Below, piece by piece: positions 1 through 32,000 of a stretch of DNA of 32,000 bases. The stretch covers positions 1,140,001-1,172,000 of the forward strand of contig NZ_CP034549.1 in the NCBI RefSeq assembly GCF_003966335.1, written 5' to 3'. The DNA comes from Nonlabens ponticola (GTDB lineage: Bacteria > Bacteroidota > Bacteroidia > Flavobacteriales > Flavobacteriaceae). Numbering within the stretch: position 1 is the stretch's first letter; each line of letters begins with the position of its first letter. The notes beneath the pieces are model-generated. The model made no database searches. It was given only the letters and a program-made list of their open reading frames with translations, and was not told the origin of the DNA. The position numbers and the translations under genes are program-made.

Positions 1-1
1 G

Positions 2-838
2 GCTAGCGTCATGGGCGTTGACGGTACTGCCAAAACCATTATAGGTGTATGTATAGCGGTGCTGGTAGGTATTGTGATCGTTGGTGGTCTGAAGGGTATC
101 GCAAAGGTTACAGATAAGGTCGTCCCATCCATGGCAGGTCTTTATATAGTGATGTGTTTGATTGTTGTGATCGTTAATATTGGTAGTGTGGGCGATGCCT
201 TTGGTCTCATTATCGATGGTGCCTTTCAATCAGACGCTATCTACGGTGGTGTGTTGGGTGTAATGGTATTAGGTTTCCAGAGAGCGGCATTTTCAAATGA
301 GGCTGGATTGGGATCTGCGTCCATAGCACACTCTGCAGCAAAGACAAATCACCCAGTGGCCGAAGGTTTTGTAGCCCTACTAGAACCATTTATTGACACA
401 GTAGTTGTTTGTACGCTCACAGCATTAGTATTGATTTTCACAGGCGTTTATGCTGATCCATCAGCTCAAGGATCTGCGCTGACTGCGATCGCATTCTCGC
501 AAGTAATCCCAGGAGCAGATTACTTATTGACCATAGCAATTTTCTTATTTGCATTCTCTACAATTTTGACATGGTCCTATTACGGTGTCAAGGCAGCTCA
601 AAGTATTTTTGGAGCCAAGAAGGTAGTGAGTATTGTTTTCAAGATTGTTTTCTTACTTACCGTGGTCTTAGGAGCTTCCATAGGATTGGGAGCCGTAATT
701 GACTTTGCAGATATGATGTTCTTGACGCTGGCCATACCTAACTTGATAGGTCTTTACATGATGTCGGGTGGCGTTGCTAAGGATCTCAAAACGTACTTTA
801 GCAAGGTTAAGTCTGGTGAGATACCGCAGACTAATTAA
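2..838 (+). CDS. alanine/glycine:cation symporter (AGCS family), C-terminal part; the 5' end lies upstream of the window
   Basis: The frame is open from base 2 with no upstream stop. The product is a multi-pass hydrophobic protein with the AGCS-like stretch FQRAAFSNEAGLGSASIAHSAAKTNHPVAEGFVALLEPFIDT. Stop at 836-838. Confidence 0.85.
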   Translation, partial: ASVMGVDGTAKTIIGVCIAVLVGIVIVGGLKGIAKVTDKVVPSMAGLYIVMCLIVVIVNIGSVGDAFGLIIDGAFQSDAIYGGVLGVMVLGFQRAAFSNEAGLGSASIAHSAAKTNHPVAEGFVALLEPFIDTVVVCTLTALVLIFTGVYADPSAQGSALTAIAFSQVIPGADYLLTIAIFLFAFSTILTWSYYGVKAAQSIFGAKKVVSIVFKIVFLLTVVLGASIGLGAVIDFADMMFLTLAIPNLIGLYMMSGGVAKDLKTYFSKVKSGEIPQTN

Positions 839-846
839 TAAATGAC

Positions 847-1698
847 ATGAATAAATTTAAATCCCTCTTTTTGTTTCATAGGAGACAGCAAAGAGGGATT
901 TTTGTATTAGTAATTATCCTAGTTATCCTTTTAGGATTTAAGTGGTATCAGTCGCAACAACCACTAGAGCCATTAGCGATTGTAGATAATAGCAAGTTTC
1001 AAAAGCAAGTGGATTCCTTAAAGCAAATCGCTGCTAGGAAACGTGATACGATTTATCCTTTCAATCCCAATTACATCACAGATTATCGTGGGTACAAATT
1101 AGGATTGAGTGTTCAAGAGTTGGATAGATTGTCACGCTTTCGCGAAAGCGGAGACTTCATAAACTCTACCGCACAATTCCAGCAAGTAACTCAAGTCAAT
1201 CAACAGTGGCTGGATAGCATCTCACCATACTTTAAATTTCCTGCGTGGGTTACACAGAAGAGTCAACCTAGATATTCCAATAATTATCGTGCGATAAAGG
1301 TCATGGATATCAATCGTGCAACTGCTGATGATCTCAAAAAGGTTTATGGGATAGGTCCTGCATTATCAGGACGTATCATCAAAGAACGTGAGAGATTGGG
1401 TGGATTTATAGATTTTATGCAGGTACGTGGCGTGTACGGCTTGAGTGATTCTACCATGATCAAGGTGAAGGAGAGTTTTACATTATCGCCTAAGAGCGGC
1501 TTCAAAAAAATGGCGTTAAATACGGCAACTAGCGATGAGCTGTTAAGCGTACCTTATTTCAACGACTATCTAGTTGATGCGTTACTCAAGCAAAGAGCAC
1601 TTAGAGAACGTTTTAATAACTGGGATGAGGTGATGCTTACATCACGTTTCCCACAAGAGAAATTATCACTAATACAGCTATATTTGACGCTGGATTAA
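847..1698 (+). CDS. ComEA-like helix-hairpin-helix DNA-binding protein with an N-terminal membrane anchor
   Basis: 283 aa. Has an N-terminal TM segment (GIFVLVIILVILLGF) and two HhH-like segments (DINRATADDLKKVYGIGPALSGRIIKERERLGGF and LNTATSDELLSVPYFNDYLVDALLKQR). Confidence 0.7.
   Translation: MNKFKSLFLFHRRQQRGIFVLVIILVILLGFKWYQSQQPLEPLAIVDNSKFQKQVDSLKQIAARKRDTIYPFNPNYITDYRGYKLGLSVQELDRLSRFRESGDFINSTAQFQQVTQVNQQWLDSISPYFKFPAWVTQKSQPRYSNNYRAIKVMDINRATADDLKKVYGIGPALSGRIIKERERLGGFIDFMQVRGVYGLSDSTMIKVKESFTLSPKSGFKKMALNTATSDELLSVPYFNDYLVDALLKQRALRERFNNWDEVMLTSRFPQEKLSLIQLYLTLD
1135..1150. repeat. 16-nt perfect palindrome CGCTTTCGCGAAAGCG inside the ComEA-like CDS
   Basis: Read directly from the sequence. 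Translated in-frame as R-F-R-E-S-G. Belongs to the 8-copy palindrome family. Confidence 0.9.
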
Positions 1699-1715
1699 AA
1701 AGAACCAATTACCCT

Positions 1716-2885
1716 ATGTATCAATCATATTTTAGTGAAGAGCACAACGCCTTCAGACAAAGTTTCAGAGATTTTTTAAATAAGGAAGCCGTTCCTCACA
1801 TCGATCGATGGGAAGAGACTGGCCAGATAGATCGAGAGATTTTTGAGAAGATGGGTGAGATGGGCTACTTTGGATTATACTATCCAGAAAAATATGGTGG
1901 TCTGGATCTTGATTTCTTCTATACCGTAATCTTTCTTGAAGAAATGCAGCGCATCAATTCTGGTGGTTTTGCAGCAGCTATGTGGGTACAAGCATTTCTA
2001 GGTGCGCAGCACTTACTTAAAGAAGGCGATGAGCGTATCAAACAGGAATACCTCGTTCCTACACTTACAGGTGAGAAAATAGGATGTTTAGGAATTACCG
2101 AGCCATTTGGCGGTAGTGACGTGGCAGGAATGCGTACCACAGCGGTTAAAGATGGTGATGAATGGGTCATTAATGGCTCAAAAACATTTATTACAAATGG
2201 TGTTTACAGTGACTATCTAGTTATAGCTGCCAAGACAGATCCAGAGGCAAAAGGTCGTGGTATCAGCATCTTTGTTATGGACCGCGAGACACCAGGAATA
2301 AGCGCTACAAAACTTAACAAGCTAGGCTGGAGAGCGAGCGACACTGGCGAGATAGGATTCAATAATGTGCGAATTCCAGCTGAAAATCTCATGGGTGAGC
2401 AAGGCAAAGGCTTTCCGTACATTATGCAGCACTTTGCGCTAGAGAGACTTATTATGGGTATTAATTCACACGCTCGTGCAGAGTATGCGATTGAATACAC
2501 TATAGGCTATATGAAGGAGCGATCGGCTTTCGGACAATCATTAGATAAATATCAAGCGCTGCGCCACAAGCTGGCAGACATGATGAGTGAAGTTGAGATG
2601 GCAAAGTGCTTTAACTACAATATCGCTGCCGAGCTGGACAAAGGACTCTATCCAGTAAAAGAGGCCAGCATGTCAAAACTTGTTAGCACAAAAATTGCTG
2701 ACGAGACAATCAACAGTTGCTTACAATTTCTAGGTGGTTACGGCTACATAGAGGAATATCCACTAGCACGCATGTTGCGCGACAGTAGATTGGGACCAAT
2801 TGGAGGTGGTACAAGCGAGATTATGAGAGAAATTATTGCCAAAATGACGATCGATGGCAAGGATTATAAGCCTGCTGCAAAATAG
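1716..2885 (+). CDS. acyl-CoA dehydrogenase
   Basis: 389 aa. ACAD hallmarks are present: GCLGITEPFGGSDVAGMRTTA, WVINGSKTFITNG, and C-terminal GGYGYIEEYPLARMLRDSRLGPIGGGTSEIMREIIAK. Confidence 0.9.
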   Translation: MYQSYFSEEHNAFRQSFRDFLNKEAVPHIDRWEETGQIDREIFEKMGEMGYFGLYYPEKYGGLDLDFFYTVIFLEEMQRINSGGFAAAMWVQAFLGAQHLLKEGDERIKQEYLVPTLTGEKIGCLGITEPFGGSDVAGMRTTAVKDGDEWVINGSKTFITNGVYSDYLVIAAKTDPEAKGRGISIFVMDRETPGISATKLNKLGWRASDTGEIGFNNVRIPAENLMGEQGKGFPYIMQHFALERLIMGINSHARAEYAIEYTIGYMKERSAFGQSLDKYQALRHKLADMMSEVEMAKCFNYNIAAELDKGLYPVKEASMSKLVSTKIADETINSCLQFLGGYGYIEEYPLARMLRDSRLGPIGGGTSEIMREIIAKMTIDGKDYKPAAK

Positions 2886-2921
2886 GAATTTTGCGATAAC
2901 GTTTTCGTAGTTTGAATTATC

Positions 2922-2950
2922 AAATCCTTAGTTTTTACTAGGGATTTTTT
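2922..2950 (+). terminator. rho-independent terminator after the acyl-CoA dehydrogenase gene
   Basis: Stem AAATCCTTAG (2922-2931) pairs with CTAGGGATTT (2938-2947), including one G-U pair. The loop is 6 nt and the stem runs into a T-tract ending at 2950. Confidence 0.6.
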
Positions 2951-2986
2951 ACATTATGGTAGTAATTAACCCCTTAAACTAGCATA

Positions 2987-4351
2987 ATGAAAAAATTTAG
3001 GCTTCATTTTTTATTTCTATTTGCAGTTTTCGGACTGCTCTCATGCTCTGAAGATATTGAGGAACTAGAAGAAAGTACACAATTAAATCAACCTGTTGTA
3101 GAAAGTAAGGCAGCCAGCCCCAATGGTGTTATGATGCAAGCATTTTACTGGGACGTTCCTGCTGGAGGAACCTGGTGGAACACGATTAAAGGCAAGGTGC
3201 CAGCGTGGTCAAATGCTGGAATTAACGCTATCTGGCTACCGCCAGCTTCTAAGGCTCAAAACGGCGGTTATTCCATGGGATATGATCCTTTTGACTACTT
3301 CGATTTTGGACAGTATAATCAAATGGGAAGTACGCAGACACGCTTTGGATCTAAGAGCGAATTAACTAGCTTGATTACCAAAGCACACCAAAATAACATA
3401 AACGTTTATGCGGATATTGTTCTTAATCACAACAGTGGTGGTGCGCTAGAGTATAATAATTTTGCTGGCAGCAATACCTATACAGACTATGCACCAGCAT
3501 CAGGTATGTTCTATAGGTCTCAATATGATTTTCACCCTAATGATTATCATCACAATGACTCTGGAAAATTTGGTGGGTTTGCAGATTTGTGCCATCATAA
3601 AGGTTATGTTCAAGATCAATTGTACCGTAACTCCAACAGTGTTGCAAAATATTATAAGAACGTGATGAAGTTTGATGGCTGGAGATTTGACTATGTAAAA
3701 GGTTTTGAACCTTGGGTCATTCAAGAGTGGAATAGGAATGCTGGCGGTTTTAGCGTTGGTGAACTTTGGGACGGTAATGCTGCTACTCTGGAAAATTGGG
3801 TGAATCAATCAGGTAGTAGTGCTTTTGACTTTGCGTGTTATTACCGTATGAAAGATGCTTTTCAGGGAAACAATTTATCTCTGCTCAATGGTGATATGTT
3901 ATTAAAGCGCAACCCTGGCAAAGCGGTGACTTTTGTAGCAAATCATGATACTGACGAGATTTTTAATAACAAATTGTTGGCGTATGCCTACATTTTAACG
4001 CATGAAGGATATCCAACTATGTTTTATAGCGATTACGAATCGTGGTTAGATAAAAATAAACTCAATAATTTAATCTGGATTCATAACAATCTGGCTGGTG
4101 GTACGACTAGCTATCTTCATGCTGACAATGATGAGTATGTGGCACGTCGCAATGGATATAACAATAATGGTATCATAGTTTATCTCAACATCAGCAACTC
4201 GTACAAGGAACGCTGGGTTCAGACAAATTGGGGATCACGTCGTATAAAGGATTACACGGGTAATTCTAATTGGGAGCCAGTAACCCAAGGTAATGGTTGG
4301 GTAAAGATCCAGGTACCACCTAATAGTTATACTGTGTGGTCTGTAAAATAA
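2987..4351 (+). CDS. GH13 alpha-amylase, predicted lipoprotein
   Basis: 454 aa. Signal peptide with lipobox (FGLLSC). The four GH13 conserved regions are visible: DIVLNH, GWRFDYVKG, VGELWD and FVANHD. The N-terminus reads MMQAFYWDVP...GGYSMGYDPFDYFDFG. Confidence 0.9.
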   Translation: MKKFRLHFLFLFAVFGLLSCSEDIEELEESTQLNQPVVESKAASPNGVMMQAFYWDVPAGGTWWNTIKGKVPAWSNAGINAIWLPPASKAQNGGYSMGYDPFDYFDFGQYNQMGSTQTRFGSKSELTSLITKAHQNNINVYADIVLNHNSGGALEYNNFAGSNTYTDYAPASGMFYRSQYDFHPNDYHHNDSGKFGGFADLCHHKGYVQDQLYRNSNSVAKYYKNVMKFDGWRFDYVKGFEPWVIQEWNRNAGGFSVGELWDGNAATLENWVNQSGSSAFDFACYYRMKDAFQGNNLSLLNGDMLLKRNPGKAVTFVANHDTDEIFNNKLLAYAYILTHEGYPTMFYSDYESWLDKNKLNNLIWIHNNLAGGTTSYLHADNDEYVARRNGYNNNGIIVYLNISNSYKERWVQTNWGSRRIKDYTGNSNWEPVTQGNGWVKIQVPPNSYTVWSVK

Positions 4352-4362
4352 TATTGTTGATG

Positions 4363-4386
4363 ATTACGCTTTCGCGAAAGCGTAAT
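4363..4386. repeat. 24-nt perfect palindrome ATTACGCTTTCGCGAAAGCGTAAT, 12 nt after the amylase stop
   Basis: The reverse complement of 4363-4374 equals 4375-4386 exactly. This is the longest member of the palindrome family. Confidence 0.9.
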
Positions 4387-4393
4387 AAATAAC

Positions 4394-4422
4394 TTGCAAT
4401 TAAAGATATTTATGTATTTTTG
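4394..4422 (+). promoter_or_regulatory. candidate Bacteroidetes-type sigma-A promoter for rpsU
   Basis: TTG at 4394-4396 and TATTTTTG (matches TAnnTTTG) at 4415-4422, 18 nt apart. It lies about 30 nt upstream of the rpsU start. Confidence 0.5.
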
Positions 4423-4433
4423 CCGTCCCAAAG

Positions 4434-4445
4434 AAAGGAGGTGAT
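4434..4445 (+). promoter_or_regulatory. extended Shine-Dalgarno sequence AAAGGAGGTGAT upstream of rpsU
   Basis: AAGGAGGTGAT is complementary to the canonical 16S 3' end (complement UAAGGAGGUGAUC). The GGAGG core at 4437-4441 is 10 nt before the ATG at 4452. I saw no comparable SD before the other starts I checked (tuf, rpoB, rpoC and the giant gene). Confidence 0.8.
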
Positions 4446-4451
4446 GACACT

Positions 4452-4646
4452 ATGTTAATTATACCAGTTAAAGACGGAGAAAATATCGATAGAGCCCTGA
4501 AGCGTTTCAAACGTAAATTTGATCGCACAGGAAAAATGCGCGAATTGCGCAGACGTCAGCAATTTACAAAACCGTCAGTTGCAAAACGTGCTCAAAAAAT
4601 CAAAGCAGAATACATTCAGCACTTAAGAGATCAAGAGAATATCTAG
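4452..4646 (+). CDS. rpsU: 30S ribosomal protein S21 (bS21)
   Basis: 64 aa, basic. MLIIPVKDGENIDRALKRFKRKFDRTGKMRELRRRQQFTKPS is a typical bS21 sequence. Confidence 0.95.
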   Translation: MLIIPVKDGENIDRALKRFKRKFDRTGKMRELRRRQQFTKPSVAKRAQKIKAEYIQHLRDQENI

Positions 4647-4672
4647 ATCATAAGTAAAGAATTTTAACAAAG

Positions 4673-4711
4673 CGATCAGGTAAAATCTTATTTTTATCTG
4701 ATCGTTTTTTT
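4673..4711 (+). terminator. candidate rho-independent terminator after rpsU
   Basis: CGATCAG (4673-4679) pairs with CTGATCG (4698-4704), followed by T7 (4705-4711). The 18-nt loop is large, so this is only moderate support. Confidence 0.45.
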
Positions 4712-5605
4712 ATGCAAGAAAGTCAATTTGAAAAATATCTGAGACTAGAAAGACAATATAGTGTCCATACAGTAGAGGCTTACAGTAATGATGTTGCACA
4801 GTTCCTTGATTTTGTCACAGAAAATTTTGAAACAGATGCTGCACAGGTCAATTATCCTATGGTGAGGAGTTGGCTTGCTGTACTATTAGAGCAGCAGGTA
4901 AGTAATCGTAGCATCAACCGTAAGATGTCGTCCCTCAAGACTTATTTCAAATACTTGCAACTCAGCGGCATTGTCGACAGCAACGTCATGAATAAGCACA
5001 AGAGTTTGAAAGTTAATAATAACATTCAAACGCCCATGTCACCAGACGAGATTAAAAGTCTCTTATCACAACCAATAGATGAAACAGACTTTACCGCCGT
5101 GCGCGATAGATGTGTCATGGAACTATTATACACCGCTGGCCTGCGACGAGCAGAGCTCATTTCATTGACAATTGCTTCTATTGATCATCAAAAAAAGCAG
5201 TTGATTGTAAACGGTAAGCGCAACAAGCAGCGATTGATACCGCTGCTTCCTTCAATGCTAGAAAGGATTAATAATTACAAGGTACTGCGGGAACTCCATT
5301 ATTCCTCAAGCACCGTTCAGGAATTGTTTATCACTTCAAAAGGCAAACCGATTTATCCTACATTGCTATATAGAATTGTGACTACACAACTAAAAAGCAT
5401 AAGTAGCAAGACCAAAGTAAGTCCTCATATCTTAAGGCATACGTTTGCCACTCATTTAATCAATAATGGCGCAGAGCTTAATGGAGTAAAGGAGTTGTTG
5501 GGTCATGCTAGTTTGGCAAGCACACAAGTCTATACTCATTCCAGTATGGAAGCGCTCAAGAAAGTTCACGCACTGGCTCATCCACGCAATAATAAGAAAC
5601 GGTAA
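4712..5605 (+). CDS. tyrosine site-specific recombinase, XerC/XerD family
   Basis: 297 aa. N-terminal SAM-like core-binding domain. The catalytic residues are present in LYTAGLRRAEL, HILRHTFATHL and LLGHASLASTQVYTH. Confidence 0.85.
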   Translation: MQESQFEKYLRLERQYSVHTVEAYSNDVAQFLDFVTENFETDAAQVNYPMVRSWLAVLLEQQVSNRSINRKMSSLKTYFKYLQLSGIVDSNVMNKHKSLKVNNNIQTPMSPDEIKSLLSQPIDETDFTAVRDRCVMELLYTAGLRRAELISLTIASIDHQKKQLIVNGKRNKQRLIPLLPSMLERINNYKVLRELHYSSSTVQELFITSKGKPIYPTLLYRIVTTQLKSISSKTKVSPHILRHTFATHLINNGAELNGVKELLGHASLASTQVYTHSSMEALKKVHALAHPRNNKKR

Positions 5606-5669
5606 GTCACCTTAATCTGGAGTCTTTGACTGTAGATGTAAGTCATTTAAAATTTTACTTATAATTTTT

Positions 5670-5698
5670 TTGGTAATTAAAAAATAGGCTTACATTTG
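5670..5698 (+). promoter_or_regulatory. candidate Bacteroidetes-type promoter for the tRNA-tuf operon
   Basis: (T)TTG ends at 5672 and TACATTTG (TAnnTTTG) is at 5691-5698. The 18-nt spacing matches the rpsU candidate. It lies about 50 nt upstream of the first tRNA. Confidence 0.5.
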
Positions 5699-5747
5699 CA
5701 GTCCGTTAGAAATAACGGAATTTTTGGTGCCTTAAATTGTACCATAA

Positions 5748-5821
5748 GCCGATGTAGCTCAGCTGGCTAGAGCAGCTGATTTGTAATCAGCAGGTCGTGG
5801 GTTCGAGTCCCTCCATCGGCT
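5748..5821 (+). tRNA. tRNA-Thr (anticodon UGU)
   Basis: Cloverleaf folded by hand. Acceptor GCCGATG/CATCGGC, anticodon stem GCTGA/TCAGC, loop TTTGTAA, T-loop GGTTCGAGTCC. CCA is not encoded. Confidence 0.95.
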
Positions 5822-5853
5822 CAAGTTTTTTGAAAAATTGAATTAATTAATTT

Positions 5854-5934
5854 GGGGAGATACTCAAGCGGCCAACGAGGACGGACTGTAACTCCGTTGG
5901 GAAACCTTCGCAGGTTCGAATCCTGCTCTCCCCA
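5854..5934 (+). tRNA. tRNA-Tyr (anticodon GUA), long variable arm
   Basis: Acceptor GGGGAGA/TCTCCCC, anticodon stem ACGGA/TCCGT, loop CTGTAAC, long variable arm, T-loop GGTTCGAATCC. Confidence 0.95.
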
Positions 5935-5970
5935 CTTTTTTAATTACTGTGCCGATTTATTGGTGCAATT

Positions 5971-6043
5971 GCGAGAGTAGCTCAGTTGGTAGAGCGTCAG
6001 CCTTCCAAGCTGAATGTCGCCGGTTCGAACCCGGTCTCTCGCT
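5971..6043 (+). tRNA. tRNA-Gly (anticodon UCC)
   Basis: Acceptor GCGAGAG/CTCTCGC, anticodon stem TCAGC/GCTGA, loop CTTCCAA, T-loop GGTTCGAACCC. Confidence 0.95.
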
Positions 6044-6098
6044 CAAAATAGAGTAATGCCTTTCTTGATTTTAGAATGATAAAGTCATGAAAAAACAG

Positions 6099-6170
6099 GC
6101 CGGTGTAGCTCAGGGGTAGAGCGTTTCCTTGGTAAGGAAGAGGTCACGAGTTCAAATCTCGTCATTGGCT
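6099..6170 (+). tRNA. tRNA-Thr (anticodon GGU)
   Basis: Acceptor GCCGGTG/CATTGGC with two G-U pairs, anticodon stem TTTCC/GGAAG, loop TTGGTAA, T-loop AGTTCAAATCT. Confidence 0.9.
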
Positions 6171-6287
6171 CAAAAGTATTGAAGAAAAAAATAGGTCTTT
6201 AGCGAGGCCATTTACAGTATAAGCTGATGTGGTTTGTAGCCAGTTGGTTTTAAATTGAAACACTAATATAAACTAAGATTATAAGTT

Positions 6288-7475
6288 ATGGCAAAAGAAA
6301 CGTACGATCGTTCGAAACCGCACCTTAACGTAGGTACCATTGGTCACGTTGACCACGGTAAGACTACGCTTACTGCTGCAATCACTAAGGTTCTTGCTGA
6401 TGCTGGTTTTTCTTCAGCAACAAGTTTTGACCAAATTGACAACGCTCCTGAAGAAAAAGAGCGTGGTATTACAATTAACTCTTCACACGTTGAGTATCAA
6501 ACAGAAAACAGACACTACGCACACGTAGATTGTCCTGGTCACGCCGATTATGTAAAAAACATGGTAACAGGTGCTGCTCAAATGGACGGTGCTATTCTTG
6601 TAGTTGCTGCAACTGATGGGCCAATGCCACAAACACGTGAGCACATCCTTCTAGGACGTCAGGTAGGTATTCCACGTATCGTTGTTTTCCTTAACAAGGT
6701 TGACATGGTAGATGATGAGGAGCTACTCGAGCTAGTTGACATGGAAGTACGTGATCTATTGAGTTTCTATGAGTATGACGGTGACAATGGTCCTGTTGTA
6801 TCTGGATCTGCACTAGGCGCACTTAATGGTGAGCAAAAGTGGGTTGACACAGTACTTGAATTGATGAAAGCCGTTGATGAGTGGATAGAAGAGCCGGTTC
6901 GTGATATGGACAAGCCTTTCTTGATGCCTATCGAGGACGTTTTCTCTATTACAGGTCGTGGTACTGTAGCAACTGGTCGTATTGAGACTGGTGTTGCTAA
7001 CACAGGTGATCCTGTTGAGATTATTGGTATGGGTGCTCAGAAGTTGAACTCTACTATTACAGGTATTGAGATGTTCCGTCAAATCCTTGATAGAGGTGAG
7101 GCTGGTGATAATGCGGGTATCCTATTGAGAGGTATTGAGAAGTCTCAAATCTCACGTGGTATGGTAATCACTAAGCCAGGATCAGTAACACCACACGCTA
7201 AGTTTAAAGCTGAGGTTTATATCTTGAAAAAAGAAGAAGGTGGACGTCACACTCCATTCCACAACAACTACCGTCCACAGTTCTACGTTCGTACAACTGA
7301 CGTGACAGGAAACATCAAGCTTCCTTCAGGTGTTGAAATGGTAATGCCAGGTGATAACCTTACTATCGAAGTTGATTTGATCCAACCTATTGCAATGAAC
7401 ATAGGCCTACGTTTTGCTATCCGTGAAGGTGGTAGAACAGTAGGTGCTGGTCAGGTTACTGAGATCCTAGACTAA
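6288..7475 (+). CDS. tuf: translation elongation factor Tu
   Basis: 395 aa. GTPase motifs [17 protein letters not shown] and NKVD are present, with full-length EF-Tu-like sequence. Confidence 0.99.
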
Positions 7476-7490
7476 GGAAATTAAATAAAT

Positions 7491-7530
7491 AAAGTATCCT
7501 GTTTAATCACGCAATTAGACAGGATACTTT
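7491..7530 (+). terminator. hairpin after tuf (candidate terminator or processing structure)
   Basis: 12-bp stem AAAGTATCCTGT (7491-7502) pairs with ACAGGATACTTT (7519-7530) around a 16-nt loop. The downstream T-tract (CCCTTTATTA) is weak. Confidence 0.5.
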
Positions 7531-7558
7531 CCCTTTATTAAGTGGGTTATAATAGTTG

Positions 7559-7574
7559 CGCTTTCGCGAAAGCG
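7559..7574. repeat. 16-nt perfect palindrome CGCTTTCGCGAAAGCG between tuf and tRNA-Trp
   Basis: Read directly. Same 16-mer as at 1135-1150. Confidence 0.9.
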
Positions 7575-7609
7575 GAATGATCAAACAAACATCCTGCTTC
7601 ATTAAGATT

Positions 7610-7682
7610 GCGGGTTTAGCTCAGTTGGTAGAGCACTGGTCTCCAAAACCAGGTGTCGGGAGTTCGAGCCTCTCAACCCGCG
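7610..7682 (+). tRNA. tRNA-Trp (anticodon CCA)
   Basis: Acceptor GCGGGTT/AACCCGC, anticodon stem CTGGT/ACCAG, loop CTCCAAA, T-loop AGTTCGAGCCT. Confidence 0.95.
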
Positions 7683-7761
7683 CAAATTTGAAGTCAGATA
7701 TTTACTTTACGTGATGTCTGATTGAGTAATGGACATTAAAGTTCAAACACGTTAAACGATT

Positions 7762-7959
7762 ATGGGATTAGCAACTTACATTAAAGAATCTTACAACGAA
7801 CTGGTTAATCATGTGACATGGCCTACATGGGCAGAGGCACAGAAGAACACAGTTACCGTTGCAGTGTTTTCTATCGTTTTTGCACTCATTATTTATGGTA
7901 TTGATACTGTATTCAGTACAGCGATTACCAACTACTTTGAATGGATTAAACAAGCTTAA
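7762..7959 (+). CDS. secE: preprotein translocase subunit SecE
   Basis: 65 aa with a single C-terminal TM helix (VTVAVFSIVFALIIYGIDTVF). Sits in the conserved position between tRNA-Trp and nusG. Confidence 0.9.
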   Translation: MGLATYIKESYNELVNHVTWPTWAEAQKNTVTVAVFSIVFALIIYGIDTVFSTAITNYFEWIKQA

Positions 7960-7968
7960 TACTACAAC

Positions 7969-8523
7969 ATGGCAGAGGATACAGATGTAATGAAGTGGTA
8001 TGTTGTTCGATCAGTAAGTGGTCAGGAAAACAAGATTAAAGAGTATATCGAGGACGAGATAAATCACCACAATCTCAATGATTACCTACAGCAGATTTTA
8101 GTGCCTACTGAAAAGGTTATTCAAATACGCAACGGTAAAAAAATTAATAAGGAGAAAGTATATTTTCCTGGTTATATCATGATTCAAGCTAGGCTTGAAG
8201 GTGAGGTTCCTCACATTATTAAGTCTGTCAACGGTGTCATAGGTTTCTTAGGTGAGACTAAAGGCGGTGAGCCAGTTCCTTTGAGAAAGTCAGAGGTAAA
8301 TAGGATGCTAGGTAAAGTAGATGAGCTTGCTGAGCAAACAGACAATATTGCCATACCATTCAAAATTGGTGAGACAATTAAAGTGGTTGATGGACCATTC
8401 AATGGTTTCAATGGGACTATTGAAAAAGTAAATGAAGAAAAACGCAAACTTGAAGTTATGGTCAAAATCTTTGGACGTAAAACTCCACTAGAGTTGAGCT
8501 ATATGCAAGTTGAAAAAGTATAA
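7969..8523 (+). CDS. nusG: transcription termination/antitermination factor NusG
   Basis: 184 aa. NGN domain (WYVVRSVSGQENKIKEYIE) and KOW motif (GETIKVVDGPFNGFNGTIEKV). Confidence 0.97.
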   Translation: MAEDTDVMKWYVVRSVSGQENKIKEYIEDEINHHNLNDYLQQILVPTEKVIQIRNGKKINKEKVYFPGYIMIQARLEGEVPHIIKSVNGVIGFLGETKGGEPVPLRKSEVNRMLGKVDELAEQTDNIAIPFKIGETIKVVDGPFNGFNGTIEKVNEEKRKLEVMVKIFGRKTPLELSYMQVEKV

Positions 8524-8589
8524 ATGTTACAGTTTATAGATATGATAGAGGCTTCCACTTTTATTATATCAAACATTGAAAATTAAGAA

Positions 8590-9030
8590 ATGGCTAAAGA
8601 AGTATCTAAGGTTGTAAAATTACAAGTTAGAGGTGGTGCAGCAAACCCATCTCCACCTGTAGGACCTGCACTTGGTGCGGCTGGTGTAAACATTATGGAG
8701 TTCTGTAAGCAGTTTAATGCTAGAACCCAAGATAAAGCTGGTAAAGTATTGCCAGTTGCAATCACTGTTTACAAGGACAAGTCTTTTGACTTTGTTATTA
8801 AAACACCACCAGCAGCAGTGCAAATTCTAGAGGCAACAAAATTAAAAGGCGGTAGCGGTGAACCTAACCGTAAGAAAGTAGGAACTATCAGTTGGGATCA
8901 GATAAGAACGATCGCAGAGGATAAGATGCCTGACTTAAATGCCTTTACTGTAGAAAGTGCCATGAAAATGGTCGCTGGTACTGCCAGATCAATGGGTGTT
9001 AACGTTAAGGGTGGATCTGCACCTGCTTAA
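8590..9030 (+). CDS. rplK: 50S ribosomal protein L11
   Basis: 146 aa. [35 protein letters not shown] is a canonical uL11 sequence. Confidence 0.98.
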
Positions 9031-9040
9031 AACTTAGAAG

Positions 9041-9739
9041 ATGGCAAAATTGACAAAAAAACAAAAAGAGACTACTGCCAAGGTAGATACGTCGCAGACA
9101 TATTCTGTAGCTGATGCATCTAAATTGGTTAAGGATATCTCGAAAGTAAACTTTGATCCTTCTGTAGATCTTGCAGTTCGTTTGAACGTAGATCCACGTA
9201 AGGCCAATCAAATGGTAAGAGGTGTAGTTACATTACCTCACGGTACGGGTAAGGATGTTAAGGTTCTTGCTCTTGTAACACCAGACAAAGTAGCCGAGGC
9301 TGAAGAGGCTGGAGCCGACTATGTAGGTCTTGATGAATATCTTGACAAGATTAAAGGCGGTTGGACTGATGTTGATGTAATTATCACAATGCCAAGTGTA
9401 ATGGGTAAGTTAGGTCCTCTAGGACGTGTGTTAGGTCCTCGTGGCTTAATGCCTAACCCAAAGACTGGTACAGTTACTATGGATGTTGCTAAGGCAGTAT
9501 CTGACGTGAAGGCTGGTAAGATTGACTTTAAAGTTGATAAGACAGGTATCGTTCACGCAGCGATTGGTAAAGCATCATTTGATGCTGAAAAAATTGCTGG
9601 TAACGCACGAGAATTAATTAACACGTTAGTTAAGCTAAAACCGACAACGTCAAAAGGAATATATATCAAGAGTATATATATGTCTAGTACTATGAGTCCT
9701 AGTATCCAGATTGACACTAAACGTTTTGCAGACGACTAA
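9041..9739 (+). CDS. rplA: 50S ribosomal protein L1
   Basis: 232 aa. Typical uL1 sequence ([19 protein letters not shown]...[16 protein letters not shown]) in the conserved position after rplK. Confidence 0.98.
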
Positions 9740-9749
9740 AACCTAAATC

Positions 9750-10265
9750 ATGACAAGAGAACAAAAAGCAACTGTTATAAAAGACTTGACTGCTACTTTA
9801 GGTGATAGTTCAACTATTTATCTAGCGGATATATCTGGGCTCAACGCTTCTGATACGTCAAATTTACGTCGTGCTTGTTTTAAAGCAAACGTGAGCATAT
9901 CTGTAGTTAAGAATACGCTGCTCGCAAAAGCAATGGAAGCTTCTGAAAAGGATTTTGGTGAATTACCAGAATTGTTGAAAGGCAACACTTCTATAATGCT
10001 TTCTGAAGTGGCTAACGCTCCAGCTAAGGTTATTCGAAACTTCCGTAAGAAATCTGATAAGCCTGTGCTTAAAGGTGCTTACATTGAAGAAGCGATCTAT
10101 GTAGGAGATGATAAAGTAGATGTCTTGAGTGACATCAAGTCTAAGGAAGAAATGATTGGTGAGATCATAGGTCTACTTCAAAGCCCAGCTAAAAATGTGG
10201 TTTCTGCACTTAAATCAGGTGGTGGTAAACTTGCTGGTATCCTTAAAACGCTATCTGAAAAATAG
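9750..10265 (+). CDS. rplJ: 50S ribosomal protein L10
   Basis: 171 aa. Placed by position between rplA and rplL, with uL10-like sequence (LNASDTSNLRRACFKANVSISVVKNTL). Confidence 0.95.
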   Translation: MTREQKATVIKDLTATLGDSSTIYLADISGLNASDTSNLRRACFKANVSISVVKNTLLAKAMEASEKDFGELPELLKGNTSIMLSEVANAPAKVIRNFRKKSDKPVLKGAYIEEAIYVGDDKVDVLSDIKSKEEMIGEIIGLLQSPAKNVVSALKSGGGKLAGILKTLSEK

Positions 10266-10317
10266 CAATCAATTAGTACGCAATTAATTATTTATAAATT
10301 TTATTAAAACGATAGAA

Positions 10318-10692
10318 ATGGCAGATTTAAAAGATTTCGCAGAGCAGTTAGTTAACTTAACTGTGAAAGAAGTAAACGAATTAGCAGACATACTTAAAGA
10401 AGAGTATGGAATTGAACCAGCAGCAGCAGCAGCTGTTATGGCTGGACCAGCTGCAGGCGGCGGTGAAGCTGCTGATGAGCAGACTGAATTTGATGTAATC
10501 CTAACTGCTCCAGGTGGCGCTAAGCTTGCTGTAGTAAAACTAGTTAAAGAATTAACTGGTGCTGGATTGAAAGATGCAAAAGAACTTGTTGATAGTGCAC
10601 CATCTCCAATTAAGGAAGGTGTTTCTAAAGATGAGGCAGAAGCACTTAAGGCACAGCTAGAAGAAGCTGGTGCTGAGGTTGAGTTGAAGTAA
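10318..10692 (+). CDS. rplL: 50S ribosomal protein L7/L12
   Basis: 124 aa. Ala/Gly-rich hinge and C-terminal domain [24 protein letters not shown]...[10 protein letters not shown]. Confidence 0.98.
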
Positions 10693-10714
10693 TTCTTCAC
10701 AACCCAACATTATC

Positions 10715-10751
10715 GGTTTAGACCTGTGAGCGTGGCTCACAGGCCTAGACC
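10715..10751 (+). terminator. long hairpin between rplL and rpoB (candidate attenuator or partial terminator)
   Basis: 17-nt arms GGTTTAGACCTGTGAGC (10715-10731) and GCTCACAGGCCTAGACC (10735-10751) with a 3-nt loop, one G-U pair and one mismatch, followed by ATTTTG. A second T7 run lies at 10788-10794. Confidence 0.5.
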
Positions 10752-10816
10752 ATTTTGCGTATAAAGATGAGACGTCGTCTACAACGCTTTTTTTAACCTT
10801 TTAATACCGTGCATTA

Positions 10817-13800
10817 ATGCTAGCAACAAACACAGAAAGAATTAATTTTTCGACGGTAACAAGCAAAGCAGAATATCCTGATCTGCTGGATATCCAAATC
10901 AAATCGTTTCAGGATTTCTTTCAATTAGAAACTAAATCTGATAAAAGAGAAGTTGAAGGTCTATACAACACCTTCATGGAAAACTTCCCGATTACAGATA
11001 CTCGCAACCAGTTTGTATTAGAGTTTCTTGACTATTTTGTAGATCCACCACGATACTCCATTCAAGAATGTATCGAGCGTGGCCTTACTTACAGCGTGCC
11101 ACTCAAGTCACGCCTTAAATTATATTGTACTGATCCAGAACATGAGGATTTTGAAACCATCGTTCAGGATGTTTACTTAGGTACAATTCCCTACATGACT
11201 CCATCTGGCACATTCGTTATAAACGGTGCAGAAAGAGTTGTTGTATCACAACTACACAGATCTCCAGGTGTATTCTTTGGACAGTCGTTTCACGCAAATG
11301 GTACAAAGTTGTACTCTGCCCGTGTAATACCATTCAAGGGATCATGGATTGAATTTGCTACTGACATCAATAGTGTTATGTATGCATATATTGATCGTAA
11401 GAAAAAATTACCTGTAACAACGCTTTTCCGTGCTATCGGTTTTGAAAGAGACAAGGATATCCTTGGAATCTTTGACCTTGCGGAAGAAGTAAAAGCTACA
11501 AAAACCGGACTTAAAAAATACCTAGGTCGTAAACTTGCCGCACGTGTTCTTAGAACTTGGCATGAGGATTTTGTTGATGAGGATACGGGAGAAGTTGTTT
11601 CTATCGAGCGTAATGAGATCGTTCTTGATCGCGATACAGTTCTTGAGAAGGAACATATTGATGAGATACTAGAAGCCCAGGCTAAAACTATTCTTCTTCA
11701 TAAAGAAGATAATCAGTCTGCTGACTACGCGATCATCCATAATACACTACAAAAAGATCCAACTAATTCTGAAAAAGAAGCAGTTGAACATATCTATAGA
11801 CAATTACGTAATGCCGAGCCGCCAGATGAAGAAACCGCACGCGGTATCATCGATAAATTATTTTTCTCTGATCAGCGATATAATTTAGGTGAAGTAGGTC
11901 GTTACCGTATGAATAAAAAATTGGGTCTTGATATCGCAATGGACAAGCAAGTCTTGACCAAAGATGATATCATTACCATTATCAAGCACTTGATCATGTT
12001 GATCAACTCTAAAGCAGAGATTGATGATATTGACCACTTATCAAACCGTCGTGTACGTACGGTAGGTGAGCAGCTTAGTTCCCAATTTGGTGTTGGTCTT
12101 GCTCGTATGGCAAGAACAATTCGCGAACGTATGAACGTACGTGATAATGAGGTGTTTACACCTATTGACTTGATTAATGCAAAGACTTTGTCTTCTGTAA
12201 TCAATTCTTTCTTTGGTACCAACCAGTTATCTCAGTTCATGGATCAAACTAATCCATTGGCAGAGATTACACACAAGCGTCGTTTATCGGCACTAGGACC
12301 TGGTGGACTCTCGAGAGAAAGAGCTGGATTTGAGGTTCGCGACGTTCACTATACGCACTATGGCCGCTTATGTCCTATTGAAACTCCTGAAGGACCTAAC
12401 ATTGGTTTGATTTCTTCACTTGCTGTATTTGCTAAGGTGAACAGCATGGGATTCATTGAGACTCCTTATAGAAAGGTCAACGACGGTGTGGTAAATCTTG
12501 AAGAAGAACCAATCTATCTAAGTGCAGAAGAAGAAGAAGGAATGCACATAGCACAGGCAAACTTACCATTGAAGAAAGGTAAGATCGACCAGGATAATGT
12601 AATTGCTCGTATGGAAGGTGACTTCCCAGTAGTTGATCCTAGTGTTGTTGCTTATGCAGACGTTGCTCCTAATCAAATTGCTTCTATATCTGCGTCATTG
12701 ATTCCATTCTTGGAGCATGATGATGCAAACCGTGCCTTGATGGGATCAAACATGATGCGTCAGGCAGTACCACTATTGAGAGTTGATGCTCCTATTGTTG
12801 GAACAGGACTTGAAAGACAGGTTGCTAGTGATTCAAGAGTATTGATAAATGCAGAAGGTCCGGGTAAAGTAGTTTATGTAGATGCACAAAAGATCGTCAT
12901 AGAATACGATCGTACAGATCGTGAGAAGCTAGTAAGCTTTGATGCAGACGAGACTTCTTATAACTTGATCAAATTCCGTAAGACCAATCAAGGTACTTCT
13001 ATTACTTTGAAGCCTATCGTTCAAAAAGGCGATAGAGTTGAAAAAGGTCAAGTGCTGTGTCAAGGTTATGCAACTGAGGCTGGTGAATTAGCACTAGGGC
13101 GTAACATGAAAGTGGCATTTATGCCATGGAAAGGTTACAACTTTGAGGATGCGATTGTAATTTCAGAGAAGGTTGTACGTGAGGATATCTTTACTTCTAT
13201 TCACGTGGATGAATATTCACTTGAGGTTAGAGATACTAAACTCGGTAACGAGGAACTTACTGCAGATATACCTAACGTGTCTGAAGAAGCTACGGCAGAT
13301 CTTGATGAGCACGGTATGATACGCATTGGTGCAGAGGTTGAACCTGGTGATATCCTTATAGGTAAAATCACACCAAAAGGTGAATCTGACCCAACTCCAG
13401 AAGAGAAACTTCTTAGAGCCATTTTTGGAGATAAAGCAGGTGATGTGAAAGATGCATCACTCAAGGCTTCTCCATCACTTAAAGGTGTAGTGATCGACAA
13501 GAAATTGTTCTCACGCGCTGTCAAGGATAAGAAGAAAAGAGCGCAGGATAAAGAGGATATCGCAAGATTAGAGCAAGAGTATCAATCAAAATTTGATAAC
13601 CTACAATCTAGACTTGTTGAGAAACTTTTTGAAATCGTTAGTGGTAAAACATCACAAGGTGTATTCAATGACTTAGGAGAAGAAGTTCTTCCTAAAGGCA
13701 AAAAATACACTCTCAAAATGTTGAACTCGGTAGATGATTATACGCACTTAGTTTCTGGAACATGGACAACTACTAAGGAGACTAACGAGATCATTGCAGA

Positions 13801-14626
13801 TTTACTGCACAACTATAAGATTAAAGAAAACGATCTTCAAGGATCATTGAGACGTGAGAAGTTTACCATCAGTGTTGGTGATGAGCTTCCTGCTGGTATC
13901 ATCAAACTTGCTAAAGTTTACATCGCTAAAAAGCGTAAACTTAAAGTAGGTGATAAGATGGCTGGACGTCACGGTAATAAAGGTATCGTGGCACGTATAG
14001 TACGTCAAGAGGACATGCCATTCCTTGAGGATGGAACTCCTGTTGATATCGTTTTGAATCCACTAGGTGTACCATCTCGTATGAACATCGGGCAAATTTA
14101 TGAGACCGTTCTAGGATGGGCTGGTGAGAAATTGGGCAAGAACTTTGCGACACCAATTTTTGACGGTGCAACACTAGATCAAATCAATGGATACACAGAT
14201 GAGGCTGGTATTCCACGCTTCGGTCATACCTATCTATATGATGGTGGTACTGGAGAGCAGTTTGATCAACCAGCAACCGTTGGTATCATCTACATGCTTA
14301 AACTGGGTCACATGGTTGACGACAAGATGCACGCTAGATCTATCGGTCCTTACTCATTGATCACTCAGCAGCCACTCGGTGGTAAAGCACAGTTTGGTGG
14401 TCAGCGATTTGGTGAGATGGAGGTTTGGGCACTAGAGGCATACGGTGCTTCAAGTACTCTCCGCGAGATCTTGACCGTTAAGTCTGATGATGTGGTAGGA
14501 AGAGCTAAGACATATGAGGCCATTGTTAAAGGTGAGCCTATGCCAGAGCCTGGATTACCAGAATCGTTCAATGTATTGATGCACGAGTTAAAAGGTCTAG
14601 GACTAGACTTGAGACTCGAGGATTAA
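10817..14626 (+). CDS. rpoB: DNA-directed RNA polymerase subunit beta
   Basis: 1269 aa. Conserved blocks are present, for example [45 protein letters not shown] and [18 protein letters not shown]. Confidence 0.99.
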
Positions 14627-14637
14627 TTTTACCAGTA

Positions 14638-14685
14638 AGGATTGTGGTTAGTTAGCTTTCGCGAAAGCAAAATAGCGACAATCCT
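14638..14685. repeat. nested inverted repeat in the rpoB-rpoC spacer, with the family palindrome GCTTTCGCGAAAGC at 14655-14668
   Basis: Outer arms AGGATTGT (14638-14645) and ACAATCCT (14678-14685) flank the 14-nt perfect palindrome at 14655-14668. Confidence 0.8.
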
Positions 14686-14717
14686 CACTACTTCTAACTT
14701 AAAATAGTACCATAAAT

Positions 14718-17700
14718 ATGGCTAGATATAACGAAACCCAAACGCAGAAGAAATTTTCTAAGATTTCCATAGGTCTTGCATCTCCAGAATCAATCCTTGC
14801 AGAATCAAGAGGTGAAGTCTTGAAACCTGAGACGATTAACTATCGTACACACAAACCTGAGAGAGATGGTTTGTTCTGCGAGCGCATCTTTGGTCCTGTA
14901 AAGGATTATGAGTGTGCCTGTGGTAAATATAAACGCATACGTTACAAGGGTATCGTGTGTGATCGATGTGGTGTCGAGGTAACTGAAAAGAAGGTGAGAC
15001 GTGACCGTATAGGACACATCAATCTGGTAGTTCCTGTGGCGCACATTTGGTATTTCCGTAGTTTGCCTAATAAAATAGGTTACCTACTAGGATTACCATC
15101 TAAGAAACTGGATATGATCATCTACTACGAGAGATATGTAGTGATCCAGCCAGGTATCGCAAAAAATGAAGAAGGTGAAGAAGTTCAAAAAATGGACTTC
15201 CTAACTGAAGAAGAATACTTAAACATTCTTGACACGTTGCCACAAGAGAACATGTATCTCGAGGACAGCGATCCTAACAAATTCATCGCAAAGATGGGTG
15301 CAGAATGTTTGATCGATCTTCTACAACGCATTGATCTTGAATCATTGTCTTACGACCTGCGTCACAAGGCAAATAACGAGACGTCAAAGCAGCGCAAGAT
15401 GGAGGCACTCAAGCGTCTTCAAGTTGTTGAGGCTCTCAAGGAATCAAACGAGAAGCGTGAGAACAATCCAGAGTGGATGATTATGAAAGTGGTTCCAGTA
15501 ATACCGCCAGAATTACGTCCATTAGTACCACTAGATGGTGGTCGTTTTGCAACGTCTGACTTGAATGATTTGTATCGTCGTGTGATCATACGTAACAACC
15601 GTTTGAAACGATTGATGGAGATCAAGGCGCCAGAGGTAATCTTGCGTAATGAGAAGCGTATGCTTCAAGAAGCAGTTGACTCACTTTTAGATAATACTAG
15701 AAAATCAAGCGCTGTAAAGACAGATTCTAATCGTCCATTGAAATCTCTTTCTGACTCATTGAAAGGTAAGCAAGGACGTTTCCGCCAGAACTTACTGGGT
15801 AAGCGTGTTGACTATTCTGCACGTTCAGTAATTGTTGTTGGACCAGAATTGAAATTATATGAGTGTGGTATTCCTAAGGATATGGCTGCAGAGCTTTACA
15901 AGCCTTTTGTAATACGCAAGCTTATTGAGCGTGGTATTGTTAAAACGGTAAAAAGCGCCAAGAAAATTATAGATAAGAAAGAACCAGTGGTTTGGGATAT
16001 TCTGGAAAACGTCCTGAAAGGACATCCAGTTCTGTTGAACCGTGCGCCAACGCTACACCGTCTAGGTATACAGGCCTTCCAGCCTAAGCTTATTGAAGGT
16101 AAAGCGATCCAGCTACACCCATTAGTATGTACAGCATTTAATGCAGACTTTGATGGTGACCAGATGGCAGTACACTTACCACTAGGTCCAGAGGCTATTC
16201 TGGAAGCACAACTGTTGATGCTTGCATCACACAATATCTTGAATCCTGCCAATGGTAGCCCAATTGCGGTACCATCACAGGATATGGTATTGGGTCTATA
16301 TTACATGACCAAGTTGCGCAGATCAGAAGGTGATCACATCGTCAAAGGTGAAGGTCTTACCTTCTACGGTCCAGAAGAATTGGTAATTGCATTTAATGAG
16401 AAGCGAGTTGACATTAATGCGCCAGTAAAATGCCGTATCAAGTTATTGCAAAAAGATGGATCTTATAAAGCCGAGATCATTGAGACTACTGCTGGACGTG
16501 TTCTCTTTAATGAGAAAGTGCCAGACGAGGCTGGTTATATTAATGAGGTACTTACTAAGAAGGCCCTGCGCGATATCATCGGTGATATTCTTAAGGTAAC
16601 TGATGTTCCTAGAACAGCAGCATTCCTTGATGAAATCAAAGATCTAGGTTATGGATTTGCATTCCGTGGTGGATTGTCATTCTCTCTAGGAGACATTATG
16701 ATCCCAGCAGAAAAGCAATCTATGATTGATAATGCTAATAAGAAAGTAGACGCCATACGTGGTAACTACGGTATGGGTCTCATCACTCAAAACGAGCGTT
16801 ACAATCAAGTAATTGACGTATGGACTGCAACAAATGCAGAACTTACTGAATTGTCAATGAAGAACATTAGAGAAGATCAACAAGGATTTAACTCTGTGTT
16901 TATGATGCTTGACTCTGGTGCACGTGGATCTAAGGAACAAATCAGACAGTTGACTGGTATGCGTGGTCTTATGGCTAAGCCTAAAAAGTCTAACTCTGGT
17001 GGTGGCGAGATTATTGAAAACCCTATTCTTTCTAACTTTAAGGAAGGTCTTTCAATCCTTGAATACTTTATCTCAACGCACGGTGCTCGTAAAGGACTTG
17101 CAGATACAGCCCTTAAAACGGCAGATGCTGGTTACTTGACTCGTCGTCTGCATGACGTTGCACAAGATGTAATCGTCAATACGGTTGATTGTGAAACATT
17201 ACGCGGTATCGAGGTGGCACCGCTCAAGAAGAATGAAGAAGTAATGGAGCGCCTTGGTGCTCGTGTAGTAGGGCGTACTGCCTTGAATGACGTTGTAGAT
17301 CCTGCAACTCAAGATGTTATCGTTGCAGCTGGTGAATTGATTACAAATCAACTCGCTGATGTAATTGATGAGTCAGATCTTGAGTCAGTAGAAGTTCGCT
17401 CTCCGCTTACCTGTGAAGCAGATAAAGGCGTTTGTGCAAAATGTTATGGCCGCAACCTTGCTACTAATAGAATGGTAATGAGAGGTGAGGCTGTAGGTGT
17501 GATCGCAGCACAGTCTATTGGTGAGCCTGGTACACAGCTTACACTACGTACATTCCATGTGGGTGGTGTTGCAGGTAACGTTTCCGAAGAGAATACGATT
17601 GTTGCTAAAAACGATGGTATCCTTGAAATCGATGACTTGAAAACAGTCAAAGGTGAGAGTAGTGATGGTAAAGCAGTAGAGGTAGTAATATCTCGTACAG

Positions 17701-19025
17701 CTGAGGCTAAATTAATGCACCCTAAGACGGGAATTCTTCTTAACTCCAATAATATCCCTTATGGATCAGAGCTGTATGCAAAGGTTGGAGCCAAGGTTAA
17801 GAAAGGTGATCTGATTGCTAAATGGGATGCCTTTAACGGTGTGATCATTTCAGAATTTGCTGGTAAGATCAAGTTTGAAAATATCATTCAAGGAACAACC
17901 TTCCAGGTAGAGACTGATGAGCAAACAGGATATGAGGAGAAAGTAATTTCTGATTCGCGTGATAAAAAGTTGATCCCTACGTTGCATATTGTTGACACGA
18001 AAGGTGAAACACAAATAAGTTACAACCTACCAGTCGGAGCTCACCTGATGGTAAATGATGATGAGAAGATCAAAGTAGGTAAAGTGCTTGTTAAGATACC
18101 ACGTAAATCTGCCAAAGCAGGTGATATAACCGGTGGTCTTCCTCGAGTTACTGAATTATTTGAAGCGCGTAATCCTTCTAATCCAGCAGTAGTGACTGAG
18201 ATTGATGGTGTCGTTTCTTTCGGTAAGATCAAAAGAGGTAATCGTGAAATTATCGTGACTTCTAAGACTGATGAGGTTAAGAAATACCTAGTAAAACTAT
18301 CTAATCAAATCTTAGTACAAGAGAATGATTATGTTAGAGCAGGTATGCCGTTGTCTGATGGTTCTATTACACCTAAAGATATTCTTGCTATCAAAGGACC
18401 TAGCGCTGTTCAACAGTATCTAGTAAATGAGGTACAAGAAGTATATAGGTTACAAGGTGTGAAAATCAATGACAAACATTTTGAAGTTGTTGTACGTCAA
18501 ATGTTGCGTAAGGTTAAGATCGTTGATCCAGGTGATGGTGTATTCTTGGAGAACCAATTGGTTCACAAGGAAGACTTTATCAAAGAGAATGATAAACTTT
18601 ATGGTATGAAGGTAGTTGAAAGTGCTGGTGATTCTGATACCTTGAAAGAAGGGCAAATCATCACTCCACGACAACTGCGCGATGAAAATAGTAAACTTAA
18701 GAGAGAAGATAAGAATGCGGTAGTTGCAAGAGATGTAGAACCAGCAACAGCAGAGCCTGTGTTGCAAGGTATTACACGCGCATCACTACAAACTAAATCT
18801 TTCATTAGTGCTGCATCATTCCAGGAAACTACTAAAGTATTGAATGAGGCTGCGGTTAGCGGTAAGGTCGATACCCTAGAAGGACTGAAAGAGAATGTAA
18901 TCGTGGGACATAGAATACCAGCTGGTACTGGAATGCGTAACTATGATGATATCATCGTAGGTAGTAAAGAAGAATTTGAAAATTTACTGCAACGCAAGGA
19001 CGAACCACAAGTAAACTATAATTAA
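14718..19025 (+). CDS. rpoC: DNA-directed RNA polymerase subunit beta'
   Basis: 1435 aa. Zn-finger [20 protein letters not shown], catalytic [12 protein letters not shown], and trigger-loop/bridge-helix regions are recognisable. Confidence 0.99.
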
Positions 19026-19333
19026 TGAGTAAGGAGAGGAAAGATCACAAAATCAACATTGAAATAGATCCAGAGGTTGCAGAAGGTCAATACAGTAATT
19101 TGGCCATTATCAATCATTCAGTTTCAGAGTTTGTTGTTGATTTCGTGAATATCATGCCAGGTAATCCAAAAAGTAAAATCAAGTCAAGGATCATATTGAC
19201 TCCTCAACATGCTAAACGTTTAGCAATGGCGCTGTCTGATAATGTTCAAAAGTTTGAAAAAATGCATGGGACTATTAAGGACTATGATAAACCTCCTATT
19301 CCATTAAATTTTGGCCCGACGGGTCAAGCATAA
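19025..19333 (+). CDS. small conserved protein, DUF3467-like
   Basis: 102 aa. The ATG overlaps the rpoC TAA by one base (TAATG at 19023-19027). The sequence YSNLAIINHSVSEFVVDFVNIMPG...RIILTPQHAKRL matches my memory of the DUF3467 family found after rpoC in Bacteroidota; this is not verified by a search. Confidence 0.7.
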   Translation: MSKERKDHKINIEIDPEVAEGQYSNLAIINHSVSEFVVDFVNIMPGNPKSKIKSRIILTPQHAKRLAMALSDNVQKFEKMHGTIKDYDKPPIPLNFGPTGQA

Positions 19334-19335
19334 TC

Positions 19336-19370
19336 AAAAGCCTGATGTTATCATCAGGCTTTTTTATTTT
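19336..19370 (+). terminator. rho-independent terminator closing the rpoBC-DUF3467 unit
   Basis: GCCTGATG (19340-19347) pairs with CATCAGGC (19352-19359) around a 4-nt loop TTAT. An A-tract lies upstream and TTTTTTATTTT downstream. Confidence 0.85.
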
Positions 19371-19678
19371 ATATATATTCCTCATAAGAAAATTCGATAG
19401 CTTTGGTTTTTGCGACACCATTGAGTCGCTTCTAAGGCTATTTTAGATATTTCATATAGAAACACCCATAAGCTAAAATTAAGCCTGCTCATGCGCCTCA
19501 AAACAAGATTTTAAAAGGTGTACTACTAAATAAGTTTTTCTTACCAGTGTTTGGTCGATTATATCTGATCTTAAGCGATACGTTTCGTTAATCTTAGGAA
19601 TAATTAAAGATTTCAGTTAAGATATACTTAATTTAGTAGGTAAAACCCTATCCAAGGGTCGTTTTAAAAAATGTCTAT

Positions 19679-22600
19679 ATGAATAACTTTACTCGTTCCC
19701 TATCTGTTTTAAGGAGTACTAGTTTATTGAAGTTCCCTATACTTCTAGCGATTCTACTAGCCTCATTGCAGTCTATAGCTCAGTCAGATCCAGTATTCCC
19801 TAATACCGCGAGACTTATTGAAGGTACTGATTTGCAGGAAGGTGCTGTGTATTTATTGCCTAATGCGGTAGAAGCCGGCGTTAATGGTACTGAAAACGCA
19901 GATGCCTTGTTAACCATTGTTGATATTATAGGTACTGCATCGGTAAATTCAATCGATATTACTCAAATAGAGCAAACCTATTTTGAGCCTAGTATTACAT
20001 ATCGAGCGGCTGGTGACGCGGTAGAATTCGAGATGATCTTTATAAGATCTGGCTCTGCAGAGCCAAATCTTGAAGATGCAGTAAAGCTGCCTATCGATAG
20101 TTATTCGATGGCGGTCATAGATTTAGATGGTGCTGAATTTGCTAACATACTTGTACCTGCGAGTTATACACTAGATAATAATACGCAACTTACTGATATA
20201 GTGACACCTGGTGATCCATATGTTCAGTTTACCAGCCCTCAAAATCCATTTGCCGCTGGAGCCAGCATAGCAAATACTGAATACATTGTTCAGGTCAATT
20301 ATGTTGACGTAAGCCGGGTCAACTTTATCCTAGGTAGAAATGTCAATGCTACCTCTACCAGAAATATCTCCATAAGTTTTTTAGGTGATGTTAATTTCAC
20401 GGCCCAAAACTCTACAACTAACGAGGTGAATAATCCGCCTCTGGTCGTTAACCAACAAGGTTCTACACGTTTTAATACAACCAGTATAAGCTTTGATCTA
20501 CTTGATGGATCGTCTGATCCCCAAGGAAATATAGATCCCAGCACACTGTTTTTGGTGGATCCGAATGATGCAAATAACTTTGGTGAGGTAGGTACGCCTC
20601 TCACAATTCCAGGTCAAGGAACCTATGTCGTGCAAAACGATGCTACTGTGACCTTTGATCCAGAGACTGGTTTCTTGGGGAACGCAGTCGTCAATTTTAG
20701 GGTAGAGGATCTGCCAGGCGCTACTTCCAATACTGCTAGCTTAATTGTTAATGTTGATAGGGATTCTGATGGTGACGGGATTGATGATTCGGTCGATCTT
20801 GATGATGATAATGATGGTATTCCAGATCTAATTGAAGCAGGTGGTCAGGTCAATGACTCTGCAGATTGTAGTGGTGGTCAATTGAATTTTGCTGCGGCAA
20901 ATGCAACATTGGAGTCAGGTAGTGATAATGGCGTTGTTGATGAAGGTGATGTTTTTAGATTTGCCAATGTCCAGACTAATCCTGGAGTGGATGCTTTAAT
21001 TACCATTGTTAATTATGACAGTGCGCAAATTGTCGATATAGATGATGAGACCGTTGGAGTTGGTTTTGCAGAAGGTTTTCAACCACGTATTCAATATATA
21101 GGTGCTGGTAATCCTGGCGTTGATTTACTTTTTAGTTTCGTAGAGTCGGGTACTAATAACCCGGTAACGCTAGATTCATTTTCTGGTGTGGTAAATGATG
21201 TGGATGGAACTGGCGTTCGTGAGGCATATGTTATAAACGATCCAGCCTTTTACGCTCTTAATAATCCAACCAATCTTGTCGCTACTAATTTAGGTGGCGG
21301 CAACATAAGATTTTCGGCTGATGGTCAATCAGATCAAGCCAGTATTGGAACTGCTCCCGAATATCAAGGTTATTTTCAATTCAACAATGTACAGCAAGTA
21401 CCTTTGCGTGTAGAGTTTTTAAACCCTAACAACAACACGCGAACAAGACAATTTAGTATACTCATTGATGAGTGCGCTATCAATTCTTTTGATGAGCCAC
21501 TTGTAGTAATTGATACAGAAAATGCACCAGATAGCGATGGCGATGGCATTGATGATTATCTGGATTTAGACTCTGATAATGACGGTATCTATGATGTGGT
21601 AGAGGCCGGTCATGACGCAGCACAATCAAATGGTGTATTGACTGGACCGGTAGGAACAGACGGTATTCCAGATGCAGTGCAAGATGCTGGCGATGAGGAT
21701 AGCGGCGAGGTCAATTACACACTTGTAAATTCAGATTCTGTTGGTGAGCCAGATTATTTAGATCTTGATAGTGACGGTGATGGATGTACTGATAGTAATG
21801 AAGCCTATGCAGATTCAAATGCTGATGGCGACGATGATGGTCAATTCGGTAGTGGATTACCCGCTGCGACAAACAATAATGGTACAGTAGCTTCCGCTAG
21901 TTACAATGCACCTGCGGACCAGAATTCTAATAGTGTAGCAGACTTTCGCGAAAGCGGTCCAGACGTCAATGGCGACAATAGGCCAGACGCCTGTTTTCCT
22001 CCTGTAGATTCTGACGGAGATACCGTTTTTGACAATAGAGATCTTGACGATGATAATGATGGTATCCTTGATATAGTTGAGGAATTAGGATTTGACGACA
22101 GTAATTGTGATCAACCAGAGGTAAACATAATCGGGACTAATGCAAACCTTGAATCGGGAACCGCCGGTGAGATAGGTGCTGTTTATAGATTTCCCAATGC
22201 TATCCCATCGCAAAATCGTGACGTTTTAGTTACGATTGTTGATAAGTCAGATGCGGCGACCCTTATCGATATTGATACACCTAATGGAAATCAATTGCGC
22301 AACGTTGCCTTAAGACCTCGTATAAGGGACAACAATCTTACTGATGGTGTAGCCGCAACCGTGACTTTTGAGCTTACTGTTGTTGAAAATGGACAAAATA
22401 CACCACTGACGATTGAAAGATTTGGTGGTATTGCTGGTGATATAGATGGTGTCAATCCTGGTAATGAGGTGGTTACCATAATTGATCCAGATTATCTTGC
22501 GGTTGATGAGACTACTTTGCTTTCGCGAAATGACTTACCTAACGATCGCTACGAGTATCCTAGTCCCGTAGGAGCAAATAATGTGACCGAGGAGAGAAAA

Positions 22601-25600
22601 GCGGTCTTTTTTGCCTACAACTCTCCGAGAACCTCTGTAGAAATACAATTAGGTGTAAACGGATCCTCTGATTCTGGTACAACTACAGATGACGAGCGAT
22701 TAGGTCTAGTAACTTTTGGTGAATGTACGATCAACACCTTACCAGACCCTAATCTTGATGTAATAAATGGCCGCGATCCAGACGGTGACGGTATCCCAAA
22801 TTCCCGTGATATTGACGCTGATAACGATGGTATCATTGATATAGTTGAAAATGGAAACGGTGATCTTGACGCAGACGGTGATGGCATAATTGATGGCCCA
22901 GTAGGCAGTAACGGTGTTCCTGATAGTGTTGAGAATGGTGGTGCTGATTCTGGAGACGTTGATTTTCCAGATGATTTTGACAATGATGATATTTTAAATT
23001 TCCTTGACCTTGACTCTGACGATGACAGCATTGCAGACAATGTAGAAGGTCAACCTACAGATTCTTACCAGACTCCAGTAGCAGGCGATGGCAATAATAA
23101 TGGTCTGTTAGATATCTATGAGCAAGGTGGTACCACTGGTATTGACCCAGAAAATACAGATGGTACAGATGGTCCTGACTTTTTAGACCTGGACTCTGAC
23201 AATGATTCCATCAGTGATCTAAATGAGGCAAACGATGACAACCTCGATGGTATAGCAGATATTCAGCCCTCAGGAGATGATGTAGATGAAGATGGTCTTG
23301 ACGACGCTTTTGATAGCGATGCAAATGATTTTGGAGATTTAAATGGTGGGTTTGTAGATACAGACCCTGCTGCAGATCTTACTAATAGTGATGGCGCTGA
23401 TGATGTAAATTATCGTGACACAGATGATGACAATGATGGGACGCTCACTAGCGATGAGGTTACAGACCCAAATAATCCAGAAGATGGAAACGGTAATGGA
23501 ATTCCAGACTTCCTAGAAAATATAGACACAGATGGTGACGGAATTCAAGACGATGTTGATGTCGATGATGACAACGATGGTATTCTAGACACGGTCGAAG
23601 GTCAAGGTGATCGTGATAATGATGGTATTCCTAATTCTCTCGATCTAGATTCTGATGGCGATGGGCTACCAGATAATATCGAGGCTCAAACTACCTTAGG
23701 CTATGTAGTGCCTCTAGATAGTGACAATGATGGTATTCCAGATGTAAATGCAAATGGTTTACCTACTTCTTATGATTTTAATGGTGACGGTTTAGGGTTA
23801 CTACCTGTAAATACTGACAACGCAGATCAGCCTGACTACCTGGACTTAAACTCTGATAATCAAGGTGATAACGATACAGTTGAGGCTGGCATCACGCTAA
23901 CTGGCGATGACACAGATGGTGACGGTCTAGATGATGCTACAGATGAGACTGACTCACCAGCTGGCAACTATGCAGATCCTAATGGAACCATTGATGACCC
24001 AGCGCTTCTACCAGATACCGATGGTGATTTGAATTCTGGAGGTAATGTTGATTTTAGAGATAGAACCTTGCCTAACGATGCAGATGGTGATGGCGTTCTG
24101 GACAAAGATGATCTTGATGATGATAACGATGGTATCAGTGATATTACGGAAGGTTTAGAGTTTTTCGTTGATGATTCTGCTACGTGTAGCGGTATCGATT
24201 ATGAGTTTAACGGCGGCACATTAATCGCTGGAACTGCAGGTCAAGTAGGTGCTAGATATAGATTTAGCAATGTGGCGCCTGGCCTTGACGCTATTATACA
24301 AATCACCCAACGCAGTGCAGGTGCTACACTTGCAAGTATCGATCAAAATTTAGGTGATGGTTCTGCATGGCAGCCATCCATCAGCTACTCTGCAGCTTCA
24401 AATGGTGATCTTACCATGACATTTAGAGTAGAGCTGGTAACTACTGGAACCCAAACGCTTGCCACGGTTGATCGCATAGGTGGCGTCATTCAAGATATTG
24501 ACAGCGATGGTACCGGTAGAATTAGAGAATTTTATAGATTATCAAACTTAGATAATTACACCGTTGACGCTAACACTAGAGTCATCGCTCAAGAGCTAGG
24601 TGGTGGTCAGTTCCAGTTCCGTGCAAATGGTACTGGTAGCGCGCCTATTGAGCCTATCGACACAGATCCTGCTTACAAGGTGTTCTTCCAGAGACAAGAC
24701 GTAAATCAGTTTACCTATGTAATAGGTGTAACTAAAAATATTAATCAAGCACAGACTAGATTCTACAGCGCTCGATTTGACGAGTGTCGTATTAACACAT
24801 TTGACGAGCCAGTAGTCGTTATCGTCAATGCACCAGATACTGACAATGATGGAACCCCTAATTATTTAGATACAGATTCAGATAATGATGGTTGTAATGA
24901 TACCATTGAGGCTGGTTTTGTTGATGCTTTCGCGAAAGCGGACGAAGACGGATTCCTAGGTAACGGTACACCAGTTGTAGAACCATCAAATGGTTTAGTG
25001 ACAAGTGGTAACAATGGCGAAGGTTACACAGAACCTAGAGACGCAAACAACAATGGCATTTTTGATTTCTTAGAAGCTGGATATTCAGAGGCTTGTAATG
25101 ATACAGACGGCGATGGTATAAATGACCTAGTCGACATCGACGATGACAACGACGGTATCTTGGATACCGATGAGGATGCAGATGATGATGGTGACGGCAA
25201 CCCGTTCACGGATCCTACGGATACTGACAATGATGGTATCCCAGACTTCCTTGACCAGGATGCAGATGGTGATGGTATCCCAGATAATGTAGAGGGCCAG
25301 ACCACCGATGGTTATGTGGAGCCTAGTGGCAATGATACCGATGGCAATGGTCTTGATGATGCCTATGAGGCGACTCCAGGCTCTGGTGATGGTATCAATG
25401 TAGAGGATACGGACACTGACGGCACACCTGACTATCAGGATACGGACTCAGACGACGATGGCGTCAACGATATCTTTGAGGGAACCGATAGAGACGGTGA
25501 TGGCACTCCAGATGTGGTTCCAGCAGGAACAGATACGGACAACGACGGTATCGACGACAACTTTGATGATACTGATGGTTATGCAGATCCTAACGGTAAC

Positions 25601-28600
25601 CAGGTAACAAACGATCCAGAGACAGAGCTTGCCAATATTGATGGTGATGAGCAGCCCAACTACCGTGATAGAGATGATGATGGTGACAACGTGCTTACCG
25701 CAGACGAGAACCCAGACCCTAACGGCGATGGCGATCCTAGCGACGCGCAGGATACCGACAATGATGGCATCCCAGATTATCTGGATACGGACGATGACGG
25801 CGACGGCATAGACACCGCAGATGAGGACTATGACGGTGATGATGATCCAACGGATCAGGACAGCGACAACGATGGCATCCCAGATTACTTAGATGATGAT
25901 GATGACGGTGACAACGTTCTTACCGCAGATGAGACCCCAGATCCTAACGGTGATGGTAATATCGACGACGCACAGGATACTGATAGTGACGGTATCCCAG
26001 ATTACCTAGATGAGGATGATGACGGCGATGGCATTGATACGGTCAATGAAGATTATGATGGTGACAATGATCCAACAGATCAGGATAGCGATAGTGACGG
26101 CATTCCAGATTATCTAGATGAGGATGATGATAACGATGGCATCGATACGATCGACGAGAATCCAGACCCTAACGGTGATGGTGATCCAGCCGATGCACAG
26201 GATAGCAATGGCGATGGTGTTCCAGACTACCTGGATACTACAGATATCGATGGTGATGGAATCGTGGATTCTGTCGACATCGACGATGACAACGACGGTA
26301 TCTTGGATACTGATGAGGATGCAGATGATGACGGTGACGGCAACCCGTTCACGGATCCTACGGATACTGACAATGATGGTATCCCAGACTTCCTTGACCA
26401 GGATGCAGATGGTGATGGTATCCCAGATAATGTAGAGGGCCAGACCACCGATGGTTATGTGGAGCCTAGTGGCAATGATACCGATGGCAATGGTCTTGAT
26501 GATGCCTATGAGGCGACTCCAGGCTCTGGTGATGGTATCAATGTAGAGGATACGGACACTGACGGCACACCTGACTATCAGGATACGGACTCAGACGACG
26601 ATGGCGTCAACGATATCTTTGAGGGAACCGATAGAGACGGTGATGGCACTCCAGATGTGGTTCCAGCAGGAACAGATACGGACAACGACGGTATCGACGA
26701 CAACTTTGATGATACTGATGGTTATGCAGATCCTAACGGTAACCAGGTAACAAACGATCCAGAGACAGAGCTTGCCAATATTGATGGTGATGAGCAGCCC
26801 AACTACCGTGATAGAGATGATGATGGTGACAACGTGCTTACCGCAGACGAGAACCCAGACCCTAACGGCGATGGCGATCCTAGCGACGCGCAGGATACCG
26901 ACAATGATGGCATCCCAGATTATCTGGATACGGACGATGACGGCGACGGCATAGACACCGCAGATGAGGACTATGACGGTGATGATGATCCAACGGATCA
27001 GGACAGCGACAACGATGGCATCCCAGATTACTTAGATGATGATGATGACGGTGACAACGTTCTTACCGCAGATGAGACCCCAGATCCTAACGGTGATGGT
27101 AATATCGACGACGCACAGGATACTGATAGTGACGGTATCCCAGATTACCTAGATGAGGATGATGACGGCGATGGCATTGATACGGTCAATGAAGATTATG
27201 ATGGTGACAATGATCCAACAGATCAGGATAGCGATAGTGACGGCATTCCAGATTATCTAGATGAGGATGATGATAACGATGGCATCGATACGATCGACGA
27301 GAATCCAGACCCTAACGGTGATGGTGATCCAGCCGATGCACAGGATAGCAATGGCGATGGTGTTCCAGACTACCTGGATACTACAGATATCGATGGTGAT
27401 GGAATCGTGGATTCTGTCGACATCGACGATGACAACGACGGTATCTTGGATACTGATGAGGATGCAGATGATGACGGTGACGGCAACCCGTTCACGGATC
27501 CTACGGATACTGACAATGATGGTATCCCAGACTTCCTTGACCAGGATGCAGATGGTGATGGTATCCCAGATAATGTAGAGGGCCAGACCACCGATGGTTA
27601 TGTGGAGCCTAGTGGCAATGATACCGATGGCAATGGTCTTGATGATGCCTATGAGGCGACTCCAGGCTCTGGTGATGGTATCAATGTAGAGGATACGGAC
27701 ACTGACGGCACACCTGACTATCAGGATACGGACTCAGACGACGATGGCGTCAACGATATCTTTGAGGGAACCGATAGAGACGGTGATGGCACTCCAGATG
27801 TGGTTCCAGCAGGAACAGATACGGACAACGACGGTATCGACGACAACTTTGATGATACTGATGGTTATGCAGATCCTAACGGTAACCAGGTAACAAACGA
27901 TCCAGAGACAGAGCTTGCCAATATTGATGGTGATGAGCAGCCCAACTACCGTGATAGAGATGATGATGGTGACAACGTGCTTACCGCAGACGAGAACCCA
28001 GACCCTAACGGCGATGGCGATCCTAGCGACGCGCAGGATACCGACAATGATGGCATCCCAGATTATCTGGATACGGACGATGACGGCGACGGCATAGATA
28101 CGGCGGATGAGGACTATGACGGCGATGATGATCCAACAGATCAGGACAGCGACAACGACGGCATTCCAGATTATTTGGATACGGATGATGACGATGACAA
28201 CGTGCCTACGGCAGATGAGAACCCAGACCCTAACGGTGATGGTAATATCGACGATGCACAGGATACTGATAGTGACGGTATCCCAGATTACCTGGATGAG
28301 GATGATGACGGCGACGGCATTGATACGGTCAATGAAGATTATGATGGTGACAACGATCCAACAGATCAGGATAGTGATAATGACGGCATTCCAGATTATC
28401 TAGATGACGATGATGATAATGACGGCATTGACACGATCGACGAGAATCCAGACCCTAACGGTGATGGTGATCCAACCGATGCACAGGATAGCAATGGCGA
28501 TGGTGTTCCAGACTACCTGGATACTACAGATACCGATGCTGATGGAATCGTGGATTCTGTCGACATCGACGATGACAACGACGGTATTTTGGATACCGAT

Positions 28601-31600
28601 GAGGATGCAGACAATGACGGTGACGGCAACCCGTTCACGGATCCTACGGATACTGACAATGATGGTATTCCAGACTTCCTTGACCAGGATGCCGATGGTG
28701 ATGGTATCCCAGATAATGTAGAGGGCCAGACCACCGATGGTTATGTGGAGCCTAGTGGCAATGATACCGATGGCAATGGTCTTGATGATGCCTATGAGGC
28801 GACTCCAGGCTCTGGTGATGGTATCAATGTAGAGGATACGGACACTGACGGCACACCTGACTATCAGGATACGGACTCAGACGACGATGGCGTCAACGAT
28901 ATCTTTGAGGGAACCGATAGAGATGGCGATGGCACTCCAGATGTGGTTCCAGCAGGAACAGATACGGACAACGACGGTATCGACGACAACTTTGATGATA
29001 CTGATGGTTATGCAGATCCTAACGGTAACCAGGTAACAAACGATCCAGAGACAGAGCTTGCCAATATTGATGGTGATGAGCAGCCCAACTACCGTGATAG
29101 AGATGATGATGGTGACAACGTGCTTACCGCAGACGAGAACCCAGACCCTAACGGCGATGGCGATCCTAGCGATGCGCAGGATACCGACAATGATGGCATC
29201 CCAGATTATCTGGATACGGACGATGACGGCGACGGCATAGACACGGCGGATGAGGACTATGACGGCGATGATGACCCAAAGAATCAGGACTCAGACAACG
29301 ACGGCATTCCAGATTATTTGGATACGGATGATGACGATGACAACGTGCCTACGGCAGATGAGAACCCAGACCCTAACGGTGATGGTAATATCGACGATGC
29401 ACAGGATACTGATAGTGACGGTATCCCAGATTACCTGGATGAAGATGATGACGGTGATGGCATTGACACAGTTGATGAGAATCCAGATCCTAACGGTGAT
29501 GGAAACGTCGATGATGCACAGGATACTGATGGCGATGGCATTCCAGATTATTTAGATGTTGATGATAGGGATGGTGATGGTATACCAGACGCATTAGATA
29601 TTGATGATGATAATGACGGTATTCTTGACAGTGTAGAGAATGGTGGGCAGGATCCTTTTGAGGATGACGATAATGACGGTGTTCCTAATTTCAGAGATAC
29701 TGACTTTGGTGCAGATGCTAACAACGACGGTGTTGTAGATAGCTTTGATAGTGACGATGATGGAATCATTAATCAATTTGATCAAGATTCAGACGGTGAT
29801 GGTATTCCAGATAATGTCGAGGCTCAGTTTACTGATACTTATCAGGAACCAACTGGTGCAGACAATAATAATGATGGTCTCAACGATGATTATGCTCCTA
29901 ATGGTATAACTCCAGTTGATTCAGATAATGATGGTACACCAGACTATTTGGATGATGATTCAGATGATGATGGCATTACTGATGCTATAGAAGGCTTTGA
30001 TTTTGATAATGATGGTGTCGCAGACTCTGTTCCTAGCGGTGTCGACAATGATGGCGATGGTTTCGATGATAATTTTGATGCTACCACAGATCCAGCGGAC
30101 GCCTACGATGATCCTAATGGTAATTTAGTTTCTAATGACCCTGCAAATGAACTGAACAATACAGATGGCGAGGATGAACCAGATTATCGTGATACAGATG
30201 ATGACAATGATAATGTCTTAACTGATGTAGAGGTAACTGATAATGACAATCCAGAAGATTCTGATAACGATGGTATTCCAGATTATCTGGATGCAGATGA
30301 TCGTGACGGTGATGGCATTCCAGACACTGTAGATATTGATGATGACAATGACGGGGTTTTAGACAGCGTAGAAAACGGTGGTAATGATCCATTTAATGAT
30401 ACTGACAATGATGGTGTAGCAGATTTGTTTGACACAGACTTTGGTCCAGATTCAAATAATGATAGTATCGTTGATAGTTTTGATAGCGATCTTGATGGTA
30501 TCATCGATCAATTTGATCAGGACTCAGATGACGATGGTATTCCAGACAATGTCGAGGCACAGACTACTTCAGGATACACCGCACCTACCGGTAATGACGA
30601 TGACAATGATGGTCTTGACAACGCATATGAGGCAAATGGTATAACACCTGTCGATACTGATAGTGATACGATCCCAGACTATTTAGATGATGATTCTGAT
30701 GATGATGGTATTTCTGATAATATAGAAGGATTTGATTTTGATAATGATGGCGTTGTTGATATCGCTTTCGCGGAAGCGGACAATGATAACGACGGTCTGG
30801 ACGACAATTTTGATTCAACCACAGATCCAGCTGATGCTTATGATGATCCTAACGGAAACGTCGTCTCTAACGATCCAGCTAATGAGCTAAATAATACTGA
30901 CGGTGCAGATGAACCAGATTATCGTGATGCTGATGATGATAATGATGGTGTTGATACGGATGACGAGGTAACAGATAATGACAACCCAGAAGATTCTGAT
31001 AACGACGGTATACCAGACTATCTAGATGCAGATGACAATGACGGTGATGGTATTCCGGATACTGTAGATGTAGATGATGATAATGATGGTATTGCAGATG
31101 TTGTTGAAAATGGCGGCAACGATCCTTTCGGAGATGACGACAGTGATGGTATCGCAAATTTCCTAGACGTTGATGGTACTAATGATTCTAATAATGATGG
31201 AATTGTTGATGACTTTGATCAAGACTTAGATGGTATCGTCAATCAGTTTGATCTAGACGCAGATGGTGATGGATTGACAGATGTATTTGAATCAGGCAAC
31301 GCTGCTCTTGACACAAACGATGATGGATTAATCGATAGTCAAGATGCTGGATTCACCGACTCTCCTGCAAATGGACAAGCCGATAACACAGAAGGTACAA
31401 CACCAATCGACAGTGATGGTGATGGCGTTGCCGATTATCTTGACATTGATTCAGATAACGATGGTATAATTGATAATCTTGAAATTCAGGATTCTGCAAA
31501 TACGACAAGGCCAACAGGACAAGATGATGATGGTGATGGAACTGACAATGCCTATGATGCTGATAATGGAGGAACTCCAATCTTAACACCAGAAAATACT

Positions 31601-32000
31601 GATAGTGATACACAACCAGATTATCTAGATATCGACTCCGATGACGACGGTATTATCGATAATATTGAATGGCAGACAACTTCTGGATATTTAGAACCTA
31701 CTGCCGATACTGATGGCAACGGTCTGGCAGATAATTATGAGACTAGAGCAGGTTCTAATACCCCAATTAGACTTCCTGTAAATACTGATGGGGCTGATAA
31801 TCCAGATTATCGAGACCTAGATTCAGACGATGACGGTCTTACAGATAATGACGAGGTTTACAACTTGCCTCCAGCAAATCTTGATTCAGATAATGATGGT
31901 CTAGATGACGCCTATGACAATGATGACGTGGGTGGACTTGATGGTCCTGATGCGGCTACAAACGGCAACATGAATGGTCCAGATGGTGGTAGCGTTCAAG
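19679..32000 (+). CDS. giant secreted Asp-rich protein built from thrombospondin type-3-like calcium-binding repeats (putative surface adhesin or fibre); the 3' end lies beyond the window
   Basis: I translated by hand from the ATG at 19679 and found no stop through 31999, which is 4107 codons. No closed + ORF in this frame appears in the track. The N-terminal signal peptide is [36 protein letters not shown]. There are dozens of DxDxDG(I/V)(P)DxxD motifs. Antisense and off-frame ORFs in the track are shadows of this gene. Confidence 0.9.
   Translation, partial: [4107 protein letters not shown]
20432..20755 (+). other. Ig-like or CshA-type adhesin repeat module within the giant CDS
   Basis: The segment [48 protein letters not shown] has the pattern typical of bacterial adhesin beta-sandwich repeats (GTYTV..DGTVTFTP..GFTG...Y.V.D..G..S..A.L.V.V). 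Confidence 0.45.
20864..21499 (+). other. unnamed module of about 212 aa bracketed by cysteines, paralog 1 of 3 clear copies
   Basis: Runs from DCSGG to [12 protein letters not shown]. Shares GxV(F/Y)RFxNV...(V/L)DA(L/I)ITI, a central D(V/I)DGxG and a C-terminal (D/G)ECxINxFDEP with the copies at 22103 and 24182. A more diverged copy lies at about 19790-20430. Confidence 0.7.
21943..21954. repeat. palindrome family member CTTTCGCGAAAG inside the giant CDS
   Basis: Read directly. In-frame as D-F-R-E-S-G. Confidence 0.8.
22103..22750 (+). other. unnamed Cys-bracketed module, paralog 2
   Basis: Runs from [35 protein letters not shown] to [12 protein letters not shown]. Aligns by eye with the modules at 20864 and 24182. 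Confidence 0.7.
22521..22530. repeat. degenerate palindrome family member (GC)TTTCGCGAAA(TG) inside the giant CDS
   Basis: 10-nt perfect core TTTCGCGAAA. In-frame as L-S-R-N. Confidence 0.6.
24182..24811 (+). other. unnamed Cys-bracketed module, paralog 3
   Basis: Runs from [41 protein letters not shown] to [12 protein letters not shown]. Confidence 0.7.
24926..24939. repeat. palindrome family member GCTTTCGCGAAAGC inside the giant CDS
   Basis: 14-nt perfect palindrome. In-frame as A-F-A-K-A. Confidence 0.85.
25130..29593 (+). repeat. in-frame tandem array of a 1143-bp (381-aa) unit, 4 copies, the last lacking 108 bp
   Basis: Unit heads GTCGACATCGACGATGAC occur at 25130, 26273, 27416 and 28559, each exactly 1143 bp apart. 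The shadow ORFs in the track repeat with the same period and identical translations. Confidence 0.95.
29594..31270 (+). repeat. in-frame tandem array of a diverged 735-bp (245-aa) unit, about 2.3 copies, in register with the 1143-bp array
   Basis: Unit heads (L/V)D(I/V)DDDNDG occur at 29594, 30329 and 31064. Shadow ORFs 29548..29769 and 30283..30504 are 735 bp apart. There are many substitutions between copies. Confidence 0.85.
30763..30778. repeat. imperfect palindrome family member CGCTTTCGCGGAAGCG inside the giant CDS
   Basis: One mismatch to the 16-mer found at 1135 and 7559. In-frame as A-F-A-E-A. Confidence 0.7.

What the first reader, a model, noticed from the sequence alone, without database searches (positions are those of the whole stretch)
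1135..30778. Palindrome (C)GCTTTCGCGAAAGC(G) occurs 8 times in 32 kb, between genes and in-frame inside genes
Copies lie at 1135-1150, 4363-4386, 7559-7574, 14655-14668, 21943-21954, 22521-22530, 24926-24939 and 30763-30778 (the last has one mismatch). Seven of the eight share the core TTTCGCGAAA exactly; the eighth differs by that one base. A given 10-mer palindrome is expected about 32000/4^10 = 0.03 times under equal base frequencies. Three copies sit just 3' of genes (amylase, tuf, rpoB). Five sit inside the two fast-evolving genes (ComEA-like and the giant repeat gene). I saw none inside the r-protein genes, tuf, rpoB or rpoC. The coding copies are read in all three frames (FRESG twice, AFAKA/AFAEA, LSRN), so the conserved entity is the DNA or RNA, not a peptide. 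It could be a REP-like element, an uptake-type signal, an operator for a dimeric DNA-binding protein, or a methylation-linked site (the core TCGCGA is an NruI-type hexamer). I cannot tell which from the sequence.
Basis: partly seen in the sequence, partly recalled or inferred. Interest (0 to 1): 0.7.

Follow-up and report, generated by a model that had tools for sequence, protein, structure and literature searches.

The report
Genus-wide highly iterated 16-bp palindrome
The marine flavobacteria Nonlabens and Dokdonia carry an exact 16-base palindrome (CGCTTTCGCGAAAGCG) about every 5-10 kb, inside and between genes, kept letter-perfect at the same positions across species; it looks like a DNA 'self' tag of the kind known from Neisseria/Haemophilus uptake sequences and cyanobacterial HIP1, and I found no description of it.

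Summary
The window (Nonlabens ponticola) holds 7 exact TTTCGCGAAA cores (0.03 expected) and 8 copies of the 14-16-mer.

This is a lineage-wide feature.
- Motif-unbiased syntenic DNA from eight Nonlabens loci (178 kb) has 35 exact 16-mers.
- 925 kb of syntenic DNA from other Flavobacteriaceae has none.
- A scan of one genome per species returned almost only Dokdonia and Nonlabens.

Copies sit at orthologous positions across species while their flanks diverge. Rare synonymous codons are fixed to spell the motif. In genes it arises by substitution, not insertion. It is read in three frames (AFAKA > FRES ≈ LSRK).

The copies tested are not terminators: tuf has its own terminator upstream of the motif, and the flanks have the opposite polarity. 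It is not REP-like either, because about 59% of copies are coding and copies repel each other below 1-2 kb (p≈1e-7).

New finding: strand-asymmetric flanks of about 25 nt, C-poor on the 5' side and G-poor on the 3' side.

Best reading (confidence about 0.4): a duplex-DNA recognition site for a dimeric protein, acting as a self-DNA signal in uptake or recombination (DUS/USS- or HIP1-like). The main rival is a chromosome-architecture protein site. No function has been shown.

The parts
1135..1150 (.). Exact 16-mer CGCTTTCGCGAAAGCG inside the HHH_3/ComEA-like gene (847-1698), spelling R-F-R-E-S-G
   Evidence: The same exact 16-mer lies at the orthologous codons in 10 of 11 Nonlabens loci, and the eleventh has 1 mismatch. 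The RFRES peptide is conserved even in Flavobacterium, where it is spelled AAA TTT AGG GAA ACG.
4367..4382 (.). Exact 16-mer, centre of a 24-bp perfect palindrome (4363-4386). It starts 15 nt after the alpha-amylase stop and lies upstream of the rpsU promoter region.
   Evidence: An orthologous copy upstream of rpsU is exact in 5 of 6 species and decayed in N. ulvanivorans. It is absent in the Flavobacterium outgroup. The flanks cannot be aligned (A3).
7559..7574 (.). Exact 16-mer between the tuf terminator and tRNA-Trp (starts 83 nt after the tuf stop, ends 35 nt before the tRNA)
   Evidence: It lies in a roughly 40-nt indel present in N. ponticola, N. agnitus and N. marinus (1 mismatch there) and absent in three other species (A4).
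7491..7530 (+). Canonical tuf intrinsic terminator (17-pair hairpin followed by CCCTTTATT). It is separate from the palindrome and is listed to show that the palindrome is not the terminator.
   Evidence: The hairpin is conserved in all six Nonlabens species.
14654..14669 (.). Copy with 2 mismatches at the outermost positions (the 14-mer at 14655-14668 is exact) in the rpoB-rpoC spacer. It forms the tip of a longer hairpin at 14634-14689.
   Evidence: RNA fold -22.8 kcal/mol, z = -4.0.
21941..21956 (.). Copy with 2 mismatches (core exact) in the giant Asp-rich repeat ORF, read as D-F-R-E-S-G
22519..22532 (.). Degenerate copy (10-mer core exact, 2 mismatches in the 14-mer) in the giant ORF, read as L-S-R-N
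24925..24940 (.). Copy with 1 mismatch (14-mer exact) in the giant ORF, read as A-F-A-K-A
   Evidence: The orthologous peptide GFIDAFAKADEDG carries the motif in N. dokdonensis (L081).
30763..30778 (.). Copy with 1 mismatch in the core (CGCTTTCGCGGAAGCG) in the giant ORF, read as A-F-A-E-A

Best explanation
CGCTTTCGCGAAAGCG is a highly iterated, lineage-specific DNA signal of the Nonlabens/Dokdonia clade. The core unit is the whole 16-bp palindrome, extended to T-A...T-A in intergenic copies, plus about 25 nt of strand-asymmetric flank on each side.

**Shown.**
- It is a DNA-level feature, not a peptide. The copies tested are not intrinsic terminators, and in genes it is not an inserted mobile element.
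- New copies in genes arise by point substitution at positions where the protein tolerates AFAKA, FRES or LSRK. These include signal-peptide A-x-A cleavage sites and pre-existing RFRES peptides.
- Copies are then kept letter-perfect at orthologous positions while the surrounding DNA diverges.
- Copies avoid each other within 1-2 kb.

**Inferred.**
- The palindrome is read on duplex DNA by a symmetric (dimeric) sequence-specific protein.
- Its most likely role is a 'self-DNA' tag in DNA uptake or recombination during natural transformation.
- Fragments that carry it would be preferentially taken up or recombined. Perfect copies are then continually restored, and roughly one copy per recombination-sized fragment is favoured. 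This is molecular drive and/or selection, as for neisserial DUS, pasteurellacean USS and, on recent evidence, cyanobacterial HIP1.
For: **Abundance and lineage restriction.**
- 35 exact copies lie in 178 kb of motif-unbiased Nonlabens DNA, where chance gives far below one.
- There are 0 exact copies in 925 kb of syntenic DNA from other Flavobacteriaceae.
- 107 of 120 bins from a scan of one genome per species are Dokdonia, Nonlabens or related MAGs, often with 2-3 copies per 8 kb. The 13 out-of-clade bins hold only the seed copy.

**Conservation at the DNA level.**
- Copies in the ComEA-like gene, in the DUF2851 gene and upstream of rpsU are shared by 5-10 species, with diverged flanks.
- Perfect copies far outnumber near copies: 35 exact, 5 with one mismatch, 4 with two.
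- Codon usage cannot explain the motif, and the FRES peptide in acyl-CoA dehydrogenase is an internal control.

**Origin by substitution.**
- In DUF2851, Nonlabens has E[FY]AFAKAK where the outgroup has RYNYIVTK, with no indel.
- RFRES in the ComEA-like protein pre-exists the motif.

**DUS/USS-like distribution.**
- About 59% of copies are coding and 41% intergenic, which makes intergenic DNA about 4.7 times denser.
- The literature gives 65% of uptake sequences in ORFs for H. influenzae, 35% for N. gonorrhoeae, and an excess in non-coding DNA (PMC1939737).
- One frame is preferred, and permissive protein positions are used, as reported for uptake sequences (PMC2817400; PMC2397512).
- Copies repel each other: 6 of 90 neighbour distances are below 1 kb, against 29.6% expected (p = 1.6e-7). 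This matches 'one DUS is enough; two closely spaced motifs do not help' and DUS spacing that tracks conversion-tract size (PMC2397512).

**The unit is the whole palindrome.** Half-sites alone are not enriched. There is no covarying stem extension. Together these favour recognition of the sequence by a dimer over selection for a generic hairpin.

**Foreign DNA.** The virulent Nonlabens phage P12024S has 0 copies in 35.7 kb, where host density predicts 3.5-7.

**Plausibility.** Natural transformation exists in Flavobacteriales, and Riemerella columbina prefers its own DNA, with no uptake motif identified (PMC7965970). HIP1 sites raise transformation efficiency in Synechococcus (bioRxiv 10.1101/2024.09.10.611283).
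Against: - No experiment or dataset shows competence or sequence-biased uptake in Nonlabens or Dokdonia.
- Known uptake sequences are 9-12 nt and explicitly non-palindromic (PMC1939737). A 16-bp perfect palindrome would need a different, dimeric receptor.
- The density, about 1 per 5-10 kb, is 5-10 times lower than DUS/USS.
- Temperate-phage-like IMG/VR contigs carry 3-6 copies inside structural genes. Recently acquired DNA in Neisseria lacks DUS, so this is awkward unless these phages are long-term residents.
- The strand-asymmetric flanks are not predicted by the uptake model.
- Positional conservation, exactness and even spacing are equally expected for a chromosome-structuring binding site.
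- Genome-wide distribution (origin versus terminus, core versus islands) could not be examined.
Confidence: 0.4

Rival explanations
1. The copies are binding sites for a lineage-specific nucleoid or chromosome-organising protein, in the manner of Noc, SlmA, MatP, ParB or the structural role proposed for HIP1. A dimer binds the 16-bp palindrome at several hundred roughly evenly spaced positions and shapes domains, segregation or division-site control. Each site is then individually under purifying selection.
For: - The motif is a perfect 16-bp palindrome, and half-sites alone are not enriched.
- Copies are conserved at orthologous positions in genes and between them.
- Copies are over-dispersed. 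HIP1 shows a quasi-periodic distribution that has been interpreted as nucleoid structure (PMC5861425).
- Copies are spread over whole chromosomes (bin coordinates).
- Prophage-like contigs resident in the chromosome also carry copies.
- From my own knowledge, the form resembles the Noc-binding site ATTTCCCGGGAAAT and parS TGTTTCACGTGAAACA.
Against: - Known systems of this type have tens of sites, not the hundreds estimated here, and their sites are usually more degenerate. Here 16 of 16 positions are fixed in most copies.
- The half-site spacing differs from parS and the Noc-binding site by 2 bp, so this is not that family.
- No candidate protein was identified.
- The strand-asymmetric flanks are not explained.
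Confidence: 0.25
2. The motif is a by-product or target of a methyltransferase or repair system, in the HIP1 sense. An orphan methyltransferase or a very-short-patch-type repair enzyme recognises the CG-rich core (TCGCGA or CGCG). Biased repair creates and protects the palindrome, without any function at the individual site.
For: - The core contains the NruI-type hexamer and three CpGs.
- HIP1 is tied to two orphan methyltransferases (PMC4390886).
- The flank bias has the direction of cytosine and adenine deamination on each strand's 5' side. This hints at local single-strandedness or repair tracts.
Against: - Bare TCGCGA, CGCG and the half-sites outside the full motif occur at background frequency.
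- Biased repair of a 4-6-bp target cannot specify 16-20 bp.
- Positional conservation across species with saturated flanks argues for maintenance of each copy rather than continual regeneration. The same argument was made for HIP1 in PMC5861425.
- The virulent phage that replicates in a Nonlabens host has no copy.
Confidence: 0.1
3. The copies are REP/REPIN-like selfish elements mobilised as hairpins by a RAYT (IS200/IS605-type) transposase.
For: - The motif is a short GC-rich palindrome, denser between genes.
- The copy after tuf lies in a roughly 40-nt presence/absence indel.
- Two pairs of copies lie 67 and 88 nt apart.
Against: - About 59% of copies are inside genes.
- Coding copies arise without any indel.
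- Copies repel rather than cluster.
- Positions are stable across species at about 65% protein identity.
- The hairpin is a perfect palindrome with no orientation-defining features and no conserved flanking tetranucleotide.
- No RAYT gene was looked for, because whole genomes were not available.
Confidence: 0.05
4. The motif acts at the RNA level as a stem-loop: a terminator, a 3'-end stabiliser or a processing site.
For: - 27 of 51 copies in tandem-gene spacers lie within 28 nt of the upstream stop.
- The rpoB-rpoC copy caps a long, significantly stable hairpin.
- The 24-nt palindrome after the amylase gene folds at -12.5 kcal/mol.
Against: - Most copies are inside ORFs, in both orientations.
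- The flanks are U-rich on the 5' side and A-rich on the 3' side, the reverse of an intrinsic terminator. None of the copies in 4200-15000 was called terminator-like.
- tuf has its own terminator upstream of the motif.
- The sequence, not the pairing, is conserved: there are no compensatory changes and no stem covariation.
- The core hairpin alone is weak, at -4.3 kcal/mol.
- Copies are as frequent as expected in divergent (promoter-side) spacers.
- There is no Rfam hit.
Confidence: 0.05
5. The copies are operators of an ordinary transcription factor (a dimeric regulator controlling a regulon).
For: - The site is palindromic, of operator-like length.
- One conserved copy lies just upstream of the rpsU promoter region.
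Against: - Several hundred copies per genome are estimated, most of them intragenic.
- There is no enrichment in divergent or promoter spacers.
- All 16 positions are near-invariant.
- Spacing is even.
Confidence: 0.03

Closest known systems
DNA uptake sequences: DUS of Neisseriaceae (ATGCCGTCTGAA) and USS of Pasteurellaceae (AAGTGCGGT plus AT-rich flank)
   Same: - Lineage-restricted, hyper-abundant short exact motif.
- Found in genes (all frames, one preferred, at permissive protein positions) and over-represented between genes.
- Arises in place and is then stringently conserved at orthologous positions.
- Perfect copies outnumber one-mismatch copies.
- Spacing is consistent with 'one per fragment is enough'.
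- Absent from a virulent phage.
- A weakly defined compositional flank accompanies a sharply defined core, as in USS.
   Different: - It is a 16-bp perfect palindrome, whereas DUS/USS are asymmetric 9-12-mers.
- Density is 5-10 times lower.
- The phylum is Bacteroidota, where no uptake sequence is known.
- No competence or uptake-bias data exist.
- Prophage-like contigs carry it.
- Its flanks are strand-asymmetric on both sides.
HIP1 (GCGATCGC) and related highly iterated palindromes of cyanobacteria
   Same: - A palindrome, hyper-abundant in one lineage.
- Found in coding and non-coding DNA.
- Conserved between genomes beyond neutral expectation.
- Not explained as a peptide, as RNA or as a gene-regulatory signal.
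- Non-random spacing.
- Function unresolved, with recent hints of a link to transformation.
   Different: - It is twice as long (16-20 bp against 8).
- It is far rarer: about 1 per 5 kb here, against more than one HIP1 per gene on average in some cyanobacteria (PMC5861425).
- The sequence is unrelated.
- No cognate methyltransferase is known.
- It comes from a different phylum.
REP/BIME/REPIN elements with RAYT transposases
   Same: Short GC-rich palindromes present in hundreds of copies. Enriched in intergenic DNA, often just after stop codons.
   Different: - REPs are extragenic, imperfect, oriented hairpins.
- They occur in clusters or doublets and spread by insertion.
- Here most copies are intragenic and substitution-derived, they repel each other, and they are positionally stable.
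Palindromic sites of chromosome-organising proteins (ParB parS, Noc NBS, SlmA SBS, MatP matS)
   Same: 14-16-bp perfect or near-perfect palindromes read by dimers. They are often inside genes and conserved in position. The TTTC...GAAA half-site flavour resembles parS and the Noc-binding site.
   Different: - Those systems have roughly 4-70 sites confined to chromosome regions.
- Here several hundred sites are estimated, on all parts of the chromosome sampled.
- The half-site spacing differs by 2 bp.
- No protein partner is known.

Membership tests
DNA uptake sequences (DUS/USS) | Hundreds to thousands of copies of one short motif, restricted to a lineage | tested here: met
   35 exact copies per 178 kb in Nonlabens and 0 per 925 kb in other Flavobacteriaceae. 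The genome scan returned almost only Dokdonia and Nonlabens. The count per genome (about 300-700) is extrapolated, not measured.
DNA uptake sequences (DUS/USS) | Located in genes at permissive positions and over-represented between genes, with the motif itself stringently conserved | tested here: met
   Compare PMC2397512, PMC2817400 and PMC1939737.
DNA uptake sequences (DUS/USS) | Spacing consistent with one motif per taken-up or converted fragment (close pairs give no benefit) | tested here: met
   Neighbour distances below 1 kb: 6.7% observed against 29.6% expected, p = 1.6e-7. The bins were ascertained on one copy, but the test conditions on the number of copies per bin.
DNA uptake sequences (DUS/USS) | Preferential uptake or transformation by DNA carrying the motif, in a naturally competent host | not testable with these tools
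   No data exist for Nonlabens or Dokdonia. Competence and a preference for self DNA are known only in Riemerella (PMC7965970).
DNA uptake sequences (DUS/USS) | Asymmetric (non-palindromic) 9-12-nt motif found in both orientations | tested here: not met
   The unit is a perfect 16-bp palindrome, and isolated half-sites are not enriched. PMC1939737 states that uptake sequences are not palindromes.
DNA uptake sequences (DUS/USS) | Absent from recently acquired or foreign DNA | tested here: inconclusive
   Virulent phage P12024S has 0 copies in 35.7 kb. However, temperate-phage-like IMG/VR contigs have 3-6 copies. Genomic islands were not examined.
HIP1-type highly iterated palindromes | Short palindrome hyper-abundant across a lineage, in coding and non-coding DNA | tested here: met
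HIP1-type highly iterated palindromes | Sites conserved between genomes beyond neutral expectation, within and between ORFs | tested here: met
   Compare PMC5861425.
HIP1-type highly iterated palindromes | The sequence GCGATCGC (or a close variant) and cognate orphan methyltransferases | tested here: not met
   The sequence is unrelated. Methyltransferases and methylation could not be examined.
REP/REPIN-RAYT | Extragenic location | tested here: not met
   121 of 204 cores lie inside ORFs. In the window, 5 of 8 are coding.
REP/REPIN-RAYT | Spread by insertion, with copies in clusters or inverted doublets | tested here: not met
   Coding copies have no indel, and copies repel each other. One intergenic copy lies in an indel.
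REP/REPIN-RAYT | Associated RAYT transposase gene flanked by the repeat | not tested
Intrinsic (Rho-independent) terminator | GC-rich hairpin followed by a U-tract at gene 3' ends | tested here: not met
   The 3' flank is A/C-rich and the 5' flank is T-rich. No copy was called terminator-like. tuf has a separate terminator.
ParB/Noc-type sites (parS, NBS) | 16-bp palindrome with the parS/NBS half-site register, few to tens of copies, regional distribution | tested here: not met
   TTTC lies 1 bp from the dyad here, against 2 bp in parS and NBS (a sequence comparison from my own knowledge). The estimated copy number is in the hundreds. The bins come from all over the chromosomes.

The most novel reading that the evidence does not exclude
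Nonlabens and Dokdonia use a palindromic, 16-bp uptake or recombination 'self' signal read by a dimeric receptor. This would be the first uptake-type sequence outside Proteobacteria and the first palindromic one. Its roughly 25-nt strand-asymmetric flanks would record a symmetric DNA-opening or processing step at each site.
Probability: 0.3. Interest if true: 0.85.

Novelty: new variant of a known kind. Interest (0 to 1): 0.72.

Why it matters
Only two classes of genome-wide, exact, lineage-specific short motifs of this kind are well studied. The function of DUS/USS is known. The function of HIP1 has been debated for 30 years.

A third, independent case would be useful for several reasons.
- It comes from a different phylum.
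- Its target is unusually long, palindromic and information-rich.
- The clade boundary is sharp: present in Nonlabens and Dokdonia, absent in every other flavobacterial locus sampled.

Together these give a clean system for asking how such motifs arise and are maintained. The sharp boundary means the recognition protein can be sought by phyletic profiling.

Practical uses, if the uptake reading holds:
- The motif should raise transformation efficiency in these marine model heterotrophs, which include proteorhodopsin-bearing Dokdonia.
- It is a ready binning and host-assignment marker for metagenomes and prophages.

The flank asymmetry is an unexplained footprint that points to a strand-specific process at each site.

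Tried and rejected
- **Exact-protein lookup.** Looking up the window's own ComEA-like protein found nothing on record. The organism was identified through homologues instead.
- **Literature.** Searches for the motif string, and for Dokdonia or Nonlabens with 'palindrom', highly iterated palindromes in Flavobacteria, and uptake sequences in Bacteroidetes, found no description.
- **Rfam.** Only tRNAs were found.
- **Half-site hypothesis.** The idea that an 8-9-mer is the true unit, as a DUS inverted pair would be, is rejected. Isolated half-sites are no more frequent than decayed full copies.
- **Larger structured hairpin.** Rejected. Ungapped and folded comparisons with flank-swapped chimeras show no site-specific complementarity in coding copies. 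Intergenic copies show only the consensus T-A...T-A extension.
- **In-frame insertion element (Rickettsia-palindromic-element-like).** Rejected by the protein alignments.
- **Restriction avoidance or enrichment of TCGCGA.** Neither is seen.
- **'Dialect' palindromes.** A search in 74 syntenic loci of other Flavobacteriaceae found none.
- **Cross-genus positional conservation.** Clustering protein contexts to test Dokdonia against Nonlabens was inconclusive, because too few orthologous bins were sampled. No Dokdonia syntenic locus was obtained.
- **Flanking-gene orientation.** Orientation classes of intergenic copies match the available spacer DNA, so there is no promoter-side or convergent bias.

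Full report
**1. The observation**

- The 10-mer TTTCGCGAAA occurs 7 times in 32 kb. Dinucleotide shuffles give 0.03, and none of 100 shuffles reaches 7.
- The 14-mer with up to 2 mismatches occurs 8 times, against 0.06 expected, at exactly the stated places.
- It is the commonest palindrome of every length from 8 to 14.

Gene context:
- Na/Ala symporter (11-838)
- HHH_3 'ComEA-like' gene (847-1698)
- acyl-CoA dehydrogenase (1716-2885)
- alpha-amylase (2987-4351)
- Xer-type integrase (4712-5605)
- four tRNAs
- tuf (6288-7475)
- tRNA-Trp
- secE-nusG-rplKAJL
- rpoB (10817-14626)
- rpoC (14718-19025)
- DUF3467 protein (19025-19333)
- an Asp-rich repeat ORF of more than 4100 codons, from 19679 past the end of the window

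Three copies are intergenic and five are coding. The coding copies are read in three frames.

**2. The organism and the scale of the feature**

The window is from Nonlabens ponticola. The ComEA-like protein has a 100% match on a 2.87-Mb contig.

- 107 of the bins are Dokdonia, Nonlabens or unnamed Flavobacteriaceae MAGs, often with 2-3 exact copies per bin.
- The 13 bins from other taxa hold only the single seed copy.

Those bins were selected for the motif, so I fetched motif-blind DNA as well. Syntenic 20-kb loci came from orthologues of the ComEA-like protein in five other Nonlabens species and one Flavobacterium. A further 80 metagenomic loci came from an alignment-based scan.

The result is clear.
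- Eight Nonlabens loci (178 kb) hold 35 exact 16-mers, 5 copies with one mismatch and 4 with two.
- 925 kb of syntenic DNA from other Flavobacteriaceae holds no 16-mer and only two cores.
- That is about one exact copy per 5 kb here.
- A zero-truncated Poisson fit to the selected bins gives about one per 11 kb over the mixed species.
- I therefore estimate several hundred copies per genome. This is an extrapolation, not a measurement.

No other iterated palindrome ('dialect') appeared in the other genera.

**3. What the unit is**

- The logo shows near-invariance of all 16 positions (partly forced by the seeding). Intergenic copies have a further T at -2 (90%) and A at -1, with the symmetric T-A at +1/+2. 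This makes a 20-bp palindrome.
- Isolated half-sites are not enriched beyond decayed full copies. The unit is therefore the whole palindrome.
- The stem is not extended by covarying pairs. Real flanks pair no better than flanks swapped between sites, whether tested ungapped or by folding.
- Bare TCGCGA outside the motif occurs at background frequency.

**4. The conserved entity is DNA, not protein**

- In clade loci, 66 of 69 AFAKA, 25 of 25 FRES and 23 of 26 LSRK peptides are spelled by the motif. Near-neighbour peptides are essentially absent.
- The copy in the ComEA-like gene lies on a conserved RFRES peptide that also exists in Flavobacterium.
- Ten of eleven Nonlabens loci spell this peptide CGC TTT CGC GAA AGC G. 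CGC makes up only 16% of Arg codons here.
- Adjacent synonymous sites vary freely between species. Flavobacterium uses AAA TTT AGG GAA ACG.
- The peptide NVFRESFR in the neighbouring acyl-CoA dehydrogenase serves as a control. It is spelled with varying codons and never carries the full motif.

**5. How copies arise**

- In DUF2851, all Nonlabens species have E[FY]AFAKAK where the outgroup has RYNYIVTK, with no indel.
- In the ComEA-like gene, no amino acid had to change at all.
- Coding copies are therefore built by substitution at tolerant positions. Several AFAKA copies sit on signal-peptide A-x-A cleavage sites.
- In spacers the picture is less clear. The copy after tuf lies in a roughly 40-nt segment present in three species and absent in three.

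**6. Positional conservation**

Orthologous copies with diverged flanks occur at these places:
- in the ComEA-like gene (10 of 11 loci exact)
- in DUF2851 (7 of 7)
- upstream of rpsU (exact in 5 of the 6 species first compared and decayed in N. ulvanivorans; two metagenomic loci, L168 and L171, carry 2-3-mismatch copies at about the same distance downstream of the ComEA-like gene)
- between xerC/hpf and the tRNA cluster
- after tuf
- in namZ
- as a degenerate copy in rpoB

**7. The copies tested are not terminators**

- tuf is followed by a canonical hairpin plus U-tract, conserved in all six species. The palindrome lies downstream of it.
- The motif's flanks are T-rich on the 5' side and A-rich on the 3' side on both strands. 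This is the reverse of a terminator.
- Intergenic copies are distributed among tandem, convergent and divergent spacers in proportion to spacer length. In tandem spacers, about half lie within 28 nt of the upstream stop.
- The rpoB-rpoC copy is the tip of a longer stable hairpin. This may be a local, secondary use of the motif.

**8. Two further properties not in the original finding**

*(a) Strand-asymmetric flanks.* The asymmetry reaches 25-30 nt on each side.
- On the 5' side, C is 8-13% against a background of 19%, and T rises to 46%.
- On the 3' side, G is 8-14%, A rises to 48% and C to 27%.
- The pattern appears in coding copies, including third codon positions, and in intergenic copies. 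It appears on both sides of single sites.
- Its direction equals C-to-T and A-to-G change on each strand's 5' flank. That would fit recurrent single-strandedness, but selection is an alternative (for instance against a terminator-like U-tract, or for DNA shape). I cannot decide between them.

*(b) Mutual repulsion.* Only 6 of 90 neighbour distances are below 1 kb, against 29.6% expected (p = 1.6e-7).

**9. Phages**

- IMG/VR holds 40 stretches with the 16-mer.
- Several low-GC contigs with tape-measure, major-head, baseplate and integrase genes carry 3-6 copies inside phage genes.
- The virulent Nonlabens phage P12024S has none in 35.7 kb.

**10. Interpretation**

The secure conclusion is a lineage-specific, highly iterated palindrome maintained at the DNA level.
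- Sequence rather than pairing is conserved, and the whole dyad is needed.
- Together these point to a symmetric sequence-specific protein reading duplex DNA.

The full set of properties is as follows:
- restriction to one lineage
- origin by in-place substitution at permissive positions
- a preferred frame
- an intergenic excess
- stringent conservation
- perfect copies outnumbering near copies
- mutual repulsion
- absence from a virulent phage

This set matches what is documented for DUS/USS (PMC2397512, PMC2817400, PMC1939737). For those motifs the mechanism is biased uptake plus recombination.

Supporting context:
- Competence, and a preference for self DNA without a known motif, exist in Flavobacteriales (PMC7965970).
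- HIP1, the closest palindromic analogue, is conserved by selection (PMC5861425). It has recently been reported to raise transformation efficiency (bioRxiv 10.1101/2024.09.10.611283).

I therefore rank 'self-DNA signal in uptake or recombination' first, at about 0.4.

Points against this ranking:
- the palindromic form and the length of the motif
- the lower density
- copies in prophage-like contigs
- the unexplained flanks
- the absence of any functional data

A chromosome-architecture binding site explains conservation and spacing equally well (about 0.25). Explanations based on methylation or repair by-products, REP/RAYT elements, RNA hairpins or operators are each contradicted by at least one test.

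**11. Novelty**

Full-text searches found no description of the motif or of any iterated palindrome or uptake sequence in these genera. I class it as a new variant of a known kind, the genome-wide iterated short motifs such as DUS/USS and HIP. It is not a member of either family, because the defining sequence and form features are not met.

Noticed in passing
window 14634-14689: The rpoB-rpoC spacer folds into a long hairpin (-22.8 kcal/mol, z = -4.0) with the palindrome at its tip. The arms GGATTGTGGTTA and TAGCGACAATCC pair around it. It may be an RNA processing or attenuation structure that has co-opted a copy.
   Followed up: partly
window 7491-7530; L121-L125 orthologous positions: A canonical tuf terminator (17-pair hairpin followed by CCCTTTATT) is conserved in all six Nonlabens species. 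It is distinct from the palindrome 29 nt downstream of it.
   Followed up: yes
L206 3527-3660; L221 12254-12400; L235 7125-7260: Other Flavobacteriaceae carry tandem hairpins of the form TTTTAGCGAAAA...TTTTCGCTAAAA a similar distance downstream of the ComEA-like gene. By synteny this may be the spacer upstream of rpsU, where Nonlabens has its 16-mer, but I did not confirm the position. It may be an unrelated terminator or a distant analogue.
   Followed up: no
clade loci, e.g. L024 1304, L072 3060, L057 1668, L007 5485, L067 3356, L014 4856: Several AFAKA-frame copies lie 12-45 codons from the start, directly after a hydrophobic stretch (for example LLLFMTAFA|KAQ). The DNA motif there supplies the A-x-A signal-peptidase site.
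   Followed up: partly
window 19679-32000: A giant ORF of more than 4100 codons runs off the window. It is Asp-rich, with calcium-binding-type repeats in 108/225-bp units and a 1143-bp super-repeat visible from short ORFs at 26118, 27261 and 28404. GC is 46-49% against about 41% elsewhere. The only Pfam match is a weak CshA_repeat hit.
   Followed up: partly
window 2987-4351 vs L121-L125 and L126 12625-13989: The alpha-amylase gene between acyl-CoA dehydrogenase and rpsU is present in N. ponticola and in the Flavobacterium outgroup. It is missing in five other Nonlabens species, which suggests loss in those lineages rather than gain here.
   Followed up: no
window 847-1698; P0104, P0120 (alignment A1): The N-terminal module of the ComEA-like protein (YPFNPNYI...RFRES...PYFKFPxW) is present once in Nonlabens. 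It is repeated two or three times in the Flavobacterium homologues.
   Followed up: no
L132/L138, L147/L156, L154/L156 (IMG/VR contigs 3300036669_000050 and 3300039191_000376): Two metagenomic phage contigs from different samples share identical motif-bearing segments. They appear to be related temperate phages, presumably of this host clade, with copies inside structural genes.
   Followed up: partly
L121 20198, L122 20352, L124 20129 (rpoB): A degenerate copy ((A/C)GTTTTCGCGAAAGTG, spelling FRESE) is conserved inside rpoB of three species. It is not present in N. ponticola rpoB.
   Followed up: partly
L121 (N. agnitus), position not determined: A short tandem repeat built on AGGAATGAGGAA occurs 8-9 times in this locus. 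It is unrelated to the palindrome.
   Followed up: no

What the first reader, a model, noticed from the sequence alone, without database searches (positions are those of the whole stretch)
19679..32000. Giant ORF (over 4107 codons, still open at the window edge) missing from the ORF track
The largest gene in the window is invisible in the supplied track because it has no stop here. The track shows only its antisense Ser/Pro-rich and off-frame Met/Thr-rich shadows. The product has a signal peptide and then an almost continuous run of DxDxDG(I/V)PDxxD calcium-binding loops. These resemble thrombospondin type-3 repeats, as seen in Bacteroidota OmpA-like and T9SS cargo proteins. In the arrays about one residue in three is Asp; I counted 23 of 62 at the head of the 1143-bp unit. 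A module of about 130 aa recurs at about 23040, 23650, in each array unit, and at 31650; it reads DN(V/I)ExQ(T)TxxYxxP...NGLxDxYE...TDxxxxPDYxDxDSDxDG. The likely role is a polyanionic, calcium-stiffened surface fibre or adhesin. The C-terminal sorting or anchor domain lies outside the window.
Basis: partly seen in the sequence, partly recalled or inferred. Interest (0 to 1): 0.65.

Follow-up and report, generated by a model that had tools for sequence, protein, structure and literature searches.

The report
Giant calcium-loop surface adhesin gene
This is the first 4107 codons of a real, very large and extremely acidic surface-adhesin gene of a marine Flavobacteriaceae bacterium: four sugar-binding-like head domains on a long stalk of calcium-binding loops, a kind of protein that is common in this group but poorly annotated.

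Summary
**Observation: confirmed.**
- An ORF starts at ATG 19679 and stays open for 4107 codons to the window edge.
- It is 25% Asp, with a net charge of about -1130.
- It has 150 DxDxDG motifs against about 7 expected by chance.
- It contains a 1143-bp tandem array of 3.84 copies at 25105-29488.

**Interpretation: largely right, with two corrections.**
- The first 1712 residues are not calcium loops. They hold four copies of a ~210-aa all-beta domain ('X') and one CshA/Big_9 Ig-like domain. X has no Pfam or NCBIfam model, yet it matches 1274 cluster representatives. Its nearest folds are lectin-like streptococcal adhesin heads.
- The 'TSP3' label holds only at motif level. Pfam TSP_3 and TSP3_bac score 14-17 bits against a cut-off of 25. 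The closest solved match to the repeat unit is the calcium-held C-domain of Flavobacterium BamM, not thrombospondin.

**C-terminus: unseen.**
- Of 45 relatives with a visible gene end, 38 finish in a type IX secretion (T9SS) sorting domain.
- All six closest relatives end in CHU_C (type B). The three I checked have a PorP/SprF gene directly downstream.
- One complete ortholog with the same head ends in Por_Secre_tail.

**Verdict:** a T9SS-exported fibrillar adhesin, and a new member of a known kind. Interest is modest. The unmodelled X domain is the most useful by-product.

The parts
19336..19363 (+). Intrinsic terminator that closes the rpoB-rpoC-DUF3467 operon. The giant gene therefore has its own 315-nt upstream region.
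   Evidence: 12-bp stem with 5 G-C pairs plus a T-run. DUF3467 at 19025-19333 scores 108 bits.
19679..19780 (+). Start codon and Sec signal peptide (aa 1-34), with predicted cleavage at SIA|QSD.
   Evidence: First start codon after the in-frame stop at 19637. Features n/h/c regions by inspection. Orthologs have the same ...A|Q junction. No signal-peptide predictor was available.
19784..20413 (+). X0: the N-terminal tip domain (aa 36-245), a divergent copy of the X domain.
   Evidence: hhalign of A2 against A1 gives probability 97.8%, E=7.5e-13 over 189 columns. It is 41-48% identical to orthologs in Lacinutrix, Mariniflexile, Polaribacter and Flavicella. The AF2 model is all-beta but of low confidence, pLDDT 59.
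20414..20749 (+). Ig-like stalk domain of CshA-repeat/Big_9 type (aa 246-357).
   Evidence: Pfam CshA_repeat scores 35.2 bits (cut-off 27) and Big_9 27 bits (cut-off 23.6). PDB CshA 6szc matches at E=6.6e-4.
20864..21514 (+). X1: lectin-like beta-sandwich domain (aa 396-612), bracketed by Cys397 and Cys599.
   Evidence: Alignment A1. AF2 gives pLDDT 77.7 and pTM 0.80. Foldseek top hits are the antigen I/II V-region, Sgo0707 and GbpC, TM 0.45-0.50. Cys positions.
21515..22093 (+). Linker L2 (aa 613-805): calcium loops plus a ~70-aa module bracketed by Cys703 and Cys772.
   Evidence: 6 DxDxDG motifs and 22% Asp. The segment is collinear with P0021.
22094..22768 (+). X2: lectin-like domain (aa 806-1030), bracketed by Cys810 and Cys1016.
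22769..24166 (+). Linker L3 (aa 1031-1496): calcium loops, including two copies of the ~140-aa module (anchors at nt 23036 and 23672).
   Evidence: 15 DxDxDG motifs. Module copies. The region is 54-60% identical to P0021, P0023 and P0041.
24167..24814 (+). X3: lectin-like domain (aa 1497-1712), bracketed by Cys1503 and Cys1703.
25105..29488 (+). Tandem array of a 1143-bp (381-aa) unit, 3.84 copies. Each unit holds one ~140-aa module plus 36/39-aa calcium-loop repeats; the array is 35% Asp.
   Evidence: Lag-1143 identity is 97.7%, and copies 1 and 2 are identical over more than 1.7 kb. TRF finds inner periods of 108, 117 and 225 bp. There are 87 DxDxDG motifs.
29489..32000 (+). Post-array stalk (aa 3271-4107+): four more diverged ~140-aa modules. 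The frame is still open at the window edge.
   Evidence: 35 DxDxDG motifs. Module anchors at nt 29810, 30545, 31472 and 31658. The last 248 aa are 50-57% identical to internal parts of 4.5-4.8-kaa CHU_C proteins.

Best explanation
**What it is.** The ORF is the N-terminal 4107 or more residues of a cell-surface fibrillar adhesin of a marine Flavobacteriaceae bacterium.

**Proposed route and mechanism**
1. The Sec system exports it using the N-terminal signal peptide.
2. [quoted passage not shown] This would use a C-terminal sorting domain beyond the window, most likely type B (CHU_C). That type is handed to a cognate PorP/SprF outer-membrane shuttle/anchor encoded just downstream.
3. The cell-distal N-terminal part carries four lectin-like beta-sandwich X domains (X0-X3) and one Ig-like domain. 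These are the likely ligand-binding heads, probably for glycans.
4. The rest is a stalk of about 180 Dx[DN]x[DN]G loops. These are arranged as 36-39-aa repeats and ~140-aa modules.
5. By analogy with the BamM C-domain and thrombospondin type-3 repeats, the stalk has little regular secondary structure. It would fold only around bound Ca2+, which is plentiful in seawater, into a stiff and highly anionic fibre that projects the heads away from the cell.
6. The near-identical 1143-bp repeats allow stalk length to change by recombination.

**Shown here:** the ORF, its composition, the motifs and repeats, the domain family and its fold class, and the homologs' C-termini and neighbouring genes.

**Inferred:** the secretion route, calcium binding, the fibre's properties and the ligand type.
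For: **The gene is real and native**
- 4107 codons are open, with P about 1e-113 by base composition.
- Differences between array copies are mostly synonymous, and GC3 equals that of rpoBC.

**Heads**
- The X-domain family has invariant Cys8/Cys210, D118, D120, E126 and R201.
- It matches 1274 representatives at E<=1e-3 and 794 at E<=1e-10.
- The AF2 model has pLDDT 77.7 and pTM 0.80.
- The best PDB folds are the antigen I/II V-region, SspB, GbpC and Sgo0707 adhesin heads, at E 1e-4 to 2e-3.
- The N-terminal domain is a fourth copy.
- A CshA_repeat/Big_9 domain scores above the Pfam cut-offs.

**Calcium loops**
- DxDxDG occurs 150 times against 7.4 expected.
- The repeat-unit profile hits BamM 9n2d_D residues 278-302 at E=6.8e-5.
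- The BamM C-domain has no regular secondary structure and is held together by seven Ca ions (PMC12611786).

**Secretion route**
- The complete Flavicella ortholog with the same head ends in Por_Secre_tail, 29 bits against a cut-off of 27.
- Psychroserpens P0041 (4788 aa, 53.5% identical over aa 1311-1799) ends in CHU_C at 90.9 bits.
- 52 of 150 X-domain proteins carry a T9SS C-terminal domain, many of the rest being fragments.
- 38 of 45 metagenomic relatives with a visible stop end in a T9SS C-terminal domain: 30 type B and 8 type A.
- The six closest end in CHU_C at 72-93 bits.
- Three of these were checked downstream, and each has a PorP/SprF gene 17-61 nt after the stop, at 285-312 bits.

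**Literature**
- Bacteroidetes fibrillar adhesins use CHU_C or Por_Secre_tail anchors (PMC8286594).
Against: - The C-terminus and the downstream gene are outside the window. The source genome could not be found in any collection, so the secretion route is inferred only from relatives that are 35-60% identical.
- The relatives are mosaic proteins, and both type A and type B C-terminal domains occur among them.
- A few X-domain or module proteins end in other sorting tails, PEP-CTERM-like or IPTL-CTERM-like.
- The fold match of X to adhesin heads is moderate, TM 0.45-0.50 with rmsd 5-10 A. No sequence-level link exists, and no ligand is known.
- Calcium binding is inferred from the motif, not measured.
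- Pfam TSP_3 and TSP3_bac are below threshold.
- There is no expression evidence.
Confidence: 0.7

Rival explanations
1. A polyanionic calcium sink or matrix protein. The Asp-rich region is itself the functional part: it buffers or captures Ca2+, bridges Ca2+ to acidic algal or biofilm polysaccharides, or nucleates mineral. The globular domains are accessory.
For: - Asp reaches 35% in the array, net charge is about -1130, and there are about 180 Dx[DN]x[DN]G loops.
- T9SS mutants of Cytophaga hutchinsonii are defective in Ca2+ acquisition. The authors speculate that unidentified T9SS substrates take part (PMC7906972).
Against: - Seawater calcium is not limiting for a marine flavobacterium (general knowledge).
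- Orthologs with the same head use quite different stalks: DUF11 and other domains in Flavicella, an RCC1-like region in Lacinutrix, and Laminin_G in Polaribacter. The conserved element is therefore the head, not the poly-Asp region.
- The loops are ordered 12-residue motifs with conserved hydrophobic positions, not plain poly-Asp.
Confidence: 0.15
2. The same adhesin, but exported with a type A C-terminal domain (Por_Secre_tail) via PorV. It would then be attached to anionic LPS or released, rather than held by a type B/PorP-SprF anchor.
For: - The only complete ortholog with the same X0 head (Flavicella, L008) has Por_Secre_tail.
- 39 of the 52 C-terminal domains found in X-domain proteins are type A.
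- 8 of 45 module relatives are type A.
Against: - All six closest relatives of the window's last 248 aa, and P0041, are type B.
- 30 of 38 C-terminal domains among module relatives are type B.
Confidence: 0.15
3. An OmpA-like, peptidoglycan-tethered TSP3-repeat protein, as the first reader offered as one option.
For: - TSP3-type loops do occur in Bacteroidota OmpA-family proteins (general knowledge).
- An OmpA/PD40/LysM gene lies near one relative, L013.
Against: - None of the 45 relatives with a visible end finishes in OmpA.
- The OmpA-family gene in L013 is a separate, PorE-like gene after PorP/SprF.
- At 4107+ aa, with lectin-like heads at the N-terminus, the protein fits an outward-projecting adhesin.
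Confidence: 0.03
4. An assembly artefact or decaying gene. The perfect 1143-bp repeats are mis-assembled (wrong copy number or a chimera), or the gene is disrupted further downstream.
For: - Copies 1 and 2 are 100% identical over more than 1.7 kb.
- Related genomes break their assemblies in this gene: 5 of 8 loci end at a contig end, and one contains a run of N.
- The Mariniflexile ortholog is only 463-535 aa.
Against: - The frame stays open through 12.3 kb, including every repeat junction.
- Copies 2-4 differ at scattered, mostly synonymous sites, as expected of real diverging repeats.
- Complete relatives of 4.5-5.6 kaa exist.
- Copy number may be wrong, but the gene is not an artefact.
Confidence: 0.05

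Closest known systems
T9SS type-B (CHU_C) cargo adhesins of Flavobacteriia, e.g. F. johnsoniae SprB/Fjoh_3952 with their SprF-like shuttles; the closest annotated relative is Psychroserpens sp. NJDZ02 WP_136582148.1, 'T9SS type B sorting domain-containing protein' (4788 aa)
   Same: - Giant size, a Sec signal, and a repetitive stalk.
- Shared X domains and ~140-aa modules: 53.5% identity over aa 1311-1799.
- The closest relatives end in CHU_C and are followed by a PorP/SprF gene.
   Different: - The C-terminal domain of this protein is unseen.
- The stalk here is almost purely DxDxDG loops. SprB is not built this way. P0041's stalk is mostly other repeats, including Cys-containing TSP3_bac repeats that do pass Pfam at 74 bits.
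- There is no evidence for a role in gliding.
BamM (Fjoh_0050) C-terminal calcium domain, PDB 9n2d chain D
   Same: - It is the best solved match to the repeat unit: DTDKDGIADFLDSDDDGDG against DsDnDGIPDYLDeDDDgDg, E=6.8e-5.
- It is a Flavobacterium surface protein whose acidic domain lacks regular secondary structure and is organised by seven Ca2+ ions.
   Different: - BamM is a 388-aa lipoprotein with a PPIase domain, and part of the BAM complex.
- The NCBIfam BamM model scores 45 bits against a cut-off of 315, matching the repeats only.
- Only the loop motif is shared, not the family.
Thrombospondin/COMP type-3 repeats (Pfam PF02412) and bacterial TSP3 repeat (PF18884)
   Same: - A 12-13-residue DxDxDGxxDxxD loop, tandem 36-aa periodicity, and very high Asp content.
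- Dx[DN]xDG is an established Ca2+-binding motif (PMC3123361).
   Different: - Scores are 16.6 and 14.3 bits against cut-offs of 25.
- COMP is only E=0.24, and the unit profile finds no thrombospondin.
- The array has no Cys, whereas eukaryotic T3 repeats are disulfide-linked (own knowledge).
Streptococcal antigen I/II V-region / GbpC / Sgo0707 N-domain (lectin-like adhesin heads; Pfam GbpC PF08363)
   Same: - These are the best structural matches to the X1 model, with probability 1.0 and TM 0.45-0.50.
- These heads also sit on long stalks of fibrillar adhesins.
   Different: - There is no sequence similarity: no Pfam hit at E<=5 and no PDB sequence hit.
- X is about 215 aa, against about 330-400 aa for those heads.
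- The hosts are Gram-positive and use sortase anchoring.
- The ligand of X is unknown.

Membership tests
Thrombospondin type-3 repeat (Pfam TSP_3, PF02412) | Score at or above Pfam's gathering threshold (25 bits) | tested here: not met
   Best score is 16.6 bits (E=0.0066) on the 381-aa unit. The family is not reported at all on the whole protein at E<=0.01.
Thrombospondin type-3 repeat (Pfam TSP_3, PF02412) | DxDxDGxxDxxD calcium-loop motif in tandem with a ~36-aa period | tested here: met
   150 DxDxDG against 7.4 in shuffles, and 74 strict 12-mers against 0.08. Unit spacings are 36 and 39 aa. TRF finds a 108-bp period.
Thrombospondin type-3 repeat (Pfam TSP_3, PF02412) | Conserved Cys pairs within the repeats (disulfide-linked wire; own knowledge of TSP/COMP structures) | tested here: not met
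   There are only 10 Cys in 4107 aa, all between aa 397 and 1806. None lies in the arrays.
Thrombospondin type-3 repeat (Pfam TSP_3, PF02412) | Detectable sequence relationship to solved TSP/COMP signature domains | tested here: not met
   phmmer against COMP 3fby gives E=0.24, with 70 bits of bias removed. The unit profile finds no TSP or COMP at E<=10.
Bacterial TSP3 repeat (Pfam TSP3_bac, PF18884) | Score at or above the gathering threshold (25 bits) | tested here: not met
   Scores are 13.8-14.3 bits. By contrast, P0041, L010, L012 and L015 reach 74-129 bits on a different, Cys-containing repeat near their C-termini.
T9SS cargo protein | N-terminal Sec signal peptide | tested here: met
   MNNFTRSLSVLRSTSLLKFPILLAILLASLQSIA|QSD has basic n-, hydrophobic h- and small-residue c-regions, judged by inspection only. 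Orthologs share the A|Q junction. No predictor was available.
T9SS cargo protein | C-terminal sorting domain, type A (Por_Secre_tail, PF18962) or type B (CHU_C, PF13585) | not testable with these tools
   The ORF runs off the window, and the source genome is absent from all searchable collections. Indirect evidence: 38 of 45 relatives with a visible end have one. The six closest have CHU_C at 72-93 bits. Ortholog L008 has Por_Secre_tail at 29 bits.
T9SS cargo protein | For type B: a cognate PorP/SprF gene directly downstream (PMC12618676) | not testable with these tools
   The position is outside the window. It is present 17-61 nt downstream in relatives L010, L013 and L014, at 285-312 bits.
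Fibrillar adhesin (sense of Monzon & Bateman, PMC8286594) | Stalk of repeated domains | tested here: met
   CshA_repeat and Big_9 score above their cut-offs. In addition there are more than 2400 aa of tandem repeats.
Fibrillar adhesin (sense of Monzon & Bateman, PMC8286594) | A recognised adhesive domain | tested here: inconclusive
   No known adhesive Pfam family is hit. The X domain resembles adhesin heads by predicted fold only, TM 0.45-0.50.
Antigen I/II V-region / GbpC (PF08363) | Sequence match to the family model | tested here: not met
   No Pfam hit for any of six X-domain sequences at E<=5. The profile against PDB sequences finds nothing relevant.
BamM (NCBIfam NF053691) | Equivalog score at or above 315 bits, with the PPIase N-domain | tested here: not met
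   45 bits, from five stretches that all map to model positions around 263-290, i.e. the calcium loops only.

The most novel reading that the evidence does not exclude
**The X domain.** It may be a previously unmodelled, widespread family of lectin-like adhesive heads. The basis is at least 1274 clusters at 50% identity and no Pfam, NCBIfam or PDB sequence match. It is used mainly by Bacteroidota T9SS cargo and would be a remote structural cousin of the Gram-positive antigen I/II V-region/GbpC heads.

**The stalk.** The 2400+ aa poly-loop stalk would be a BamM-like 'calcium wire' with no regular secondary structure, on a scale not yet described, binding roughly 180-350 Ca2+ per molecule. Its stiffness and length would be set by ambient calcium and by recombination among the perfect 1143-bp repeats. 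It could also bind anionic algal polysaccharides directly through calcium bridges.
Probability: 0.2. Interest if true: 0.55.

Novelty: new member of a known kind. Interest (0 to 1): 0.32.

Why it matters
- **Ecology.** Giant T9SS adhesins are how marine Flavobacteriia attach to algae, particles and each other. Yet most are annotated only as 'hypothetical' or 'T9SS sorting domain-containing'.
- **Detection.** They are routinely broken or lost in short-read assemblies: 5 of 8 orthologous loci here end at contig edges.
- **A candidate new domain family.** This example gives a clean domain map and flags an unmodelled head domain (X) with more than a thousand relatives. That domain deserves a family model and a ligand screen.
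- **A structural precedent for the stalk.** It links the very common Asp-rich 'TSP3-like' stalks to an experimentally solved calcium-held fold in Flavobacterium BamM, which gives a concrete structural hypothesis to test.
- **No new biology.** It does not reveal a new kind of system.

Tried and rejected
**Finding the source contig, to read the C-terminus**
- Exact look-up of the DUF3467 protein and of RpoC found nothing on record.
- An exact 70-nt search in genome contigs and in metagenome contigs gave 0 hits each.

**Homology searches that added little**
- A search with the N-domain alone returned nothing because of the tool's word-index limits.
- A search with X3 plus its flank found only short fragments and no closer full-length relative.
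- P0003 could not be looked up.

**Structure and family searches**
- AF2 of the N-terminal X0 domain gave a poor model, pLDDT 59. Its Foldseek hits (CBM29, CBM4, CBM22, Sgo0707) have TM 0.3-0.4 and are only suggestive.
- The ~140-aa module has no Pfam family and no PDB sequence relative.
- NCBIfam gave nothing useful beyond BamM loop matches.

**Other checks**
- Bacteroidota O-glycosylation sequons D[ST][AILVMT] are not enriched: 38 observed against 37 expected.
- Rfam found only the five tRNAs.

**Rejected readings**
- OmpA-like anchor.
- Pseudogene or assembly artefact.
- True membership of Pfam TSP_3, TSP3_bac, BamM or GbpC.
Full report
**1. Observation**

The reading frame that begins at ATG 19679 is open for 4107 codons to the window edge. 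The nearest upstream in-frame stop is at 19637, and no other start codon lies between it and 19679. From base composition, the chance of this is about 1e-113. The ORF listing omits the ORF because it runs off the window. That tool shows only shadows of it. Four are +1-frame Met/Thr-rich ORFs at 26118, 27261, 28404 and 29250. One is an antisense Ser/Pro-rich ORF at 22615-23040.

The product is 25.4% Asp. It has 1214 acidic against 85 basic residues, and only 9 Lys, 1 His, 2 Trp and 5 Met. DxDxDG occurs 150 times against 7.4 in shuffles. The 12-residue form DxDxDG[IVL]xDxx[DE] occurs 74 times against 0.08.

A 1143-bp unit is repeated 3.84 times at 25105-29488, with 97.7% identity overall. Copies 1 and 2 are identical over more than 1.7 kb. 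Differences between copies are mostly synonymous (7:2 and 21:8), and GC3 is 0.33, matching rpoB/rpoC. This is a native gene under purifying selection.

**2. Context**

The window carries this gene order:
- a tRNA cluster
- tuf
- tRNA-Trp
- nusG
- rplKAJL (rplK, rplA and rplJ assigned from position and ORF size only)
- rpoB
- rpoC
- DUF3467

A strong terminator at 19336-19363 follows, and then 315 nt of non-coding DNA precede the giant gene. RpoC is 83% identical to that of Lacinutrix and Mariniflexile. In those genera the ortholog, which has the same N-terminal domain, also lies 3-4 kb downstream of rpoBC-DUF3467. The host is therefore a member of the Flavobacteriaceae.

**3. Anatomy**

The layout is as follows.

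| Residues | Feature | Evidence |
|---|---|---|
| 1-34 | Signal peptide | (inspection) |
| 36-245 | Tip domain X0 | |
| 246-357 | Ig-like domain; CshA_repeat 35 bits, Big_9 27 bits, both above cut-off | |
| 396-612 | X1, bracketed by one Cys pair | |
| 806-1030 | X2, bracketed by one Cys pair | |
| 1497-1712 | X3, bracketed by one Cys pair | |

X1-X3 are separated by Asp-rich linkers. A profile-profile comparison shows that the tip domain is a divergent fourth copy (probability 97.8%, E=7.5e-13).

The X domain has no Pfam hit even at E<=5, no NCBIfam hit and no PDB sequence relative. Even so, a profile of six copies finds 1274 cluster representatives at E<=1e-3 and 794 at E<=1e-10.

AlphaFold2 gives an all-beta model with pLDDT 77.7 and pTM 0.80. 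Its best PDB matches are these lectin-like adhesin heads, at E 1e-4 to 2e-3 and TM 0.45-0.50:
- the streptococcal antigen I/II V-region (6e36, 1jmm)
- SspB (6tzl)
- GbpC (5uqz)
- Sgo0707 (4igb)

This is a moderate fold-level resemblance, not family membership.

**4. The loops: TSP3 or not**

The motif and the 36/39-aa spacing match the thrombospondin type-3 pattern. The formal tests fail:
- Pfam TSP_3 scores 16.6 bits and TSP3_bac 14.3 bits, against cut-offs of 25.
- COMP is E=0.24 after 70 bits of bias correction.
- The arrays have no Cys.
- A profile of the window's own repeat unit finds no thrombospondin at E<=10.

That profile's best hit is instead BamM of Flavobacterium johnsoniae, 9n2d_D residues 278-302, at E=6.8e-5. 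NCBIfam's BamM model also matches, but on those loops only: 45 bits against a cut-off of 315.

The BamM paper reports that this C-terminal domain has no well-defined secondary structure and is structured by seven calcium ions on the cell surface (PMC12611786). Dx[DN]xDG is an established calcium-binding motif found in many structural contexts (PMC3123361). 'TSP3-like' is therefore a fair description of how the region probably works. It is not a demonstrated family assignment.

**5. Where it goes**

The C-terminus is outside the window, and the source genome is in none of the collections. The evidence from relatives is consistent:
- The complete Flavicella ortholog with the same head (1435 aa) ends in Por_Secre_tail.
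- Psychroserpens WP_136582148.1 (4788 aa) is 53.5% identical over aa 1311-1799 and ends in CHU_C.
- Small proteins of about 430 aa consist of a signal peptide, an X domain and Por_Secre_tail.
- 52 of the 150 best X-domain proteins have a T9SS C-terminal domain, and many of the rest are fragments.
- Among 80 metagenomic relatives of the window's last 248 aa, 45 show a stop. Of these, 38 end in a T9SS C-terminal domain: 30 type B and 8 type A.
- The six closest (50-57% identical) end in CHU_C at 72-93 bits; five of them are 3.9-4.8 kaa and the sixth (L011) is cut at its 5' end.
- Three of those were checked downstream. Each is followed 17-61 nt later by a PorP/SprF gene, and in L013 a PorE-like PD40/OmpA/LysM gene comes next.

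This is the published arrangement for type-B substrates, which are known or predicted adhesins (PMC12618676). In those relatives the matching region lies 1200-2800 aa before the stop. The full protein here may therefore be roughly 5300-6900 aa, though this is only a rough extrapolation.

**6. Mechanism**

The best-supported account, at confidence 0.7, runs as follows:
1. The protein is exported by Sec.
2. It is secreted by the T9SS, most likely through a type-B C-terminal domain.
3. It is held at the surface by a PorP/SprF partner.
4. Four lectin-like heads sit at the distal end.
5. The stalk of roughly 180 Ca2+ loops folds only around calcium into a stiff, strongly anionic fibre.
6. The perfect repeats permit changes in stalk length.

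Orthologs keep the head but swap the stalk: DUF11 and other domains in Flavicella, an RCC1-like region in Lacinutrix, and Laminin_G in Polaribacter. That argues the head is the conserved functional element.

Rival readings, with their confidence:
- calcium sink or matrix role (0.15)
- type-A rather than type-B sorting (0.15)
- OmpA-type anchoring (0.03)
- assembly artefact or pseudogene (0.05)

**7. Novelty and score**

Giant Asp-rich T9SS cargo proteins are common in marine Flavobacteriia. Relatives range from 7% to 28% Asp and reach 5600 aa. They are already annotated generically, so this is a new member of a known kind, and I score interest at 0.32.

The parts worth keeping are:
- the unmodelled X domain family
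- the ~140-aa loop module, which has no Pfam family or PDB sequence relative
- the BamM structural precedent for the stalk
- the practical point that such genes break assemblies

**8. What led nowhere**

Several steps gave nothing useful:
- Four attempts to find the source contig failed.
- Two homology searches were uninformative.
- The X0 model was of low confidence.
- O-glycosylation sequons are not enriched.
- Rfam found only tRNAs.

Noticed in passing
Proteins P0035, P0061, P0074, P0089, P0097 (tail ...NSYGFIRFRAKVK); P0068, P0075, P0090, P0105 (...ITNRRITYRVNKN); P0071, P0088 (...NPH[IV]MYYR); P0081; loci L059 and L080: X-domain or module proteins that lack a T9SS C-terminal domain carry other recurring C-terminal tails. 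These include a PEP-CTERM-like tail (P0081) and IPTL-CTERM-like tails (PTMNEWGQIIM..., L059 and L080). The head and stalk modules are therefore not tied to a single sorting system.
   Followed up: no
L003-L006 and L009 (orthologous loci): Five of eight orthologous genomic loci end at a contig edge inside this gene, and L006 contains a run of N. Short-read assemblies systematically break in these repeats.
   Followed up: partly
L013 15144-17979; L010 18127-19059; L014 14181-15110: The closest metagenomic relatives show the operon 'type-B cargo, then PorP/SprF'. In L013 a PorE-like PD40+OmpA+LysM gene follows. This matches the 'static anchored adhesin' arrangement described for F. johnsoniae.
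   Followed up: yes
window 19025-19333 and 19336-19363; L001, L003-L006: A DUF3467 gene overlaps the rpoC stop codon and is followed by a strong terminator. The rpoBC-DUF3467 neighbourhood of the giant gene is shared with Lacinutrix and Mariniflexile, but not with Polaribacter or Flavicella.
   Followed up: partly
window 4712-5605 and 5748-6171: A tyrosine recombinase (Phage_integrase plus SAM-like N-domain) lies directly upstream of a tRNA cluster (Thr, Tyr, Gly, Thr) and tuf. It could be XerC/D-like or an integrase remnant.
   Followed up: no
window 19679-31999 (protein aa 1-4107): There are only 9 Lys, 1 His, 2 Trp and 5 Met in 4107 residues; of the basic residues, only Arg (1.8%) is used to any extent. 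Two further ~70-aa modules are bracketed by Cys pairs (aa 703/772 and 1739/1806) and follow X1 and X3. They recur in P0002, P0003 and P0041.
   Followed up: no
window 10284-10700 (-): A 138-aa antisense ORF lies opposite rplL (10318-10692). It is most likely a non-coding shadow ORF.
   Followed up: no

Follow-up and report, generated by a model that had tools for sequence, protein, structure and literature searches.

Within the 32,000-nt stretch of DNA analysed here, from the marine bacterium Nonlabens ponticola (NZ_CP034549.1, positions 1,140,001 to 1,172,000; the window), a giant open reading frame contains an in-frame array of four tandem units, the second of which is an exact chimera of its two neighbours. 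The array is probably the youngest layer of a hierarchy of TSP3-like repeats, in which near-identity was produced by turnover at the DNA level and the last step was one unequal exchange that took three units to four.

The array and its composite units

Compared with itself at a lag of 1143 nt, the sequence lies at the random level of about 30% identity before position 25130 and is highly identical from there to about 29443; by megablast, 25130-28323 matches 26273-29466 at 98.3% over 3195 nt. The period equals 381 codons and is in frame with the open frame running from 19640 to 32000. Overall, the array comprises 4464 nt in three full units and one shortened unit (Table 1), and chance can be dismissed at such length and identity. 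Units 1 and 2 differ at only two sites, 25168/26311 (C/T, Thr) and 25189/26332 (T/C, Asp), both synonymous, and 25190-26955 is the same as 26333-28098 over 1766 consecutive nucleotides with zero mismatches. The first ~896 nt of unit 4 are about 96% identical to the other units, with 17 differences from unit 3 within the first 884 nt; the gapped alignment then shows the loss of 108 nt (36 codons, the counterpart of 28312-28419) and a decayed tail, the last ~165 nt being at 71-88% identity and ending at 29593. The sequence-only reading had given these four unit starts and the in-frame 1143-bp period, which lag identity and megablast reproduced; it had also reported only two, synonymous, differences between the first two copies, which were recovered at the same positions, and the array end that it gave matches the gapped alignment of unit 4.

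Unit 2 is identical to unit 3 over offsets 0-682 and to unit 1 over offsets 60-1142, and the variable-site table revealed no private variants in it. The switch from unit-3 to unit-1 identity falls in a 623-nt stretch common to all three, and the 32 differences between units 2 and 3 are confined to offsets 683-1123. Unit 3, too, is a mosaic. Its differences from unit 1 are clustered, 2 in the 5' 683 nt, which is thus unit-1-like, versus 32 in the remaining 460 nt (Fisher p=2.5e-11; max-chi2 permutation p<=0.0005), and over offsets 683-884 it is unit-4-like, with 8 differences from unit 4 and 20 from unit 1. The segment trees are accordingly incongruent: unit 1 groups with the identical units 2 and 3 against unit 4 over 0-683, whereas units 1 and 2 oppose units 3 and 4 over 683-884.

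Table 1. Features in and around the array (window coordinates).
Feature	Coordinates	Strand	Remarks
rpoC	14718-19025	+	Conserved anchor of the giant gene's syntenic position
DUF3467 gene	19025-19333	+	Conserved anchor of the giant gene's syntenic position
Intrinsic-terminator-like hairpin, strong	19336-19363	+	12-bp stem and T run, 3' of DUF3467 gene
Giant open reading frame	19679-32000	+	At least 4107 codons from ATG 19679; sole long open frame in region
Predicted Sec signal peptide (MNNFTRSLSVLRSTSLLKFPILLAILLASLQSIAQ/S)	19679-19783	+	aa 1-35; read by eye from translation
~210-aa Cys-bracketed non-TSP domain, third copy	24176-24802	+	Last globular domain before array
Unit 1	25130-26272	+	1143 nt, 381 aa
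Perfectly periodic block	25190-28098	+	Period 1143, 2909 nt; lag-1143 comparison
Nested older sub-repeats in each unit	25673-26204	+	TRF, repeat-family search
Unit 2	26273-27415	+	Exact chimera; variable-site table, lag-1143 mismatch list
Interval predicted to hold the last expansion's crossover point	26333-26955	+	Units 1, 2 and 3 identical here
Unit 3	27416-28558	+	Older mosaic; segment distance matrices, max-chi2 test
Unit 4	28559-29593	+	Terminal, shortened, 1035 nt; gapped alignment
Three older paralogous TSP3-like modules, 735 nt (245 aa) each	29594-31798	+	29594-30328, 30329-31063, 31064-31798

Older repeats are found both inside and beside the units. The nested sub-repeats have a 225-nt period at 76-81% identity, in addition to 108- and 117-nt periods, and recur at 26816-27347, 27959-28523, and 29299-29566. 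The three 735-nt modules that follow the array are 75-79% identical to one another and match the 5' half of the 1143-nt unit at ~74%; they retain the protein motif, 44% of third positions differing versus 14% of positions 1 and 2. The older part of the array has likewise diverged by 15% at third positions versus 2.9% at positions 1 and 2, which indicates purifying selection on the protein with synonymous sites free to change. All the length changes (1143, 108, 735, and 225) are multiples of 3, and the reading frame is thus kept.

Origin of the near-identity

Because the older copies have diverged freely at third positions, selection on the protein cannot explain 0-2 synonymous differences per 1143 nt, and the 44% third-position divergence of the older paralogues within the same gene upholds the earlier proposal of recent duplication or concerted evolution rather than protein selection. 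The mechanism we infer from the chimera's polarity. An array that grew by unequal crossover should contain a hybrid with a downstream-type 5' part and an upstream-type 3' part, and unit 2 fits such a product; the unequal recombination that had been suggested from the sequence thus gained an exact chimera of the polarity of an expansion, together with a second, older mosaic in unit 3. That mosaic implies that earlier exchanges took place, and these, of the contraction or gene-conversion type, would have joined a unit-1-like 5' part to a unit-4-like 3' part. The latest event would then have been one out-of-register exchange between homologous repeats, one of unit-1 type and the other of unit-3 type, either by unequal crossover between sister chromosomes or by replication slippage, with its junction somewhere in offsets 60-682; it would have added one 381-codon unit, and no mutation would have occurred since. 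As unit 3 would be a hybrid of earlier exchanges, the array would be evolving concertedly and should change in length by drift, 381 residues at a time; copy number may be polymorphic in nature.

An artefact of assembly or polishing, the true array having three units or another number, is judged unlikely. An assembler might have looped once too often through the 623-nt stretch common to units 1 and 3, or short reads mis-mapped during polishing might have erased real differences between copies. Every part of unit 2 is found in unit 1 or unit 3, and the path a-S-X3'-Y5'-S-X3'-Y5'-S-Y3' is the minimal three-unit path plus one extra loop; the caution already voiced over the copy number in this assembly was justified, since walking the cycle (shared offsets 60-682, unit-1-type 3' part, unit-3-type 5' part) once extra gives four units. 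Assembly errors caused by tandem repeats have been documented (PMC6868369), and it is precisely in such repeats that the draft assemblies of relatives are broken, contigs L016 and L070 ending inside them. However, the contig containing the window is chromosome-sized at 2,872,100 bp, which usually implies long reads spanning 4.5 kb; repeat errors normally collapse copies and do not add them; units 3 and 4 were resolved with distinct variants; and comparable arrays exist in another complete Nonlabens genome, that of MIC269. The array nevertheless flags a gene whose database length calls for long-read verification.

It is equally improbable that a fourth unit existed beforehand and that its neighbours overwrote it, at stable copy number, by non-reciprocal gene conversion. 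Unit 3, 5' upstream-like and 3' downstream-like, has the polarity of a conversion or contraction product and not of an expansion, the raised GC3 of the array (see below) would fit long-term biased conversion, and two abutting conversion tracts could in principle also yield unit 2. Those tracts, however, would need different donors and would jointly have to cover 1143 nt without leaving one private site, whereas a single unequal exchange explains unit 2 in one step; in addition, the loss of 108 nt from unit 4 and the differing unit counts and types of relatives show that length changes do occur in this gene family.

The GC3 of the array is 0.43-0.44, whereas its amino acids would lead one to expect 0.28-0.32; the rise has sharp edges at the array borders and peaks where the unit is most homogenised, and codon usage departs from that of the rest of the gene and of neighbouring genes. 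Such a shift would also suit nucleotide-level selection (mRNA structure, codon choice) or recent import of the array as a block, both very improbable, because older copies of the module diverge freely at synonymous sites, because the passage from the upstream domain into unit 1 aligns collinearly, at 60% aa, with the syntenic gene of a further Nonlabens-like genome, making the module ancestral at this position, and because the closest matches to the unit reach only ~42% aa over its full length in the metagenome contigs scanned and, in the protein database, ~60% aa across the initial ~227 residues. Whether the array is, further, a long-lived, concertedly evolving module whose raised GC3 was left by GC-biased gene conversion in a bacterium of low GC content is rather doubtful. 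Were it true, adhesin arrays in giant Bacteroidota genes would be natural, internally controlled reporters of biased gene conversion in bacteria, whose existence and strength are disputed, and the site between rpoC-DUF3467 and porP-sprF in Nonlabens would be a hot spot for swapping and resizing stalk cassettes; a GC3 shift that proved general would have a bearing on that debate.

The giant gene, its product and its locus

The gene containing the array continues past the 3' end of the window, and a predicted terminator hairpin separates it from the rpoBC operon upstream. Its predicted signal peptide has a basic n-region, a hydrophobic core, and an AxA-like IAQ site. Two further copies of the ~210-aa Cys-bracketed domain lie at 20858-21490 and 22100-22741; the domain matched no Pfam family but is 50-70% identical in amino acids to syntenic genes of other Nonlabens. 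The sole Pfam match in the visible 4107 aa is a CshA_repeat at aa 257-350. Unit 1 is 35% Asp and has no Cys, and each 381-aa unit contains 12 strict (24 relaxed) DxDxDGxxDxxD/E loops, the visible protein having about 99 strict DxDxDGxxDxxD loops. The TSP_3 (PF02412) and TSP3_bac (PF18884) profiles matched the unit weakly, at 16.6 and 13.1 bits against a gathering cut-off of 25 and over 7 stretches each; there was no above-threshold match to either, and neither is listed in the whole-protein scan. Correction for composition bias likely explains these low scores. The AlphaFold2 model of one unit is of low confidence (pLDDT 47.6), with almost no regular secondary structure. The loop motif suggests Ca2+ binding and a role of the repeats as spacer or stalk, and the putative surface protein may form a fibre.

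Relatives of the protein are giant proteins with T9SS type A or type B sorting domains, the type B C-terminal domain (PF13585 CHU_C / TIGR04131) being present in two of them (P0002 and P0003). The syntenic gene of N. xiamenensis (L071) encodes a CHU_C domain at its end and is followed by genes for PorP_SprF and a PorE-like OmpA protein; a gene resembling porP/sprF lies directly downstream of the syntenic gene in both N. xiamenensis and L072, and N. ponticola has a PorP/SprF orthologue, P0184. The cognate porP/sprF gene normally follows that of a type B substrate (PMC12618676). The window stops before the C-terminus of the giant protein and the downstream gene, and by analogy with its relatives and from synteny the protein is very probably an adhesin with a T9SS type B C-terminal domain.

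The content of the rpoBC-DUF3467 / porP/sprF site varies among Nonlabens species from no gene to an 8934-aa gene, and a site so variable may serve as a strain marker. Related giant genes behave alike: the 8934-aa gene, the syntenic one in the complete genome of Nonlabens sp. MIC269, carries 303-nt SdrD_B-like repeats at 98-99%, and the giant gene of L003 has 1005-nt Calx-beta triplets at 98%. A GC3 shift is also seen in other near-identical arrays of related giant genes, strongly in L003 (0.60 vs 0.25) and L074 and weakly in L015 and L034, and is absent from the two-copy duplication of L072. The collections searched contained no second N. ponticola genome (the DUF3467 cluster is a singleton), and in the metagenomes neither an exact match to the array DNA nor a contig of the species was found.

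Comparison with known systems

Close parallels are region II of MpIBP (MpAFP), the ice-binding adhesin of Marinomonas primoryensis, and similar extender arrays in giant RTX adhesins. The near-identical array of MpIBP has been read as a recent expansion by unequal recombination that sets the length of an extender (PMC3492233, PMC4083281, PMC5550230). The Nonlabens array shares with it head-to-tail, in-frame repeats whose unit is a multiple of three, identity reaching synonymous sites, and diverged flanking copies. Both arrays lie inside giant genes, that of MpIBP in one for a Ca2+-dependent surface protein, whereas in Nonlabens the link to Ca2+ is suggested by motif. MpIBP repeats a 104-aa Ig-like beta-sandwich ~120 times, and Nonlabens has ~4 copies of a 381-aa supermodule with only TSP3-like Asp loops; MpIBP is exported by the type I route without a Sec signal peptide, whereas the Nonlabens protein, from a member of the Bacteroidota, has a predicted one and T9SS export is expected. 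Type I secreted RTX adhesins like LapA or MpIBP lack a Sec signal peptide and combine an N-terminal retention module with RTX nonapeptides and a T1SS signal at the C-terminus; membership of this class was rejected on the predicted Sec signal peptide, the Flavobacteriaceae host, and the T9SS domains of relatives.

The pairs SprB/SprF and Fjoh_3952/3951 of Flavobacterium johnsoniae are similar in that a giant, repetitive putative adhesin has a Sec signal peptide, and the likeness to type B substrates lies in the CHU_C ends of relatives at the same position and the porP/sprF and PorE-like OmpA genes that follow (PMC12618676). Assignment as a SprB-type gliding adhesin was rejected because no SprB repeat (PF13573) came up among the Pfam matches in the visible 4107 aa. 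The serial DxDxDGxxDxxD loops, 12 strict per unit, resemble thrombospondin type 3 and bacterial TSP3 repeats (PF02412, PF18884), and COMP (structure 3fby) matches the unit weakly, but eukaryotic T3 repeats are disulfide-stapled and the Nonlabens unit has no cysteines.

In the SasG/Aap B-repeats and the alpha C/Rib proteins, DNA-identical repeats vary in number between strains by recombination and their number sets protein length. These Gram-positive proteins differ in phylum, in sortase anchoring, and in fold, and copy-number variation is documented in them. In Nonlabens, each 381-residue Asp-rich step would change how far a probable T9SS surface adhesin reaches and how much calcium it carries. 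Repeat turnover in giant bacterial adhesin genes is textbook knowledge, and the Nonlabens case overturns no current view. The array is rather an unusually clean single-event record of how such a gene grows, in which the exact chimera identifies the last step as an unequal exchange and places it inside an interval of 623 nt; published examples this clear are few because most arrays are fully identical or are collapsed in assemblies.

Extent of the array and origin of its units

When the sequence was compared with itself at a lag of 1143 nt, identity was at the random level (~30%) up to 25129 and near-perfect from 25130 to ~29443; the four unit starts of the sequence-only reading (Table), and its array end at 29593, which is the end of the shortened unit 4, were confirmed. 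With its 381 codons the unit is in frame with the region's only long open frame, and units 1 and 2 do differ solely at 25168/26311 and 25189/26332, both synonymously; the feature is real and had been correctly described. By megablast, 25130-28323 matches 26273-29466 at 98.3%, and 25190-26955 equals 26333-28098 over 1766 nt with zero mismatches, a perfect identity that exceeds one unit. Unit 4 is a terminal copy of 1035 nt, ~96% identical over ~896 nt; a stretch of 108 nt (36 codons) is missing from it, and identity falls to 71-88% in its tail. The 105 amino acid open reading frames that reappear in an alternative frame with the period of the unit were judged echoes of the repeat, not genes.

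Features of the window and repeat arrays of related loci (window positions, except for arrays of relatives, which are in positions of the fetched locus).
Feature	Position	Strand	Remarks
XerC/D-like tyrosine-recombinase gene	4712-5605		
tRNA cluster	5748-6171, 7610-7683		
138-aa ORF	10284-10700	-	rejected
Intrinsic-terminator-like hairpin	19336-19363	+	12-bp stem, right after the DUF3467 gene
~210-aa paralogous domains	20858-21490, 22100-22741, 24176-24802	+	Cys near either end
Array units 1-4 (starts)	25130, 26273, 27416, 28559		
105-aa ORFs	26118-26435, 27261-27578, 28404-28721	+1 frame	rejected
735-nt (245-aa) tandem modules	29594-31798	+	directly 3' of array; 75-79% mutual identity
L003 array	13638-17070		GC3 0.60 vs. 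0.25 expected/rest; strong
L074 array	2062-3701		GC3 0.41 vs. 0.28 expected/rest; strong
L015 array	22579-24308		GC3 0.27 vs. 0.18 expected/rest; weak
L034 array			GC3 0.46 vs. 0.36 expected/rest; weak

Unit 2 has no variants of its own in the variable-site table: counted from the unit start, its offsets 0-682 match unit 3 exactly and its offsets 60-1142 match unit 1 exactly. A total of 34 differences separate units 1 and 3, of which two lie within the first 683 nt and 32 within the remaining 460 nt, and this clustering is significant (Fisher p=2.5e-11; permutation p<=0.0005 for the maximum chi-square, which lies at offset 683). If two arrays of the form X-Y-Z were misaligned, an unequal crossover would yield X, then a unit made of the 5' part of Y and the 3' part of X, then Y and Z, and the observed order and polarity of the units are exactly those predicted. 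Because of this match, a single event leading from three to four units, with an exchange point somewhere within 26333-26955 and no mutation afterwards, would account for units 1-3. Judged from the structure of unit 2, there is strong support that the last duplication would have come about by out-of-register homologous exchange. Between offsets 0 and 683, unit 3 has two differences to unit 1 and nine to unit 4, and between 683 and 884 it has 20 and eight, respectively. On these counts unit 3 is a mosaic, with the polarity that a contraction or a tract of gene conversion would leave, and the history of the array would thus include several exchanges. The recombination first proposed from the sequence is therefore supported, and can be sharpened to one identifiable expansion event (the unit 2 chimera) atop an older mosaic (unit 3).

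A four-unit structure would also result if the assembler had gone round a loop of its graph once too often. Polishing is able to homogenise copies, and assembly errors occur at tandem repeats (PMC6868369), but the chromosome-sized contig (2,872,100 bp) argues for long reads.

Synonymous divergence and base composition

The three modules that follow the array are older and differ at 44% of their third positions vs. 14% of positions 1+2. Their sequence is similar to that of the unit's 5' half, and the gene therefore contains several generations of one repeat. The older 3' part of the array likewise differs at 15% of third positions vs. 2.9% of positions 1+2. Synonymous sites in the giant gene are therefore free to change, and the synonymous identity of units 1-3 must mean that these copies are young or were recently homogenised. 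The third-position divergence of both the modules and the array's 3' part thus backs the original view of recent duplication or homogenisation; the older paralogues contradict the idea that selection on the protein keeps the units identical.

GC3 is 0.44 across 25130-29593, whereas it is 0.28 upstream (19679-25129) and 0.24 downstream (29594-31999), and the borders are sharp. The unit itself has a GC3 of 0.43, whereas its amino acid composition would predict 0.25-0.27 with the rest of the gene as reference, and 0.28-0.32 with the 14 other genes of the window. Codons for Gly, Asn, Thr, Ile, Glu, and Val carry the shift, Asp not being involved, and it peaks where the unit is most homogenised. 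Results across arrays in other loci were mixed, as the difference was strong in two and weak in two (Table), and negligible in the arrays of L002 and L025 and in the two-copy duplication of L072. GC-biased gene conversion has been proposed for bacteria (PMC4450053), and the raised GC3 of the array may be its footprint; this is one candidate explanation, alongside chance, import, and the fact that sub-repeats are not independent of each other.

The locus and its relatives

Upstream of the giant gene the order is rplKAJL-rpoB-rpoC-DUF3467, then a strong terminator; a separate promoter is therefore probable for the giant gene and is predicted to lie in 19364-19678, Bacteroidota-type promoters being outside the scan. 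The tRNA-Thr/Tyr/Gly/Thr, tuf, tRNA-Trp, secE-nusG, rplKAJL, and rpoBC genes form a standard cluster, preceded by the tyrosine-recombinase gene, and the tRNA/tuf/rpoBC gene order is identical in all Nonlabens loci fetched. A 138 amino acid antisense ORF overlaps rplL and is not gene-like.

The site itself, bounded by rpoC-DUF3467 and porP/sprF (19334-19678 in the window, compared with loci L015, L016/L071, L017, L018, and L070) is hypervariable among Nonlabens. Nonlabens sp. MIC269 (L015) carries an 8934 amino acid gene with at least six near-identical 303-nt SdrD_B-like repeats. The N. xiamenensis gene is split over two contigs (L016, L071); its 5' part has identical Calx-beta-like repeats, and its 3' end has SdrD_B and CHU_C, a type B C-terminal domain, followed by PorP_SprF, a PorE-like OmpA protein, and RF3. 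N. spongiae (L017) and strain MB-3u-79 (L018) are without the giant gene, PorP_SprF coming directly after DUF3467. The repeat domains at the site thus vary between genomes (SdrD_B, Calx-beta, or thrombospondin-type-3 [TSP3]-like), and the differing content marks a variable type-B-substrate/shuttle locus; comparable loci have been described in F. johnsoniae (PMC12618676).

The window protein is 50-70% identical in amino acids to the MIC269 and N. xiamenensis products, but this homology ends abruptly at '...EAC' (residues 1804-1806, ~nt 25096), 34 nt before the array, past which those genes go on with CLIPPER/DUF11 and SdrD_B domains. Position ~25096 is at a domain border and resembles a breakpoint left by recombination or by the swap of a cassette. 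L070 (JBPOGP010000017.1), a Nonlabens-like MAG contig labelled Maribacter stanieri, is syntenic with the window and collinear across this junction, at 60% amino acid identity, as far as residue ~227 of the unit. Because of this collinearity, which contradicts import of the array from a foreign source, the TSP3 module is taken as ancestral at the junction. The L070 contig stops inside a 657-nt repeat, its last 80 nt being 98.75% identical to the site 657 nt upstream. RpoC of this contig is 92% identical to that of the window, as in named Nonlabens species, and proteins of 'Rubritalea' MAGs fall in Nonlabens RpoB/RpoC 90% clusters; both sets are probably mis-binned or mislabelled MAG contigs. 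The window's own RpoB and RpoC likewise belong to Nonlabens clusters.

Further relatives also have near-identical macro-repeats: 1005-nt repeats at 98% in L003 and a 1398-nt duplication at 99.5% in L072. Drafts of relatives (the end of L016, the start of L071, and the end of L070) break within giant genes at near-identical repeats, which means that database entries for such genes are systematically cut short. No homologue above ~3200 amino acids was returned from the protein database, so the 8934 amino acid MIC269 protein and other true orthologues were reached via synteny. In the genome-contig search, the domain upstream of the array found relatives at 54% at best (Dokdonia and others); in metagenomes, an exact 38-mer from the window had 0 matches and the unit protein reached at most ~42% identity over its full length. 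Exact look-ups with the DUF3467 protein and RpoC of the window, and with a PorP/SprF protein (P0184) named N. ponticola, matched no contig. No second strain of N. ponticola was found in the genome-contig, protein, and metagenome searches.

Domains and predicted role of the giant protein

The giant ORF runs from the ATG at 19679 past the window end (at least 4107 amino acids), and its translation begins with a predicted classical Sec signal peptide, followed by a CshA_repeat adhesin domain (Pfam) at residues 257-350. The three ~210 amino acid domains, bracketed by …C(S/D)… and …(D/G)EC.IN(S/T)(F/L), match nothing in Pfam or NCBIfam. Among relatives no other part of the protein is as well conserved, and these domains may serve to bind the ligand. 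The rest of the visible protein consists of Asp-rich DxDxDGxxDxxD loops, with 99 strict motifs, 12 per unit; Asp makes up 35% of the unit, which lacks Cys. Scans of the whole protein against Pfam and NCBIfam yielded CshA_repeat or nothing, and per-segment scans gave repeated TSP_3/TSP3_bac matches, all below threshold. Searching PDB sequences with the unit yielded weak matches only (BamM, E=0.037; COMP, E=0.34), and an AlphaFold2 model of the unit, from an alignment of seven window paralogues, was uninformative at a pLDDT of 47.6.

Repeat turnover is of course already well known for features of this kind, and the novelty is therefore modest. From the motif, the genomic context, and the analogy with MpIBP, the giant RTX ice-binding adhesin of Marinomonas primoryensis with its near-identical extender array, the predicted role of the array is that of a non-globular spacer, loaded with Ca2+, in a putatively T9SS-anchored adhesin. 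On the MpIBP analogy, the length of this spacer would change in steps of 381 residues.
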